Position numbers and translations under genes: made by a program. Shown here one piece after another: positions 1 to 64,000 of a stretch of DNA of 64,000 bases. Numbering within the stretch: the stretch's first letter is position 1; the number at the start of each line of letters is the position of its first letter. This DNA is from Isurus oxyrinchus (taxonomy: Eukaryota). The stretch lies in NCBI GenBank assembly GCA_026770705.1, contig JANJGN010000126.1, positions 496,001 to 560,000 on the forward strand. Direction: 5' to 3'. The notes beneath the pieces were generated by a model. That model saw only the letters and a program-made list of their open reading frames with translations. It had not been told where the DNA came from and did no database searches.

Positions 1-990
1 TATCAGTCTTGGCGCCTCAACTATTTATTATCTATTGCAATGACTTGGAGGAGCGGACGGAGTGTGATGTATCCAAATTTGCTGATGATACAACAATAGG
101 TGAGAAGCCATGTTGTGAAAGGTCATAAGGAATATAAAAGGGGTTGTAGATAGGTTGAGTGAGTGGGAAAAAAAAAACCTTGGCAGATGGAGATTAATGC
201 AAGAAAGTGTGAGGTCATTCACTTTTGTAGGAAGAATCAAAAGGCAGACTATTATTAAAATGGAGAGAGTCCCCAAAAACATGCAAGATCTGATTGTTCT
301 TGTGTATGAAACACAAAACGTTAACATGCAAATGTAACAAGTAATTAAGAAGGCAAATGGCATTTTGGCCTGTGTTGATAGGGGGTTACAGTTTTAAAAA
401 TAGGGAGGTCTTATTACAAATGTGCAGGCTTCGGTGGGGCCACACCTGGAGTGCTATGTACAGTTTCAGTCCCTGTATTTAAGAAATGATATATTGGCAT
501 TAGATGCAGTTCAAAGGGGATTCGTTAGGCTGATTCCTGGGATGAAGGAATTGACTTATCAGGAACGGCTAAACAGATTAGGGCTTTATTTATTAGCGTT
601 TAGAGGAATGAGGAATGATCTTATCGAGACGAACAGATTCTTGAGGGGAGGTGTTGTTGGCAGGTGGATATTGAGAAAATGTTCGCTCTAGTGGCGGAAT
701 CTCGAGCTAGGGGACACAGTTACATAATAAGGGGCCACTCATACAAAACTGATTTGCGAAGGAATATCTTCTCTCTGAGAGTATTGAATGACTGGAATTC
801 TCTACCCCAGAGAGTTGTGGAGGTATTTAAAAAAGAGATGGATAGATTATTGAAATATCATGAGTTGAGCTTCATGAAGAGCTGGCAGTACATAGGAGTT
901 GAGGCCTGGGGCAGATCAGCCATGGTGTTATTGAATGGGGATGGGGCAGGGTTGAGCGGCCGAATGGCTTACTGATGTTGCAATTTCTTA
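1..990 (+). mobile_element. CR1-clade LINE 3' portion (decayed RT C-terminus and 3' UTR)
   Basis: Remnant of SVLGPQLF..NDL..SKFADDT at the window start; ORF pieces GPHLECYVQF, RLGLY and RGHSY..R typical of CR1 ORF2; many stops and frameshifts. Confidence 0.9.
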
Positions 991-1004
991 TTATCACTTG
1001 TCTA

Positions 1005-1425
1005 TTACCACCCCATCGACAAACATTCAGTCCCTGCAGCACCGATGCAAAGAGGCAGCAGTTGTGAACAACCTACAGAATGCATTTCAGGATCTTACCA
1101 AGGCTTCTTAAACGTCATCTTACCAACCGATGATCTCTACTGCCTGGAAGATCAAGCACAAGAAATGAATAAGAACACCACCGGCTTCAAGTTCTCTTCC
1201 AAGCCACACACCATCCAGACTTTGAATCAGATCGTCGTTCCTTCACTGTCATGGAGGTTAAATCTTTGAACTTCCTCCCTAAATGCACTGTACCTGTATG
1301 TACACTACATGGATTGCAGCGGTTCAAGAATGCAGCTCACCAACAACTTCCGAAGGACAATTAGTGATTGGCAATAAATGTTAACGTAGCCAGCGAAGCC
1401 TAATTCTGCACACAAATTTTGAAAA
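1005..1425 (+). mobile_element. L2/CR1-group LINE 3' end (family also at 34225, 58255, 63130)
   Basis: Matches the HSLHHRRTVAAVC..KMHC-coding segment and the 'ggcaataaatg..gccagcga' tail of the other copies. Confidence 0.75.
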
Positions 1426-2292
1426 AGCTTGGAAAATTAATTTAGCTTGCAGAGATCGAGTCCTTCTTTATGAATGCATGTTGCCCCTGACAAGTTTTAA
1501 TGAGCCACGTGACCAACTTGACAGATCACCTTGAAGTTCTTGCTAGTGTGCAGCAATTAGCGCGCTCAAGACTGCTCAACGACTGCTGACCAATCGTGGA
1601 ATCGTCTCTAATTGTTGGAGTTTTGATTCGAGTTTTAGAAGCGCGGGCTGCTTCAGTTGGATCTTTGTTCTGTATATTACGAACCGGGTGGAAGGACATT
1701 TTGTTTGATTCGACCAACCAATCGGTGGGACCTCTGACTCACTTGCCTGGCGCTGGAATTCATACATGGCGTTACTCAATTGCCTGATGAGTAGAAACTT
1801 GGCTTGTTCTATCCTCTTCAACTGATTCGTGAACAATACCACTTGTGTCGCTGTTGCATCATGACAACATTTTTTTTGTTAACCTGGAGTTCCAATTTTG
1901 GGCTACTTGAGTCTTCCAGGAAAACTTGAGATATACCCAGTATTTTCGGGCCCGAAAGGGAAGGCTGTGGCCATTTTGCGCGTTTGCCTAAAGTACTGCA
2001 GACAAAGAGACTGCAGATATATTTTTGTATACTTGCTTTTCAAATAATTTAATCTATTTCGATGAATTATTGTTCCTTATAATTGGTTAATTGAGATACA
2101 ATAGTTTAAAACTGAAATAAACTTTCTTCAAATATCTGGATTGGACAAATGAAACCAATATGTTGGTTGAAGTACAATCGTAAACTGAAAGGAAATACAT
2201 ATCCCCAGTGTAACCTAAAGCAGCGCAATTGTATGTGTGATTTCTTAAATTCTCTGTGTTTCTCTGCATGTTTTTTCTCTCCATATCATTGG

Positions 2293-2670
2293 GATGATGG
2301 TGGCGCCATCGCACTGTCGTAAAGCTAATAATCCAGGTGTCAAGGCTAATTCTTTAGAGACGGAGGATCAAATCAAACCACGTCAGCAGATAGAGTTTCA
2401 ACTCGTTGAATGAATCATAAATTATGAAATTAGCCCCAGCAATAGTGACCATGGAACTATCACAGTTTGCTGTAAAAACCCAACTGGTTCACTTAATTAG
2501 CCTGGTCTGCTTGTGACTCCAGTCCCACAACAATGTGGTTGACTCTTAACTGCCCTCTGAAATGGCCTAGTAAGCCACTCAGGACAAAGGTCATTAGGGA
2601 TGGGCAGCAAATAATGGCCTTCTCAGTGACATCCAGGACATGTGAAAGCATCAAGAAGAAATAAACAATT
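2293..2670 (+). mobile_element. tRNA-derived SINE sharing its 3' tail with the L2-like LINE
   Basis: Core 'gaccatggaac..aaaaaccc..ctggttcact..gtgactccag..cacaacaatgtggttgactcttaactgccctctgaaatggcc' recurs in the window; tail 'tagggatgggcagcaaat'. Confidence 0.75.
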
Positions 2671-3589
2671 CAAATCCCTGCTTTTAATAGCACAGCCTCA
2701 TATAGGAAGCAATCAAAATTCACATGACATTTGCTAACTAGACAACATTCAAATTGGCATAAAATTATGAAAACACTTTCACATGGGATTCTATCTGTAG
2801 TATAACTACACTGGATGCCTGGTATTATTACTTTTAAAGATGGATCACAATTGCAACATTCAACTACTGATATGATGACCACTTTGAAAACGACTTTTCT
2901 ATATGGATCATCCCAATTAAGAAGATGGCTGTATCAGGTCAATAACTGAAAATGTGTGTTTTGCTTCTTATCCTTTCTGATGCCTGGCGGTTAAAAATTA
3001 CATTGGCTCCAAAACTATAGGCGCAAATTTGAAAGATAAACGTTTTTATAATTACTAGCCAATGAATGCACATTGTAGTATTTTTACTGCAATGATATTG
3101 TTGTATTCAGGATTACAAAGCTTTTTCCTTCAAGGCCAGGAGATCTAATTGCAGTTCGCAAAACTCAAAGAGATATCTGAACATAGTTTAAATTTAATTG
3201 TCATTTAGCCCTTTTGGATTTTGAAGACAAATGTTCCTTCCTGTTGTGGACAAATAGCGTGCCACATTTTACTAAACATTTTGTTATTATGCCATTGTGA
3301 CAGCACATAACCAGAGCTGGTGATGGAAGAGTGTGGAAAATTTTCTCAATGGTTTGATTCGGCGAGTCTGACAATGTCAGACTTTCCATTGGCTAGTTTG
3401 TGGGTCAGCTGTCATGTCCCAATATGTGAATGAGGAGGGCTTTTCAGGATCGATTGGGCTGGCTTTCCCTTTGTAACTTCCAGCACCTGGGACAATCACG
3501 AGTCTTCCTCACACTGTTACTTTTTTTTGTTTCATAGTGGCTTGTTCGACCATTTCAGACAACAGTTAACACTTAAGTACATCTCCTTG

Positions 3590-3880
3590 GCTCAGGAATC
3601 ACATGTACACCAAGCAGGGGAACTAAAGCACAATCCTTCCACTAAGAAGCATTAATGAAACAGAACGCATTTTCTTCCTTCTTGATAAGAATATACTTTC
3701 ATGGTGATTATTCGTGATGCATCATTTTTCTTTTTCTTTGCCTTCTTAATTTCAGCTGTATTTAGAGAACTTAACTCAACTATTTTAGCCATCGCTGTGG
3801 GATCTTAAATTATGTCCCGAATCAATAAAATAGATTTCTTGTTTTATTCTATTGAAATAATTATTATGTTACCATGCCCC
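3590..3880 (-). mobile_element. Decayed copy of the same SINE family, reverse orientation
   Basis: Reverse complement of the core (gaatcacatgta..cattaatgaaac..tttcatggt). Confidence 0.5.
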
Positions 3881-4377
3881 TTGACCTTTTTCTCCTAAAG
3901 GTTCAAAGACAATTGGAGTCAATCGAGCATGCAAAAATTAGATAGATTGACTACTTTCAGGAAAACCATTGAAAGAGAATAAAACTAAGGTGGGTAGATG
4001 CAAATTATATATAGATTACCCATGAGCTAATTGAATTGTAGGAAATATTAGAGCAGCTGTATGTATCTTGCTTTTCCTCTGAGTCAATATCTTCAGGAGG
4101 GGAACTCAAAGGCTATTGGGTAAATGCAAAACTAAAACCATCCAAAAGCAATTCTTTCAGACAACAGCGAGAGTGGATCCCCCGAATGGAGAACAGAAAG
4201 TAAAACAAAAAAAGGATCAATGTTTGCCAATACAATCAGTGGAATTTTATTTCAAAGGCCGGTGTTGCTTGAAGCACAATAAAACACGCACCCAACTGAG
4301 AGTGTTCCAATGCAATGGCTATCCAATGATCTGTAATCACTTACACAGAATTACAATTGAAGTTGCAGCATTTGCAA

Positions 4378-4630
4378 TGGGGAGAAACCCAGCAACACTT
4401 CTCTCTGTGGAATAGGTTTCAACGGATTACCCAACCTGGGCAGAGACAGGACATACTTTACAGAAGCAAACCTTGGAAATACCTGGACCATAGAAAGGGA
4501 TTCGTTTGCCCACCCCAGCTGGAGATTTATTGAAATGTTTCCACAGGTAAGAAATCGTTCAACTGCACCATTGGCGAGGAAGCATATTGCCAGTTGTCCC
4601 ATTCTTTCAAATTCAAGTACATTCACCCAG
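4378..4630 (+). pseudogene. Decayed C2H2 zinc-finger array remnant
   Basis: Across a frameshift it reads GEKP..CGIGFN..PNL / KPWKYLDHRKGF..P.QLEIY*..STGKKSFNCT; linker and GKGF spacing of Krueppel-type fingers, with most Cys/His ligands lost. Confidence 0.5.
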
Positions 4631-4769
4631 ATAAGCAAATGATTAAAACGATGTTTGGGTGAGAAGAAAGTTGCTCATTCGCTTTAATTGTTGATAGGTC
4701 AGCGAATTTAGAGATTTGATTCTGCTGTTTATAATCATGACAATCACTTCATGGAGAGTTGAATATGTA

Positions 4770-6160
4770 GTCACAGAATCACAAGTTCGCACAGTGCAGA
4801 AGAGGCCCTTCGGCTCATCAAGTCTCCACTGACACGTGAGAAACACCGGACTTACCTAACTAATTCCATTGACCAGCACTTGGCCCACAACCATGAATGT
4901 AAGGACGTGCCAAGTATTCATCCAGACACTTTATAAAGGATGTGAGGCAACCAGCCTCCACCACCCTCTCAGGCAGTGCATTCCAGACAGTCACCAACAC
5001 CTGGGTAAAAAAGGTTTTCCCTCACATCCCCGCGAAACCTCCTGCCCCTCACCTTGAACTTGTGTTCCATCGTGACTGGGCCTTCATCTAAGGGGAACAA
5101 CTGCTCCCTATCCACCCCGTCCATACCCCTCACAATCTTGTACACCTTGAACTGGTCGCCTCTCAGTCTTCTCTGCTTCGCTGAAAATAACCCAAGTCTA
5201 TGCAACCTCTCTTTCTAACTTAAATGTTTCAGCCCAGGCAGCATCCAGGCGTACCTCCTCTACACCATTTCTAGCGCAATCACATCTTTCCTATCATTTG
5301 GCGATCAAAACTGCACACAGCACTCCCACTGTGGTCTCACCGAGGTTCTATACAACTCCAACATGGCCCCTCTACTTTTGCAATATGTGCCTCGACTGAT
5401 AAAGGCAAGTGTCCCAAATGCCTTCTTCACCACCCCATTAACATGCCGCTCTGCCTTCAGAGACTTATGGACACAGGCACCAAAGTCCCTTTGTTCCTCA
5501 GATCTTCCTGATGTCATGCTGTTCATTGAATACCTCCTTGTCAAATTACTCCTTCCAAAGTGTATAACCTCACGCTTTCCAGCGTTAAGTTCCATCTGCC
5601 ACTTATCTGCCCATTTGACCACCACGCCAATATCTTCCTCCAGCCCAAGACTCTCAACCTCACTGTAAACCAGCCAGCCAATCTTTGTGTCATCCGCAAA
5701 CTTACTAATCATACTCCTCACATAGTCATCTATGTCATTTATATAAATAACGAATAATAGGGGACCCAGCACAGATCCCTATGGTACACCATTGGTCTCG
5801 AGTTTTCAGTCACTAAAGCAGCCTTCTGTCATCACACTCTGTCTCCTACAACTAAACCAATTTATAATCCATCTTATCAAATTACCTTGTATCCCATGCG
5901 CATTTGCCTTATTTATATGGCTGCCATGTGCGACCTTGTCAAAGGTTTTTCTGAAATCCATATATACTACATCAACTGCACTACCACCATCTACACACCT
6001 GGTCACCTCCTCAAAAACTCAATAAAATTTTTTAGGCATGACCTACCTCTGAAAAATCCATGCTGAATATCTCTTATCAAACCTTCTATCTGCAAGGTAA
6101 GATAGATTCTTTCCTTCAGAATTTTCTCCAATAGTTTCCCGACCACTGACGTGAGACTCA
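4770..6160 (-). mobile_element. CR1 LINE fragment (RT domain to 3' end)
   Basis: ORFs LGPLLFVIYINDID..ISKFADDTKIG, VDVVYMDFRKTFDKV, QHGFFRGRSCL, RLGLFS..RRLRGD. Confidence 0.93.
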
Positions 6161-6204
6161 CTCGTTGTTTGGTAGAACAGAATGTGAGAGTGCTGATCAA
6201 ATAC

Positions 6205-6560
6205 ACATGCTTTCGAAGCTATTCATCTTGGACTCATCAGGACAATTCGCAAGAGTAAGAAAAAAATCAAATGGAACAACACTTTAAACGTCATGAGAAG
6301 AGTGTGATGATTGATTGGCGAGTGAAAACAGATCACTTGTGGCATTGCAATAGAGAATGCGATAGTGACTTGATGAATGGAAGTTAACTGTCAACCATTG
6401 TTTACATTCAAATCAAGTATGTTGACTCTGATTGATCAAGACATTTCATGAGGGCATGAGCCAGAGACTGGCTCTCCCGTCTTTTGTTCAGTTGAAATAG
6501 GCGCAACTCTTGCAAATTGTCCTGATGAGCGCTAGACCATAAGTTTCTACAACATGTGCA
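6205..6560. mobile_element. Short element with inverted ends, each carrying CTGATGA (Penelope-like terminal repeat remnant)
   Basis: actcatcaggacaattcgcaag (6232-6253) is near-complementary to cttgcaaattgtcctgatgagc (6509-6530). Confidence 0.5.
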
Positions 6561-7526
6561 TGTTTCAGCTACATAATTCTTTATGCAAAGCTCTTATAAA
6601 GTGTAGGGCAATAGGTCTGTTTCAACTATCATTGGAAGACATAACGAGTGATAATATGTACACAGCATGAATGCCTTGGATTGTGTTTTCTTCTGAGAGC
6701 AATGCTCAATCTTGAGACTTTCGGTGCGGTTGTAAGTCACGACACGGGAAATTTCAAATAACAGTAAGTGTGTAGTATTTACCCACGACTGGGATATGGG
6801 GTCATTGCGAAGCGTAACCCACAATTTCATTCTAATTACTGTTTCTGTATCAGGATGGCAATAAACTCTTATAGTGCATTTTGGATGGTGAAGATAATAT
6901 TTCCATTAAATTTGGTATTTTTTTTTTGTTCTGGCCAGTTGCAATTTGTAATCATTTAAAAGGGGAGATTGTTGCCAATGTGACTTGTACTATATGATGA
7001 CCCTGCGGATTTTGCCTCCATTGCCAAATCGAAGAGGTGAACAAAATGTTTACTTTATCTGTGTCTGTAACACTTCAGTTCCCTGTTCTTATGTTTATTG
7101 GAAAACGAGTTCAAGTGTGAGACGGAGCCTGCTCAATGTAGAACAATGGATGGGGACAGTGTTCCTTTCCATTGCAGGGCGCCATCAAGATCCAAAACAT
7201 AGGAAGGAGGGATAGCGAGGTTCCTACATTTAATGCTGAAACTTTGTTGCCAAGTTATACATTTTTGTTGGACACTTTGTCTCCTGCATGAAAGTCGAGA
7301 CACCCCGACACCTTAGGGGCAGTTGGGAATGTACCAGGCCCGTGCTGGAAAGGGGACAAAAAATAAAAACTAAGTGGGAAAATGCAGAGTTAGTTATATA
7401 ATTCTGAATTCACACGTCAGGCAGGAGGTAACTCTGTTTCTGCGGCTGAAAGCCATATGGAACATGTACAACAACAACAATTGGTGGGGTATAATGTAGA
7501 ATTCATGTTGGATTTCACTGCTTTCA

Positions 7527-8434
7527 TCATTTAAATAATTTAACAATCAAACTCAATGGATATTTCAAGCCATTCTTTAACTTCTGTCTGAATTTACTCT
7601 GGGTACCTGCACAAATAAACAGGTTGATGCAGGACCTTAAAAGCTGCAGCATAAGTCTGCATTCCTCCTGTATAACATTTGATTGATTGAAATTCGAGCC
7701 ATCGAAATAACTAACGCTGGCAATTCGTGCACAAAGGAAAGTTATAAGAGCAAGGAAATATAACAGGATGAAACTTGCCGAGATGGCAAAGAGTAAAACG
7801 ATGGACTTTCTCCTCTTCTCCATCTCTGGGTCACTTTGTTTCTCGCTCTTGCTGTGGGCTCGGAGTCTTCTGCGGGCTCGACTGGCCACAACAATGTGCC
7901 TGACCGTCAGAACATTGAGCAGCAAAATAAGAACGAATGAGAGACAAGGGGTTAAAACGGCATTTATGCTGTCATATACCACCCATCCGGGTGATGAATA
8001 TAATATTGGCTTTAGTTTGCAGTACCAGGGTGTATTGTCTGTGATAACAGAAGGTTCACAAGCAAAGTACAAGGGTATTTTTTTAGCACAATGCACAACG
8101 CAGACAGTTCCTATGACCACAGCTGCCGATTTCTTGGTGCAATATTTGGTTTTCAGCTTCTGGTAACAAATGGCTACAAATCGATCAAAGGTGAAAGCAA
8201 CTGTCACCCAGACAGAAGAATCCCTGACGCCATATATGAACACAACACTGAGAGCAAAGGCCGGAGTGATGGAAAGGAAACTGAATGGGAAATATGTACC
8301 TACAATCCGGTTTAAAATCACAGCAAGGATCATGATCAGGAGATCCGTCACGGCCAACGACATCAGGTAGTACATGATACATCCAGTGAGACCGCATCTT
8401 CCTCGAGACAGGATCACAATTACTGCCAAATTAG
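7527..8434 (-). CDS. GPCR gene A exon 2: GPR139/GPR142-like class A 7TM receptor (intact; 325 aa with exon 1)
   Basis: Acceptor ctgtcaaAG at 8436-8435, phase 1; open frame ANLAVIVILSRGRCGL..LAVTDLL..AFTFDRFVAIC..PWYC..LTP..DPEMEKRRKSIVLLF..NLFICAGTQSKFR to TGA; 70+908 nt = 326 codons. Confidence 0.9.
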
Positions 8435-9815
8435 CTTTGACAGAGGAATATAACCAGTAAATTTGCGTTGTGGACAAATGAATATAGAACAGAAAATATT
8501 GAGAAACTCACAGATACAGCGTCGGTCATGAAAAGAGAGCAATGTTCCCATTTCAGTCCTATGAATTATGTGCTGTAATGGAGAAAAAAAGACTCATTCC
8601 AAAATGCAGCAAATTATCAATACTGTGCTGCTGATTTACAGGAAGAATGCGGGCTTGGCCCTATAGTGAATATTCAAATTGCAGAATTGTTACTCAGTTA
8701 AATGAAAAACGATCAAGTATCCTCTTGCTTGCTGTTTAGAGAAGAACAGGCTAGAACATTGGAAAACAGAAGGGACACAATGTTAAATCGACCTAGGAAT
8801 TTGACAGAAACTCAGTAGATGGCTTTGAATGGAATTAAATACAAAGTGTTGCTGCTGTGGGCATAATCCAGCAAATGAAAACAACTAAAATGTAAAAAAC
8901 AAACTCCTTTGGATGGAAATAAAGAGTAACTAGAACTCCTGAGTTATGATGACGTGCAGCGAACACAACTGTCCTTCACAGCAGGGAGGAAATCCACACA
9001 CAGTTAAAGGTTCAATTGCTGCTAAGTTGAAAGTCGTCTAGCTTTGGAGTCAAAATATCCTGGATTCAAGACCAACTTCAGCTCCCTGAGAATTCTTCAC
9101 CGCCCAGGGTGCCAGGTTTCTGCTAAGACAATAAACTCTGGGCCAGTCATTTAATATTCTGCACAGATTTATCAGATAAATACTGTTCATATTCCAGCGA
9201 TAGGTGAAAGGGAAATGAATGAGATAATACAGATACAGTTCCTCTGTAATAATTCACACACGGTGAGAATGCCACTGACACAACAGAAAAACATTTTCTC
9301 AGTGGTAACAGCGTTATACATCACCCTTTTTAAAAACACCAAGCATAAAATAAAATAACATCTGAAATCTCGAACGGTGGAGGTAAACAGATGAAAGTGT
9401 CCAATTAAACTGACTAAATATTACTAGCTCAGGCAAGATAGTGCATTGTTACTGCTGAACTATTATTCTGGCGTTGGGGAGAAATTATGGTCAAGGGAAG
9501 AAATGACACGGAAAAACTTGAGCGACTCGACATGTGATGACGACTCATCATGTCAGTAAATGAGCTGTGTTGCTAAAACGGAGAATTAAATTAAACATTT
9601 CCCTTGAAGTGGAAAAAAGTGTCATTGTCGAGAGTGATAAAGTGGGAAGATGTCGCGTAATGTTGATAAATTGTTCTCTTTAATGGGAGAAAGAATATAG
9701 TACCATGCAGAAGCCAAGCTCCTAAATACGAACAACGATTCACTAAAATGAAAGCAAACCAAAGAGAAGGGATTAAACAATGATTTCAATAACATAGCAA
9801 ACCAAAATACTTAAC

Positions 9816-9885
9816 CTGGAATCCCGATCGCTGCAAGGACGGGATAGTATATGATGAAAATCAGACATTTTGGCAATCCATGCAT
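9816..9885 (-). CDS. GPCR gene A exon 1 (MHGLPKCLIFIIYYPVLAAIGIP)
   Basis: 70-nt exon, ATG at 9885, donor CCAG|GTTAAG, phase 1 matching exon 2; YYPVLAAIGIP resembles the TM1 start of GPR139-like receptors; 1381-nt intron. Confidence 0.88.
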
Positions 9886-9935
9886 TTCTGTCACCAGCTG
9901 CGAGTGTGTTCTGCACCACAGCTAAAGACAGTCAC

Positions 9936-9971
9936 ATATATATCTCAGGCCAGCCTCCAGGGAGACAATTA
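9936..9971 (-). promoter_or_regulatory. Gene A core promoter: homeodomain site, O/E(EBF)-like site, TATA
   Basis: Minus strand TAATTG-tc-TCCCTGGAGG-11 nt-TATATAT, about 50 nt above the ATG; conserved in paralogs. Confidence 0.6.
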
Positions 9972-10109
9972 GACGCTTTGATCTTTTGCAATAATTACGG
10001 TAATTGAAATAAAGATGCTCATGCTGCAGCTGTCAGGAAATTGTTTTTATTTTGACAGAGTAGAAACCTCTTCAAGGTCACTGACATTGTTCTGACGGAA
10101 CATCCTCAC

Positions 10110-10330
10110 AAAGTGCCCTTCTGTTTTCCACATTAACACAAACCTACATTGCTGTTTTGTTCTCATCAGCCCTTTACCACAACCGTTTCCCGCCGCTATA
10201 GTGAAAACAAGAACTCTTCCATTGCTCCCTGTTCCCCAACTTCGATGTAAAGTCATGGATCTGAACCTTTTACCGTTTTCTCTCCACAGATGCTGAATGG
10301 TCTATTGCGTATTTCCAGCATTTTCTGTCT
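10110..10330 (+). mobile_element. Penelope-like terminal repeat remnant
   Basis: 'tctctccacagatgctg..atttccagcattttctg' matches the elements at 48665 and 51980. Confidence 0.6.
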
Positions 10331-10379
10331 CATTCACATAAGCTTGTTTGCATTTGGTATGGAAATGTTCAACTCATCA

Positions 10380-10930
10380 CCTTTAGCTTTAAAGTACTCA
10401 AATCCTCTTCTGTACGGCTTCTTGCAGTGTGGATTATTCCACTTCAGTTAAGTTCATTGCAGACATGTAAATCCAACTCTAGTGAGTGTGCATAGCTGTG
10501 TAGCTGTGAACGGCTACGTTTTATTTGGTTAGATGCAATCAAGCGCTTATGCGTTAATTATGCATAATTATAGAGAGTACGCTTAAATTCCGTAAACGGA
10601 GGTCCAGTTGAGCACGATTCTAGTTAATGTGGACCGCTCCAGTTCGGTATGGTTATGTGATGTGTCGAGGCTCCATTTCTGCTACGATACATTCATTCAT
10701 GACGGATAAGGAAGGGTAAGTGTGCACATCCTTTTCCCGTAAATCGCTTTCCGCGGCGCCAGGCGAGATTATGCACGGCTGCACTAAGTCTGCAAAGGCC
10801 CAGTTCAGTCATCTTGCATTGAATATGGACAGGCCCCATTTTAACTGCTATCTTCAATGTGCACATGTGAAGCACTGTTACAAACCTTGTGCAGGTAGTT
10901 AATTCCTCATGCTTACTTTCAGTGTCTGGA
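10380..10930. repeat. Degenerate ~35-bp minisatellite, left part
   Basis: ccagtt/ccattt anchors at 10604, 10639, 10673, 10800 and 10836. Confidence 0.5.
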
Positions 10931-10949
10931 AAAAAATGTCCACTAAAGT

Positions 10950-11865
10950 ATTGAAAATAGGAGTACGATTACTCCTTCGGAGCCCTTCGAGCTTGCTCCG
11001 CCATTCAGTTTGATGATGGCTGATCCTCTATCTGAACGCCTTAGACCGGCTCTCTCCCCACACCCCTTGATGCGTTTGAAGGCTAGTGGTCTATTTATTT
11101 ACTTCTTAAATATATCCAGTGACTTGACCTCCAAAGCCTTCTGTGTTAGAGAATTCCAAATGTTCGCCACCTTTTGATTGAAGACGTTTCTCCACATCTC
11201 AGTCCTAAATGGTCTAACCCGTATCCTGAGTCTGTGACCCCTTGTTCTAGACGCCCGAGCCAGAGGAATTATCATCCCCGCATCCAGTCTGTACATTCCT
11301 GTCAGAGTTTCATATGTTCCAATGCGATCGCCTCTCATTTTTCTGTTCTCCAATGAATAAAGGCCTAGCCGGCCCAAGCTCTCCTCAAACTATAATTCTG
11401 CCAGGCCAGAAAACAGCCTGATGAACCTTGGCTGAACTCCCTCTACGGTAGGTGTATCCTTTCTTAGGTAAGGGGACCAGAAGTGCAAACGCTACTCCAG
11501 GTGTGATCTCACAATGACCATGCACAGCTGCAGTAAGACATCTTTGCTCCTGCACTCAAATCCTCTCGCAATAAAGGTCAACGTGCCATTTACGTCCTTA
11601 ACTGGTTGCTTTCAGTGATTGCTGCACAAGGACATCCCAGTCCCTTTGCACATCAACATTTCCCAATTTATCACCATTAAATAATATTCTGCCAATCTGC
11701 TTTTCCTGACATAGTGGATAACTTCACACTTACTTTCCCACTCACTCAACCTGTGTAACTCGACTTGAAGCCTCTGAACACTCACCTCTTCATGCACATC
11801 CTCACCAAGTTTCGTGTCATCAGCAAATTGGAAATATTGCCTTTTGTTGCGTCATGCAAATCATT

Positions 11866-11934
<69 letters not shown>

Positions 11935-13520
11935 AAGTGCTCGGGCCCAAGCACTGATCCCTGTTAGTCCACTCGTCACTGCCTGCCCCTCCAAAGAAGA
12001 CCCAATTATTCCTGCTCTCTTTCCTGTCTTTAATTTTACACGCTTACTTTGGGTCTTTGTCAAAGGCTTTCTGATAATCCAACTACAGCACAGCCACTGG
12101 TTCTCCCTTATCCTTTTTGCAGATTACGTCCTTAAAAACTCCAGTAGGTTTGTTAAAAATGATTTCCTTTGATAGATACATGTTAGCTTTGTCTCAACCC
12201 ATTGATATGTTTAAAGAGTCCTGTTATCACATACTCTACAATAGACTCTAGCATTTTCCCTACTATGGAGGTTCGGCTAACAGGTCTGCAATTCGCTGTT
12301 TTCTCCCTCACTCCTTTTCAAAATAGCGGGGTTATAATTAACACCCTGCAATCTGCCGGGACTGTTGCAGAATCTACATAATTTTGGAAGATGACAACCA
12401 CTACACTCACTATTTACATGGCCACCTCCTTTAGTAGCCCAAGACGTATATTATCAGGCCTTGCGGATTGATTGGCTTTCAGTCCGATTAATTTCTCCAG
12501 CACAATTGTGTTAGTAACATTAATTTCGTTGAATTCTTGCTTCTCAATGGACCCGAGATTCCATCGTATTTCTGTGAAGTTATTTATGTCTCCCTACGTG
12601 AAGACCGAGCTAAAGTAATTGTTCTGTTATAAATTCTCCCGTTTCAGACTGTAAGGTTTTTTAAAAAATATTTATAGATGCTGTTAATGACCGCTTTTAT
12701 GTTATTTGCAAATTTACCCTCACCCAATATTTTCCCCCCTTATTCGAATTCTTGGTCGGCCTTTGCTGAGTTCCAAACTGTTCCCAATCGTTAGGCTTGT
12801 TAAATTTTCTAGCAACTTCATACGACTCCTCTTTGGATCTAAAGCTATCCTTAATTTATTCTTTTTACCCATGGTTGGGCCGCTTTTACTGTCTTGTTCT
12901 TTTGGGCCAGAAAAGAAAGTATAACATTTGAAATGTATGGACTCGTTCCCTAATCATTGGACGTTGTCTACACACCATCTTTCCTTTTAATAAAGTACTC
13001 CAATCGATCTTAGCCAACTCAAATCTCCTAAATTTGTCGATTCCTTTGTAAGATTTAGCACCCTCGTTTCAGACCAGACTACTTCACTTTCCATTCCAAT
13101 GAAGAATTCCATCATGTTATGGTCACTGTTCCCCAAAGGACCCCACACAACAAGATTATTAATTTAATGCTTCTCATTTCACTATACCAAATCTCGGATA
13201 GCCTGATCCCCAATCCATTCCTCGACATACGAGTCCAAAAAAAAACATTTCGTACACACTACAGGAATCCATTCACAATTTTATTATTGCTAATTTGGTT
13301 TGCACACTCTATATGTAGTTAAAAGTCACTCATGATTTCTGTAGCACCCTTGTTACATGCACCTACAAGTTCCTGTTTTATGCCATCCCCTATGTCGACA
13401 CTGCTGTCTGGATGTCTAAAGATAAGTGATCTTTTCCACTCATTGTTGCTTCTTAGCTCCACCCAGGTTGCATCTACATCTAGATTTTCCGAGCCAATAT
13501 CCCTCTCTCACTCTGGAACT
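10950..13520 (-). mobile_element. CR1 LINE, ~2.6 kb decayed (endonuclease to RT to 3' UTR)
   Basis: RLGLYSLENRKMRGD..RTRGHRLRIR, YINDL and KCEVIHY motifs; CR1 3' UTR near 10955. Confidence 0.9.
11866..11931. repeat. (TA)n microsatellite inside the CR1 RT remnant
   Basis: Direct reading. Confidence 0.95.
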
Positions 13521-13529
13521 GATTTAATC

Positions 13530-13930
13530 GACATGGTTTCCTTCAAGGATGAAATGCTCAATTTATGTATGATTGTTTTCCACAAAGACGGGACCTGCTG
13601 GTCCATAATGAGTGTGAAATGACTCAGGTCTGCACAGTAAGTCTCAATGTGCAAATGTCATTTCTCGACACCGGTGTTCAAAGGGGACTGGTTCAGTTAT
13701 ACACAGTTACTGCCGGCGTGGGCTGCTTCAGTTCAACCTCATTAGCTTCAATGTTAACAATCTCAATTCATCAGTATTGCAAGCAATGAGAACACCTTAA
13801 AATCATCGTAGTTAGGTTTAGTGTGCACATTGCTACTTCAGTACGGTTACATTCAGTGTGTGCAGGTCCAGTTGTGAGCAATATCTACCACTCTGGACTC
13901 TTTTTCAGCAGTACTATATGCTTATAGCGA
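13530..13930. repeat. Degenerate ~35-bp minisatellite, right part (array split by CR1)
   Basis: ttcagtt anchors at 13692 and 13727; same unit type as 10380-10930. Confidence 0.5.
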
Positions 13931-14097
13931 CAATGAACAGTATTTTGTGATTCTAACCTGTATCAAGGGATCCAGGTGTACAGAATGTATTCAGGAAGGA
14001 TACAGCAGAATGTTACCAATTCCAGGATGAGGACGTCAAACATCTTCCCCTTGAAATTTAATGTAATTGCAGTAGTCGAACTCCCTATGTCAACATT

Positions 14098-14425
14098 CGG
14101 GGCAGCGTGATAGGGTGATCCTGAGGCCGAGGCACATACCTTTGTGACATTGTTTTAAATCATAACATGGCAGCTAATTAAATTAATGCGACTAGAGTAT
14201 CAAGCTCGTCTCGGTAACTGTGCCCACGAAAATGGTCTTCGATTGTTGCGAACACCTATCGGCTTCACTAATGTCCTGTAGGGAAGACAATGTGCCGTCC
14301 TTACCCGATTTGACCTATATGTGGCTGCAGACCCACAGTAAAATGTCTGCCTCTTAACTGCGCTCAAATTGACAACAAATGTGGCCTTCTGCACGATGCC
14401 CACATTCCAAGAAAAAATGAATCAA
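14098..14425 (+). mobile_element. tRNA-derived SINE (same family as 2293)
   Basis: 'ttcactaatgtcctgtagggaagacaatgtgccgtccttacc..cttaactgc..cccacattcc'. Confidence 0.7.
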
Positions 14426-14479
14426 CTTATCAGGTATTCTGTAACTGCACCTTCCAAACTTCGGGTTTTACTGTCTTGG

Positions 14480-14730
14480 GAAACAAAGGTAACAGGCACG
14501 TGGAAACACCAGCAGCTGCCTCTCACTCACGCTCGAAACTTGAAAATAGTTTTCATCACTTGGTCAAACTGTGAAACTTCCTGCCTACTAGCATTATGGA
14601 TGAAGATAGCGCACATGGACTGAAGGGGCTCAAAAAGGCAGCTGACCACGAAATTCTAAAGAAAATTAGCAATTCGCAATAAAGATTGACCTTGCCACCC
14701 AGGGCTATATCGCAGGGATAAATAAAAAAT
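14480..14730 (+). mobile_element. L2-like LINE 3' tail fragment
   Basis: 'cacatggactgaaggggctcaaaaaggcagctgaccac' matches the 63700 region. Confidence 0.6.
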
Positions 14731-15559
14731 GGTGGTATCAGTATTGAGTGGAGACAATATTTCAGTCCTAGTAAGAATTTCCTCCTCATATCAAACACAT
14801 AACCCAACTGCTGGGAGCTGATAAATCGCACTTGAGCTGCCACACTACCTGGGATGTTCCATCACTCGCAGAACAGTGGGAAGGTGAGAGGAGTTTACTT
14901 TGTAAAGAGTTAAAAAGAATAATTCAAAATGCATTGCAAACAGGAATATGAAACTGTTAATCACGCCACATATTGTGGTAGATTTCAATTATCGTTAGAA
15001 TATCATATTCCCCTCTGACCAACCTTTGTACTTTTACACACATGCACTCCGATACTTTTGTGTATGTTTCAGTATTAGTAGATTACTTGGTCAACGCACA
15101 GTCCATGGCAACATGGTTTTGCTCAATGTGACCGAAGCTATGGGCAAAAATAGAATATTTTTAATTTATATAAAGCCCCTCCAAGCCAAATTGCTCCACA
15201 TGATGTTTCTTGCATCCACCTGAGATCGTGAAAATGGCTTAAGTTTTAGATGCCACCCGACTGGCTGAACTTCAATCAGCGCAGTTCTCCATTAATACTG
15301 CAATGAACTATTATTCATTTCAGATTTATGCTCATGCCCCGAGGAAATCGACCCCACACCACATTCTCTAAATTTTCCACCACTTAAGTAGCCAACGTTT
15401 CAGGGAAGGACAGGGAAAACGTTACAAAGATACCACGAAGCGCTTCTTGAAGCACAGCGCCTTTCACATGAATGGCTTTCGACCAACCATTAACAAAAAT
15501 GGCGAGACTTTCCATCACTTTTCTTGTAATGCAATGTAGACTAATGTGGCGATAGTTGA

Positions 15560-16700
15560 CCGGACTGGATTTTTCCTTCCTTCTCTGGACAGGTCATATT
15601 TGGGCAGCTTCCAATTATTTGAGTCATTGCCAGCTTTCTAAGATGTACTGGAGTCGGAAATTGAGTCGGCTCGTTTTGAAGCACTAATCTTCAATTCTAC
15701 ACCCGGCTCTTTTTTCGGGCCCATTGCCTTTGTGGCATTTGTTGTACTCAATTGTCTTTAATATTAACTGGAATCAATCGAATTGGGTGAGGACGATAGA
15801 GACCTCAGGAGGAGTCTGAGATGGATCTTCCACTCGGGAGTTCTGGCTAAAAGTGGATTAAAGTCCTTCTGCCATCTCTTTTTGCCCCGATATGCTGGAC
15901 TCCCCCATCTTTAGGGTTAGGGATATTTGTGGAATATCCTCTTTCTCTTTATTATTCTATTGCCCACCGCTATTCATGATTGGATGTGGAAGGATTGCAG
16001 ATCTTTGGTTTGACCAATTGTTTGTGGAATATTTTAGTGCTGTCAGTCACATGCTTTTTCAGTTGCTTGGCATGCCAAGGTTTCTGTTTTTTTTTACTTC
16101 ACCAGGTCGGAACCTCCTTTTTCTGTCCCTTGTGCCCCTGGCATGCTGTTCTACACCAATCACTTTGTCAGAATTGATCCCTTCATCTGTTGGTAATGTC
16201 AAAGTGAGGGATATAAGGGGCCATGAGTTTACAAACTAAGATTTGATACAATGCTACAGCTGCTGATGGCTCACTGCACCTAAGGGAAATCCGGCTTTGA
16301 TTTTCTTGATTTGATTTAGCACAATGGTAGCGCCACACAGCACGACAATGTGATGGTTTTCATGTTTATACAGATGTGTACTGGAGGCTTCTCCCAATAC
16401 TATGGTGGACAGGTGCATCTGCTACAGGTAGTTTACTTATGATCAGGTAACGTGTGTTCTTCCCTATTTTTGGCTCCCTCACCACCTACTACAGGCAAAA
16501 TCTAGTAGGTGTTTCCTTGGGCATGCAGCCAGGTCAATATATATCGCTGCTTCGGAGACACACTTGGTGATGGACACTGAAGCCCCCTGAGTTCAATCTG
16601 CAACTCTTAGTCTTTCTTACAAGTGGCGCTCAACATGGAGCAGTACTAATTCATCATGGAAGTGTGGGAAGCGGAGCGGTTGGTCATGTGGGTTGGGGGG
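15560..16700 (-). mobile_element. Decayed L2-like LINE internal fragments
   Basis: Patchy similarity to LINE ORF2 on the minus strand; no intact frame. Confidence 0.45.
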
Positions 16701-16949
16701 GAGCGAATCAATTTTAGGCACTTGTTCAGTAGGGACAGTGTGCAAAACAACAGAGCTGTGACCAGTAATGTTGCACAGCTAGTGTAGTTGCTAATAATTT
16801 AAACTAAATTGGCCAAGCCTGTGCTCACCCAATTACTGAAATAAAAGCGAGAAACAACATGAAGAAGGCAATGCTAGTTTTAGATCAAACTTGAAACGCA
16901 ACATTTAACCTATTTCATAGGCAATACTACGAGGACTCTGACATACCTG

Positions 16950-17830
16950 AATGTTGGAAAGAGGTAGGAAGACGAGTTCCAATTTCAAAAGTCTACAGCA
17001 GCTGAATCAAAGTGGCAGATGGGACCTAACCCAGGAAATGCTAGATTTAGTAAAATGGCCAGTGAGGAACAATTTCCATTTAATGTTAAGGTTCTAAACA
17101 GTGCGCAAGGACAGAGGGACCTGAGGGTCCATGTGAATTGATATTCGAAGGTGCCATGACATGTTGAAAGTATCGTTACAACAGGCTTTGGAATTTTCGA
17201 GTACATAAATCGAGAAATTGAGCATAAATACGAGGAAGCTGTGCTGAAACAATTTACACTCTGGTTAGACCACAATTAAATTGCTGTGTCCGCTTCTGGT
17301 CACCATGCACCAGATAAAATGTTTGTGTCCTTTATGCAGTGTAGAGGAGATTTACTGGAATGTTAAGAGGGATGCAGCGCCTTGGCAGCAATATTCGGTG
17401 AGTGGAACTTGGGTTGTTCTCATCGGAGGAAACAGAATTGATGAGATGTTTGGTAGAAACTTCCTAGATTAAACGGGTTGAGATAAGGTAGATAGCAGAA
17501 AATATGTTCCCAGTTACCGATCGTAAAGTTGCTTGGGTGCAACGTTTTAAGGACCGTGCGAAACATGCTGGCAGCACGTGATGAACAAAGGTGTTTATGT
17601 AGCGAGTGTTCATGACCTCAAAGTGCTGCCTACAATTGTGGTGGAAATGGAGATGACTCGTGAATTCAAATGGTAATGTGATAGCTACTTAACGGAAATA
17701 AACGTGAAGGGCCACTGAGATAAAATGGGGAGGAGGAGACTGACTGAATTGTGCTTTAGAGATCCTGAATGATTGCGAAGGACTGAATGAATTCCTTCTG
17801 TCTCCAAATGTCCTGGTGACGTTATGATAT
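16950..17830 (+). mobile_element. CR1 LINE 3' fragment
   Basis: aagtggcagatg..cagagggacctgagggtccatgtg..ctggttagaccaca..gcagtgtagaggagatttactggaatg, collinear with other CR1 copies. Confidence 0.75.
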
Positions 17831-19939
17831 GAGGATTACCCAATGTGAACGTACGAATGCAGAAAGCCAAATTGTTCACAGTGCGTTACTCTATCACCGT
17901 GGCCCTGTATCATCACAAAACAATTTTGTCGGCCCTGCCCTCTCACTACAGGCCTGAATGCATCGAAAATCATTCACTGTTCCGTCCATGTCCCTATAGT
18001 AAAATAATCCTTGAAATTCACACATTGCTGCCTTTTCACTCCAGCCCTGTATAAATCCAAGGGGCATTCATACTGCTCAGCTCTTTAATTACATGCCTGT
18101 CTCAGATCAAAACATTTCACATTGCCTAGCAATTCGCTTCAACATGGTACGAACCTGGAACAATTCACTCTACCCTTTTTTCTAAGTGTAAGCCTCTGGC
18201 AATCCGAAATATTTCACACTTATCTTTTTTTTTCTCACAATAAGACTGTACCAATCCAAAATAATTCACCATTTTCTTTCTTCTCACTATAGGCTAATAT
18301 CAATCCAAAAGAATTGGCACTGCCCGTCATTCGCATTGTAGCACAGTATTCATTCAAAAATATTCCCATGACCCTGCTCTCTCATTATAGCCAAGTATCG
18401 ATCCTAATCAATTATTACTCCCTATAGCCTTTTCGAAATGTAACATTGATCCGACTGCTTTACTCCCCCACCGCCACTCCCCGCCCCCAACAATTGCTCT
18501 GTACGAATTCAAAACAACTCAGACAGCTCCTCGGAGTTGTCGAACCAGCAAAATTATGCCAGGGTAGAATATTACTACAGGTATACTACAGTAAGAAAAA
18601 ACTCTTTAACAGTTTACCACAATACGCACTTAGGAAGCAAACTTATGATTTCTACGATATTGTTACTTATATGTGGGTTCGTGAGGATTTCAGTATGAGG
18701 CTACAACTCATATGTATATCAATACTATATCACCGAATATAACCTAGCAATGCTATGCAAGAAAGCATAAGATTATAAATCCACTTTATTGAACAATCTG
18801 GATATTCAAACAAATATTGATTTGAAGAAGTTATTCTTAAAATCCAGTATAATTTCTTAATCGTATAGTGTACATTTGTCTTAGCTTTTCAACGGAATTC
18901 TCTCATAACTCAATCCTTTGTATCCTAAAGATGGCTGAGCTATGTCTCTGTAGTTTTGTGTCTGGGTAATGGCTTTTACAGGGACATGCGTCTTGTCTCT
19001 GTAGCTTACTGTACTATCTGGCATGGTTCATTGTATTCTATATTTTTTTCCAAAATTAGTTCTTATCAACATTTGCTTAACTGTGAATCCTTGAGGGTCA
19101 GATGTTTACTATTAGCTTCTACCGGTTTTTGGCTGCGCTCCAAGGGCAAGACATTCAAGATTGACTTATATTTTCCAAGGCGTGCTGTTTCTTGTGTTCA
19201 CAGGAATTTTGACAATGATACAGATGCTGCATAATATAGTTTAATTTGTACTTCAATATTGTAATTTACACCTCAATTTTTTCATTAAACGGGTCATTTA
19301 TTTTACATGCATAGATGTTCATTTACATTGATATCGATGTAAATTTAAGTCACGATGCCTGCGGTGTGTACAAAGCTCATCTAATTTGTTGATGGATAAT
19401 GTGAATACAGTGCAATTGACAGGGGATGCCAGCTGATTCACAGGATTTGTATGTGGGCCTCAGTTTTTCATCGCATTTAGAAGGATCAAAATGAAGCAAC
19501 AGTAAGTTTGTATCCAAATTGCTGCCGAAAATAAGTCATGTGGTACACTAAATAGTTTAGAGAAGAACGGAACATTGCGAAGGGCTGTTGTTGGATAACT
19601 GAATGAGCAAACTGTGGGAGAAGGAATACCATTTGGGGAAGGGTGTGTTTCTCTGGCGCTTTAAGCTTAACCATTGCACATCACCATATTTTCTAATTAG
19701 GGTGAAACTACAAATGATAGTGGTAAGTATTTTCCATGTTTTTGTTTACCCGCCACATGTTTATTGGTGTTCGATTAACAATGCGTAAATTTAACATCAA
19801 GCATTGCAGTCGATGAACTGTGATGACCACCATTTTTAACTCCGTTGCTGCGGTTAACAGTTGCATTCAATTCTCCTTAGTTGTCAAGGCTGTGTGATAC
19901 CCTTCGGAACCGGAATTCATTATACTCGTAGCCATTTTA

Positions 19940-20260
19940 TTTAGCTGAGCTAAATTTGGAAATGTCATTGTTCGTTCGGAAAGCCCTGGGTTTGTTCCCT
20001 ACTTCCGATCGCGTGTCTGTAGCCCAGCTCCATGCCGCTGAGATAGTCCAGCACTTTCTACTCTGTCGTCCTTCTGACGAGGCTCTAAACCGAAGTCTTT
20101 CTGCTTTATCAGTTGAAAATCCTCACTACTGCTGCGAGACCTAATCTCCCACTACAGCAATCACTGAACTGAAAAAAAAGCCCTTGATGCGCTTTGACTT
20201 GTTTCCACAGCGGCAAAACCCAAATCGAATCAATGGTGTTCGCTGAAATTTTCTTTTTCA
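19940..20260 (+). mobile_element. DeuSINE-like (SacSINE1/AmnSINE-type) remnant; second copy ~21850-22160
   Basis: 'gacgaggctctaaaccgaagtc' and 'gatgagactctaaacggagg' resemble the Deu-domain core. Confidence 0.45.
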
Positions 20261-20714
20261 TCGTACCTTGGTTCCTTCTGATACTTATTAGGAATTCGTT
20301 ATTACCCATACCATATTTCCTGTCATTAGATTGGTTTCATTATTATAGTGGTTTAAGGTTTCATAACGTTATTATTTACTTATTTTAAATGAATAAATGC
20401 GTTGAGATTTTATATGTATTTTTATGCCATTTTCAGGTTGTCCTTTTGTCAATTTAATACGTTAGTGAAGATCAATTCCTTTTACTTCTAGATTAAATAA
20501 AATTTACAGGAATCGGAAAGTAAGTGCTTTGTGTCATTTTATATTCCGACTTCCACTTTATCTGGGACAATATAAACAAAAAATGGACCAGCATTTATAC
20601 ATTGGTAAACAAATCAGTTCCAGCGTTGAATAAAATATTGATGGTCCATGTGCCACACCATTCTCCCGCCAAACGGATGTTGTAGCTGGGAGATTCAGCA
20701 CTAATGCTTCCCTA

Positions 20715-20747
<33 letters not shown>

Positions 20748-20756
20748 AGCTTAGAG

Positions 20757-20912
20757 CTAACTTTCTGACTACCGTGAAACGTTCCCGAAGAAGATGTGGT
20801 CTTTCTAAATACTCAGTGTCCATGGCGGTGATAGATCTCCTTGTTATTTTCATTACACTGGTATTGAGCTGGTTTACGGCTATTTATTTTACAGTCATTT
20901 TCTGAATCACTC
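20757..20912 (+). pseudogene. GPCR fragment F (truncated exon 2, TM1-ECL1)
   Basis: (CT)n..AG|CT AAC TTT CTG..SRRRCGLSK..SMAVIDLLVI..AIYF, then breaks at the duplication junction. Confidence 0.8.
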
Positions 20913-22663
20913 AAAATACGAAACAGAAACATTCTGAATCTGAATTCATTGTATTCTACGTATTTTTTTTCCGGAATTAGGTCTTTTCCATCTTTTTTTT
21001 AACTGTGAAGCCTTGAGGGTCAGATGTCTACTGTTTAGCTTCTCCGGATGTTTGGCTGCAACAGCAAAGAATTAAAGATTGCTTTATGTGTTCCCGCGAT
21101 TTCTGTGTCTTGTGTTCAAGGACTTTTTGGCAATGATACAAATGCTGCACAATGTAGCTTAATTGTTACTTCAATAATGTCATTAACACCTGAATTTCTT
21201 AGTTAAACAGGTCGTTTACTTTACATGCCTAGATATTAATTTACATTGATATCGAATTAAATTTAAATAGCGATGGCTGTGGTGTGTACAAAGCTCATGT
21301 AATTTGTTGATGGATAATGTGAATTCATTTCAATTGACAGGGGATGACAGTTGATTCGCAAGATTTGTATTTGGGTCTCAGCTTTTCACCGCATTTAGAA
21401 GGTTCGAAATGAAGCAATAGTAAGTTTCGTATCCAAATTGCTGCCGAAAATAAGCCATGTGGCACAGTAACTATTTTAGATAAGAAGAGGACATTGCGAA
21501 GGGTTGTTGTTGGATAACTGAATGAGCAAACTGTGGAAGAAGGAATATAATTTGTGGGAGGGAGATTTTTTTTGTGGCGCTTTGAGCTCAACCATTACAG
21601 ATCAGCATATTTTCTAATTGGCGCGAAACTATAAATGATAGTGGTATGTATTTATCCGTATTTCTGTTTACCCTCCACATGTTTATTCGTAAATTTATCA
21701 AATAGTTGCAATCGATGAACAGTTACCAAGACTTTTTTTTAACTCTGTTGCTAATGTTAGTTGCTCCATTCAGTTCTCCTAAGATGCATTTTGTTGTCAA
21801 GGCTGTGTAATACTCATCGGAGCCAGTATTTATTATTCTCACAGCCACTTTATTTCGGGGATCTAAATTTTGAAATATCAGTGTTCAAGCCCTGGGTTTG
21901 AGCCCTACTCCCGATCGCGAGTCCCTAATCTAGCTGCATACTCCTGAGGAAGGACAGCACTATCTGCTCTGTCGCTCTTTTGATGAGACTCTAAACGGAG
22001 GTATTTCTGCTTCTTCAATTAAAAATCTTCACTAATAATACGAGACCTAATCTCCCACTACAGCAATCATTGAGCTGCAAAAAAAAAAAACCGCTGATGC
22101 TCTTTGACCCGTTTCCACAGGAACTAAACCCGAATTGAATCAACGGCATTCATTCAACTTTATTTTCCGTCGTCCCGTGGTTCCCTCATTTATTTCTTAG
22201 GAATGAGTTATTTTTCATCTCTTATTTCCTGTCATTCTATTGCTTTAAGTATTATAGCGGTTTAACATTTCATAACGTTATTATTTACCGGATTTTAAAC
22301 GACTAAATATATTGATTTATTATCTGTACGTTATGCCATCTTCAGGCTGCCCTTTTGTCAATTTAATACGTTAGTCTTGTTCAATTCCTGCTACCTCTAG
22401 ATTGCATAAACTTTACAAGAATCAGAAAATAAGTGTTTTGTGTTATTTCATGTTCCAACTTCCAATGTATTTGGGACAATATTAATAAAAAAAATCGCAC
22501 TACATTATTAAATTAATCAGTTCCAGCGTTGAATCAAGTATTCATGATACAAATTCCATACCATTCTCCCCCCAAACTGCAGGTGTAGCTGAGGGTTTCA
22601 GCACTAATTCTGTTCTTCTCACTCTCCTCTTTCTCTCTCTCTCTCTCTCTCTCTGCCTTACAG

Positions 22664-23569
22664 CTAACTTTCTAATGATTGTGATCTTCTCCCCAGGAAC
22701 TTGTGGTTTCTCCTGATGTATCACGCAGTATCTGGTATCCATGGTGGTGACAGAATTCCTTGTCATTAGCATTAGCGTGACAATAAGCCCATTTCCGGCT
22801 GTTTATTTTCCAGTCAGTTTTCTGTCCACCATTCCTCTATGTCGTCTTTGTTGCTTTAAACTCTGGTTCAAAAGGTTGTACTCTCTGGTCAACCTTCAAG
22901 TTCACCTTTTACTGTTCCCTAGCCAATTGTCACCAGGAGCTGAAAATGAAATACTGCAGTTAGAAAACAGCAGCTGGAAATTTAGGAATGATCTGTGTGC
23001 AGTCCTCTTTAATAAACACCCCTTTTTATTTCATATATGAACTTATTTATATGATTAACAACGTAACTCGGTGCTCTATCATAGATGATGCATTTTATAT
23101 TTATTTCCATGGAGAATGTTTGACTGGCTGGACTGTATTCTAACCCCTTGTCTCTCCTTTCTCCTGACTTTGCTGCTCGATATTGAGGCATCCTGAAATA
23201 TTCTACTGGTAAGTAAATCCTGCAGCAGACTCTGATCCCACAGGAATGGAGAGAATATGAGTAAGTCAGAGATGAAGAGCCACAGCAAGTCTATTGTTGT
23301 ACTCTTCTCCATCTCAGGCAGTTTCCTCCAGCTGGCCTTGAAGCATATTGTACGTTTCCTGTTTGCACAAAGTATGGGAAATAGCTGATCTATCAGTTCC
23401 ATTTCCATTGACACAAAATTTATTCTGCAACAAAGCCGATAGTTTTTTAACTCCTTAGACCCTGTAAGGATACATTTATATCTGCAGGGTCCCAGACTAA
23501 ATACAAAGCGGAGCTGAAAAGGGCGTTTAAATACTCTTTCACTCTATTGCCAAATGGCATAAACAGTGA
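22664..23569 (+). pseudogene. GPCR pseudogene E (full-length decayed exon 2; exon 1 not found)
   Basis: Acceptor ttacAG|CT; ANFLMIVIFSPGTCGFS*CITQYLVSM (TGA 22714), YFPVSFLSTIPLC, SIVVLFSISGSF, SAGSQTKYK; several frameshifts. Confidence 0.88.
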
Positions 23570-23599
23570 CAATGGCTGGATATTTATTTGAAGTCATTG

Positions 23600-23835
23600 A
23601 GATCACAAGAGATGAGACTCGGTGTAAGTGTTTCGGCCCAACAATCCAGCTCCAACATACAGTAAGTTCATGACTGATGTGATCCTGGCCTTAACTCCAT
23701 TTTCCTGCCAGACTGAGTAATCATTGGATCTCTTGTCGATCAATAATTTGTATAACTATGCCTTAAATATATTTAGTGCCCCTGCCGTGTCTTGTTTTCT
23801 GGAGAAGACAATTCCAAAGTCTCTGGAACCTCCTC
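23600..23835 (-). mobile_element. CR1 3' end fragment
   Basis: CR1 3' UTR-like 'cggccc..ccagctcc..catgactgat..ggccttaactccattttcctgcc'. Confidence 0.6.
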
Positions 23836-23930
23836 ATCCCCTGGTACTTTGCCTATGAGCCTTCCTTTATCATTAACAATAGACATGGATTTTGTCATGG
23901 AAAATCACAATAAATAAAATCTCTCCGGCC
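23836..23930 (+). pseudogene. GPCR fragment G (ECL2 only)
   Basis: Reads IPWYFAYEPSFIINNRHGFCHGKS, homologous to IPLYFMCEPAFIIDNIPWQCNTKS of gene B. Confidence 0.65.
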
Positions 23931-23939
23931 CAGATCAGT

Positions 23940-24890
23940 CTGCACTGAAAATCATGCTGCAGAACTGTAATTGCACAAATTGAATGTAAGCTCATTGATC
24001 AAGCCATCTGCACACGAAGCATAGCCACTGGGAAGTTAAAATGTTCACGCTGACAGTAACAGTGACCAATTCGGACTGTCCACCACAGAAGCTCATATTA
24101 AAAGTAAGAATGCAGAACTAAATCAATCCAGTCTGAATGCAAATGTCCATGTACACATTCATTAGCACCGAGCAGACTTCAATACGTCTACACAAAACAT
24201 AACTATGCTCAGCCGGTCCTGTCTCTATTGAATACAGCAGTAATGAAATTGAGTATTCTACATGGAAAGTAATCATGCTGAAGTGAAATTTTCCACAGCA
24301 AGAAAGAAACCGTTCACAGCCAGGGATGTGCATATAGTATGTTGTTGTGTTCCACCGGACAAACTTGACGATAACAGGGCTAAAAGTCATCTATGTACAG
24401 TCAGTGTAACAAGATAGAAATTGGCCTGTTCGTACTGCGAGCAGCTGTGTGCAAATTAACCTGAATTCAGTGAATGCAATTTACTGAACTGGACAGTCAT
24501 AATAGCGTGATTTACCCCTAAACAGGTTTTCCACTAAACAGTGATTGCAAGCGGGCTGAACGGGACTCTTTACATGGCATATAACCATGTCGATCAGGAG
24601 TGCTCCACCATTAATTTAATCGTTCTCAACAGGAGGTTATCTTCTCTGAATGTGAGCGCACTGAACTTAGCCTGAAAGCACGAAGCACACACGTCCTGAA
24701 CTGGATCTTGCCACACAAAATATAAATTCACACACGTGTGCACATTCGTTATTGCCGGGATTGACATGGCTACACTAATTGAATTGAACTAGTCCAAATG
24801 GAAGTAACCATGCCAAACTAGGCATGCGCACTGTGAATATAACCGTGCCGAGCTGCACATTTCTACACTGAATATAAATACCCTAAATGG
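23940..24890. repeat. Degenerate ~35-bp minisatellite, opposite orientation to the 10380/13530 array
   Basis: Recurrent 'actgaa(t)ata(a)cc(a/g)tg' and 'gaactgga' units. Confidence 0.5.
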
Positions 24891-24894
24891 AATT

Positions 24895-26520
24895 AAACAG
24901 GAAACGATGGAAATACTCAAGATATCCGGCATCATGTGACCTTTTATCAGAGCAGGCAAAATTTACAGACGGAACAGTTTTCATGCAAGTATAGAGGCAA
25001 AAAACGAATGTGGGGAAGCAAGATCAAAAAGAGATGCTTCTGGTAAAGGGGAAAACAGCAGAAATCAAATGACAAAAGCAGTGATGGTGGAAGTCAAAGT
25101 GGAACAAGGAAAAGCAGAAGAGGAATGTCTAAAAGATGGCAAACTGTTTATAACAGAATCGAAATCAACAAATGTTTTCTCAACGGAACAACAAAGAGCA
25201 AAAAAGGAAGAAAAATGCAGTGGTTGTGATCACGATTGTTGAAATTTATGGAAAATACAAAAGCCTAAAAAGTGCCTTAAGGAACTATCAGATTTTACTC
25301 CTGGAGCACAGGTTCCATTTCCTTGGAGCAATAGGAGGGTTCAATCACAGTCATGTCAAAGTGAGAGCAGAACAGATAATTAGGGTGACAAGTGACCAGA
25401 AAATCACACTTGTGGACTGAATGGATGTATCTGAGAAATGATCACCAATCTACATTTAACCTCCAGAATGTAGAGCAGGCTGCATATTGAGCAGCGAACA
25501 GGGTATACTCAATGGACAGAAGTTCAAACAAATCGATTTTCCATTTGGAAGCATTGTTTGGGACGTAGGACAGAGAGAAGGGCAGAGACAGGGGCTGGCG
25601 TTGCATGGCAAAGTTCTTCAGAAAAGGATGGATTGGATTGCTTGAGGAGGAGATAAATGCAGAGTGGAGCAAATGACCCATTCTCAATATTAAGGAGTAG
25701 AGGTGAGTTGGACATATTGGGCAGTGACAACATGCCGGATGTGTTTGAAAATGCAGAGGTGGACCAAATGATACTGGAGGTGTGTTGAATGGTAGGCAAG
25801 GGCAAGGAGAAGCCTATTGTGGATCTTGGAGGGGAGGAAGGTGTGAAAGCAGAAGTGTGAGACATGTTACATGCACGGCACTGGGTTCTGTCAACCACAG
25901 TGCTTTGGAAATACTCGGCTGAAGTAATTGGAAGCTCTATTGGAGAAAGCTAGAAGGGATAATCGAACATATTCAGCAGAAACTGAGATTCTGAGAGAAC
26001 GGAAAAGAACCTTTCCAGTAAGCGATGTGCATGGATGTTTATTCAAGATAGCTGGTTGTTGGTGAGATTCTGTTGAATATTGGGCCATAGCCAATTCCCC
26101 GATGTGTCCACATCAAAGCTGCAGAAAGAAATATAAATTTCAAACATGGAGCAAATAAGGGCATGGGGAGGGTTACATTCCAAAGCAAACGTAACCTCAT
26201 TTTCCAGTTCAGGGGTTGAACGAGATCATGACTGATCTGGTCATGAATATACCAGGAAGAAGTTTGATGGAGGTGCCTGAGTGGGCCTGGAACAATGGTT
26301 CTGCTACAAATCCATCTAAAAGCCAAACAGAAATAGGACACATGCCAATACCCATAGCATTGGCGTTTCATTTACAGAGTTAATTGAGATGCTTTTCATC
26401 GTGCGTTGATGTCCAAGCAGGCAGAGAGGTTGAGGATGGATGGCTACTGATTGGTTCCTCATTCCAGAAGGGAAAGGGAGCCACATTACACGTGATCCGT
26501 GTTCACACGGCCTGAAAAAT
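24895..26520 (-). mobile_element. Penelope-like retroelement remnant (RT, GIY-YIG and terminal repeat)
   Basis: Terminal repeat-like 'ggaaatactcaag..cagagc' at the left; minus-strand RT-like remnants such as SWYIHD (YIDD equivalent). Confidence 0.6.
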
Positions 26521-26784
26521 GATCAAGAGTGAGAACTTTGTAATGTCTTCCTGCGGGGTTTAAAGCCATGGATGCTCATGCACAGTGCTCACTTTCACAA
26601 TTACAATGGCTTATTTGGCTTGTTATTTAAATTTTAGGAAAAAATGCAACTTGGGCCGTACTCTCCTATCTGATTATTTCAATTTGGAGCCGCGCCATTG
26701 CCCTTGAAAACAGATTCTATTCCATCAAAAACATAAATGCGAGCGCGGCAGCAGCTGCACTAAAATGTTTTTTTTCAGTTAGTG

Positions 26785-26845
26785 TAATTAATGTAAAAGG
26801 CCAAACCTTCCCCTTGTCTCCCTAGAGGCCGACATCATGTATAAA
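26785..26845 (+). promoter_or_regulatory. Gene B core promoter: O/E-like site and TATA (adjacent homeodomain site mutated; TAATTA upstream)
   Basis: TAATTA 26785-26790; cccttg-tc-TCCCTAGAGG (26819-26828)-11 nt-TATAAA (26840). Confidence 0.6.
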
Positions 26846-26896
26846 TGTAACAGTCTTTCGGTGTAGCACAGAGCACACTCGGAGCTTATGAGAGAA

Positions 26897-29130
26897 ATGC
26901 ATGGGATACCAGAAGGTGTGGTGTTTGCCATTTACTATCCTGTTCTTGCAGCTATCGGTATTCCAGGTAAAGTATTAGGGTTAGTTACCAGTTACCAGAA
27001 TCATTTTTCTATCACTTCTTTAATTTAGCTGTACTGCTTCTCTATAGTTCACCCCATTAACAGGATAATTTGTTATTTATAATGTTTTCCCTTTTTTGCA
27101 GTATCCTTATCTCTACGTTTAGTGCATTCTTCTTTTAAATGATATTAAGCCTTCCCTTTCCTCGCAATATTACTGCTCATTACTGGTCTATTTTCTCCAC
27201 TTTAAGGGTATCATTTCTCCCCTTCACGAGAATAGTTTCTTCCCATTGCCAGTATACTTACTTCCATTTCAGGGATTACTATGTTTGCTTCACCAATGCC
27301 TTTTCATCTCTTTAATTAAAAATGTTCTCCCACTTAGCAGTGCAGCCTCTCAGTCTAAATGTAATTAGATGTTGTTATTGTCATTATTAATGTGGGCGAA
27401 GTATTTAGCACACTAATATCACAGTGCAATGTAGATCAATTGTATTATTGGCACTGTCACCATGGATGATTTATTACGCTGTAAATGTAGCTCTATTGTG
27501 TTATTTTCACAGCTATTGAATTACCTCATTTTGCCATGTGCATATATTGCTCCTTGCGCTGGAATGTGACTAACAGCTATTTCTTAAGTTAGATTTTGTA
27601 TTCACGAGTTATTGGACCGGTCCTCATTCTTTTGTTTTCACTGAAATATAGCATATCGGGCAGTGCAACATTGCTGAAGTTCAACAGTTGGGCTTGAATG
27701 CTAAACCTTTTGAATCAAAAGTGAGATTGCTACAAACTAAGCCACACCTGATCCATAGTAAGCATGATCAGCTTTACTCGTGGCTGTGAAGCCTTGTTCT
27801 TTTAACTTCGAATTGTTGCAGCTAAGATGCATCAGATCTCCTTCATCTTTTTAGTTAAGTACTAGCTTTTCTTTTGCTGAACTTTTTTCAAGCTCTGTAA
27901 AGTATTTGTTAACCTTCGATTTTCCAATGTTTCAGAGTATTCTTATATTTTCTCGTCTCTAAACATTAAATGAGAACAACACTGATTGTATTTCAGAGTC
28001 ACAATCCAGGATGTTCAATGTTCACCTTGGGTGAGCCCTTAGTGTTGTTGACAGTACAGAACAGATTGCTGTGTTTTAGGATATTTTCCTCTAGATCATT
28101 TCTCTGACATGCTAACTTGTTCCTCTCTTTTCAACTGCTGCTTGAATGAGAATTTCCACCATTTTATGTTCTAAATTTCTTTCTCAACATCTGCTATTCG
28201 CTGGCTGCGTTCCGCTGTCACAGCTAATCTGGCAGTGATTCTGATACTGACTCGAGAAAGATACGGTCTCTCCAAATGTATCACTTACTACCTGATGTCC
28301 ATGGCCGTGACGGATCTCCTTGTCGGGATCACAGCTGTGTTATTAAACCAGGTTATAGGTATTTATTTCCCATTCAGTCTCTTGTCCATCACGCCGGTCT
28401 TCAGCCTCAGACTTGTGCTAATTTATTGTGTCATCGATTTGTCTGTGTAACAGGGGCTTTCACCTTTGACCGATTTGTAGCCATTTGCTGCCAGAAGCTG
28501 AAAACTAACTATTGCACAGAGAAAATGGTGGCTGCGGTGATAGGAACTGTCTGTGTACTGAACTGTGTTAAAAGCATCCCCTTGTATTTTATGTGTGAGC
28601 CTGCCTTTATTATTGACAATATACCCTGGCAATGCAACACAAAATCAATATTATATACATCACCTGCATGGGTCACTTATGAAAGCATAATCGCCGTGTT
28701 AACCCTCTGCCTCTCCTTCGTTCTTATTTTAATGTCCAATGCTCTGACCAACGGACACATTGTAGTGGCCAGTCGAGCCCGCAAGAGACTCCGGATCCAG
28801 ATCAGTGCAGAGAATCAAAGTGACCCAGAGATGCAGAAGAGAAGGAAGTCCATCGTTTTGCTCTTCTGTATCTCGGGCAGTTTCATCCTGTTATATTTGT
28901 TAAGATTTATAAACTTCCTCTATGTCCGAATTGCGAATCTTAGCTATGTGGACTCTACCAATTTCAATGAATCAAATTTTCTTATGGAGGAAAGCGCACG
29001 TATGCTTCAGCTCCTGAGTTCCTGCGTCAATCCGTTTATTTATGCAGGGACCCAGAGTAAATTCAGAGAAGAGTTAAAGAATGGTGTGAAATTCCCACTG
29101 AATCTGCTTGTTAAATTATTTAAAAGATGA
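26897..29130 (+). pseudogene. GPCR gene B, GPR139/142-like, with a single 4-nt frameshift (exons 26897-26966 and 28224-29130)
   Basis: Exon 1 MHGIPEGVVFAIYYPVLAAIGIP, G|GTAAAG; acceptor cacAG|CT; relative to gene A, CTGG is missing at ~28446 (TCT GT^GTA ACA); the rest is open with DRF and NPFIY. Confidence 0.88.
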
Positions 29131-30829
29131 TATCAATAAAATGCAACATGAGTCATAATTTGTGTTCCATCCATTGCTGCTTTTGTTTATCTCACACCAA
29201 GTTTAGTCTCCCGGAAGAAGCGTCATTTGCTTTGAGTCCCTTTTCCTCTGTGTGAATTTAACAATGTATAAAGAACATTGCCCGCTCCCCGTTAGTTTTT
29301 AGTTGTCTTCCTCGTGCTGGCAGGGGCCTGGTACATCCCTACCAGCCCCCAGGGCCTTGTAAATCCATGTGGGAGACAGAGAGTCCGACTTAGATCTGAT
29401 ATTGGATACCACAATTTAACAATTTAAGGTAGGAACCTCATTGTTATTGCTTTGTGTAGTTTACACCTTGGAAGTAAAAGGCGTTCTGAAATGGTAACAA
29501 ATGCTGCTCCCATGTATTGTTCTCAACTCACTAGTCACCGCTTCACACTCGCTATCCCTTGTCATTGAACATAGGAATAAGGGGCAGGAAAAAATGAACA
29601 ACAGTAATTCGCCTTCTACACTTTCAATCGGACAATTACGATGACATTTCCAGTGTTATCAAACAGCATAAATCGAGTCTAACAACAGTGTCTTATTTTC
29701 AACGGGCATCAATCGTGAACAACAGAATTATTAAAAATAACTCATCAAATGTAATGGCAAATTCAGAATTTTATGGCCCCTCTCGGCGGCGAGATTTTTT
29801 GGTTCTGCCAAAGCCAATGAGCTTTTGAATAACTCGCCACATTTTACAGCACTGCCGCTCCCCACTGACCATGCACAGACACATTTCTTGCCATCCTGGT
29901 AGCCACAAAATGTCACGCCAGAGATATTATGGGGTACGCTTTGCAACAAATCATTATCCCAATTTCGGGTGAGTACTGCACATGCGCTTGGGGTATGGCA
30001 GTTCTCCTGCTCCCCAAATGCAAAATGCGGCACAGGTCTCAATATTTGTCACTGTTGCCAGCGGAAGATCGTGAGTAAGGAAGTAATTATTTGTTATACC
30101 TCGATAAGTCTTTCAATGTCAGGCAGAAACTGATCCATTAACCTTCGCCTTATATGCCCTTTGTCCAGATTATTAAATAACCCCAGATGTGATTAAAATC
30201 ATTAGTAAGAACATAATTGAAATTCTGCTGCTACTTGAAATTTCACTCATCTGTCAACAATTGAAATGCACGACTGACTCACTCACCAACTACATATCAT
30301 TTGAAAGGTTTTTCCTACGTCTACCTCTTAAACATAACGGACTGCGAGAAGAAGAAACAACAGTTAACATCTTCCCTACTCCATGCAGCATGTGAACGAC
30401 TTCTTCTCAGTGGGAATATATCGATACATTTGCAGTCAGGCTGAGGAAGTGAGTGCCGTCCTACAGTTTGCTCATTTGCAATGTTTCGCAGTATACCACA
30501 TCCTTGTGCTACTGAGGTTGGATGATTAGTTGAAACTTCGTCCAGTCATTGAAAACGTGCAAGACCTCTCCCCACTGCGAATGATGCAATACGTTTATTT
30601 ATTCATGCTGCGCTAACTAGTTAAATCTTTGTCCACATCCGTTGCATTGGAGCACTCTCTGTCCAGTGTGCATCACATTCTTTTTGCTGTCACACTGACG
30701 TTTGAAATATAGTCACACTTATCATACTGGCGACCATTTTTCCAATCTGCTTGGTTCTGTTCTACGCCTCCTTGTTCCCTTCTCGCTGCTTTGCAGAAAT
30801 TGCTGGCTATAGCTGGTTTTCGGTTTCAG

Positions 30830-31070
30830 TTATGCATTGACCAGTGCAATTTTGGATCCTATCCCGAAGTTGTTGACCCATAGCAAATGGAGAAGGATAT
30901 TCTGGTCCTGGAATCTTCCCTGTCCTTCAATTAGTGCTTTGATAATATGCAGAATGTCTCCATTTGGACACCTTCGTTTAAAGCAGTTGGTACCAAATCC
31001 TATCAATCTCAGTTTTAATATTTTCAATTGAACCCTAGTCTCTATATCTCGTTGGTAGACAATTGCCTTG
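30830..31070 (+). mobile_element. LINE RT fragment
   Basis: Degenerate RT-like peptide (SAILDPIPKLL..), flanked by other LINE and SINE debris. Confidence 0.4.
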
Positions 31071-31074
31071 GTGT

Positions 31075-31395
31075 GTGTTGGAATAGTGGTCATGTTCATG
31101 GTCTAGTAAATCTGAAGGCAAGGTTAGTGATTCAGGGACGAAAATGTACATCCCACCACGTCAACTGATGAACATAAGTTCAGTTCACGATAGTAAGCTG
31201 AAAATTAAAAAAAGAGCAATCATGAATGATGACCATGAAACTACAGCATTCTCATGAATTAGCACAATCCGTTTCATTCATATACTTTCATGAAGGAATT
31301 CAGTTGTCTTTCCCAAGTTTGGCCTCTATGTGATGCTACGCCCAGGGAGGTGCAGTGGAGTGACAACTGCCCCCTTAACTGGCCTAGCAAGAGGG
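31075..31395 (+). mobile_element. tRNA-derived SINE (same family as 2293)
   Basis: 'atcccaccacg..gatgaccatgaaacta..aaggaattcagttgtc..aactgcccc..ggcctagcaag'. Confidence 0.65.
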
Positions 31396-32809
31396 AGCAA
31401 ATGTTTGAAAATAGAAGCGATGGAACACCCGGCATCGAGCTAAGCACCAGAAACAACAAAATGACAGTCAGCTCTGTCGATCCTGTAAAGTCTTCTTCAC
31501 ACACATGTGGATGCATGAGATCTGCCCCAGAGAGCAGTCAGGCAACAGGCTGACATAATCATATTTCGAATCGTACCGTTCCGCCAATATTCCAGGTTTC
31601 TATCACCATTCAGAGTTAGGTTCGGCCATACCGCGAAAAAAATATCTTAAAGTGTTGGGCGTTTTTGTCCACAACTAGAAAGTGACCTGCACCAAACTGG
31701 CCCAATGACAATTAAATAATGATTAAGTTCAAATACCTCTTTGATGTTTATTTAGAACAATTAGATCTCCTGACATTAAGTAATCTTGTTATCTTTAAAA
31801 GAGCCGAACCTTTGCACTCAAAATGAATGTCTCTATTGATTGGTTAGATTCTCTGTCACTATCAAACAACCTATCATTTACGTTTGCATATTTGCAGTTA
31901 GTCTTGGAGCCAATGCATTAATGTTGCAGGACACCCATCACAAAACATGTGTCACACTTTGTTACAAATATATAAGAATTTTTTAAAAAGGAGAGTTCTG
32001 GCGACGGAACAAGAAGCTGAAACTTAAAATAAAAAGTAATTATCCTCTTGGTTGGATTTGTGTATTTTGAGAAATTGCTATTAAAGTGGAGGTCTGGTTA
32101 GCAGTTACATGTAACAATTGTGTTTCACCTCTGAGACGACACGTAAACAACAATGCCCGATATCTAGCTTAGTAAACTTACAGATCGACTTCCATTTCAA
32201 AGTATTTTCTTACTTACATGTTCATTTGAACTTTGTGAAATTAAGAAGACGTCATGATTTAAATTAATGTGTTTTCTATGATCGGCTGGAGTCTACAAAA
32301 CAGGAATTGGAAATTATATGTAGAAAAACAAACAGAGGTTAATAAATCAATGAAATAGAATTGCTCTGTTTTAGGCCACACCTTGGTCCATATCTCATCT
32401 CGGTTTAATGATATGCTTGAATCCCTGATTACTTTAATTTTTACACAATGTATTTGAACAAAGCATAGGTTGTAAGAAGTCATACTGTAATTAAGCCATT
32501 AGAGCCAGTAATCACAAGCTGAAAAAGATGAAAGTAATTCAAAGGCAACTATGTAACATGGAAATAAATCTGAAAATCTCATAAAGAAACAAAAAGAAAA
32601 AACATTGGAAGTTATCAACAGCATCACCAGCTCCCTGATAAAAGCAGACTTACCGAACTGGGTACAATACACAGGGGCCTGTGACTGTGCCGAGTCTATT
32701 TTAAAACAATTATCCATAAATAACATTTAAAGCAGTGGTAATATCTTGCTTTTCAAGTCAACTTCTAAATAATCCCTTGCAGAGCTCTGACAAATGTTCC
32801 CTGCAGAGA

Positions 32810-33090
32810 GAGCATTGTTCCATTTACGGGGGAATCAACATTATTTTTAGGGGACAGTGAATATTGCATTCAGGGGACATTAATGATTGAATTTAGGAGA
32901 AGATGATCATTGTAGTTAGGGGACATTTAAAGATTGTATTTAGCAGCTAGTGATCATTATGGTTATGGGACAGTGGTCATTGTTTTAGGGGACAGTGAAA
33001 ATTGTATTAGGGGACATAGATCATTCCAGTTACAGGGCAGAGAGCATCGTATTTAGCGTCAAAGCAGACTATATTCAGGGAACCATTGTC
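32810..33090. repeat. ~22-bp minisatellite (ttaggggacagtgatcattgta-like), about 12 units
   Basis: Repeated 'taggggaca' anchors. Confidence 0.8.
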
Positions 33091-34200
33091 ATTTGCACCG
33101 AACTTCCGAATTCGGTACATGGGGTGGGAGGGGTTGTGCGCAGTAAGTGCCCCAGAAGATGCACCCGGGCCCCCGCAGGAATTTCTCGTGTAAACATTAC
33201 ACAGATATTGCACAGGAACTTCAAACTTCTGATGGGAAATTATCCTGGATGCCTTGGAATCATCTGGAAATCAAATTTAAATTGCAGAGCATACGTAGCT
33301 CCACCACTCTTAGCAGAATAGGTATCCAGGAAAAGTTCCCGATTCCCCATTTGACCCCCAATATTCCCCTCCACCATTCCTCACTCGGTTGCCCTGATTA
33401 TCCTCCTGACAGCCCGAATACCTTCTTACCCCGGACTACAATCCCATCCCCCTGTATAACCCGACTAAAAATACACCACCCGATTATTCCTCCCTCAACA
33501 AATCATCTCACCCATGCCTCGACTGACCATTAGACACACGCAGACACAAAATACGCCTGGACTAATTCTAACCCCTCTGACCCATCCTACTTACTCCACC
33601 TATCCTAATCCCAACGTATCCTATTCCCCTGAACGATGCTACCACCCTACCCTTCCTATCCCATTCCACCTACCCTAAACCCGGGACCATTCTATGCCCC
33701 TGACTCATACTGCCCCACTCAACTCATCCAACCAGCCAGCCACAGATTACATCACTGAATCATCCTCCCATACTCCACCATTCTACCCCTGATCCATCCA
33801 TCCCGAATGGCACACCCAACCCAACTCGCCCCGTCCTACCTCCAACCCATCATACAGCACTCCAAGTATCCTACCCTGAAGCACCCAATTCTTCTAGCCC
33901 AACCTACCCCCCTCAACCCATCCTGCCTCCAAGAACTATCCTACAGTCTGGACTATTCTAACCCACTGGACCTATACTACCCACTCTACCTCCCCGACCC
34001 AACAGACATCCTGAACCAGCTAACCCGTCCGACCATTTCTGCCCCGAACAATCCTGCCCCACTTGAACTGGACTACAAGCCCGACCATTCCTCAACTGTC
34101 AACGAAACCTATTCCTGACACAAGTTATACTGCGTCAACTGTTCACAACACCTTACACATTCTGTCAGTTCAAAGCATCCTACCTCATGCCGGCTTTTCT
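33090..34200. repeat. Non-autonomous repeat with a C-rich degenerate interior (related pieces at 38570-40650 and 57380-57960)
   Basis: Shared 'aacttcaaacttctgatggg' motif at ~33217, ~39970 and ~57492, followed by C-rich tracts. Confidence 0.55.
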
Positions 34201-34224
34201 AATCCTGATCTACTCTTCCCCTGA

Positions 34225-34875
34225 CACATCCATTGACTGGAAACTGTACTGGACTAGCCATATAAACACTGTGGCTACAAGAGCAGGTAAGAGGCTAGGA
34301 ATCTTGCGTCGATTAACTCACCTCCTGATTCCCCAAAGCCTACCCACCACCTACTAGGTGCAAGTCAAAAGTGTAATTAAATACTTCCCACTTGCCTGGA
34401 TGAGTGCTGCTCCAACAACGCTCAGGAAGGTTGACACCATCCAGGACAAAGCCGCCCGCGGGATTAACCCCCCATCCACAAATATTCACTCCCTCCATAA
34501 CTGGTGTACAGTGGCAGCACTATTCGCCATCTACAAGATGCACTGCAGGAATTCACCTTAGACAGCACCTTCCAAACTTACGGCCACTACCTTCTTGAAT
34601 GACAAGGGCAGCAGATATATGGGAACTCCAACAATTGGAATTTCCCCTCCAAGTCGCTCATCATACTGACTTGGAAATATGTCGCTGTTCCTTCAATGTC
34701 CCTGGGTCAATATCCTGGAACTCCCACCCTAACAGAACACAGGTGTACCTACACTACATGGACCACAGCAGTTCAAGAAGGCAGCTCATTAACACCATGT
34801 TCTCAAGGGCAATTACGGGTGGGCATTAAATGCTGACTGGACCTGGGACGCCCACATCCATGAATGAATAAAAAA
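34225..34875 (+). mobile_element. L2-like LINE 3' portion
   Basis: QVKSVIKYFPLAWMSAAPTTLRKVDTIQDKAA..HSLH..YKMHC; tail 'cccacatccatgaatgaataaaaaa'. Confidence 0.85.
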
Positions 34876-36791
34876 CTGTTACAGAAACATCACTTTACCC
34901 TTTGACTTTTTAACTGATATTGTGCCTAATTGTGATGAAGTATTGATATCCAACTCTAACATTGGCAGAGTAAATGATGCTTTGGTCAATTACGTTGAAT
35001 GACCACATGTGTTGGGCTCCATATCCTCTTGCAAGTAATTGGCCAATTCCCTTTTGAAGGATTTTCTGCGGTGTGCTCGCACAGATTGCCTGAATAAATA
35101 AACTTTCCTGATGGAAAGACACGAAGAGTTGGGCTTGTGATTCTTATACAGTTCTCGACATATGCAGTGTTTACTCGTGCAATTGAATTCATACCAAAGA
35201 GCCAAAAGTCGTTTTTTCTGATCAAGAGGGTTTTCATTACTCTGAATGGATGTGCACAGTGTAAGTCCATTTACTGTACCGTGAACTGAGGCTGTAACAG
35301 AAAAGGAGAAACGCTTTGCTACAGCTATACAAATCCCTGGTTGGATTACATGCTGGATTACTTGTAGTTCTGGGAATGGAACATTAGAAATGATAAACAT
35401 TGGTCTGGAAACAGGCCGGCACTGATCTACCACAATGCTTGGAAGGTTTTAATATTTAGACTCAGGCGCCATGCCAGTTATTACAGCAGGACAACTGTTG
35501 TTTTCTGCCTGGTGCCTCAGCTTGTAATGAATTTCAAGATGTTAGAATCTATGTCCAGCAAATATCCAAATGTATAATTACTTTTACTCAATCATTAGTA
35601 ATACCATGCAGATTCAAACAACTATACTCAGTATCTGTACCATGATTCAATGTTTAAAATCAAAGTTGTAATATTTGTATTCTCATTTTGAAATTAGGCA
35701 CTCTCCACATTGCAACACAAAATGAATTGTAAACCTGGCGGAGTTGCGCCATTTGTTGCAGCGAAGAAACAACTCCGGCCTGGAGTGCTCCTTTCAAAGG
35801 TCAGTTGTGATCAGTTGATCAGGAGTAATGTGTGTATCTGTGTAAACAGCAAGGAGAAATATCTGTCCCATTGCAACCCATATTCAGCCTTACACCACCA
35901 TCTTTAGTCAGTTAACTTTTTGTGCATTGCGCATTATCACAGCCCATCTCACCCCTTTCCTTCACTTCTAATCTCCGCCTCTATAGCTGTTCTCGACCAG
36001 TGGACACGTGAATTTTCCAAAACCTGATGCGAAATTTTAACTCTCAGCCCTCGTTTCATTCTTTCAATCAAGACGTAATTCATGCTAGTTTTGACAATTC
36101 GCATGAAATCAAGTGTTGTGACTAGCCAATCTGGTAACTCGTGTTTTCTTTTAGTTTTAGTAATAATAATTGATGTGGGGAAGCATGGATTTGTGTAGTG
36201 GGTAAACAATAATTACAATTCACTGGATAGTCCATGTCTGCATAAAGAGGCCAGATCTGCCAGTGTGAAATCCTTAAAGAATAGGCAGCTTTTCATGGTG
36301 TGGACGTACTATCTGCAGTTGTCTTCATAAGGGGTTTAAGTAGTCATGCAGCTCCCAGATCAAAGAAGCTACAAGTGCCAGAGAAGGCATTAGGGTTTGT
36401 GTATTAGACAGGCCCCGGTTTTTGCACCACATCACTTTGTTTAGGCTGATTTCCTTTTTGTGTCATCGAGGCCCCAATGTCCAACGGGTTCTGCTCCCTC
36501 TCAAGCCTGAGGGAATACAAATTCTAGCGAAAGCTTGTAGAATTTCTGTTCAACAGTATGTCTATATCAGATCTATATCAGATCTGCGTTGGTCCCAATC
36601 TCTCAGAATCGTTCTCATGTTTTTTGCCCAGTTCAGCATAAGAAGGCCGACAAGATTTTGTCTCGATGGTGTTTATGTGCCATATATTTCCCGGCCTCTA
36701 GGAATTAGCCTATGGTTGTGCCAACGGCAATATCAGTGTTATATATCGGCTCTACAACTGCTCTGCTTTGTAAGTGTTTAGCCGCACAGTG

Positions 36792-36792
<1 letters not shown>

Positions 36793-36823
<31 letters not shown>

Positions 36824-36866
36824 GAGGGGGGGGGGGGGGGGGCGGTGGTGGCGTGGGGGGGGGGGC
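36793..36866. repeat. Long poly-G tract
   Basis: Direct reading. Confidence 0.9.
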
Positions 36867-37745
36867 ACTTTACTCCGCGCCTAACCAGTGCTGTAGAGGC
36901 CTGGGAATATCTTATGTGATATGTAATGAACGTATTCTTCCTCAAACATTGTGCTGCATTAACCTCTGAGGAAGAGTGCCTTTATTATTTAGAACGACCC
37001 GACGCTGACTGTGACAGATCAGAGACGTCACTCAGTTGCTCTTCGCCATTCCATCATTCTGCTTCTGGTTTTTACCATAAAAGGGAAGGGGTAAACATTT
37101 CTTTACACGGGTGGGGCGTTGTGTGGTGAATCGCTCTTTGACTGAAGGGCCTCGAGTTCAAACACTTTGCAGACAGGAATCGTGATAAATACCAGTCGGG
37201 AAAGGAGGAAAACGTGAAATAGGGAGAATGCAGCCATGTCGATGAAGCGAGGAGAAATGAATTCAGCAAAGTCATACTTGGTGCAATTATCATTCAAGAT
37301 TTATTAACAATTTCAGAGCATGTTTTGTAGAAATGGTTCATTTAAAGGTCACAAAAGTGAATTTATCGTTTGAGCGTCACATTGAGACAACCCCATATAC
37401 TCTGAGCTGCCAACTGTAAGTAGAAGTGTATCATAGGCCAGAAAGAGAAAACAGAAATTTAGCATAAAGGGAAGGGGACAACATCGAAAGAAAGGACATA
37501 TTTACAAATGCAATTCAAGCTATAGTGAAATTATAAGCTACAGTTATTTTAAAATAATAATTATCTCGCGCATTTCAGACAGAAAGGCGGAAATACTGTC
37601 CACGAATGTCTCAATTACAGATTCCGAATCATAAAATGAAGACATTTCACTGTTAGCGTCACCAGGAGAACATATTTTAAAGTCATAATACAGAGATCTC
37701 AATAAACAACTGAGGAACAGCCAAGGAGGTCCGAAAATCAACCGA

Positions 37746-38022
37746 TCACTTAAACTGTAAAAGAGGGAGAAAATAATGCAGCAGATATTAATGACCTGGA
37801 ACATTTATGTTGGAGTTTTCAATCAGTGAAATATTTGGAGATTTTTCAAACCGCTCCTGTCATATTGATGTGTGAGTGGATTGAATCTTCTCACCATCAC
37901 CAGAGTGACGGCAGCGCCATAGAAAATGCTCAAGAAGAACAGGGCGATGAATGTGGAAGCAGTTGTCCAGATGTTCCCGTTATTGTCCTCAGAGTCTTTA
38001 ATCCAGATGCGGCCCGTGGAAT
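37746..38022 (-). pseudogene. Orphan immunoglobulin heavy-chain (IgM-type) transmembrane exons TM1 (38022-37895) and TM2 (37754-37746), copy 1
   Basis: cttctAG|AT, (D)STGRIWIKDSEDNNGNIWTTASTFIALFFLSIFYGAAVTLVM|GTGAGA; ttttacAG|TTT AAG TGA; CART-motif TM; AATAAA at 37305-37300; no CH exon seen upstream. Confidence 0.85.
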
Positions 38023-38569
38023 CTAGAAGGATGTATCGGAGGAAATGTTTTAATATGCATATTAATCCAGGACGCCCCATTATCTTTTGCACATATATTC
38101 TGTTGTATCTTCATCAAGCTTTTGGCTTACTTTCGAATTAGATTTTCATGCCTGCCTATTATTACATTAGTGGCTCTCAGTAATCTTTTCCTGTTACTAA
38201 CACCACAGCCGTTCTTGCTTTACATTCCACATGCTGTCCATATCAGTACATTGTATTTTTAAAGATTCAGTGCCAGTGTGTTTTGGATCAATTTCATATG
38301 ACCTATTACTGGATAACGCAGGAAAATTAGTAGTTCAAAACGGTTATTTTAACGACAGGTACTTATGGCTACTAATTGCAGGCTCTGGGTGTTATCACTT
38401 ATGTGATCAGTTGGGGAATCGCATCTTCTTTCATAATTTGTCATGGAAATGCTTGGAAAATCATTCACTTAACTCAGTTTCTAAGTGAGAGCGTTGTTTC
38501 AATGTATTTGCAGGGCGTACATGTTATTGGAAGTATTATTGGAGGATACAACTGTTAAGTACAAACAAA

Positions 38570-40650
38570 GGATTATAATCTCAGCCCAGAGAGAACAAAG
38601 TCCTGTTTTATTGAGCTGATCGGGATGAAGCTGGACCATCATTTTCCAGACCTTCTCCCAAAAGCACATTCCAGAAAGAGGTAGACAATGATTTCTCTGA
38701 TCGCACCTCTTTCAAGGACAGAATGGGTGCATGTTAGATTCTGGGCAGACAGGGTGGATCTGACAGGGGAATCCCGTCTCACCAAAAACTAATGATATTC
38801 ATGTTGATGGTTTGAAGATTTATAAAGGAAGCTTTCATCAGCTGCGGAATATGAAACACAATGGCCTGGAAGTGGTAATCAGCTTTGGATGGCCATTCCG
38901 CCATTTTCAACGTTCCCTGCCCCGCAGCTCCACATTTCTCACCTGCAGTTCAGAACAGGGTTTCAAGGGAACAGTGGGGTGTAAAGTCCTCCTTCCTCGT
39001 ACAGGAATGTCGGAGAAAGCTGAGCCAGAGCACTTCTGTGGCTCTAGCTACCGTTTACCAGTAGCTTTAATGATTCCAAAACCAGGTTGGCACAGCGCAG
39101 ACAGAAGGTCAGTGTGCAAGACAGCAGGGTCAGAGAGTCGGGTGGCAAGTAAAGGGGTGAGGGAATAGGGTAGTTCGAGGGATATCAGGGAGTTCGTGGT
39201 TGTCGACATTTAGTGGGGGAAGGGGGCTAGACAATTGGACGGGGGGGTGGTTAGCGGGTCGGTGTTCAGGTGCTGAGTAGGCAGCGAGGGGTGGGAGTGT
39301 GGGTAGCGTTTGGGTTATCTGGAGGGTTGTCTGGGGTAGGGGGAGATTCGGGTGTTCTGGAGGGTAGTCGGGGGTTGGGTGTAATGGGAATGTGGGGTAT
39401 TAGTTTGGGGATGGGAGTTGTACCCGTCATCTCGGCGGCAGTTGAAGTTTCAATGTATTAGTCAGGGTATGGGTAATTGGATTTTGGATGGTAGTCGGGG
39501 ACCTGGGGCACACTCGGGCTGTCTGGACAGTAATTGGGGTGTCCATTTCAGAGTTGGAGATCTGAATTCTGGTTCCCCAGGAGCTGGAACTGGTATTAAT
39601 CCTTCTCACGTTTCCTGGGTACCTATTCTGCTAAGTATGCCAGGAAAATCCAACTCCTCCAAATCTAACCCAGGGTTCTGGAATGTTCCAGATGCAGTAC
39701 TAATTGCCCAAAGGATGTGGAAAATCCCGGGGAAGTTGCCGGGCAGTCCTGAAGTGGGGACTTACAAGGGATCGAACACCACATCTCTCTGGTACCTCGG
39801 GGTCAGGTCATCCATTGGTCAGATCTGGGACATATTGAAAATACATTCTGATCTTCGTAGGGCCGCAGCCATGAGGCACCACAACGATGCTGTGGGAGAA
39901 GCACAACCTCCACCATCTGCCCCCGGTCCGCAAGCCCCCATATGAGGGCTGCATGGGTATTGACCGGAAAATTCAAACTTCTGAAGAACATCAGGAACCA
40001 TCCAAACCATCCGACACGTGGATTTAAATGGGAAACTTCAGTTCGTTATGCCTGTCCCGGAAGAATAGTTTCCCAGGAGGAGTGAGAAGAACGAAAATCG
40101 CTTCTAACTCCTGGGTCACTATGGAAATGAGAACCCCAACCCCCCACTGGAAACCTCAACTATATCTCCCACCTCCCCGACTGCCGAAGCTCCCCCGTCT
40201 ATCCTCTCAAACCGCACCTGACTACGCCCCATTTCCTTCCCCAACCCCTGACTACCCTCCCGCCCCCAGGCTGCCCTCCCAATAATTGATGATCCACAAG
40301 CACCCGACTGCACACTCACCCAGTTAGGACACAACCAACCATGCGAATATTCCTTATAACCAGCCAAACACCCTCCCAGCACATCGAGTACTCGCCAACC
40401 ATGACATTGACAATCTCCCCCGATTCCCCAAACACCCTGCAGACCCCTCATTACCCCATAAGCCTTCCAGCCCCCTGTACAGCCCAGGGTATCACTCTAA
40501 CACCTCGACAACCATCCCAACCACGCCGAATTCTCTCCTGGTATCCAAATGTAACAACACTGGACACACCTGATGATTCCAACACTGCCCCCCACCCTCT
40601 CCCCCAGCGGCCAATCACCTCCATCCCCAATCCTGGAAAATTGGATTCTG
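38570..40650. repeat. Composite non-autonomous element with a G-rich arm (39160-39460) and a C-rich arm (40130-40640)
   Basis: Mirror-image base composition and shared motif with 33090; ORFs here are low-complexity. Confidence 0.5.
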
Positions 40651-41260
40651 GATGTCTGATCTCTAATAGCAGTAGTTTTCCTTATCCATGTTTGATCTGA
40701 TGTTTTCTGATGTCATGAGACTTGATGGATTCCGCAGCAGATGTTGAGAACTCCCAAGGCCCTCCTTCCAGAATATACACCACTGTACTGGCATTACCGA
40801 AAGTTCTAGCCTGTTGGGTTATGTTGCTTCCCAACTCGATTTATTTCCAATTAAAGCATTCCAAATCATATTTTTTGCAGTAAATTCCATATCTCATGCG
40901 CCTGGCATTCCAGCTGTCTTTCCTGAATTATGTCAACTAGCCTGCACACAGTTTTCTCCATATCCATGTCTTGTGCTATCGGCAAAGTTTAAATTTTTAC
41001 CCTTTGCTCCCGTGTCCATATGACTAACAGATATCACAAATGACAATTGACACCGATACTTGTGGGACATTGTGTTAACTTGCTTCACGATGCAAAACCA
41101 TTGGGACCCACGAATACCATCCCGTCTATTACTTCAGAGAAAAGTTCGGTCAAGTTTGTCTATTTTGCCTTATTACAAATCCATGTTAGCTGTCGGTTAT
41201 TAACCGAAAATCTTCAAATTCACCATTAAAATTGCCCCGATTCTGTTCATTGGACGTTCA
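40650..41260 (-). mobile_element. CR1 RT fragment
   Basis: Minus-strand QHGF/SCL-like remnant ('aagttcggtcaagtttg..acaaatccatgttagctg'). Confidence 0.55.
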
Positions 41261-42614
41261 CCTGGCGGCAATGTTAGGCTGACTGATTGTAATGCAGCAA
41301 TGATTTTCACACAGGATAGGAAATGTCTCTGTGGTGAATTTGCTTGGGGGCTTCTACATTGTCATGTGACATTCAATGTCAACATGCTTCATTAACATTC
41401 AACATCATAACGTGAGAAAAGTGCAACTTTTAAAGATATTGTAAGATATCATGAGGGTAATGTTTCCTGTTGAATAAGTTTTAAAAAAATCTAGTTTGTA
41501 AAGGAGAACATGAAAAAAATAACGACTGATCTTATTGGGAATTACAATGGATTAATTGATGCAACGGAAATAACGAGACAACCCGACTAATAAATTCGTC
41601 AAATTCTTTCTGTACCTGCCTTTCGAAAGACGAATGTGCTCCTGAGCAGTGTCAGTGTCATCCAGCATCCGCCCAAAATGAAAACGAATGGAACGTCTCG
41701 CCAATCAGCCCAAATTGCCGAGTTGTAGGCCCCTACTGCATTACAAAGCAACACTGCAGCACCAACATCCTGTTATTCTCTGGAATCCATTAAGTGTCAA
41801 CTAAACTCGCTTGCATTTCACGCTATGCACACCCCAAAATCCTGCCCACCAGATCATTGATAAATGGTTCTATTGAGTATTGTCAGAAGATAGAGTGAGA
41901 TTGTTAATATTGGTTCATACAATGCAATGGCAACTCCTGCCTCTGTCAAGGAGCATTAAAGAGTCTGGCTCCAATTCAACAGATTGCATTTGCCAGAGCT
42001 TCGTCTCTTCATAGCCGACACTGCATTTCAGCTGTAACGTCGCTGGTCCAGAGGCATCGCTGGCCCCGTGGACACATCATCAGATCTGCTGCCTCTCCTT
42101 ACAGGCTGCAGAACAGTCATCTGGGAAATCCAGAAACCAACCACCAGGCCTCCAAAAACAATCCTTAATAACACCAAATAGTTTGTGACAGGAGAACTCC
42201 TCCAAATTAAATTTCATGATATTAAGGTACCAAGCCCATTGTGAAACACTGGTGGAGTGTCAGTTTTGCAGAACTGGAGCTTCTGTTTGCCGAATGATGT
42301 ATTAATGCGTTTTCTAGTCCACATTCGGTATACTGCCATCACTTCAGTCGTCAGGATGTGTGAATTCAGTGTAACATCGATTCACCTCTTTCAGGCAAAT
42401 ACAGGGCATACTCCCACAAGCCTCTTTCACAAATGGAATTCTGGGTCACGGTAGAGGGTGCCTCAGCAAACCACAGCTAAACATCAGTACCACTGCTACA
42501 ACTAATTTCGCGCCCCGAATATTGAAGCTATCCACTGACATTATAGTTGATCAGGTCTGGGCCTGTTGTCGAATAACTGTTAAAGATAAATTGGTAGGAC
42601 CGGTTAACTTCTGA

Positions 42615-42905
42615 TGGGAGGTGGTGATGTAGCAGCATTATGAGCAGGTTAACATTGCATAAGGCCCAACCTAATTCTCTGGGGACCTAAGTTCACATCC
42701 CACCGTGGAAGGTTGGGCAATTTGAATTCAATAAAAAATCTTTAATTAAGCGTCTGATGATTATCATGAAACCATTGCTAATTGCTGTAAAAGCCCATTT
42801 GGTTTAATTATTTCCTGCAGGAAAGAGCATCTGCTGTCTGGCCTCTACGTGACTCTTAAATGCTCTCTGAACAAGAGCATTTAGCGATTGAATGAATAAA
42901 AAAAT
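42615..42905 (+). mobile_element. tRNA-derived SINE (same family as 2293)
   Basis: 'gggaggtggtgatgtagc..ctggggacctaagttcacatcccacc..tttgaattcaataaaaaatc..catgaaaccattg..gaatgaataaaaaa'. Confidence 0.75.
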
Positions 42906-45719
42906 CCCTTCTACCTTTATCAACGTGGCTAACAGGACAGCAGGAAATGAAATCGGCTGAAGATTTATAAATGATAAATGAAGATAATGTCCTTATGCAG
43001 TTTTATAACTTTTTAAAAAATGATTTTGTTGGTCATTTTTGGGGCCCCTTTAGAGATGGGACTCTTCCCAATTGGCCAACGGAAAGTGCAGAAGATGAAT
43101 TGATGGTCTTTTGCCATCGCAATCCCACAGTCCGCTGTTTATATATTTAGGGGCTCAGGTGTTTGCTGTAAAGCGGTGCTTAGTCAGTGGAGAACAATTC
43201 CTGAGGAAAGTATGTGCATCCATTTCGAAGCGTATCCAACCATCAAGATCAGAATCATTACTGGGGCGGGACGCGGGGAGATTGTAGTGCTTTATCCACA
43301 TTTCATGTTGGAATGTGTAAGAAATCAGAGATACGACACTTAGCCGTCCACATGAACGTAGAGCTACTACGAGGACTACAAGGACCCTGGATTCTGATGG
43401 GAATAAGACAGACCACAGAAAATATGGGGAAGAGAACATTTAACTACCAGAGAACAGATACTGACACTTAATTGTGCTCGGATGTATTGCGCCTTTAACA
43501 GTCTTATTTTCAAACTGAGTGACTGTTAACTAGAATGGAAAACAATGCGTGGCATCGACAAGAAGGGGAAAGGATGGAATCTTGTGTACAGTTGAAGTTG
43601 GATTCTGCTGTCCTTATCGTCCAAATAATTTAACAATTTCAAGTAGTGGATATTTCACCCCATTCTTTAACACCTCTCTGAATTTACTCTGGTCCCTGCG
43701 TAAATAAACAGGTTTGCGCAGGAACTCAAAAACTGAAGCATGTATGCTTTTTCCTCAAGAATGAATGTTGAAAGATTGATTTCAGAGCTTGATAAGTATT
43801 TAACATTTCCAATTTGCACATAGAGGAAAGTTATAAAAAGTAACAAATATAAGAGGATGAAACTTCCCGATACACAGAAGAGTAAAATGATGGACATTGT
43901 CCGCTTCTCCATCTCAGGGTCACGCTGATTGTCTCCATTTCTCCGGGTCTGGAGTCTCCTGCGAGCTCTACTGGCTGCGAGAATGTGTCTGACTGTCAGG
44001 ACATTGAGCAGTAAAATCAGAATGAATGGGAGACAAGGGGTTAAAATGTGATGAATACAGTCATAGGCGATCCATGCAAGTGAGGTATAAAATATCACTT
44101 TTACATCGCAGAACCAGGGCACATTGTCAATTATGTACAAAGATTCGTATATAAAATACTGGAAGGTGTTTTTGACACAGCTGATTGCGCAGATTGTCCC
44201 TATAACCCGTGCCGCCGTTTTTTTGGAACAACATTTTACTTTCAGCTTCTGGTAACAAATGGCCACAAATCGATCAAAGGTGAAAGCTGTCGTTAACCAG
44301 GCAGAGCTGTCTATGGCTGTATATATTAGGGCTTCACGGAGACTGCATACTGGTGTGATTGACAGGAAACTGAGTGGGAAATAAATACCAGCAGTCCGGT
44401 TCAATATCACAGTGGTTATAATGAGCGGGAGATCTCACACCGCCAGGGATTGTAAATAATAGGTTATACAGGTGGAGATACCGCATTTCACTCGAGAAAG
44501 GATCACAATCACCGCCAGGTTAGCTGCAATAAAGAGAGAGAGAGAAAGAGAGAAGTTGGAAAGAGACTGAGTTTGTGTGTGTGTGAGTTTGGGAGAGAAC
44601 GAATACAGGAAGGTTACTGCTCAAACTATAAACAAATCAACAGTTGTATAGGATTCTGCATGAATTTGTATATTTCAGATGTGTTCCCCAGTTGCGAAAT
44701 TGTAATGGGCAAGTGATTCAGCTTTGTAAATTGAAATCTTAATTCAATATAGGTCAGGTCAAAGTTATATGAATGTCAAATATTTTAATAAAAACTAATG
44801 GAGAACAAAAGACATCGTTAACACTGAGAAACCAACCTAGAATTTCTGTATAAGCAAGAAGAAAGTGTACGCATCTGCAAGGCATTGCAGGAAATAATGA
44901 CGAAGGTAAGTAACAAAACAAGCAACAAGAAGTGTGGAAACTAACAAGGGCGCAGATTATATCTCACGGAAGATCAATATAGTTCCTTTCCTATACAATA
45001 ATTGGCAATAATTATTGAAAATTATTCGTTGTTGTGAACTTTGGGAATTAAACCTGCTCAAAAATATCGACATACAGCGAGAAGTAAAGGGGCAATGAAT
45101 GATTTCTGATCTTCCAGACAGGGCGTTTGCCTGCATGTGAAGATACATCCTAGCTCCTCACATATAGTCAACTGGAAGATCGGTGTCGATCTGAACCTTT
45201 GGAAAAGTCTCCTTCCAAGTGAGGTCCCTCTTGCAATGCAGCACTGACTCCGTACTGCATTGCACTTTCCGGGATCAACTATCAACGTTGTCCTGTAATG
45301 GATATTTCAAATCAAAGCATTGCGCCTGAGATGTGAAAGATGCAGCCAAGTAGGGAGCCTCATTCAATATGAACAAACAGCAGAGACGGGAAAATGTGGG
45401 ACATTTCCCGGTGATATCAGCAGAAGGAAATTCCGGCGTCAACAGTGGTCAAGTCGAAGCGTCAGCAGCAGTTCAAGAACCAATTAGTGTTGGAGACTGA
45501 GAGCAGAAACACACCTCTGTGATCGTGGTGCTAATATAGAATATTCATCAAAAGTCTATTATTACATTGTTCATACATCTGTCAAAAACTGGGTGCTCAT
45601 GATGTCCTTCCAACAAATTCATTGGGGGAATATTGAATGTTACATTGCTCTCTATCAATGAAACATTCGTGGGAATTGTTCGATCATTGTCAATGTGATC
45701 AACACAACAGATTTACATT

Positions 45720-46140
45720 TGCACCGTGAAAACAGTGTGATAGCTCATCCACAGTTCGACTGTCAGTAACAGAAGATGATCCATTTCACAGTGTGTTTAA
45801 AATGTGATAACCTAACCACAGTTCGACTGTCAGTAACAGAACACGAACATATTCATACTGTGATTAAAGTGTGATCACTCAACCACAGTTAGACTGTCAG
45901 TAACACAAGGTGATCACATTCACACCGTGATTACAATGTGATAATTCACCTTCAGTAACGATACCGGAAGCACAATGGAAAAACATTTAGACTGTAATGT
46001 CATTGTTAAAATACACCAGCAGTAACAGAAGACAAATACATTTGCACCGTGATTACAATGTGATAATTCTCCTTCAGCAACAATGCCAGTAACAGAATGG
46101 AAAGGCAATTGCACTGTGATAACAGTGTGAAAATACACCA
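45720..46140. repeat. 67-bp minisatellite in the gene C intron
   Basis: ccacagtt(c/a)gactgtcagtaaca at 45749, 45816 and 45883. Confidence 0.85.
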
Positions 46141-46169
46141 GTACTAAATGGTGCAAAACACCGTTGAAG

Positions 46170-46570
46170 ACGGTAATATAATACCACTTACAACGAAAAA
46201 TTACACCCTTATAAGGGGGATATTATACCGCTAACAACGAGAAATTTCACCCTGAACAGGGTAATATTTTACCATTAACAGCGAGAAATTGCACACTTTG
46301 CAGAGTATGATAGCACTTAAATTGTGAAATTTTGTTTTTAACAAGGTTATATTATGCCACTAACAGCGAAGAATTGCACCTTTAATAGCATATTATTAAG
46401 CCATTAGCGGCGAGAATTTTAGGCAAAGGGAACAAATTATATTGTCAAAATTGAGACATTATACCTATAAAGTGGGGAAAATGTTCTTTTAGAGGGGTAA
46501 AATATACTTGTTAAAAGAGGGAAATTGCTCCATTAATGGGGAGAATTGTACAGATAAAGGGCGGAATGGG
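46170..46570. repeat. 44-bp (2x22) minisatellite near the gene C splice donor
   Basis: tacc..taaca.cga anchors at 46182, 46226 and 46270. Confidence 0.75.
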
Positions 46571-46789
46571 AGAATGGTTATAACGTTATGGATATACAAT
46601 GCTTTTAAAAGGTAGAATTCCTGCAGGTAACCGATTTCCGTATCAAAATACTAATTACAATACTTTACCTGGAACCCCGAGAGCTGCAAGGACTGGATAA
46701 TAAATGGCAGACAGAAGGTCTTTTGGTGATCCGTGCATTTTCAACAAATGTTCTGAAAGCCTTCTGCACATCACTGAAAGATTGTCACA

Positions 46790-46824
46790 TTTATAACTGA
46801 TGTGAAGCGCCAGGGAGTTAATTA
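46790..46824 (-). promoter_or_regulatory. Gene C core promoter: homeodomain site, O/E-like site, TATA
   Basis: Minus strand TAATTA-ac-TCCCTGGCGC-11 nt-TATAAA. Confidence 0.6.
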
Positions 46825-47619
46825 GGTGGTTTGATCTCTTGCATTAAATACATTAATTTTCAATAATAACAGTTCAGCCCAGCTGCTTCAGGACTGACGG
46901 TTATGTTTTGGGAGAATAAAAGGTTTTTTTTTTCAATGGAGTTGACACCCAGAGATTGCAGCATGATCACAATTTCTTTTCTCAGAAAAAGATACCGACC
47001 TGGATTTTGTGGTCAGGGGTGAATGAGAGGCCTTTGGCCCTGATTGCTCTGGAGAATCCCAATTTGACTGGTTCACTGGCTGCCGCCAGAATTTAAGCCT
47101 TTGGCTGATGCATGGTCCATGGACAAAATGATCTGTGAAATGTAGCATCGGGGTGACTTCTGACGACGGCCGCCCCTGCTGACGTCACGAGCCTGATACA
47201 AGTTCCCTGCGGTCCCTTTTCAGGCCAAAGGCAGATGGGTGTTTTGTTATGATTTAAAACACTTCTACGGACTTTAAAAATTTTCAAATTTTTCTAACAC
47301 TTTCATATACTTGAAAAGCCTTTTAAGCACTAAGTGAGTGCTGCACAAGTGAATGCACGCTGTGGTAGAAAATGCCCCGATGCAAGAATTTTCAAACAGG
47401 ACAGGAAATGTGACACAGGCTGCAGGATTGTCATGTGATATTCGATGTTCACATGCTTGTCTAATGTTATAAGTTGCAACGCGAGATTTTAAAGCAGCCT
47501 CAAGATAATTGTACACTTACTGCTTTGGAAATTATGCACTGCATCACCTTACTGCAATTCTCTCATGAATTCGGCCACGCTGCCTCTGGCTTTTCGTTTC
47601 ATAGACTTCTGTTTTCAAC

Positions 47620-48230
47620 AGGATCAAGGAAGTGCAGGACTGGATGCTAAATATTTCTCTGTACAAGGTATGCAGTAAAGATTGTGCAGGAAGAAAAGGA
47701 CGGGGGTTACGGTATTGTTTAAGGAGAGCATTGCAGTGCTGCAGAAAGAGGATGTCCCAGAAGGTTGAAGGACAGAATCAATTTGGCGAGAGCTAAGGGG
47801 GAAAAAATGTGCCATTAAGTGCGAGGTGTTGTCTGCTGTCCACTTGCCAGTAGGAAGGATGTAATGGAACAACTCTGCAGGGTAAACACAGAGGTGCAAT
47901 CATGAAAGAAAAGTAATAATGGGGCACTTTAATTACCGGAATATAGACTGGGATACTCGCAGTGTAAAGGACAGAGAAGGGCAAGAGCTCCTCGATTGTG
48001 TTCAGGGGAATGTTGTACAGCAGTATGTGTCCGGTACAACAAGAAAGGAGGCACTGCTAGACGTGGCTCTTGCAAATGAGGTTAGACAGATAGATCAAGT
48101 GTCAGCGGGGAACATCAAGGAGAAAGCGATCATTGTCTCATAAGGTGTAGGGTGACGGTCAAAAAAGCATCTTGGAATATCCAGAGTAAGAATAATGAAT
48201 TCTGCACAGCTGACTTTAATGGAACAAGAA
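47620..48230 (+). mobile_element. CR1 APE-endonuclease fragment
   Basis: MGHFNYRNIDW..LDCVQ..QQYV..TRKEALLDV matches the GDFN..IDW..LDLV endonuclease motifs. Confidence 0.85.
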
Positions 48231-48652
48231 CCAATCACGGTGCAGTGACGTGTTGTAAAAATTGTGACATCATTCGCTGCAGGACCAATCGACGAAGGCC
48301 AAATTATTGTGAAGTCATACCCTACTCATGCCTGCTGTTTATTAAAAAGAGCGTTTCAATTGAATGAAAAGATGACTTCCGTCCTCATTAAAATAGCCAC
48401 TCAATTTCAACACTCATTGAACCGTAACATATATCGACCGTAATTGATAATTTCCCGCACTGATTCGCTCAGCGGGGAAGTCTGTTCCGCCTGTGACCCC
48501 TGACTGAGGACTGTGGGCCCGCGGGAGTGAGTTCTTGGCATCTTATTGGGGCCAAGCGTCCATTGAGTCTTTCCGAGCCTGGGAAAGGACAGAGAAACAC
48601 AGGAGCACAACGGTGGTGGCTAACGATAAATGCAGCTAACAGTGGAGTGATA

Positions 48653-48928
48653 TCCTGAACGGTAAAAGCAAAATACTGCGGATGCTGGAAATCTGGAACA
48701 CAGACAGAAAATGCTGGAAAAACGCAGCACGTCTAACAGCATCTGTGGACAGAAAGGCAGAATTAAAGTTTCAAATCTGTATGACTTTTCTTCAGAGAAG
48801 AAAATGACTCTGAAGAAGAGTCATACGGAATCGAAACATTAACTCTGTCTTTTCCTTCGCAGATGCTGTCAGACCTGCTGAGCTTTTATAGCATTTTCTG
48901 TTGTTTGTTTCAAATGTCCTGAACGGTA
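48653..48928. mobile_element. Penelope-type inverted terminal-repeat insertion with 12-bp target-site duplication
   Basis: TCCTGAACGGTA at 48653-48664 and 48917-48928; interior is an imperfect palindrome. Confidence 0.8.
48806..48845 (+). ncRNA. Minimal hammerhead ribozyme-like motif (Penelope-associated)
   Basis: CTGAAGA-a-GAGTC-atacg-GAATC-GAAA-c. Confidence 0.55.
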
Positions 48929-49244
48929 GTGTGGAAAAGGATGGGAGTCAGATTGGGAGAGATAAAGGGTTTAAACATTAACTTCACCGATTAACAAACA
49001 GCATTCCGAGTCTTTAAGATGCGTCGGTAATTTTTCCCTGCCTCACTCTTCCTACATTCAACAACAAGGAACCTCGCCCGTGAACTCTGGGTTTTTAGAG
49101 AAAATGTTGGAAGATATTAGGTCGTGGAGAGAACTTCTCCTGATATTCCCATGATTGGGAGGCGCTGAAGGAACCACTGAAAAAACAATGAAGCAGATGG
49201 AACAAAACCCCGAGGGTGATAAAAGAATAAAACTGCAGAATAAA

Positions 49245-49410
49245 ACTGGAAATCTGAAAGAAACACAGAAAGCTCTGCAGGTCTGACAGCATCTGTGGAG
49301 ACAGAAACAAAGTTATAAAATTTCATCAGACGGACTCGAAACGTCAACTCTATTCCTTCTTCCACAGGTGCTGTCCGCCTGCTGAGTTTTTGCAGCATTT
49401 TCTGTGTTTA
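49245..49410. mobile_element. Short Penelope-type inverted-repeat remnant
   Basis: gcaggtctgacagcatctgtgga ... tccacaggtgctgtccgcctgc. Confidence 0.7.
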
Positions 49411-50870
49411 TGTAACCGTGGGGTGATGTTCATTTAGTTCAGGGAGATTGTATCAGAAGGAATGGAACAGGGAGGGAGGATCCCTGGGGTTATGCTCAGT
49501 GAGAACAGGGAGATGGTATCAGGGGGAATGAGCTGATCAGGAAACAGTTCACAATCGAAGGAAAAGGGAGAATGACAGGGCTAATGGATTTAAAAGAAAA
49601 GTTGGAAGTGGACAGTCAGTGTGTATTTACCAGAATGTGGACCGTATATATTCTTAACAGAAAGGCATTGGTTTGGTGGGGTGCGAGTAATGCCTGTTTG
49701 TGTATTTAAGAAATACTTCGAAGCCAGTGTCTCAGTATTCAATAGGCCCCAGGATCAAGGAACAAGCCCCATGTTTATGTTTACTTGCTGCATCACGTGG
49801 AACCCCGTCTTTGGACATTTTCGCGGTTTTGTCCCCCAGGTATGTGCAATAGACCTAAAGATCTGTAATAATTTACAGGATTTTCACTCGATCATATATC
49901 AGTGCCAGACACGTTCGAGTCTCTGGAATCGCCCCTTGGTTAATGCTCCCAATTATGCCTGTGTTATATATCTAGCCAGTGGCACCCCTGCCTTCAAAGT
50001 GTTTAATTGGACAATGCAGAGGGATCTTAACCCTGTTATGACCCTGGCTGTACCAACCGTGGGAGTGTTGGCTAGGGCAGTGTAAAGGAAGTTTTCTGAT
50101 CCAACATCCTGTAATGCGTCAGCCTCTGATGAAGCCGAACGCTACTGTATAAAATAACCTGACATGTGAATGTGACCGCCCAGAGTATGAGTCAAATCAC
50201 CGAGGTGGCCGTCCCTGTTCAATCATTCCGCCTCAGGCAATTGCCAGAAACAGGCAGAGGCAAAGGTCCCTTTGCACGGAAGGGGCGATGGGTGGCCCAT
50301 TGGGGCCTTCTGGGCAAATAGATCCCAGACAGGACTGGTGAAATAGGGAGAAATGTGTAATAGGGAAAATGGAGCAGTGTCGATGGACCGCAGAAAAAGG
50401 AATTCAGCAAAGCCATAGTTAGATCACTTTTTATTCCACATTCATTAGCAATTTCAGAGAATATTTTACATGAAAGTTTATTTTATGGTTAACAGACGTG
50501 AATATAATGGCTGAGCGTCACATTGGGAGCATGCACTCTGAGTTGGTAAACCGTATGTACCACGGAAACATAGATCAGAAAGAGAAAACAGCGGCTCAAC
50601 GGAAAGGGAAGGGAACAATAGTGAAAATGGAACGAGAAAAGTTAATTAACGACAAATGGCATTCTAAGTCCATGGAAATTAGATGCTCCAATTTCATTAC
50701 GACCATTAACACCTCGCACATTTCAAACAGAAAAACGGAAATTCTGTGGCAGGTTCGGTTACAGATCGGGAATTACAAAGTGAGAACATTTCACTTTTAC
50801 AGTGACCAAGAGAACATATTTTAAATTGTAATTAAAGGAGTCCGAAGTTCGGGGTCCGAAATTCAACCGA

Positions 50871-51147
50871 TCACTTGATCTGTAAAAGAGGCAGAATATA
50901 ATGAAGCAGATGTTTATGATCTGGTGCATTTATGTTATAGATCTTAATCGTTGAAACATTAAGAAAGTTTTCAAACCGCTTCTGTCAGATTGTCGTGTTA
51001 GTAAATGCAATTTTCTCACATTCACCAGAGTGATGGCAGTTCTGTAGAAAATGCTCAGGACGAACAGGGCAATGGTTGTGGAAGCTGTTGTGCAGACGTT
51101 CCCGTTATCGTCCTCATTGTCTTCAATCCACATGCGTTCTGTGGAAT
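50871..51147 (-). pseudogene. Orphan IgH (IgM-type) TM1 (51147-51020) and TM2 (50879-50871), copy 2
   Basis: cctgtAG|AT, (D)STERMWIEDNEDDNGNVCTTASTTIALFVLSIFYRTAITLVN|GTGAGA; ttttacAG|ATC AAG TGA; flanks ~49650-51680 align with ~36300-38560. Confidence 0.85.
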
Positions 51148-51979
51148 CTACAGGAATATAACCAAGGAAATTTAATTAAATTGTTAGAATCCGAGGGCAT
51201 CTTACTTTTTAAAATATATATTAAATCTATTGTATTTCCCTCAAACTATTGATTTGTCTTCTCATTAAATTTTCAGTGCATATCTGGTAATAAATTGGCG
51301 ACTCTCAGCAATCTCTGCCTGTCACTAACCCCACAGCTGTTCTCACTTTACTCATCCTGCCCGTTTTGGAAAAAAAACTGTCTTTTCCCCCTTCGGTACC
51401 AGTTCATTTTGGATCAATTTCGTGCAGCCTATCATTGGATTATATTATGCAGTAAATTGCAGGACGTTTAATTATTGATAACAATTATTTTAATGGTAGG
51501 TACTGATCGCTATTAATTCTGAGATTCTTAACTCAGTAAATTTTCAACTTGTTTATTTATTTGTGGTAGTAATGTTTGGCACATAGTTAACTTAAATCAG
51601 TTTATAATTCAGAACATTGCTTCAGTGTGTTTCCTGGGTCTTTATGTGCTCCCAGAAATTTTTGGAAGATGTGCCCGCTAAAAAAGGACTCTTGAAATAG
51701 ACTTCTGTCCGGCATTTGTTTTTTTTTTAAATATATATTTGCGTATAGCGTGCAGGGGTGTCTCGTTCTCTGCGTTTAACTGTGTTTGTGTGCCATGTTG
51801 TATGAATGCTGATGTGTATGTTGATGTGGAATCAATGTTGATATGCTTATTTATGTGTGGCGCACCTGTGTATGTTTGTTTGTTCGTTTGTAAATGTTTG
51901 TGTATCAGTGTGCCTGTTTATGCGTTGATGTTTATGTTCACTTATTAATGCCTGTGTCAAAAAGTTTGTTTACGTCCAT

Positions 51980-53150
51980 AAAAGCAAAATACTGTGGATG
52001 CTGCAAATCTGAAACAAAAACAAGAATAGCTGCAAAAACTCAGCAGGTCTGACATCATCTGTGGAGGGGAATAGAGTTAATGTTACGAGTCCGGATGACT
52101 CTTCATCAGAACTGAGGAAAAATAGAAATGAGGTGAAATATAAGCTGGTTGAGGGGGGTGGGATAGGTAGAGCTGGATAGCAGGCCCATGATAGGTGGCG
52201 GCAAAGAAGAGGTTTTCAATGATGTCAACGAGTAAAGGATAAAAGGGTGTTGATGGTGGTAATGTGATGGGGTTGCAGTGGGGGGAATAGAGCGAAATAG
52301 GCTAAAAGGTGAAGAAAAAATGAATGGAAATAAATTTAAAAATAATTGAAATAGGTGGGAAAAGGAAAATATATTTAAAAAATCATATTTTAAAATTATA
52401 ATTTTTTGGAAATAGGGGATCGGAAAGGGGGTGGGGATGGAGGAGAAAATTGATGATCTGAAGTTGTTGAAATCAATGTTAAGTCTGGAAGTCGGTAAAG
52501 TGCCTAATCAGAAGATGAGGTGCTGTTCCTTCAGTTTGCGTTGACCTCCCCAGAGCATTGCAGCAGGCCAAGGACGGACATGTGGGCATGAAAGCAGGGT
52601 GGTGTGTTGAAATGGCAAGTGACCAGGAGGTCTGAGTCATGCTTGGGGACAGACCGGTGTCTGCGCACAGTCTAATATTTGCAATACTTTATAATTTAAA
52701 AAAATATTTTTTAATATGTTTTTCTTTTTCCATCTATTTCTAATATTTTTAATTTAATTTCCACTCATTGTTTTACCTCCACCTTTTAGCCTATTTCGAT
52801 CCCTTTCCCCCACCACAGTCCCACGGAGGCTATCTGTCATTTGCTCGTCCTGCTTTCTACCCTTAATGTCACCATTAGCATGTTCCTTTGCTAACATCAC
52901 CACCGTTAACATTCATTTGTCCTTTTGCCTATGACATCTTTGGCAATCTCTTCTTTGCCTCCACCTATCACTGGCGCTCTATCCAGCTCTACCTGTCCCA
53001 ACCCCTTCAACCAGTTTATATTTCACCTCATTTCTATTTTTCCTTAATTCTGATGAAGATTCATGTGGACTCGAAACGTTAACTGTGATCCTCTCTGCAG
53101 ATGCTGTCAGACCTGTGGAGTTTTCCAGCTATTTTTGCGTTTGTTTCCGT
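51980..53150. mobile_element. Penelope-like element with inverted ends and a GIY-YIG C-terminal remnant
   Basis: 52020-52400 is reverse-complementary to 52690-53145; minus strand 52450-52610 encodes HMSVLGLLQCSGE..EQHLIF*LGTL..LNIDFNNFR; splits a TG-rich tract. Confidence 0.8.
53046..53085 (+). ncRNA. Minimal hammerhead ribozyme-like motif
   Basis: CTGATGA-a-GATTC-atgtg-GACTC-GAAA-CGTTAAC; mirror copy on the minus strand near 52075-52112 has GAAA changed to GTAA. Confidence 0.55.
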
Positions 53151-53159
53151 CCTTGCTTG

Positions 53160-53700
53160 TTAATGTATCTGTTATTATGACTTTTTAGGTTCTCTGTTTG
53201 CTATGTTAATAATTTTGCCTGCATGAGCGTGTGAATATGTTACGGCGTGCCTTTATGTGTTGATGGATGTTTATAACTATGTGTTTATGCCTGTTTAGTT
53301 GTCCATGTGTACTAAAATGTGTGTTTCTATGTGTTTGTGTTATTGTGGGTGTGTGAATATATTCATCTTCGTTTCTTGTTCGTGTTTGTGAAAATGCTAT
53401 TGCCTGTTCATCTAAGTGCCCGTGTGTCAATTTGTTAATGTGTGTATGGAAATGCCTATGTATTTGCATTACTGTGCATGATAGTGTGTCTTTAGATCTA
53501 TATTTTTTGTTCGTTGAAGCATAGTAATGAACATATTCATGTACATGTTTACTTGTCCTGCATGAGTCTGCTTGTGGGGTTGTGTATATCTGCATTTGTA
53601 TCTGTTGTGTATATGTGTGTGTGTGTGTGTGTATGTGTGTGTGCACACACACATTTGCATTTGTGTGACTGTGAGGCCATGTGTTTGAGAGAGTATGAAA
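53160..53700. repeat. TG-rich low-complexity tract with (GT)n; continuation of 51730-51960
   Basis: Direct reading. Confidence 0.8.
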
Positions 53701-54199
53701 TCTCTACAGCTGACAAAAGTTTTAATTCTTGAAGCAAACACCGCGAACTTGAACCAAATTTTGATCACAAATATATTTTTGCACTCCATCTTTTTCTAAA
53801 CTCTCAACTGAGCTCTAGATATCTTCACATAAACATGACACACATGGTCTGTTACCGTGTAGAATGGCAAAATAATTATCCGTTAATTCCAAAACTTTCC
53901 TTAATTCTGGTAAACCACGTAAATAGCTTTTAATTCATTGGAATAACTACAGACGTCCTGTTCCTGTTCCGTAGCTTATTAAGACCACCTGCAGTATGAA
54001 GGCCTTAACTTCCGGACTGTTAAATCTTAAGTCAACATGGCTCCAGCCTTCTAAGAATAATAAACTCCAAGGCTGTTTGCATTGCATTAAATTTAGGGCT
54101 GCATTTGCCAGTTTCGTCACCAGATGTACCCACTGCCATCAGTTAATTTCCAAAACTAAAGATTACATTGAAAAAAACACATCTGAACAATGACACTAA

Positions 54200-54890
54200 C
54201 GTAACAAAAGGTCAATTTCAGGCCGTAGGATCGGGTAAAAAGTCACTATTAAACTGGGATATCAGTCACAAGGTCATTGTCAGCCAGAGCCTCAAATAAG
54301 TGATCAAGGTTAAATTGGGACATCCGGTACAAAGTCACTGTTAGATTCAATTATCAGTTAAAATGTCACTGCTGGACTGGACTATCAAGTACATGGCCAA
54401 TGTTAGATCGTGATATCAGTTACAAGGCCACTATTAGGCTGGATTATCAGTTACAGGGTGGCGATTAGAACAGACTGCTGGTACAAGGTAAATTGTGGAT
54501 CGGGACATTGATTACAAGGTCACTGTTAGATCGGAGTGTCGGATACAAGGCCAGCAGAACATCAGGTTTCAATCCCATGGTAACCGTTTGATGACAGTAT
54601 CTGTAAAACACCCACTGCTGGATTTCGGTAACATTTAAACGAGCACTGTGCGACTAGGTATCAGTTACGTGATCACTGTAAGTCTGTGGTGTCAGGCACA
54701 AGGTCATTTTAGATTGTCCGTTTTCTACATGGGCACTAATATTCCATGCATTTCAATTACATGGTTTTTGTTACACCGGGGTATCATTTGCAAGGCCAGT
54801 TTTCAAGTTAAACTGTTTTATCATTTCCATAATAAGTGTCACTCGGAGGTATCACTTATACATTTAGTGTTAGACCAGACATAAGTTTCA
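54200..54890. repeat. 31-bp minisatellite, about 20 degenerate units
   Basis: tatc anchors at 54352, 54383, 54414 and 54445; consensus approximately tatcagttacaaggtcactgttagatcggga. Confidence 0.85.
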
Positions 54891-55292
54891 AATTATCAGT
54901 TCACTTTTTACTTTCTGATCGCGGGATGATCATCAACCATACATCCTTTAGGACTGTTACTGCTTCTGACCATCCCCTGGGACTTGTGTTATGTTCATCG
55001 CCTGAGAAATGAATTGATAACGCGAAATTGCTGGGCAGAATTTTTATCACCAAAACAATCAGAACTCTGGATTTGAATCTATTTATTTCTCAAGGTGTGC
55101 TGAAAGCCTGCAAGATTCCATAATCTGTTTCTCACGAAAGTGGCTGACGTCATGTGCTTGCTTTGAATGAATTATCTTTACAGGAATGCCATGTTGTTTT
55201 TATTATATTTTTCCATAGAAATTGATGGAATGAAAGGGTTAAGGCATCTTGTTGGTTAAGTGACTGTACTTAATGTCAGCCAGTGTATGGTT

Positions 55293-55330
55293 AAATTGAA
55301 TCACTGGAGACTCTTCTCTGCCTATATCTA
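55293..55330 (+). promoter_or_regulatory. Gene D promoter remnant: degenerate homeodomain and O/E-like sites, TATA-like box
   Basis: AAATTG-aa-TCACTGGAGA-12 nt-TATATC. Confidence 0.4.
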
Positions 55331-56959
55331 GGCAATGTGTTCACTGTGTATATCAGTGCTTGGAAGAGTATAGTGGCCCCCAATATTAAAGGCGATCATT
55401 AGATCTCACAGAAAATGAGATCATGTTTTGGAATATTCCAGCTGAACGTCGGATCCTGTGGGTAATTTATAATTTACAAAGGATTTACTAACCACTCCTC
55501 GCTGCTGTTAGTATTCCTGGTGAGTGATTATTTTAGAAATGTATTTTACAAAACATCTTTCACTGTGTTTGCTGTCCTTGTGCTTTATACGAGCTAATTA
55601 ATTTATTCTTTGGTATTTTTGCGTCGTGTGGCATGTAATTCCCTACGTTTCTGTCAAGTAGCATTTCACCAGTTGTCGATTCCCTGTTCGCTGTTCCATG
55701 GACCGTTTTTATATCTCACGACTTGCTTCAATTGATTTTTTTCTGCATAATTTGGCTGGTTGAATATTTTACGCAATAAATATTAGCGATGAATTATAAA
55801 TATTGAACAGCTGCAGTCTGCTCTCTGAACTGAAACCCAATATCACAGACGAAATATATTTTGCAGGTATTGGTTTTGCGGTCTGATGGAGGTTGTAATT
55901 TGCACTGATCTGTGGCAATCAGAGCAGGCAGGAACAAGAGAGAATCTCCAAGAATGATTCAGCTCCAAGCAACTTGTATTCCACCATTTCCCGCTTTGCC
56001 TAACAGTCACAAAATCTATATTTTTAGGACAGGGTATAAAATGTAATAATTGTTCAACAATACTTGCTCCCCTCACCAACAATTGGCTCCGTTCCCATTT
56101 CTGTCAACAGACCTAATTTCCTTCCCTTGTCTCTGCATTACTTTATTCAGAGCTGTAAGTCATTATCCCCCTCCCACAGGTTTTTATTTTCAAAATATGT
56201 TCTTGGGACATGGATGCTTGTGACAAAGTTCCATTTATTACCCAGCCAGAGGTGAGCTGAGAAGTTGTTGCTGGGTCTTCTTGCTGAGCTGAACTATTCC
56301 CTCTGCTGACGGTGCTCCTACCTGGTATTACGGAATTCCAGAACTCTGATGAAGGGAGAGGTTATTGGTCCAAGTCAGGATGGTGCGTTAGAGAAGGTGA
56401 ATCTTGCGGCATTGCACACCTTCTGCTTGTTGCTGTGCTGGTACGTGCTGTCGAAGTAGGCCGGGTGTTTTGTTGTTGTTGATTATGTAGAGATTCTCCC
56501 TGCATCCACAAAGGTGGAAGCGGTGAAATATCGAGTTTAATGATGAACGGTCACTGATGGAAAATCTATTCCATTTTTGAAGGTGATTCTGCTTATTGTG
56601 TGTTGATTTGATACCCATTCCGATGAGTAGTGAGCATTCCATCATTTTTCATGCGTGAGATTTCAAAGCTTTTGTTTGGTTTGGTGGGAGGCGTGCTGTG
56701 GGTGTTGGGCTGGGGGGTGGCTGCTAGTGGGGACTAGTTCAGCGCACTCCCACCAAACTGCTGAACACCGAACTTCTTCAACATGTTCCTCAGTTGCTGA
56801 TACAGTTAATAGTTCCATCTGCTTAGCCACTGTTCTTCTCCTGCTCCAATCTGTAGCCATCACCTCTGCTCTTGTAAATAAACAACCCCTGATGCCTCAG
56901 TCCTTGTAAGCAAACACTCCATCTCTAAGCTCTCTTTCCTCTGCAAATTCCTTGTCCCT

Positions 56960-57160
56960 GCTGCTACCCCCCACGTTTCTGCGCCACCTTCCAGGGACAC
57001 CATGCTTAAATCCTTCTAACCATTTTTCTCCCTTATTACAACTCTTACACCGTCCTTAGTAAAGGCACAAATTCTATCTTATGTGACTATGCTAATGTCA
57101 AAACCCCTCTCCTTCCTCTTCTCGACATGTCTGCAGCCTTTGGCATGGGTGGCCACAGTG
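56960..57160 (+). mobile_element. L2 RT fragment
   Basis: Degenerate LVK.TN.ILCD..LL.LLDMSAAF..V.H motif. Confidence 0.6.
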
Positions 57161-58254
57161 AAATATTAAGACTTTCATGTTCTGAATTACCTCCTAAATC
57201 TGTTGTCCTCGCTACAAACGTATCATCCTTTAAGATAATTCTTAACATGTGTTCTTTTTTGTTATTCCCCCTTCGCCAGCCTTCTTTGACCTGGTCTCCA
57301 TTTCCCTTTTGTGTAATTTCCCTCTATCTGAAGCTGGTGTCTGCAGTTCATTGCGGTGAATTTGATTCTGATTGCATCATTAACCTGGATCGCCCGATGC
57401 CAACAGTGGTAAATATTGAAATATCTGCCGCTCTGCACATCAGGACCAATCGGAAATCTTGATCCAGGAGCATACATGGTAATTATCTGCGAACTTTAAA
57501 CTTCTGATGGGCATAGCTGTACTACCCGGGCCCCTCTAACAATGACCCCAAAACTGACGTCAGTTTTGGACTCTTGTGCCTGCTGTGTGACACATGCTTG
57601 CCCTAGAATTTTCCCGGTGTTAATTTCTAGCATGTGTCAGTGAATAACTGTGGGGCGCAGCCCATGCACGCCCAACCCCCATGCACAGACCTCCCACATT
57701 CAACCCACACAAAAAAAACCACATCACCCCCCAACTACTGACCCCAGAATGCGCAATCTGACCCGATTGCCTTCCCCTCGACCCACTTGCACACCTCTCA
57801 CTAGCCATCGCCCATCCATTCGCTCCCAACCGACTGCAAAGCACGTTAACTACTCGCCCATCCCCAAAACAACTACTAACCACCCCGACATCGTCGCACC
57901 TCATGCACACCTCATCTCCCCCACCCCACTACGTGGGCAAGAAAAACAAGCTGCAAGGGTGGAAAAAAATAGGGCTTTAATTATATTTACAATCAGTGCT
58001 GATCATCCGAGTATCACCACCAAATGGGAGGCCAGGACCATTAACTTTATGAATTATCTTTCATGTTAATTTACACACACATCACTGTCCTGTGTTAATA
58101 TTGCACAATAATCTTTAGTTTCCCTGAGATAGTAACACACACGAGTGGCATTCTATCCTCATCCAGCGTTTCAACAGGTGAGACACCAGTAAATAATTGT
58201 AAATTTTCATAACTTGAGTGCTCAGGTACACAGACTAGAGAAAGCTAACATGCA

Positions 58255-59470
58255 ATATATTTTATTATTATCCAATCATGTGAAATGGGCTTCGTTGGCT
58301 GGACCAACATTTATTACATATCACTAGTTGCCCTTGAAAAGGCGGTGGTGATCTGCCTTCTTGAACTGCTACAGTCCATGTGGTGTATGTGCACACAAAG
58401 TGCTGTTCGGAAGGGATTTCCAGGATTTTGGCCCAGCGATAGTGAAGGAATGGCGATATAATTCCAAGTCAGGAAGGCGAGTGATTTGGAGGGGAACACC
58501 AATCTGGCGGTGTTCACATCTGTCTGCTGATTGTGTCCTTCTAGATGGCAGTGGTCAGGGTTTGAAATGTGCAGCCGAAGGAGCCTTGGTGATTTCCTGC
58601 AGTTCATCTTGTAGATGGTACACACTGTTGCGACTGTGCGATGGTGGTGGAAGGAGTGAATGTTTTTGGGTGTGCTGCCAATCCAACGATTGCCCTGAAT
58701 TGTGTCAAGCTTCTTGAGTGCTTTGGATGCTGCACCCATTCAATCTAGCGAGGAGCATTCCACCACACTCCTGACTTGTGCCTTGCAGATGGTGGACAGG
58801 CTGTGGAAAATCAGGAGGTGAGTTATGCATCGCACTATTCCTAGCCTCTGACCTGCTCATGTAGCCATAGTATTTAGATGGGTCGTTCACTTCCGTTTCT
58901 GGTCAATGGTAAACCCCAGGGTTTGATACTGGGGATTCATTGATGGGAATGCCATTGAATGACAAAGGGCGATGATTGGGTTCTCCTTTGTTGGAGATGG
59001 ACATTGCCCGACAATTGAGCGGTGTACAAATTACTTGCCACTTGTCCGTGCAAGCTTTTGTATTGTCCAGGTCTTGCTGCATTTGGGCATGGGCTGCTTC
59101 AGTACCTGAGGAGTCGTTAATGTTACTTAACATTGTGCAGTCATCAGCGAACATCCACTTCTGACCATATGATGGAAGGAAGGTCATTGATGAAGCAGCT
59201 GAACATGATGGACCGAGAACACTACCCTAAAGAAAACCTACAGTGAATTGCTAGAACTGAGATGACAGACCTCCGACAACCACAACCATCTCCCGTTGTG
59301 CTAGGTGTGGTTAGAAGCAGCAGATATTTCCCCCCTGATTCCCATTGACTCGCGGTTTGCTAGGGCCCCTTGATGCTACACTCTGCCAAATGCTGCCTTA
59401 ATGTCAAGGGCAGGCACTCTCATCTCCCCTCGGGAGTTCAGCTCTTTTGTCCATGTTTGAAACAAAGCTG
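58255..59470 (-). mobile_element. L2-like LINE (RT to 3' end) in the gene D intron
   Basis: MFADDCT..QQDLDN..DKWQV; KKLDTIQ..HSFHHHRTVATVCTIYKMNC. Confidence 0.88.
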
Positions 59471-59489
59471 TAATGAGGATAGGATACAA

Positions 59490-60075
59490 TATTGCAGCAA
59501 GTGATTAGGATAATAAATGGCAGTGATCCCTGTCTTCGAGTAAGGAACCTGTTCATAGAATTATGCATGTGATTGTTGAGAAACGATATGGATTAATGTT
59601 TACAGTTTCGGCCTCCTTGCCTACTGAACAATATACGTATCTAATCAATCAATCAATCAATCAATTTAGACGTGCATTTTCTTTAAGTTAGAGGATGGGT
59701 GATTATCTCATCGAGTCATAGAAAATTATTTGGTCTCCTCATTGGGTAAACGCTGAGAGAATGTTTTCCTTAGCTGGGGAGTCTAGAACTCGAGCCCATA
59801 GCCTGAGAATAAGCTGTTGGCCATTTAGGATTGAGATGGGGAGAATCTTGTTCTCTCAGAAAGTGGAGAATCTTTGGCATTATCAAATCTATACGGCTGT
59901 TGGTTTCGATACAGTCAAGAAAGTGGTCGACAGATCTTTGGGCTCTAAGGCCATCAATGTAAATGAGGACAGTGTTGAAAAGTAGAGGTCGAAAAAAGAC
60001 CATAGGCTTAGTCCACATTAGACTTGGCCGTAGGGAACAATTGGCTTGCTCTTGCTCCTAGTTCCTGCATTCCTA
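59490..60075 (+). mobile_element. CR1 3' fragment containing (AATC)n
   Basis: MFSLAGESRTRAHSLRI..FSQKVENLW. Confidence 0.75.
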
Positions 60076-62609
60076 TGTAACAACCACAAATCCCAACCAC
60101 TGGCCCATTTAGTTCCTGGTCCAAAACACGCACATCCGATCCATTGGTAAAATCTGTCCTGCTTACCAACCTGAATTTGGGATGCTGTCACTCTCTGCTG
60201 CTCCTTTCTGTTGGCCAGTATCCAGTTCTGATTCAATCTCTAATTTATTTTCTTCACTTTAGCGATCCATTTACCTAACCTGTTCGTTTGTTCTTTTCGA
60301 GAGTGTGTGTGTTACTGGGATACAGTCTCAGGGTTCATTGTGGCTTTTGGGAGAGCAATAATTATCAGGAAGACACATTCGGATATCCTGATTTGAAAGA
60401 CAATTTATGAATGAATTCAAATCTGTATTTACTTCTTTACACAGCCTTATTATTCCACTCAGCTGTCTTGTCAAATAAAAAATGAACCATTTTCCTTCAG
60501 TACAAATCATAGCCCATCCTATAAATGATTTTCCAATGTTCGTGCGTGCAGTTTGGAGCATGTTCATGGGATATTGAGCAGGACTAGTAATGGGGTGAGT
60601 GATTTTCACTCCGAACCCCATGAGTAAGGTCAGGAAATGATGCTGGGACCTGCTGCTGCATTTGGTTTCCTGTTACAACAGGATGGTGTTTAACTTGAAA
60701 CCCGCCCTCCAGCGGAAAGTTCAAACACTGGTATAGCAATTAGATTCTGACCTTGGATAACTCTTCAAATTTCAGTCTGCAAAAGTTGCTCTAAGTTAAT
60801 CAATAAATTTCCTGTCTTTCTCTTCCTTACAGTGAACTTACTGACTATTGTGACCCGGTCTCGGGGAAGGTGCGGTCTGTCAAAAAGTGTTTCCCGTTAC
60901 CTGGTGTCCATGGCAACTGCGGATCTACTCGTCGTTATCCTTGATCTCATATTCAGGCAAATTGCTATTCGTTACTGGGCTCAGTTTCAGTTCATATGGA
61001 GGATTACAGTGTGTAATATCCATGCAGTCCTGCTTTATGCAGCCACAGATTGTTCTGTCTGGTTCACAGATTCTTTCCCCTTGGATAGATTTCTGGATAA
61101 TTATTCCCACAAGTTGAAAACAAATTATTGCACCGAGCATACGGCGGCTGTGGTTCTCAGAACAGTCAGTCTGCTGTTCTGTGTGGAAAGCACTTGCTGG
61201 TACTTTATGTATGAAGGTCAGTATGCAATTTCCAACGCTCCTTGGTTTTGCACATTAGTGACTGGTGCTGATCTTTCGTCAATGTGGGCAGCAATCGAAT
61301 TTTTTCATTATATTTTAACTCTATTTGCACCATTTGTTTTTATTTTGGTGTTGAATGCTTTAACTGTCAGATATATTTTAGTGTCGAGCAGAGGCCGCAG
61401 GAGACTCTGGGTTCACTGCAGTGGGGAGAATGCCAGTGACCCAGAGATGGAGAAACGCAGGAAATCCATCATTTTACTGTTTCCTAGATCGGGGAATTTT
61501 ATCCTGTTGTGGGCAATCTTTATGATCTATTCTGCTTGTAATAGGCTATATTAGTTAGATGCTATTCCTGAAAATCTTCCTAAATTTGTGCACGAACTGG
61601 GGTTTATGTTTCAGCTCCTGAGTTGTTGCACCAACACGGCTATTTATGCAGTGACCTAGACTCAATTCAGAAAGGAGCTGAAGAATGTCGTGAAATATCC
61701 CTTTTCTGTAATTGTTAAATTTATTAAACAGTGAGAAGAATTTCCATTTTCAATATGAGTTTAACCTGTTTGTTTCCCAATCTCTTCATCTCGGTGATGA
61801 GCACAGGGTGAGGCTGGTTTCCATCTTTCACCGCCAGGATTCAGTGACTAACAGAAACGCTGCATTTGGGAAGTAATTTACCTCAGTCCTGTTTGTCCTG
61901 CTGGTTTTCCGTCTGTTGCAACTGTCCGGTTCGCCTTGGGACTGGTTTGTGAAATTCCCACCCACCAGGCTCGAGTTTCATGTCATTGCACAAAGGGGGC
62001 TTTGAGGACAAGGTCAATCGGGCAGGTTACAGTCCAGGGGCGGACATGCAGCATTGTCTCCACTATCCCAGGGAAACCTTGTTCAAAACATTTCGGACTA
62101 ACCTGCAGATGGCAGGGTGGTTTTCAGAGGTTCAAAGGTCAGTGATTTCAGCTTTTCAAAATCTTTCTGTGATTTTATTCCAGTATTTATTCCAGTCCCA
62201 GAACCTCAGAGTGGGGAGTCTCCTCGTTTCAAGTAAAGGTTTATTTCCACTGCACAAGTTATGTCTCAGTGAAATTCGTCAATTTAAATGTCCCCCTGAA
62301 CACATCCGGAAAAAGTATGTTCAGGAGAGGAGAGTTAGGGGGGGGGGGGGGGGGGGTGGAATGTGCTCAGAACTGAAATAAAAAAGTGAAATGTGGGAAT
62401 AATCAGCAGCCCTCGCTACCTTTGTGTAGAGAGAAACAGACTAAAGCTTTAAGGGCTTCCATCAGTGTTGTGACACCCTTAGGTGATGCAAAGGCTTCCT
62501 CCTTCTGCAGCAGTAACTGAAGCATGTCATTTCAAAGTGTGGGGTGTGGGGTGAGGGGGGCTGGCGGGCTAAGTGGGAGTTTATTTTGGTGGGGGTGGCG
62601 GTGGCGGGG

Positions 62610-63100
62610 GAAAGTATAGAGTGAAATGTCAAACTTTGTCAGCATGTGGTCAGTGGGGTACCACAAGGATCACTACTTGAGAGCCAGCTGTTCACAACAT
62701 ATCAATGATTTGGATGTGAGCGCCAAATGTAATATTTCCAAGTTCGAGGATGACACAAAGCTTGGTGGGAACCTATGTTGTCAGGAAGATGAAAAGCGGT
62801 TTCAAGGCGATTTGGACAGACGTAGTTGGGGGGACAGAACAGGAAGGATGGAATTTAATGTAGAAAAATGCGAGGGTATTCAGTTTGGTAGGATCAACAG
62901 ATGTGCAGATTATTTCTTAAAATGTGAGAGCCGACAAAATGTAACTGTACAAAGGGGCCTGGGTGCCCTCATCAATAAGTCTCTGAAACATGACATACAT
63001 GTGAAGCAATTAGGAAGGCGAATAGAATGTTAGCTTTTCTCACAAGTGTATTTGGATACAGGAGTAGCGAGGTCTCATTTCACTTATATATAATCGAGTC
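62610..63100 (+). mobile_element. CR1 RT fragment
   Basis: INDLDV..CNISKFEDDTKLGG..QGDLDR..MEFNVEKCE. Confidence 0.88.
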
Positions 63101-63129
63101 AAATTATCTAAAATTCTTCAGCTGGAATA

Positions 63130-63815
63130 ATTGCATCACGTGTCATAAATGCATCATCAGCATCCTGGAGATTGCCATCGACCAGAAACCAAAGTGGGCT
63201 AGCCTTATTGTGGCCACAACACCAGGTCAGAGAAGCTGGGAATTGTGCGAAAGGGTAACTCACTCCCTGACTCTCCAAAGCCAGTCCACCATCTAAAGGC
63301 ACATATCAGGATTGTAATGGAATACTATCCTCTTGCCTGGATGAATGCACCTTCTAAACACAACAACAAGAAGCTTGCCACGAAAGCATCCCATTTGATC
63401 GGCACCCCTTCCACAAATATTCACTCCCTCCACCACCGACGCACAGTGGCAGCAGTGTGTATCATCTGCAAGATGCATTGCAGGAATTCATCAAGGCTCT
63501 TTTGACAGCACGTTCCAAACCCATGACCACTGCCATTTAGAAGAACAAGGGCAGCAGACACATGGGAACACCACCACCTGGAAGTTCCCCTCCAAGTAAG
63601 TTAGCATCCTGACTTGGAAATATATTGTCGTTCCTCACCTTCACTGGGTAAAAATCCTGAACTCCCTCCCTAACAACACTGTGAGTGTACCTGCACCACA
63701 TGGACTGCAGCGGCTCAAGAAGGCAGCTCATTACCACCTTCCCAGGGGCAACCAGGGAAGGGCAATAAATTCTGGCGCAGCCAGTGATGCCCACCTCCTG
63801 TGAAATGAATTAAAC
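63130..63815 (+). mobile_element. L2-like LINE 3' portion
   Basis: MEYYPLAWM..HSLHHRRTVAAVCIICKMHC; tail 'gggcaataaat..gccagtgatgcccac'. Confidence 0.88.
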
Positions 63816-64000
63816 ATGCCAAATTACCAACAAATCGACAACTGTCCCAGGTTTATGAACGTTGCTATTGTCACTGCAGTTGGATCCCTGCGAGCAAGTT
63901 CAGGCTGTTCTATGCACGAGTGACTGATATGGGACTCCAGCAAGCTGAGAGCCTAGTCACCCCCTGCTCACTAGATGAATATCAGGATCGCAGCTCCAGT

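What the first reader, a model, noticed from the sequence alone, without database searches (positions are those of the whole stretch)
7527..61734. Expanded birth-and-death cluster of GPR139/142-like receptors: candidate chemosensory GPCR repertoire in a cartilaginous fish
Seen: seven paralogous loci in 54 kb (1 intact, 3 full-structure pseudogenes, 1 decayed exon, 2 fragments) on both strands. The four copies with both exons share one layout: a tiny exon 1, a phase-1 intron inside TM1, and one ~900-nt exon. A, B and C also have very short N-termini. Established: mammalian GPR139 and GPR142 are single-copy sensors of aromatic amino acids; sharks have few canonical ORs; tandem arrays with many pseudogenes typify OR, TAAR and VR families. 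Inference: this may be a lineage-specific multigene sensory family, possibly detecting amino acids or amines, rather than ordinary GPR139 orthologs.
Basis: partly seen in the sequence, partly recalled or inferred. Interest (0 to 1): 0.88.

Follow-up and report, generated by a model that had tools for sequence, protein, structure and literature searches.

The report
Decaying shark orphan-receptor gene cluster
This stretch of shark-type DNA holds seven copies, mostly broken, of a receptor gene family that has multiplied to a very large number of genes in sharks, rays and chimaeras but stays single-copy in amphibians, which makes it an untested candidate for a smell or taste receptor family.

Summary
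Six loci are robust and a seventh is marginal. They are gene A (open frame), three two-exon pseudogenes (B, C, E), one badly decayed exon and two fragments. A, B, C and E share a short exon 1, a phase-1 intron in TM1 and a ~900-nt exon.

The genes are not GPR139/142 orthologues. Gene A scores only 26 bits against human GPR139. It lacks the Arg6x51 that a structure paper calls unique to GPR139/142, and no family member examined has Asp3.32.

The family forms a chondrichthyan clade (sharks, skates/rays, chimaera). It has 1915 database proteins at E<=1e-5, and 81 of the best 120 come from one shark. Its sister is a single-copy amphibian/sturgeon gene.

Paralogues vary mainly on the extracellular side. 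Pairwise dN/dS is 0.30-0.41.

New caveat: the "intact" gene A has N-L-F-I-C in place of NPxxY and Ser at P5.50, so this cluster may hold no working receptor.

A chemosensory role is plausible but untested. No RNA run was found, and I found no paper describing the family.

This scan had already noted the family on other DNA of this genome (142 notes).

The parts
7527..8434 (-). Gene A exon 2 (908 nt with stop; 301 full codons). The frame is open, but it has NLFIC in place of NPxxY and Ser at P5.50.
   Evidence: Pfam 7tm_1 63.3 bits
8435..9815 (-). Gene A intron (1381 nt, phase 1, GT..AG). It cannot be aligned to the B intron by blastn.
9816..9885 (-). Gene A exon 1 coding part (70 nt: MHGLPKCLIFIIYYPVLAAIGIP + G).
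9886..10013 (-). Gene A short 5' leader and conserved promoter block (TAATTA-type sites, TCTCCCTGGAGG, TATA-like box). It aligns to the B and C upstream regions.
20753..20902 (+). Fragment covering the end of TM1 to TM2 (aa 23-76 of the family profile), then truncated.
   Evidence: 36.6 bits
22645..23555 (+). Decayed main exon, split over three frames with several stops.
23836..23907 (+). Marginal 24-aa fragment (ECL2 motif YEPSFIINN). Its score is at noise level.
   Evidence: 14.7 bits against a 15.0-bit antisense artefact
26769..26966 (+). B promoter block and exon 1 (coding 26897-26966, intact).
28224..29130 (+). B exon 2 (907 nt) with one frameshift near 28441-28447.
43614..44523 (-). C exon 2 with a TGA at 44435-44437 and a frameshift near 43691.
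46669..46858 (-). C exon 1 (46669-46738, intact) and promoter block.
55423..55519 (+). E exon 1 (97 nt) with an in-frame TAA at 55489 and a phase-1 GTGAGT donor.
60833..61734 (+). E exon 2 (902 nt) with TAG stops at 61552 and 61657. It belongs to a separate old subfamily.

Best explanation
The window holds a decaying tandem sub-cluster of a very large class-A (rhodopsin-type) orphan GPCR family. The family expanded within cartilaginous fishes from a gene that remains single-copy in amphibians and sturgeon.

The family evolves by tandem duplication, divergence and loss (birth-and-death). The copies here are old paralogues: dS is 0.55 between A and B and 0.84-1.40 for the other pairs. They were under moderate purifying selection for most of their history. 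B, C, E and the decayed exon then died.

Gene A still has an open frame but has lost the Tyr of NPxxY and two helix prolines. It is probably weakened or recently dead.

Across the family, the intracellular face is conserved: ICL1, the DRF motif, the cytoplasmic ends of TM5 and TM6, and N-P/T-x-x-Y. The pocket and the extracellular loops vary.

Inference: the family is a set of receptors that signal through one shared transducer but recognise many different ligands. A chemosensory use (nose, taste or solitary chemosensory cells) is the most likely single role; I give it about 0.4. Nothing here shows it.

The confidence of 0.75 below is for the evolutionary and anatomical statement.
For: - Seven loci and a shared gene layout.
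- 7tm_1 matches of 41-63 bits against a cut-off of 30.5.
- 1915 proteins at E<=1e-5 among 6007 candidates. All 120 listed are chondrichthyan, and by my hand count 81 of the 120 are from Heterodontus francisci, on at least 5 different contigs.
- 99 representatives at 50% identity reach E<=1e-30.
- Of 22 representatives with 36% identity or more whose names I looked up, 21 are sharks, skates/rays or the chimaera Callorhinchus; one has no name.
- Tree of 60 rows: all 45 chondrichthyan rows, including A, B, C and E, lie on one side of a branch (SH-aLRT 92). The sister is an amphibian/sturgeon clade (100*), and the two together have 100*. A+B are sisters (95*). E sits in a separate 100* clade that includes a skate.
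- A search with the amphibian gene gives 20 amphibian proteins, each from a different species, 1 sturgeon protein, then shark-family members at 32-33% identity.
- dN/dS is 0.30-0.41.
- Column entropy is 1.74 bits on the extracellular side against 1.06 bits on the intracellular side, p=4e-12.
- Gene A: Cys at 7.53 (Tyr in 77 of 79 members), Leu at 7.50 (Pro or Thr in 77 of 79), Ser at 5.50 (Pro in 76 of 79).
- Gene A departs at 7 of 61 highly conserved columns. For 91 annotated members the median is 0 and the maximum 5.
- A related species has Pro at the 7.50 codon.
- The promoter and exon 1 of A, B and C align at 59-77% identity, while the A and B introns do not align.
Against: - There is no expression or ligand data of any kind.
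- The support for chondrichthyan monophyly is 92, not starred, and comes from a quick search.
- The conserved-column reference set is dominated by one species, so some of gene A's departures may be subfamily traits. C136F, P242S (P5.50S) and the column-336 departure are shared with B.
- GPR139 itself lacks P7.50 (sequence seen), so L7.50 alone need not be disabling.
- Greater extracellular variability is seen in most GPCR families.
- In the catshark, V2Rs are expressed in the nose and all olfactory neurons carry the microvillous markers TRPC2 and Go (abstract and section headings of PMC10116579). So there is no unexplained neuron population that calls for a new family.
- The top 50 olfactory-enriched catshark genes held no GPCR (passage in PMC11979771).
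- B's single frameshift rests on the assembly alone.
Confidence: 0.75

Rival explanations
1. The family is a non-chemosensory expansion. It would be used in immune cells, somatosensory neurons, skin or gut, in the way MRGPR, formyl-peptide or chemokine receptor families expanded in other vertebrates (comparison recalled). It might read host or microbial peptides.
For: - The model has an ECL2 beta-hairpin, and its best fold matches are peptide and chemokine-type receptors: GPR15, MCHR1, NTSR1, ghrelin receptor, CCKAR.
- After GPR139, the next profile matches are CCR1, CCKAR, NTSR1 and PrRPR.
- Catshark olfaction is already accounted for by V2Rs (abstract of PMC10116579).
- Another reader noted immunoglobulin-type cassettes between the genes (I did not check this).
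Against: - The copy number and pseudogene turnover are at the high end for such families.
- The very short N-terminus argues against binding large protein ligands (inference).
- No expression data favour any tissue.
Confidence: 0.3
2. Every copy in this window is dead, gene A included. The window would be a gene graveyard at the edge of the family, not a working cluster.
For: - Gene A has Cys at Y7.53 and Leu at P7.50, both arisen after the A/B split, since B keeps P and Y.
- Gene A departs at 7 of 61 highly conserved columns, against 6 for the pseudogenes B and C and a maximum of 5 in 91 annotated members.
- A's end branch (0.24) is as long as those of B (0.25) and C (0.29), against 0.03-0.1 for several annotated genes.
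- At all five codons with a listed non-synonymous difference from related species (six base changes), the relatives carry the commonest family residue and the window carries the odd one.
- One related sample has a 10-nt deletion in the orthologue.
Against: - The 325-codon frame is fully open, with intact splice sites, start codon and promoter block.
- In the few long contig pieces listed, the exon is about half as diverged from relatives as the flanks: about 3% against 2-8%.
- The list of differences was cut (318 more not shown).
Confidence: 0.4
3. These are ordinary GPR139 or GPR142 genes: brain or gut sensors of aromatic amino acids, merely duplicated locally.
For: - NCBI names most family members "probable GPR139".
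- GPR139 is the best solved-structure match, at 76.5 bits for the family profile.
Against: - Gene A alone scores 26 bits against GPR139, close to its scores for OR52 (23.5) and 5-HT2B (22.8).
- A separate conserved single-copy clade, with its own shark orthologue at 66% identity to the coelacanth protein, lies nearer to GPR139 (70 bits) than the expanded family does.
- Arg6x51 is absent.
- The family has an estimated hundreds of copies, where GPR139 is described as highly conserved (abstracts).
Confidence: 0.02

Closest known systems
Human GPR139 (PDB 7VUG/9M42) and its close homologue GPR142
   Same: Both are class-A GPCRs. GPR139 is the best solved-structure match of the family profile: 76.5 bits against 58.7 for the next, CCR1. 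Both have a D-R-aromatic motif. The aromatic residue at 3.33 is kept (Y or F in 59 of 79 members). W6.48 is present in 44 of 79.
   Different: - Only 26 bits for gene A alone.
- No Arg6x51: Ala in gene A, Arg in 2 of 79 members.
- The acidic residues at 2x61, 3x29 and 3x32 are missing in gene A (N, V, I), and no member has an acidic residue at 3x32.
- Residue 7x38 is Y or F rather than Asn in 56 of 79 members.
- Many copies with many pseudogenes, against a conserved gene.
- Not the same clade.
Unnamed single-copy amphibian/sturgeon gene, also labelled "probable GPR139" by NCBI (P0226 Pleurodeles, P0419 Ascaphus, P0422 Xenopus, P0438 Acipenser)
   Same: It is the sister clade of the chondrichthyan family (100* for the pair). 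It is 32-33% identical to shark members, with scores of 135-166 bits.
   Different: The 20 listed amphibian proteins each come from a different species and are 66-74% identical to the Pleurodeles query, so the gene is conserved and not expanded. Its function is not known to me.
Conserved gnathostome orphan represented by Latimeria XP_005988539 (P0222), with shark, sturgeon, amphibian, teleost, turtle and squamate orthologues
   Same: About 32% identity to gene A (122 bits). It serves as the outgroup of the pair above. It links the family to GPR139 (70 bits).
   Different: It appears to be single-copy and conserved. Sharks keep their own orthologue (P0301, 66% identical to the coelacanth protein), so the expanded family is a different and older lineage.
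Vertebrate chemoreceptor multigene families (OR, TAAR, V1R/ORA, T2R)
   Same: They share the mode of evolution: tandem arrays, many pseudogenes, lineage-specific copy number, nearly the whole coding sequence in one exon, and variability on the ligand side. The DRFVAIC stretch resembles the OR motif MAYDRYVAIC (recalled).
   Different: - Different sequence family: no OR appears among the best 60 profile matches.
- The intron inside TM1.
- No Asp3.32, so not TAAR-like.
- Expression in sensory neurons is not shown.

Membership tests
Class A (rhodopsin-type) GPCR, Pfam PF00001 | Match to 7tm_1 above the gathering score | tested here: met
   A 63.3, B 45.2, C 55.0 and E 41.4 bits, against a cut-off of 30.5
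Class A (rhodopsin-type) GPCR, Pfam PF00001 | Seven-helix fold | tested here: met
   The AlphaFold2 model of the gene A exon 2 product has pLDDT 86.5 and pTM 0.82, with helices TM2-TM7, H8 and the end of TM1. Foldseek gives at least 500 PDB matches at E<=0.001; all 50 listed are GPCRs.
Class A (rhodopsin-type) GPCR, Pfam PF00001 | Microswitches D2.50, D-R-Y type and NPxxY | tested here: inconclusive
   Family: D2.50 in 79 of 79, D-R in 79 of 79, N7.49 in 78 of 79, Y7.53 in 77 of 79. Gene A has D2.50 and DRF but N-L-F-I-C, so Y7.53 and P7.50 are lost.
GPR139/GPR142 subfamily | Arg at 6x51, described as found only in GPR139 and GPR142 and critical for activation (passages in PMC8807744) | tested here: not met
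   Gene A has Ala. Among 79 family members: F 27, Y 14, L 13, N 6, I 4, S 3, R 2, K 1 and others.
GPR139/GPR142 subfamily | Orthology, meaning the same clade and high identity | tested here: not met
   26 bits to human GPR139. A different conserved clade, which includes a shark orthologue, lies closer to GPR139. True GPR139/142 sequences could not be put in the tree, because no tool gave them as whole sequences.
GPR139/GPR142 subfamily | Activation by L-Trp and L-Phe | not testable with these tools
   This needs a cell assay. The residues that docking places near the amino acid are not kept in gene A: 6x51 is Ala, 2x61 Asn, 3x29 Val and 3x32 Ile.
Aminergic/TAAR-type amine receptors | Asp at 3.32 (criterion recalled) | tested here: not met
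   0 of 79 members have D at 3.32. The counts are I 21, N 19, L 8, S 6, T 5 and others.
Chemoreceptor-type multigene family (by mode of evolution, not by sequence) | Large lineage-specific copy number | tested here: met
   1915 proteins at E<=1e-5. 81 of the best 120 are from one species (hand count). 99 representatives reach E<=1e-30.
Chemoreceptor-type multigene family (by mode of evolution, not by sequence) | Tandem arrays with a high share of pseudogenes | tested here: met
   In this window 1 of 5 full-size copies has an open frame, and there are 2 further fragments.
Chemoreceptor-type multigene family (by mode of evolution, not by sequence) | Variability concentrated on the ligand-facing side | tested here: met
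   1.74 against 1.06 bits, p=4e-12. Pocket columns 3.29, 3.32, 3.36, 5x43, 6.51 and 7x38 are highly variable. This is a weak discriminator, because most GPCR families show the same pattern.
Chemoreceptor-type multigene family (by mode of evolution, not by sequence) | Expression in sparse subsets of chemosensory cells | not testable with these tools
   No RNA run holds the stretch.

The most novel reading that the evidence does not exclude
This family is a seventh, so far unrecognised, vertebrate chemoreceptor family. It would be the large class-A repertoire that cartilaginous fishes use in place of the ORs, TAARs and V1Rs they largely lack. Each gene would be expressed in a sparse subset of microvillous olfactory neurons or of taste or solitary chemosensory cells, driven by the conserved homeodomain/TATA promoter.
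Probability: 0.3. Interest if true: 0.9.

Novelty: new variant of a known kind. Interest (0 to 1): 0.6.

Why it matters
[quoted passage not shown] Genome papers speak of a paucity of GPCRs in them (passage in PMC8455134).

A class-A family with very many members, probably hundreds per genome, that public annotation labels "GPR139" contradicts that picture. I found no description of it in nine successful paper searches.

If it is sensory, it changes the account of how vertebrate chemoreception evolved. If it is not, it is still one of the largest lineage-specific GPCR expansions in vertebrates, and it needs a proper name and a function.

Automated "GPR139" labels in shark genomes should not be read as orthology. 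In this window, an open reading frame is not enough to call a member functional.

Tried and rejected
- **Expression.** The look-up of sequencing runs found no run holding half or more of the words, and no RNA holder. The best shares were 0.18-0.27 in DNA-type runs of two related organisms. Read laying therefore gave only short contigs of relatives. They show presence and a few differences, not expression. The difference list was cut (318 more not shown), so I made no real dN/dS estimate on the A branch.
- **Fold search.** The result is generic class A. GPR139 ranks only 9th and the top ranks are near-ties. It does not discriminate.
- **NCBIfam.** No match, as expected for a library of bacterial and archaeal families.
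- **ESM Atlas.** It gave only generic 7tm_1 clusters and two clusters named "probable GPR139".
- **Other long ORFs of the window.** Only one weak reverse-transcriptase piece, at 5305-5772. The other nine have no Pfam match.
- **E exon 1.** blastn and a regular expression missed it. tblastn with the N-termini of E-type homologues found it.
- **True GPR139/142 in the tree.** No tool gave me their whole sequences, so I used bit-score comparisons through the PDB chain instead.
- **Papers.** Searches, and passages in PMC11979771, PMC8455134, PMC10116579, PMC12294341 and PMC12208981, gave no description of the family. Supplements, such as the tissue-specific gene lists of PMC11979771, were closed and may hold expression values for catshark members.
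- **Rejected readings.**
  - Retrocopies: the intron is kept in all four two-exon copies.
  - OR or TAAR membership: see the membership tests.
  - Chance similarity: E-values down to 1e-146.

Full report
**What is there**

The window has no N. It holds four long GPCR-like frames, and all four match Pfam 7tm_1 above the cut-off.

Three searches give the same seven places and no others: tblastn with gene A, tblastn with a 325-aa shark homologue, and a family-profile HMM over 2819 six-frame pieces. The places are:
- A(-) at 7527-9885
- a fragment (+) at 20753-20902
- a decayed exon (+) at 22645-23555
- a 24-aa fragment (+) at 23836-23907
- B(+) at 26897-29130
- C(-) at 43614-46738
- E(+) at 55423-61734

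Scores run from 483 bits (A) to 36.6 bits (the first fragment). The second fragment, at 14.7 bits, scores no better than an antisense artefact over gene A (15.0 bits). I therefore count six robust loci and one marginal one.

**Gene layout**

I read the sequence directly and checked the coordinates by script.

| Copy | Exon 1 | Intron | Exon 2 |
|---|---|---|---|
| A | 70 nt | 1381 nt | 908 nt |
| B | 70 nt | 1257 nt | 907 nt |
| C | 70 nt | 2145 nt | 910 nt |
| E | 97 nt | 5313 nt | 902 nt |

- Exon 1 of A, B and C reads M-H-G-x-P...YYPVLAA-x-G-[IV]-P plus one base.
- All four have a GT donor in phase 1 and an AG acceptor.
- The first full codon of exon 2 is the Asn I take as N1.50, so the intron sits inside TM1.
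- Only about 5-8 residues precede the helix in A, B and C.

Lesions:
- B: one frameshift (net -4 nt) near 28441-28447.
- C: TGA at 44435-44437 and a frameshift near 43691.
- E: TAA at 55489, TAG at 61552 and TAG at 61657.
- The exon at 22.6 kb is broken many times.

Gene A is open throughout. blastn and a pattern search missed E's exon 1; I found it only with the N-termini of E-type homologues.

Everything below uses the 301-residue exon 2 product.

**Which family**

Gene A alone barely reaches human GPR139 in the PDB: 26.4 bits, E 4e-5. That is close to its scores for an OR52 construct (23.5 bits) and 5-HT2B (22.8 bits).

In the large protein collection it has 1915 relatives at E<=1e-5 among 6007 candidates. 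The best is only 70% identical. All 120 listed come from sharks or a ray. By my hand count 81 of these 120 come from Heterodontus francisci, on at least five different contigs. NCBI names most of them "probable GPR139". Others are named GPR15-like, capa-receptor-like, FMRFamide-receptor-like and so on, which shows that the names are automatic.

Against 1.84 billion representatives at 50% identity, there are 99 hits at E<=1e-30, 160 at E<=1e-10 and 577 at E<=0.001. I looked up the names of 30 representatives.
- Of the 22 that are 36% or more identical to gene A, 21 are chondrichthyan: sharks; the skates/rays Leucoraja, Rhinoraja and Hypanus; and the chimaera Callorhinchus. One has no name.
- At about 32% identity come a coelacanth protein, a salamander protein and a teleost protein.

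**Relation to bony vertebrates and to GPR139**

*The coelacanth-type gene.* The coelacanth protein P0222 scores 70 bits against human GPR139, far above its next match (NTSR1, 44 bits). That is still far too low for an orthologue. A search with it gave 145 proteins at E<=1e-10. They come from catshark (66% identity), zebra shark, sawshark, sturgeon, amphibians, many teleosts, turtles and squamates. So it is a conserved orphan gene, and sharks have their own copy of it.

*The amphibian-type gene.* A search with the salamander protein P0226 gave 25 proteins. Twenty are amphibian, each from a different species, at 66-74% identity to the query (the query itself included). One is from sturgeon (46%). 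The next four are shark or skate family members at 32-33%.

*The tree.* A tree of 60 rows (quick IQ-TREE), rooted on the coelacanth-type clade (100*), shows:
- The amphibian/sturgeon clade (100*) is sister to all 45 chondrichthyan rows.
- The 45 chondrichthyan rows lie on one side of a branch (SH-aLRT 92, not starred).
- The pair together has 100*.
- The chimaera sequence is nested inside the chondrichthyan rows.

*The family profile.* A profile of 80 sequences hits GPR139 best in the PDB, at 76.5 bits against 58.7 for CCR1.

GPR139 is thus the nearest characterised receptor. But the expanded family is two old splits away from it.

**The GPR139 pocket**

The structure paper (passages read in PMC8807744) makes three relevant points:
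- R244 at 6x51 occurs only in GPR139 and GPR142 and is critical for activation.
- In docking, the carboxylate of L-Trp or L-Phe contacts R244.
- The amine of the ligand faces D84 (2x61), E105 (3x29) and E108 (3x32).

Using the profile-to-chain alignment and motif anchors:
- Gene A has Ala, Asn, Val and Ile at those four places.
- Among 79 family members, 6x51 is F 27, Y 14, L 13, N 6, I 4, S 3, R 2, K 1 and others.
- Position 3.32 is never Asp.
- Position 3.33 stays aromatic in 59 of 79, and 6.48 is W in 44 and Y in 30.

So the sequence does not support the suggested amino-acid or amine ligands. The pocket positions are among the most variable columns.

**How the copies evolved**

- A and B are sisters (95*). 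C groups with two Heterodontus genes. E lies in a separate 100* clade with sawshark, zebra shark, horn shark and skate genes, so that split predates the shark-batoid divergence.
- Protein identities within the window are A/B 68%, A/C 62%, B/C 62% and 43-44% to E.
- Nei-Gojobori estimates give dS of 0.55 (A/B), 0.84-0.88 (to C) and 1.1-1.4 (to E), with dN/dS of 0.30-0.41. These are old duplicates, selected for most of their history and more loosely than a typical conserved GPCR (the last point is my own knowledge).
- The A and B introns share nothing that blastn can find. Yet about 120 nt upstream of the ATG plus exon 1 align at 69-77% (A/B) and 59-73% (A/C).
- The shared upstream blocks are TAATTA-type sites, TCTCCCTGGAGG and a TATA-like box about 45 nt before the ATG. 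E's upstream does not align. Another note of this scan (s1-901375) concerns this promoter. I did not test its "olfactory" reading.

**Is gene A functional?**

This is the main new point.
- In an alignment of 91 annotated members, gene A departs from the majority at 7 of 61 columns that are 97% or more conserved. The members themselves have median 0 and maximum 5. The pseudogenes B, C and E have 6, 6 and 13.
- In the more diverse alignment A2, gene A has Cys where 77 of 79 have Y7.53. It has Leu where 77 of 79 have Pro or Thr at 7.50. It has Ser where 76 of 79 have P5.50.
- B keeps P7.50 and Y7.53, so those two changes arose after the A/B split. S5.50 is shared with B.

The laid contigs come from two related organisms. 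They differ from the window by about 3% in the exon and 2-8% in the flanks, judged from the few long pieces listed.
- At 7621 one organism has the base that gives Pro at 7.50. The other organism agrees with the window.
- Eleven exon differences were listed. Five are synonymous and six are non-synonymous, the six lying in five codons.
- At all five of those codons the relatives carry the commonest family residue and the window carries the unusual one.
- One sample carries a 10-nt deletion at 7881 (251.6 of 289.7 depth). Another sample of the same organism does not.

Points on the other side:
- The list of differences was cut (318 more not shown).
- GPR139 itself has no P7.50.
- The frame, splice sites and promoter are intact.

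I put the chance that gene A no longer works at about 0.4.

**Function of the family**

Across A2, mean column entropy is 1.74 bits on the extracellular side (143 positions) against 1.06 bits on the intracellular side (156 positions), p=4e-12. Topology was taken from an AlphaFold2 model with pLDDT 86.5.

By region, ICL1 (0.51 bits) and ICL2 (0.91 bits) vary least, and the DRF motif, the cytoplasmic ends of TM5 and TM6 and the N-P/T-x-x-Y motif are nearly fixed. ECL2, ECL3 and the pocket columns vary most.

This fits many ligands and one shared transducer. It is the pattern of chemoreceptor families, but other expanded GPCR families show it too. The fold search is generic, with peptide and chemokine-type receptors at the top and GPR139 ranked 9th.

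No expression evidence could be obtained:
- No RNA run holds the stretch.
- One 474-nt contig in a small run only guessed to be RNA matches 82 nt of the exon at 87%, so it is a paralogue.
- Supplements were closed.

**Literature**

- GPR139 + shark: 4 papers, none relevant by title and abstract.
- "GPR139-like": 0 papers.
- Further searches turned up no description.
- Passages in the catshark "Sensory Shark" paper say that the top 50 olfactory-enriched genes held no GPCR.
- The whale shark paper speaks of a paucity of GPCRs in cartilaginous fishes.
- The abstract of PMC10116579 reports very few OR, TAAR and V1R genes and V2R expression in the catshark nose. Its abstract and section headings report that all olfactory neurons are TRPC2- and Go-positive.
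- In the passages found for the terms I searched, a 2025 GPR139 review says nothing about paralogues or duplication.

I therefore found no published account of the family. The sequences themselves are public and auto-annotated.

**Earlier notes of this scan**

The scan has 142 notes in this genome that mention GPR139. A follow-up on another piece (s1-864206) reached the same family-level reading. I used these as leads only. What this report adds:
- the two bony-vertebrate sister clades
- the failed GPR139/142 and amine tests
- the doubtful state of gene A
- the dN/dS and variability figures for this window

**Verdict**

It is a mostly dead sub-cluster of a very large, chondrichthyan-specific orphan class-A GPCR family. 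The chemosensory reading is the best single guess, at about 0.3-0.4, and it is untested. The specific amino-acid or amine suggestion is not supported by the pocket residues.

Noticed in passing
window 7990-8270 (gene A) and 28380-28650 (B): A and B both lack the conserved Cys at the top of TM3 (family ITPVC; A has ITPAF, B has ITPVF). Both have a new Cys in ECL2 (FACEP / FMCEP where the family has FIYEP). This suggests a moved disulfide in the A/B lineage. Another note of this scan (s1-901635) is about this.
   Followed up: partly
window 7881, run X6: One sample of a related organism carries a 10-nt deletion in the orthologue of gene A (251.6 of 289.7 depth). Another sample of the same organism shows none (0 of 278.4). 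It may be a segregating null allele, or a paralogue laid on the same place.
   Followed up: no
window 7700-8300: Contig depth of related species rises 10- to 30-fold over the most conserved parts of exon 2. 818 contigs of one run lie on 3.5 kb, and 444 of them are under 90% alike. This fits many paralogues in those genomes but is not a copy count.
   Followed up: no
window 8436-8460, 20700-20750, 22600-22660, 44530-44570: A (CT)n / (GA)n-type pyrimidine tract lies just upstream of the exon 2 acceptor in several copies. It reads as LSLSLSL in translation. It appears again in loose ends of paralogue contigs from a related species.
   Followed up: no
window 5305-5772 (-) and 62626-63033 (+): Reverse-transcriptase-like ORF pieces flank the cluster. 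The first matches RVT_1 at 25 bits, below Pfam's cut-off. The second has no Pfam match but reads like the same kind of element.
   Followed up: partly
I did not check it. The long ORFs I scanned in that range had no Pfam match.
   Followed up: no
E-type homologues P0144, P0149, P0158, P0160: Annotated members of the E subfamily are 404-475 aa long, with about 85-150 extra N-terminal residues that differ from one another. These are probably gene-model artefacts or extra upstream exons. E in this window shows only the 97-nt exon 1.
   Followed up: partly

Follow-up and report, generated by a model that had tools for sequence, protein, structure and literature searches.

Four paralogous receptor genes in a 64,000-nt stretch of Isurus oxyrinchus DNA (GCA_026770705.1, contig JANJGN010000126.1, positions 496,001 to 560,000, forward strand; this whole stretch is referred to as the window) are preceded by a homeodomain-type site, an O/E-like site, and a TATA-like word. 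Is this arrangement a selected promoter or a remnant of shared descent, which factors might bind it, and in which cells might the receptors act? A sequence-only reading had called the genes olfactory-receptor-like and suggested that they may be driven in olfactory sensory neurons by the code of mammalian olfactory receptor (OR) genes.

Four promoters and the genes behind them

The four motif strings quoted in that reading were all verified in the sequence, as were a CAGCTG E-box placed 60 to 70 nt 5′ of the O/E-like site in A, B, and C (found at 63, 61, and 63 nt, respectively) and further TAAT sites in the same three promoters. No CAGCTG was present at D. The additional TAAT sites were located 21 to 25 nt 5′ of the composite, and they were part of a second module with a fixed 39-nt offset. 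In all four cases, the motifs were located at least 52 nt 5′ of the first coding exon of a two-exon GPR139-like class A GPCR gene. A search of the window against Rfam yielded no match. The features, in window positions, were as follows (4D, fourfold-degenerate sites).

TAATTG 9971-9966, TCCCTGGAGG 9963-9954, 11 nt, TATATA 9942-9937, minus: composite of A, read from the sequence
9966..9971, minus: homeodomain-type site TAATTG of A; family columns changed at 0.41 to 0.55 of the 4D rate
9954..9963, minus: O/E (EBF)-like site TCCCTGGAGG of A; family columns changed at 0.55 to 0.64 of the 4D rate
9937..9942, minus: TATA box of A; short-clade columns changed at 0.17 of the 4D rate
9986..10011, minus: second module of A, 39 nt 5′ of the composite; family form TTGTTCAGTGACTGTAATTAAT
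10027..10032, minus: CAGCTG E-box of A, clade-limited and not significantly constrained
9816..9885, minus: coding exon 1 of gene A, 23 codons plus G, phase-1 GT donor
7527..8434, minus: coding exon 2 of gene A; modelled spliced ORF intact, 325 aa, 7tm_1
CCCTTG 26811-16, TCCCTAGAGG 26819-28, 11 nt, TATAAA 26840-45, plus: composite of B, which has no TAAT
26752..26845, plus: promoter of B; E-box 26752, module 26771-96, composite 26811-28, TATA 26840
26897..29130, plus: gene B, exon 1 26897-26966, exon 2 from 28224; frameshift near 28447, pseudogene
TAATTA 46824-19, TCCCTGGCGC 46816-07, 11 nt, TATAAA 46795-90, minus: composite of C, read from the sequence
46790..46885, minus: promoter of C; E-box 46885-80, composite 46824-07, TATA 46795-90
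43623..46738, minus: gene C, exon 1 46738-46669, exon 2 from 44523; pseudogene, broken by a stop at codon 53 and by a late frameshift
AAATTG 55293-98, TCACTGGAGA 55301-10, 12 nt, TATATC 55323-28, plus: composite of D, read from the sequence
55253..55328, plus: promoter of D; module 55253-78, composite 55293-310, TATATC 55323-28
55423..61731, plus: gene D (other main clade), exon 1 55423-55519, exon 2 from 60833; stop at exon 1 codon 23 and more stops in exon 2, pseudogene
22663..23445, plus: copy E, a fifth copy, decayed exon-2 remnant for which no exon 1 was found

Copy A was the sole intact gene in the window, a point that the sequence-only reading had not made. In A to D, a short exon whose end read YYP.LA..G.P, with a phase-1 GT donor, was followed 1.3 to 5.3 kb on by an exon of about 300 codons, and the phase-1 intron was located within TM1 (two coding exons, according to gene models made from the sequence). 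Vertebrate ORs, in contrast, have a single coding exon. Pfam assigned the family protein to 7tm_1 alone, and the best PDB match was GPR139, at a weak E value of 1.4e-4. The OR features Pfam 7tm_4 and MAYDRY were not matched, and the corresponding family motif was FTFDRFVAIC. Among the 106 candidates scored with the 7tm_4 profile in the genome, 2 were OR-family matches, and both were sited elsewhere than the family. Judged by sequence, the family genes are not ORs because they match 7tm_1 only, their best solved relative is GPR139, and 7tm_4 has just the 2 matches. Thus, the label "olfactory-receptor-like" gave way to that of two-exon GPR139-like class A GPCRs.

The genome contained at least 1,508 copies of the family, with many pseudogenes. 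This number came from an exact TM3 pattern; an exon-1 pattern gave 670 matches, the reversed control gave 0 for each, and both counts take in pseudogenes and any uncollapsed duplicates. Protein searches at E values of 1e-10 or better returned 1,539 proteins for query A and 2,491 for a second-clade query. Among the 120 matches listed per search, all named ones were from sharks or rays, one had no name, and most were called "probable GPR139." Proteins of the two main clades were often less than 50% identical. Near-full-length A-like copies at 90 to 93% identity carried stops in 18 of 24 cases. The family is very large and apparently undescribed: no description of a GPR139-like shark expansion or of its promoter was found in the literature searched (subscription papers lay outside the search), and a term search of a GPR139 review found no mention of sharks (PMC12208981).

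Several side observations concerned the organization of the family. A divergent A/B pair about 19 to 20 kb apart recurred often, with D-like copies near (window 7527-29130; G000 C38, C42, C131, C146, C20, and C100), and the window looked like one unit of a segmental duplication with about 20 or more copies. Genome-wide, A-like copies were mostly broken and B-like copies were mostly stop-free in the matched stretch, which is the reverse of the situation in the window. Decayed exon-2 copies, some inverted, were located in the intron or just 5′ of intact genes at L046, L047, L050, L056, and L032 to L034. In the second main clade, the extracellular N terminus contained 14-residue repeats of the MDQNLRTIDWNVTT type, each with an N-x-T sequon and variable in copy number (loci L065 to L070, L152 to L154, and L158; proteins P0124 to P0239). 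The window also contained LINE-reverse-transcriptase-like ORF pieces, presumably of a CR1/L2-like family (400-1000, 5200-6070, 11100-11400, 58300-59230, and 62600-63500), and degenerate minisatellites with periods of 23 to 134 nt (45734-46298, in the intron of C; 32846-33016; and 54328-54455).

Recovery of the element and its rate of change

A pattern combining the A/C-type composite and TATA had 92 matches in the genome compared to 2 for the reversed control, and a family exon 1 was located 53 to 100 nt downstream in 29 of the 30 matches that were fetched (L030 partial). The count of 92 was inflated because the cassette was segmentally duplicated recently; sorting by eye left about ten sequence types, and the count was dropped as independent evidence. 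A shorter pattern that omitted TATA had 342 matches compared to 40 for the control, and many of the first 100 matches listed were on contigs without family matches. Two sequences, TAATTAACTCACTGGAG and TAATTGAGTCCCTGGAG, appeared as lone matches of the shorter pattern on many large contigs away from family clusters. These scattered matches are probably parts of repeats; possibly, they are dispersed composite sites.

The family promoter set was picked by coding sequence, not by motif, and consisted of 130 loci (80 chosen by exon 2 and 50 by exon 1). Exon 1 was found in 91 of these loci and in none of the other 39. The 91 loci, two of which had two donors each, and the four window genes supplied 97 donors, which were collapsed to 68 nonredundant promoters at less than 80% identity. 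Motif discovery on upstream sequence had been proposed as a check of the promoter grammar, and de novo expectation maximization (EM) on the upstream 550 nt of the 68 gene-chosen promoters ranked the composite cTAATTgtntCnCtgGaG first among the motifs found and TtgTtcAgTgACTGTAAT next. The consensus of the element was TAATT-R-nn-TCnCTGGAG. A credible composite, supported by the 39-nt offset or by position, was present in 50 of the 68 promoters, which included both main clades, and 18 had none. The EM figure of 65 of 68 was set aside because 15 of those sites lacked positional support.

The spacing of the element was rigid. In 33 of 46 promoters, drawn from both main clades, the TtgTtcAgTgACTGTAAT module was placed exactly 39 nt 5′ of the composite, and the spacer had diverged. 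A TATA-like word followed the composite in 47 of 50 promoters, at a distance of 11 to 16 nt. In 16 of 26 short-clade promoters, a YA dinucleotide was present at TATA+30/31, where a start site is expected; for A, the CA at this position predicts a start site near 9912. The intact B-type genes at L032 to L034 had no proximal TAAT. Three loci departed from the common form. The composite and TATA were tandemly duplicated, 46 nt apart, in the L045 subfamily (L045:7350-7500). At L043, unrelated sequence replaced the upstream module up to the composite, and the near-identical paralog L140 kept the module; L043 is therefore a natural deletion test of this module, and its exon 2 contained two stops. 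At L159, a perfect TCCC-AT-GGGA palindrome followed TTAATT about 270 nt before the donor, and its homology to the family site was unsure.

To compare rates, Fitch changes per column on the protein tree were set against those at 4D sites in exon 2. Nineteen short-clade genes were aligned blind to the motif, and 28 all-clade genes were aligned in segments centered on the EM site, a choice that biases the second sample. The 28 were drawn from 34 long-exon-2 genes by leaving out near-duplicates (L043 and L153), the tandem element (L045), and unsure sites (L070, L124, and L159). The P values assume independent columns and are guides only. Relative to 4D sites, the rates in the 19 and 28 genes were 0.41 (P = 0.003) and 0.55 for the homeodomain site, 0.64 (P = 0.018) and 0.55 for the O/E-like site, and 0.17 (P = 0.0002) and 0.38 for TATA. 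Neutral-like columns in the 19 genes changed at 1.10 to 1.15 (spacers), 0.99 (5′ UTR), and 1.34 (intron), and flanks in the 28 genes changed at 1.02 to 1.15. Taken together, the columns of the upstream module changed at rates not significantly below that of 4D sites (1.01 and 0.84); within it, just the ACTGTAAT core showed few changes. When promoters were anchored on the upstream module alone, composite columns exceeded flanks in conservation (P = 2e-4, with columns not independent).

Could the motifs persist through paralog kinship only, as the sequence-only reading had cautioned? The whole 190-nt upstream region was alignable within the A/B/C clade, and B, C, D, and the 18 stop-bearing A-like copies are broken, so the motifs there persist by recency; descent explains their persistence in B, C, D, and many recent pseudogene copies. 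However, shared descent alone fails for the family because the homeodomain, O/E-like, and TATA sites changed at 0.17 to 0.64 of the 4D rate and the spacers and UTR were not slowed. In addition, for pairs with less than 50% protein identity, motifs were 68% identical and flanks 25%, in an ungapped, motif-anchored comparison that inflates the difference. Family-wide, then, the motif was better kept than its neighbors and than fourfold sites, which was the point on which the promoter claim had been staked. The reading by shared descent only has been largely refuted by the rate test, and we regard it as highly improbable. We are confident that the element is a genuine promoter with rigid spacing, kept by selection in a very large receptor family.

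The element was absent within 1.5 kb of a small control set from the same genome, made up of two OR genes and two first exons that look V2R-like. The control genes scored 8.0 at best; the family median was near 19, and the 95th percentile of the background was 9.4. The V2R search gave just four exon-1 matches, with a weak ANF_receptor lead from the Atlas; by motif, we take two of these to be V2R-like, one CaSR-like, and one mGluR-like.

Candidate factors and cell types

EBF binds TCCCNNGGGA as a symmetric dimer (PMC4312928). In the 50 promoters, the best-kept O/E bases were C10 (48/50), C12 (45/50), G15 (47/50), and G17 (43/50), arranged as two pairs, each mirrored across the EBF dyad. Position 11, the third C in TCCC, was nearly free (A in 20, C in 19, T in 8, and G in 3 of 50); TCCC predominated in the A/B/C clade, and elsewhere the O/E-like site was often TCAC. 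In the family version of the palindrome, the third-last G was found in 4 of 50 promoters and the final A in 10 of 50; the MatBase form TCCCyngrgar allows A. The half that the earlier reading called O/E-like was degenerate, with the mirror-paired C and G bases as its best-kept part. Such a mirror-symmetric half would fit a symmetric dimer such as EBF on a weak site, which is short of proof that EBF binds.

Two rival readings concern the factors. The promoter might be selected and its second site might bind a non-EBF factor, such as an NK2-type or zinc-finger protein; here, the upstream TGTTTGTT forkhead-like and TAATTAAT sites would be part of a sensor code of gut endocrine or epithelial cells, as with GPR142. 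TCAC was as common as TCCC, TGTTTR or TTTGTT was present at −55 to −25 in 32 of 50 promoters, and GCCACTTGAG and TCACTTGAG forms, which we take to resemble NK2 sites, were present (L132 and L100). However, an NK2 core needs a fixed A and T, which the family has in 20 and 3 of 50 promoters, and the kept positions are mirror-symmetric instead. NK2 was rejected as the main reading on these grounds, and we consider a non-EBF factor of any kind unlikely. The other rival is B-cell or other immune grammar, in which EBF and an E-box would drive an immune receptor repertoire. EBF1 is a B-lineage factor (PMC4312928), and A, B, and C have CAGCTG. Across the family, however, the E-box was found in 10 of 50 promoters, all short-clade, whereas TAATT was constrained in both clades. 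The conserved E-box beside an EBF site that marks EBF/E2A control in B cells was not found: the rate of the E-box in the 19 short-clade genes, 0.81 of 4D, was not significantly reduced (P = 0.19). The E-box was thus rejected as part of the family code, and the earlier caveat that EBF plus E-box is B-cell grammar was weakened because the E-box was neither family-wide nor constrained. An immune repertoire seems very unlikely. We consider binding of the shark element by a homeodomain protein and EBF likely.

Our best explanation is that the element is the conserved proximal promoter of a shark and ray two-exon GPR139-like family, likely bound by a LIM-homeodomain protein and an EBF dimer and probably active in chemosensory neurons; taken whole, we put it close to, and a little below, an even chance. 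We infer both the Lhx2/Emx2-type and EBF/COE identity of the factors and the cell type. In the proposed mechanism, a homeodomain-type site and an EBF-like half-palindrome would act at fixed spacing just 5′ of TATA. Each copy would have a compact Lhx/EBF module of its own, probably of low affinity, joined to the core promoter; therefore, duplication would copy a complete expression unit, which would suit a birth-and-death sensor repertoire. Given a selected element with the layout of a mouse smell-receptor enhancer, the genes may be chemical sensors that have been overlooked. Olfactory neurons are probably the most likely single site within this chemosensory reading, and expression of the family there is a serious possibility that we hold tentatively.

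The same factor classes, homeodomain and EBF/COE, might instead act in a non-olfactory sensory or neural cell. Candidates are skin or oral chemosensory cells, the lateral line, electroreceptor organs, and brain neurons, as for GPR139. Constraint and dyad symmetry are silent on tissue, EBF1 also has a role in the sensory epithelium of the inner ear (PMC12951292), GPR139 is mainly a habenular and striatal brain receptor (PMC12208981), and expression of shark V2R-like genes extends to gills, skin, and other sites (PMC11979771). However, adjacent homeodomain and O/E sites at such spacing have been described for olfactory enhancers (PMC7804114; PMC11643329), and more than 1,000 copies with many pseudogenes would fit an outward-facing sensor better than a brain receptor. 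We regard a non-olfactory cell as fairly unlikely. No RNA dataset was listed for window positions 7400-10100. Contigs of four sequencing runs, which have no recorded tissue and which we guessed to be RNA, had 16, 2, 10, and 6 partial matches, nearly all less than 90% alike. These matches, paralog pieces that could be DNA, covered exons and a short piece of one intron but no promoter sequence, and they were discounted as evidence. A search for olfactory marker protein (PF06554) gave no match.

What is known of shark olfaction gives the chemosensory reading its interest. Syed et al. reported that sharks have very few ORs, none of them expressed in the catshark nose, that V2Rs dominate, and that shark noses lack ciliated olfactory neurons, with microvillous markers labeling the whole neuronal population (PMC10116579). 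The main text of Mayeur et al. does not name GPR139, and its top 50 olfactory-library genes include no GPCR (PMC11979771). A whale shark paper described cartilaginous fishes as having few GPCRs (PMC8455134). Sharks are thus portrayed as poor both in olfactory receptors and in GPCRs generally (PMC10116579; PMC8455134), a tiny known repertoire at odds with their keen sense of smell, and a family of at least 1,500 copies with a selected, olfactory-enhancer-like promoter makes this mismatch directly testable. Sharks and rays might even have a fifth, mammal-sized olfactory repertoire of GPR139-like genes, with the Lhx2/EBF composite, which serves in mice as a remote enhancer motif, fused to each TATA promoter, a proposal that we rate as doubtful. 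If it were true, the composite code would either go back to the jawed-vertebrate ancestor or reflect two separate recruitments, and shark olfaction could no longer be put down to a few dozen V2Rs. The family is also a natural series for the evolution of rigid Lhx2/EBF spacing, and it bears on whether singular receptor choice can work when no remote enhancer takes part. Should the tissue lie outside the nose, the promoter would still be a way to identify the cell type that uses this very large receptor family.

Comparison with known systems

The orphan class A receptors GPR139 and GPR142 are the nearest named receptors: the best PDB match was GPR139, and the database names of most relatives were "probable GPR139." The similarity is distant, however, and the names are automatic, and the shark family is a multiclade expansion of at least 1,500 copies rather than a conserved single gene. 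B-cell EBF1 sites (TCCCNNGGGA, PMC4312928) share a dyad-symmetric C-n-C-NN-G-n-G core with the shark site. Most shark copies differ from these sites in having at least two mismatches, a fixed homeodomain neighbor, and no family-wide E-box.

The closest match in layout was the Lhx2/Ebf composite that Monahan et al. defined in mouse OR enhancers, the Greek Islands (PMC5608512). In the shark element, TAATTR occupies positions 1 to 6 and the O/E core positions 9 to 18, a register equal to that of the mouse composite. The Sfaktiria probe, TAATTG-AT-CTCCAAGGAA (PMC5608512 supplement 7), aligned with the shark element without gaps, and the MatBase O/E consensus ...abTCCCyngrgar (Young et al., PMC3247239 Table 1) fit best in the register that also matched this probe and the printed composite pattern (PMC11643329, preprint). 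Iwata et al. found the composite to be required in the J element (PMC7804114). Thus, the order TAATT-R, two bases, O/E core is common in orientation and register to the shark element and the Greek Island composite (PMC5608512; PMC11643329; J element HD2, PMC7804114). The published 20-position pattern, with "[4]" taken as four repeats by assumption, had no full match among the 50 promoters, 8 matches with one mismatch, and 19 with two; position 7, a purine, failed in 43 of 50. This pattern was also loose, with a mean of 1.16 mismatches compared to 1.28 and 1.56 for one-base shifts. The Greek Island composite is an intergenic enhancer motif, whereas the shark element is promoter-proximal, one per gene, 11 to 16 nt before TATA, lacks the position-7 purine in those 43 promoters and often the outer 3′ purines, and belongs to non-OR genes. 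By its bases, the shark element has the Greek Island layout, yet it is no member by published pattern or location.

Adjacent homeodomain and O/E sites had been presented as the signature of mammalian OR promoters and enhancers alike. This was borne out for enhancers, which have the same spacing, and not for promoters; "OR promoter grammar" is a loose term because, in mouse, the adjacent composite is a mark of OR enhancers and OR promoters are depleted of it (PMC11643329). Mouse OR proximal promoters have O/E-like and homeodomain sites and TATA within 200 bp of the presumed start (PMC3247239). They share this trio with the shark promoters, in which all three elements stood above their flanks near the predicted start. 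In mouse OR promoters, however, composites are depleted and TATA boxes are not conserved above background (PMC3247239), whereas in the shark family the spacing is rigid and TATA is the most constrained element.

Follow-up and report, generated by a model that had tools for sequence, protein, structure and literature searches.

The window, a stretch of 64,000 nt on contig C126 of the Isurus oxyrinchus assembly, carries two relic 3' ends of immunoglobulin (Ig) M heavy-chain clusters, lying among GPR139-like GPCR genes. The features are as follows:

36869..38579, minus strand: cassette A (copy 1), an IgM 3'-end relic with the end of the CH4-TM intron, TM1, TM2 and the 3' UTR
37895..38022, minus strand: TM1 exon A, 128 nt, AG/GT intact, frame open
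37746..37754, minus strand: coding part of TM2 exon A (F-K-stop), after a 140-nt intron
49366..53696, minus strand: cassette B (copy 2), IgM cluster 3' end, starting within the CH4-TM intron and reaching past the 3' UTR
51020..51147, minus strand: TM1 exon B, 128 nt, AG/GT intact, frame open
50871..50879, minus strand: coding part of TM2 exon B (I-K-stop), after a 140-nt intron
50477..50482, minus strand: AATAAA of cassette B, at the site common to CH4-linked IgM 3' UTRs
53690..53705, no strand: breakpoint where the cut IgM cluster is joined to the gene-D segment, placed by a one-sided match to the parent at C20:77100766
43612..46738, minus strand: GPCR gene C, GPR139-like, exons 46738-46669 and 44523-~43612, broken
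60835..61730, plus strand: main exon of GPCR gene D, GPR139-like, part of the amplified block, with two in-frame stops

Both cassettes described in an earlier note on this DNA are real: each consists, on the minus strand, of a 128-nt TM1, a 140-nt intron and a TM2, with open frames and intact GT/AG sites as that note had stated. When block bounds are set by comparison with CH4-linked clusters, its size of about 2 kb suits cassette A (36869-38579), whereas cassette B (49366-53696) extends over about 4.3 kb. Similarly, its poly(A) signal per cassette holds for B, which keeps AATAAA at the usual site; in copy 1, the hexamer at that site is mutated and AATAAA is left at 37300 and 36981. The K-V-K tail that it took as reference gives way to K-I-K, the usual tail in the I. 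oxyrinchus genome. The two blocks align with each other (36922-38547 vs. 50081-51670; 66–79% per 200-nt bin) with a score of 1081, while none of 20 shuffles scored above 46. In TM1 exon B, the membrane helix carries the substitutions W>C, F>T and S>R, the last also seen in one CH4-linked exon (L160), and Pfam returned no family for either TM1 peptide.

Judged by homology of exon and flanks, both cassettes are derived from IgM, which upholds their description as orphan IgH 3' ends. Cassette A is about 70% identical to CH4-linked IgM clusters over 1.6–1.7 kb, a tree rooted at its midpoint groups its copies as the sister clade of C26-type IgM, and the best protein relatives of its TM1 are elasmobranch Ig heavy chains (76–78%). 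Cassette B is 79% identical to a CH4-linked cluster over 2.7 kb and 85% identical to a parent locus on C20. The comparison of 3' ends covered IgM clusters, with this 70–79% DNA identity to their flanks, and two IgNAR stretches, which gave no TM match. In exon size, phase, intron length (138–141 nt), TM2 (xK-stop) and 3' UTR, the cassettes match the elasmobranch IgM minilocus (VH-D1-D2-JH-Cmu) and have the 128-nt TM1 and short TM2 of its Cmu membrane exons, while the shark and skate heavy chains among their database relatives end in the same helix. They differ from it in lacking upstream V, D, J, CH and secretory exons, in their relaxed selection and in encoding no receptor on their own.

The absence of V, J and CH exons was confirmed over the surrounding 264 kb (C126:436001-700000, i.e., the window with flanks of 60 kb and 140 kb). 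Over this region, no exon was found with an Ig C1-set profile, the check proposed by the earlier note, which recovered 18/18 CH exons in four control stretches (two IgM, two IgNAR), nor by tblastn with IgM V and CH1-4 and IgNAR C1-5, nor by blastn with V, D-J and CH1-4 DNA. Hence, the V, D, J, CH1-4 and secretory exons that a functional IgM minilocus should have within about 20 kb upstream are missing, and the nearest upstream CH4 is 611 kb away. Genome-wide, cassette A has 22 copies and cassette B 31, none of which (0/22 and 0/31) has a same-strand CH4 within 160 kb upstream; for all 53, an upstream CH4 is either absent or no closer than 163 kb, whereas 107 of the 116 other TM1 matches have a CH4 within 7 kb.

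Two loci retain the arrangement from which these orphans can be traced. C20:77.09-77.15 Mb keeps the order V-(D)-J-CH1-4-sec, TM(B), GPCR C, TM(A) and more GPCRs, and C26:5.91-5.95 Mb keeps CH1-4, TM(B), GPCR C, TM(A). Neither parent is intact: in the first, TM1 contains a stop and the secretory tail is shifted, and the second has stops, a CH4 frameshift and a lost TM1 acceptor. Collinearity of the window with the C20 locus extends from 53697 to 3079 (85–91%), and the breakpoint at about 53697 falls in the CH4-TM intron, at a point that in the parent lies about 1.8 kb beyond CH4. This one breakpoint is common to all 31 B copies, the junction is spanned at 91–100% by 34 of the 40 scored loci, and 30 B copies form a single clade adjoining both parents (100/100). 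Moreover, gene C is found 6.6–9.6 kb downstream of 29/31 type-B copies. Because the parental order is kept at C20 and C26 and the junction is common to 34 loci, the tail and the neighbouring GPCR genes were amplified as one block, as the earlier note had supposed for cassettes and receptors. Long collinear copies of high identity, a shared breakpoint and an identified parent locus characterize this block as a segmental duplication. Some near-identical copies could be haplotype duplicates of the assembly; the mean pairwise flank distance between copies (2.6–3.8%) and the many copies on a single contig argue, at the sequence level, for real genomic duplicates. Among 15 duplicated units, the distances of B, C and A correlate weakly (r from -0.04 to 0.23; in a trimmed alignment r 0.21–0.28, p 0.08–0.12).

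A simple local origin, by which a TM+GPCR pair would have been doubled in tandem inside the window, was rejected: the spacers are homologous solely in repeats and in the GPCR first-exon region. Nor did the cassettes arise as tandem copies together with genes C and D, since they differ by 29% and the units by 3–5%.

Neither gene C nor gene D is intact in the window, gene C being interrupted by a stop (44435-44437) and shifting frame near 43690; across its copies gene C is mostly decayed, with 4/24 reaching 320–326 aa. These genes and their neighbours match 7tm_1; for the window gene at 7530-8450, the best 120 of 2143 database relatives are all from sharks and rays. In this they resemble an elasmobranch expansion of “probable G-protein coupled receptor 139” genes, which the cited sections of PMC6504862 relate to GPR139, GPR142 and GPR210. 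That name is an automatic annotation, and genes C and D are called GPR139-like here by sequence likeness.

The orphan membrane exons show little of the constraint seen in CH4-linked exons. B has a pN/flank ratio of 0.93 and A one of 0.76, where CH4-linked exons have 0.25 and 0.30. Alleles that alter an amino acid number 19 in B for 18.4 expected (p = 0.61) and 14 in A for 21.4 expected, a mild deficit (p = 0.07), compared to 9 for 39.9 (p = 1e-8) and 8 for 17.2 (p = 0.015) in the CH4-linked controls. On these pairwise and allele counts, a 126-nt test of limited power, exon B is neutral, exon A borderline and the controls constrained, so that the purifying selection of a functional minilocus is not seen in the orphans. 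Between type A and CH4-linked exons, pN/flank is 0.37–0.41, below the ~0.6 expected if neutral since the split, and type A was therefore constrained for part of its history. The earlier note regarded the retained splice sites as remarkable, yet intact copies (18/21 A and 26/30 B) are about as frequent as expected under neutral substitution alone (84% and 89%), the remaining 3/21 and 4/30 carrying stops, a 1-nt insertion or splice changes; 2/25 control CH4-linked exons bear lesions too. With copies 2.6–3.8% apart and evolving nearly neutrally, intact splice sites are thus unremarkable: the youth of the copies and the small size of the target explain why frames and sites are still there. The poly(A) hexamer is unchanged in 13/30 B copies and mutated in the others. 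According to the cited sections of PMC9860311, bulky residues at the helix serine position impair receptor assembly in mouse IgM, and mouse IgE carries glycine at the Y-G helix motif position. If this transfers from mouse to shark, the serine-to-arginine change of B would impair assembly; the Y-G glycine of type A, shared with two database relatives, is not a clear lesion.

At face value, exons that keep frame and splice sites in most copies might serve as working anchors, onto which an IgM cluster or some other gene would be spliced in trans or over a long range, or which would be fused to the GPCR; in the C20 parent, moreover, TM1 is stopped and an open type-A TM1 stands 13 kb further on. 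We consider this very improbable, given the remoteness of any upstream CH4 for all 53 copies and the near-neutral evolution; furthermore, the A copy of the C20 parent has no normal TM2 acceptor, gene C is broken in the window, and none of 192 GPCR homologues (0/192) has a genuine Ig membrane motif, the sole match being a chance one inside the receptor, for which reason a GPCR-TM fusion was rejected. A more modest role, in which all copies would be dead except one or a few that supply a non-coding or read-through transcript with its last exon and poly(A) site, is unlikely too, though it can point to contigs from sequencing runs guessed to be RNA. Contigs of X10 (study P5) and X6-X8 (study P3, one sample) cover the equivalent of window positions 50465-51127 at about 97%, pass the TM1-TM2 intron unspliced and end 12–35 nt past AATAAA or just short of it, at 50465 (X10) and 50493-50500 (X8, X6). 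Their alleles best fit the B copy C20:77593012 (15/17, 99.2%; at most 11 for the other B copies compared), whose unit also carries a full-length gene C, and this single copy may be transcribed. Over the upstream intron, the contigs show alleles of CH4-linked clusters rather than B. However, the contigs reveal neither strand nor start nor level, and DNA or pre-mRNA could yield the same picture; no joint into a B-type TM1 occurs among the matches listed; the hexamer is unchanged in just 13 B copies; and transcription would not demonstrate function. Gene-C first-exon contigs (depth 4–8, 5–10 differences) could be assigned to no one copy. Across 36300-52000, repeats swamped the contigs of four runs. 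For 36900-45500, no RNA run was listed with a match, a result that bears neither way on expression.

The remaining alternative concerns the receptors: the GPR139-like family would be Ig-linked, having expanded because IgH clusters did, with a putative joint role in lymphocytes. In its favour, contigs with IgM matches carry 147 of the 150 best gene-C relatives and all but one of the 61 closest gene-D relatives, GPCR matches recur at similar distances from IgNAR and C26-type IgM clusters, and a light-chain array had none over 100 kb. Yet a local gene is expected to have its closest relatives nearby anyway, and 90 of the 150 best gene-D relatives lie on contigs without an IgM TM1 or CH4 match, the 89 beyond the closest 61 being spread over 31 such contigs. 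One of these contigs, C70, has six GPCR genes in a 100-kb stretch that lacks any Ig exon, a density of 6 per 100 kb against 1 per 200 kb between two IgM clusters of C26, and no GPCR occurs in the 50–70 kb stretches around one IgM cluster of C38 and two IgNAR clusters. On these lists of the best 150 out of 6442 and 7013 candidates, most members of the family do not sit beside IgH clusters; its linkage to Ig as a whole, suggested earlier, is improbable, and a sub-branch alone of the elasmobranch expansion lies among them. A bolder version, likewise improbable, would have this sub-branch copied with IgM and IgNAR clusters inside the IgH region, the captured tail at the likely source unit (C20:77.59 Mb) acting as the putative terminal exon of a B-cell transcript beside an intact receptor gene, and the orphan receptors placed under Ig-locus control.

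We regard the cassettes, with good confidence, as IgM membrane-exon relics, likely non-functional passengers of a GPR139-like block segmentally duplicated about 30 times. In the order of events that we infer, an older IgM cluster would have lost all except its 3' end (A) inside a GPCR array, with a second IgM cluster standing 13 kb upstream of A; a rearrangement would then have deleted V to CH4 of this second cluster and fused its tail (B) to the gene-D segment, after which the fused block would have spread through the IgH region, its copies drifting at close to the neutral rate. Like the three IgM pseudogenes of the nurse shark (PMC5192425, PMC2435157) and the three incomplete IgNAR clusters out of seven of the bamboo shark (PMC8692893), the cassettes are products of cluster duplication and decay; unlike those pseudogenes as described in the sections cited, they are tail-only, and one of the truncated tails, together with GPCR genes unrelated to it, underwent a further amplification of about 30-fold, a unit for which the literature searched offered no description. 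As in the antigen receptor complex of PMC12227049, where the sections cited place IgM, IgW and IgNAR near TCR alpha/delta, IgM and IgNAR clusters share contigs in I. oxyrinchus, and extra V segments occur between IgM clusters on C26. In contrast to the same source, which reports isotypes as not intermingling, C38, C42 and C126 mix IgM and IgNAR clusters. Its main text has no match to “GPR” or “G protein”, and no IgH-GPCR link was found in the literature searched (including PMC8692893, PMC8455134 and PMC11979771), a search mostly outside subscription papers on shark IgH.

Thus, the cassettes are probably ordinary genomic debris and not a new part of the immune system. With parent loci in hand, they document a route by which shark IgH clusters die and spread, through a single cut in the CH4-TM intron and some 30 rounds of duplication of the block. 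As orphan types A and B make up 53 of the roughly 170 TM1 matches tabulated, counts of membrane exons would overstate IgM genes by about a third here. GPR139-like genes between IgH clusters had no earlier description in the literature searched, and this neighbourhood would carry more weight if those receptors were expressed in lymphocytes.

Both orphan transmembrane (TM) cassettes described in the earlier note exist in the window, C126:496001-560000 of a 4.98-Gb genome:

38022-37895, minus strand: TM1 exon of type A (copy 1), 128 nt, AG/GT sites
From 37754, minus strand: TM2 exon of type A, after a 140-nt intron
51147-51020, minus strand: TM1 exon of type B (copy 2), 128 nt, AG/GT sites
From 50879, minus strand: TM2 exon of type B, after a 140-nt intron

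The two blocks can be aligned along ~1.6 kb (66–79% pairwise identity), the flanks of both resemble IgM clusters of the same genome at the DNA level, and a database search with the TM1 peptide brings up elasmobranch heavy chains as its relatives (6 of 26 candidates). Tail drift is indeed present in both cassettes, but not from KVK, as had been proposed: the usual tail in this genome being KIK, B shows K>N and A shows KI>MF. The reported lack of neighbouring CH, J and V exons was borne out, since a C1-set profile search, which recovered 18/18 CH exons in four control stretches, gave no match to an Ig constant exon across 264 kb around the window, in agreement with protein and DNA searches that returned no V, D-J or CH exon there. 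Among the tabulated best matches, a same-strand CH4 lies within 7 kb upstream of 107 of 116 other TM1 hits, while the 53 A and B copies all lack one within 160 kb.

Protein searches (best 150 of 216 and best 150 of 217 candidates) yielded 22 type A and 31 type B TM1 exons, and DNA searches (40 loci scored each) recovered identical sets plus two parental copies per type. Linkage was tabulated from 138 rows of the first TM1 protein search (12 further B-type rows, listed in the second as well, being left out), 32 rows of the second, 116 CH4 hits at at least 75% identity and the 32 closest hits of gene C, a broken GPR139-like GPCR gene. The suggestion that tails and neighbouring GPCR genes were amplified together holds: gene C follows 27/31 B copies within 10 kb (two further copies by direct sequence inspection), an A copy follows 17/31 at 10.6–13.2 kb, and the junction at ~53697 is spanned in 34/40 scored loci, including all 31 B copies, with the parent matching one side only. 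Orphan TM exons of a third, long-branched type (L167, C38:12281748; L168, C38:4219505; L169, C20:77223284) sit 36–42 kb downstream of type A copies; none was found in 264 kb around the window.

The parental order is kept on two other contigs, C20:77.086-77.116 Mb (V, J, CH1-4, TM(B), gene C, TM(A)) and C26:5.907-5.936 Mb (CH1-4, TM(B), gene C, TM(A)), in IgM clusters that are both broken. The window is collinear with the C20 parent from 53697 to 3079 (85–91% identity), and this homology ends ~1.8 kb past CH4. In the C20 cluster (77085724-77103446, L144-L146), V and CH1-4 are open, the secretory tail is frameshifted, TM1 holds a stop, and the single heptamer match between V and J is located at J. 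In the cassette tree (n = 84), 30 B copies form one clade adjoining the two parents, while the A copies form a separate clade, sister to C26-type IgM; the tree being midpoint-rooted, the order of events is inferred. As A and B differ by 29% and units by only 3–5%, A appears to be the older relic, which would already have adjoined gene C when the IgM cluster of B was cut. Altogether, the cassettes are probably orphan IgM tail relics, carried as passengers of a segmental duplication from an identifiable parent. Shark IgH comprises 15–200 miniloci with pseudogenes and incomplete clusters, as established in the portions available of PMC2435157, PMC5192425 and PMC8692893. Both parent loci share with the window a ~1.9-kb tandem duplication (19027-22824, 78%) that includes the 3' end of a broken GPCR gene, and degenerate tandem repeats lie at 45694-46147 (~67 nt, gene C intron) and 54230-54550 (~31 nt, just past the breakpoint).

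The retained splice sites had been deemed notable, but intact copies (A 18/21, B 26/30) are as frequent as substitutions alone would predict (84% and 89%). Over the copies included (21/22 A, 30/31 B), B is near neutral (nonsynonymous/flank 0.93; 19 alleles vs 18.4 expected), A less so (0.76; 14 vs 21.4, p = 0.07), and CH4-linked control exons reach 0.25 and 0.30. Bulky residues at the helix site after the tyrosine impair assembly, according to the part of PMC9860311 available, which bears on the arginine of B. Against reading the cassettes as pure debris, however, A was constrained during part of its history (pN/flank 0.37–0.41 to controls), 2/25 controls also carry lesions, and glycine at that site is tolerated in mouse IgE (same part of PMC9860311).

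The GPCR genes of the window match 7tm_1, and their relatives in sharks and rays carry the annotation “probable G-protein coupled receptor 139”. Gene C has one stop and one frameshift, gene D, its GPR139-like neighbour, two stops. Among 24 gene C copies, four reach 320–326 aa and seven more stop at 308 aa, right after the last helix; pN/pS is 0.55 among 22 duplicates. Distances for B, C and A correlate when parents are included (r 0.51–0.66), but the 15 duplicates on their own show little or no correlation, as expected from fast radiation or exchange between units.

Transcript data are contigs assembled from putative RNA runs, which carry no information on strand, promoter or function. Some have the spliced ends usual for ordinary IgM; others, in two studies, are unspliced B-type contigs over the equivalent of 50465-51127, whose variants fit the C20:77593012 copy (15/17), not the window copy. 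The match weakly suggests that transcription of one B copy may run as far as its poly(A) site. That copy (L107, L181) is the earliest-branching B copy and lies beside a full-length gene C (C20:77599572-77600480, 326 aa); its unit is a possible source of the expansion. In run X10, a loose end at 51149 suggests an IgM transcript in which TM1 is joined to a splice site within CH4, a junction that would not keep the frame.

The GPCR family is far larger than the amplified block, and 6442 and 7013 first-look candidates suggest that it is very large. The proposal that it is Ig-linked as a whole is not supported: 90 of the best 150 gene D hits lie on contigs without an IgM hit, and C70 carries six GPCRs with no Ig exon in 100 kb, so that a sub-branch, rather than the family, is IgH-resident. 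Dense, mostly open-frame GPR139-like arrays occur off IgH on C34, C46, C51, C70, C72, C85, C93, C182 and others. The 200 kb between two C26 IgM clusters hold a single GPCR. Also present there are four V-like segments, together with another decayed orphan TM (C26:35368129-35416901, L240-L245); the segments, divergent (26–34% to IgM V), could represent V genes of TCR or another kind. IgNAR and IgM clusters are intermixed on C38, C42, C100 and C126 (e.g., IgNAR at C126:848029-855455 and C38:2908883-2917242), and GPCR hits recur ~75–130 kb downstream of several IgNAR clusters; linkage of three IgH classes is reported in the available part of PMC12227049. On C88, five loci with clustered C1-set exons (43–44% identity to IgM CH4) are possibly IgW. 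Rinne et al. (PMC6504862, in the part available) describe GPR139/142-related GPR210 subtypes in bony fish and coelacanth, and a literature search, thin on subscription journals, gave no publication that places GPR139-like genes among IgH clusters. Two leads stand out: the GPCR branch that resides among IgH clusters and the C20 copy that may be transcribed.
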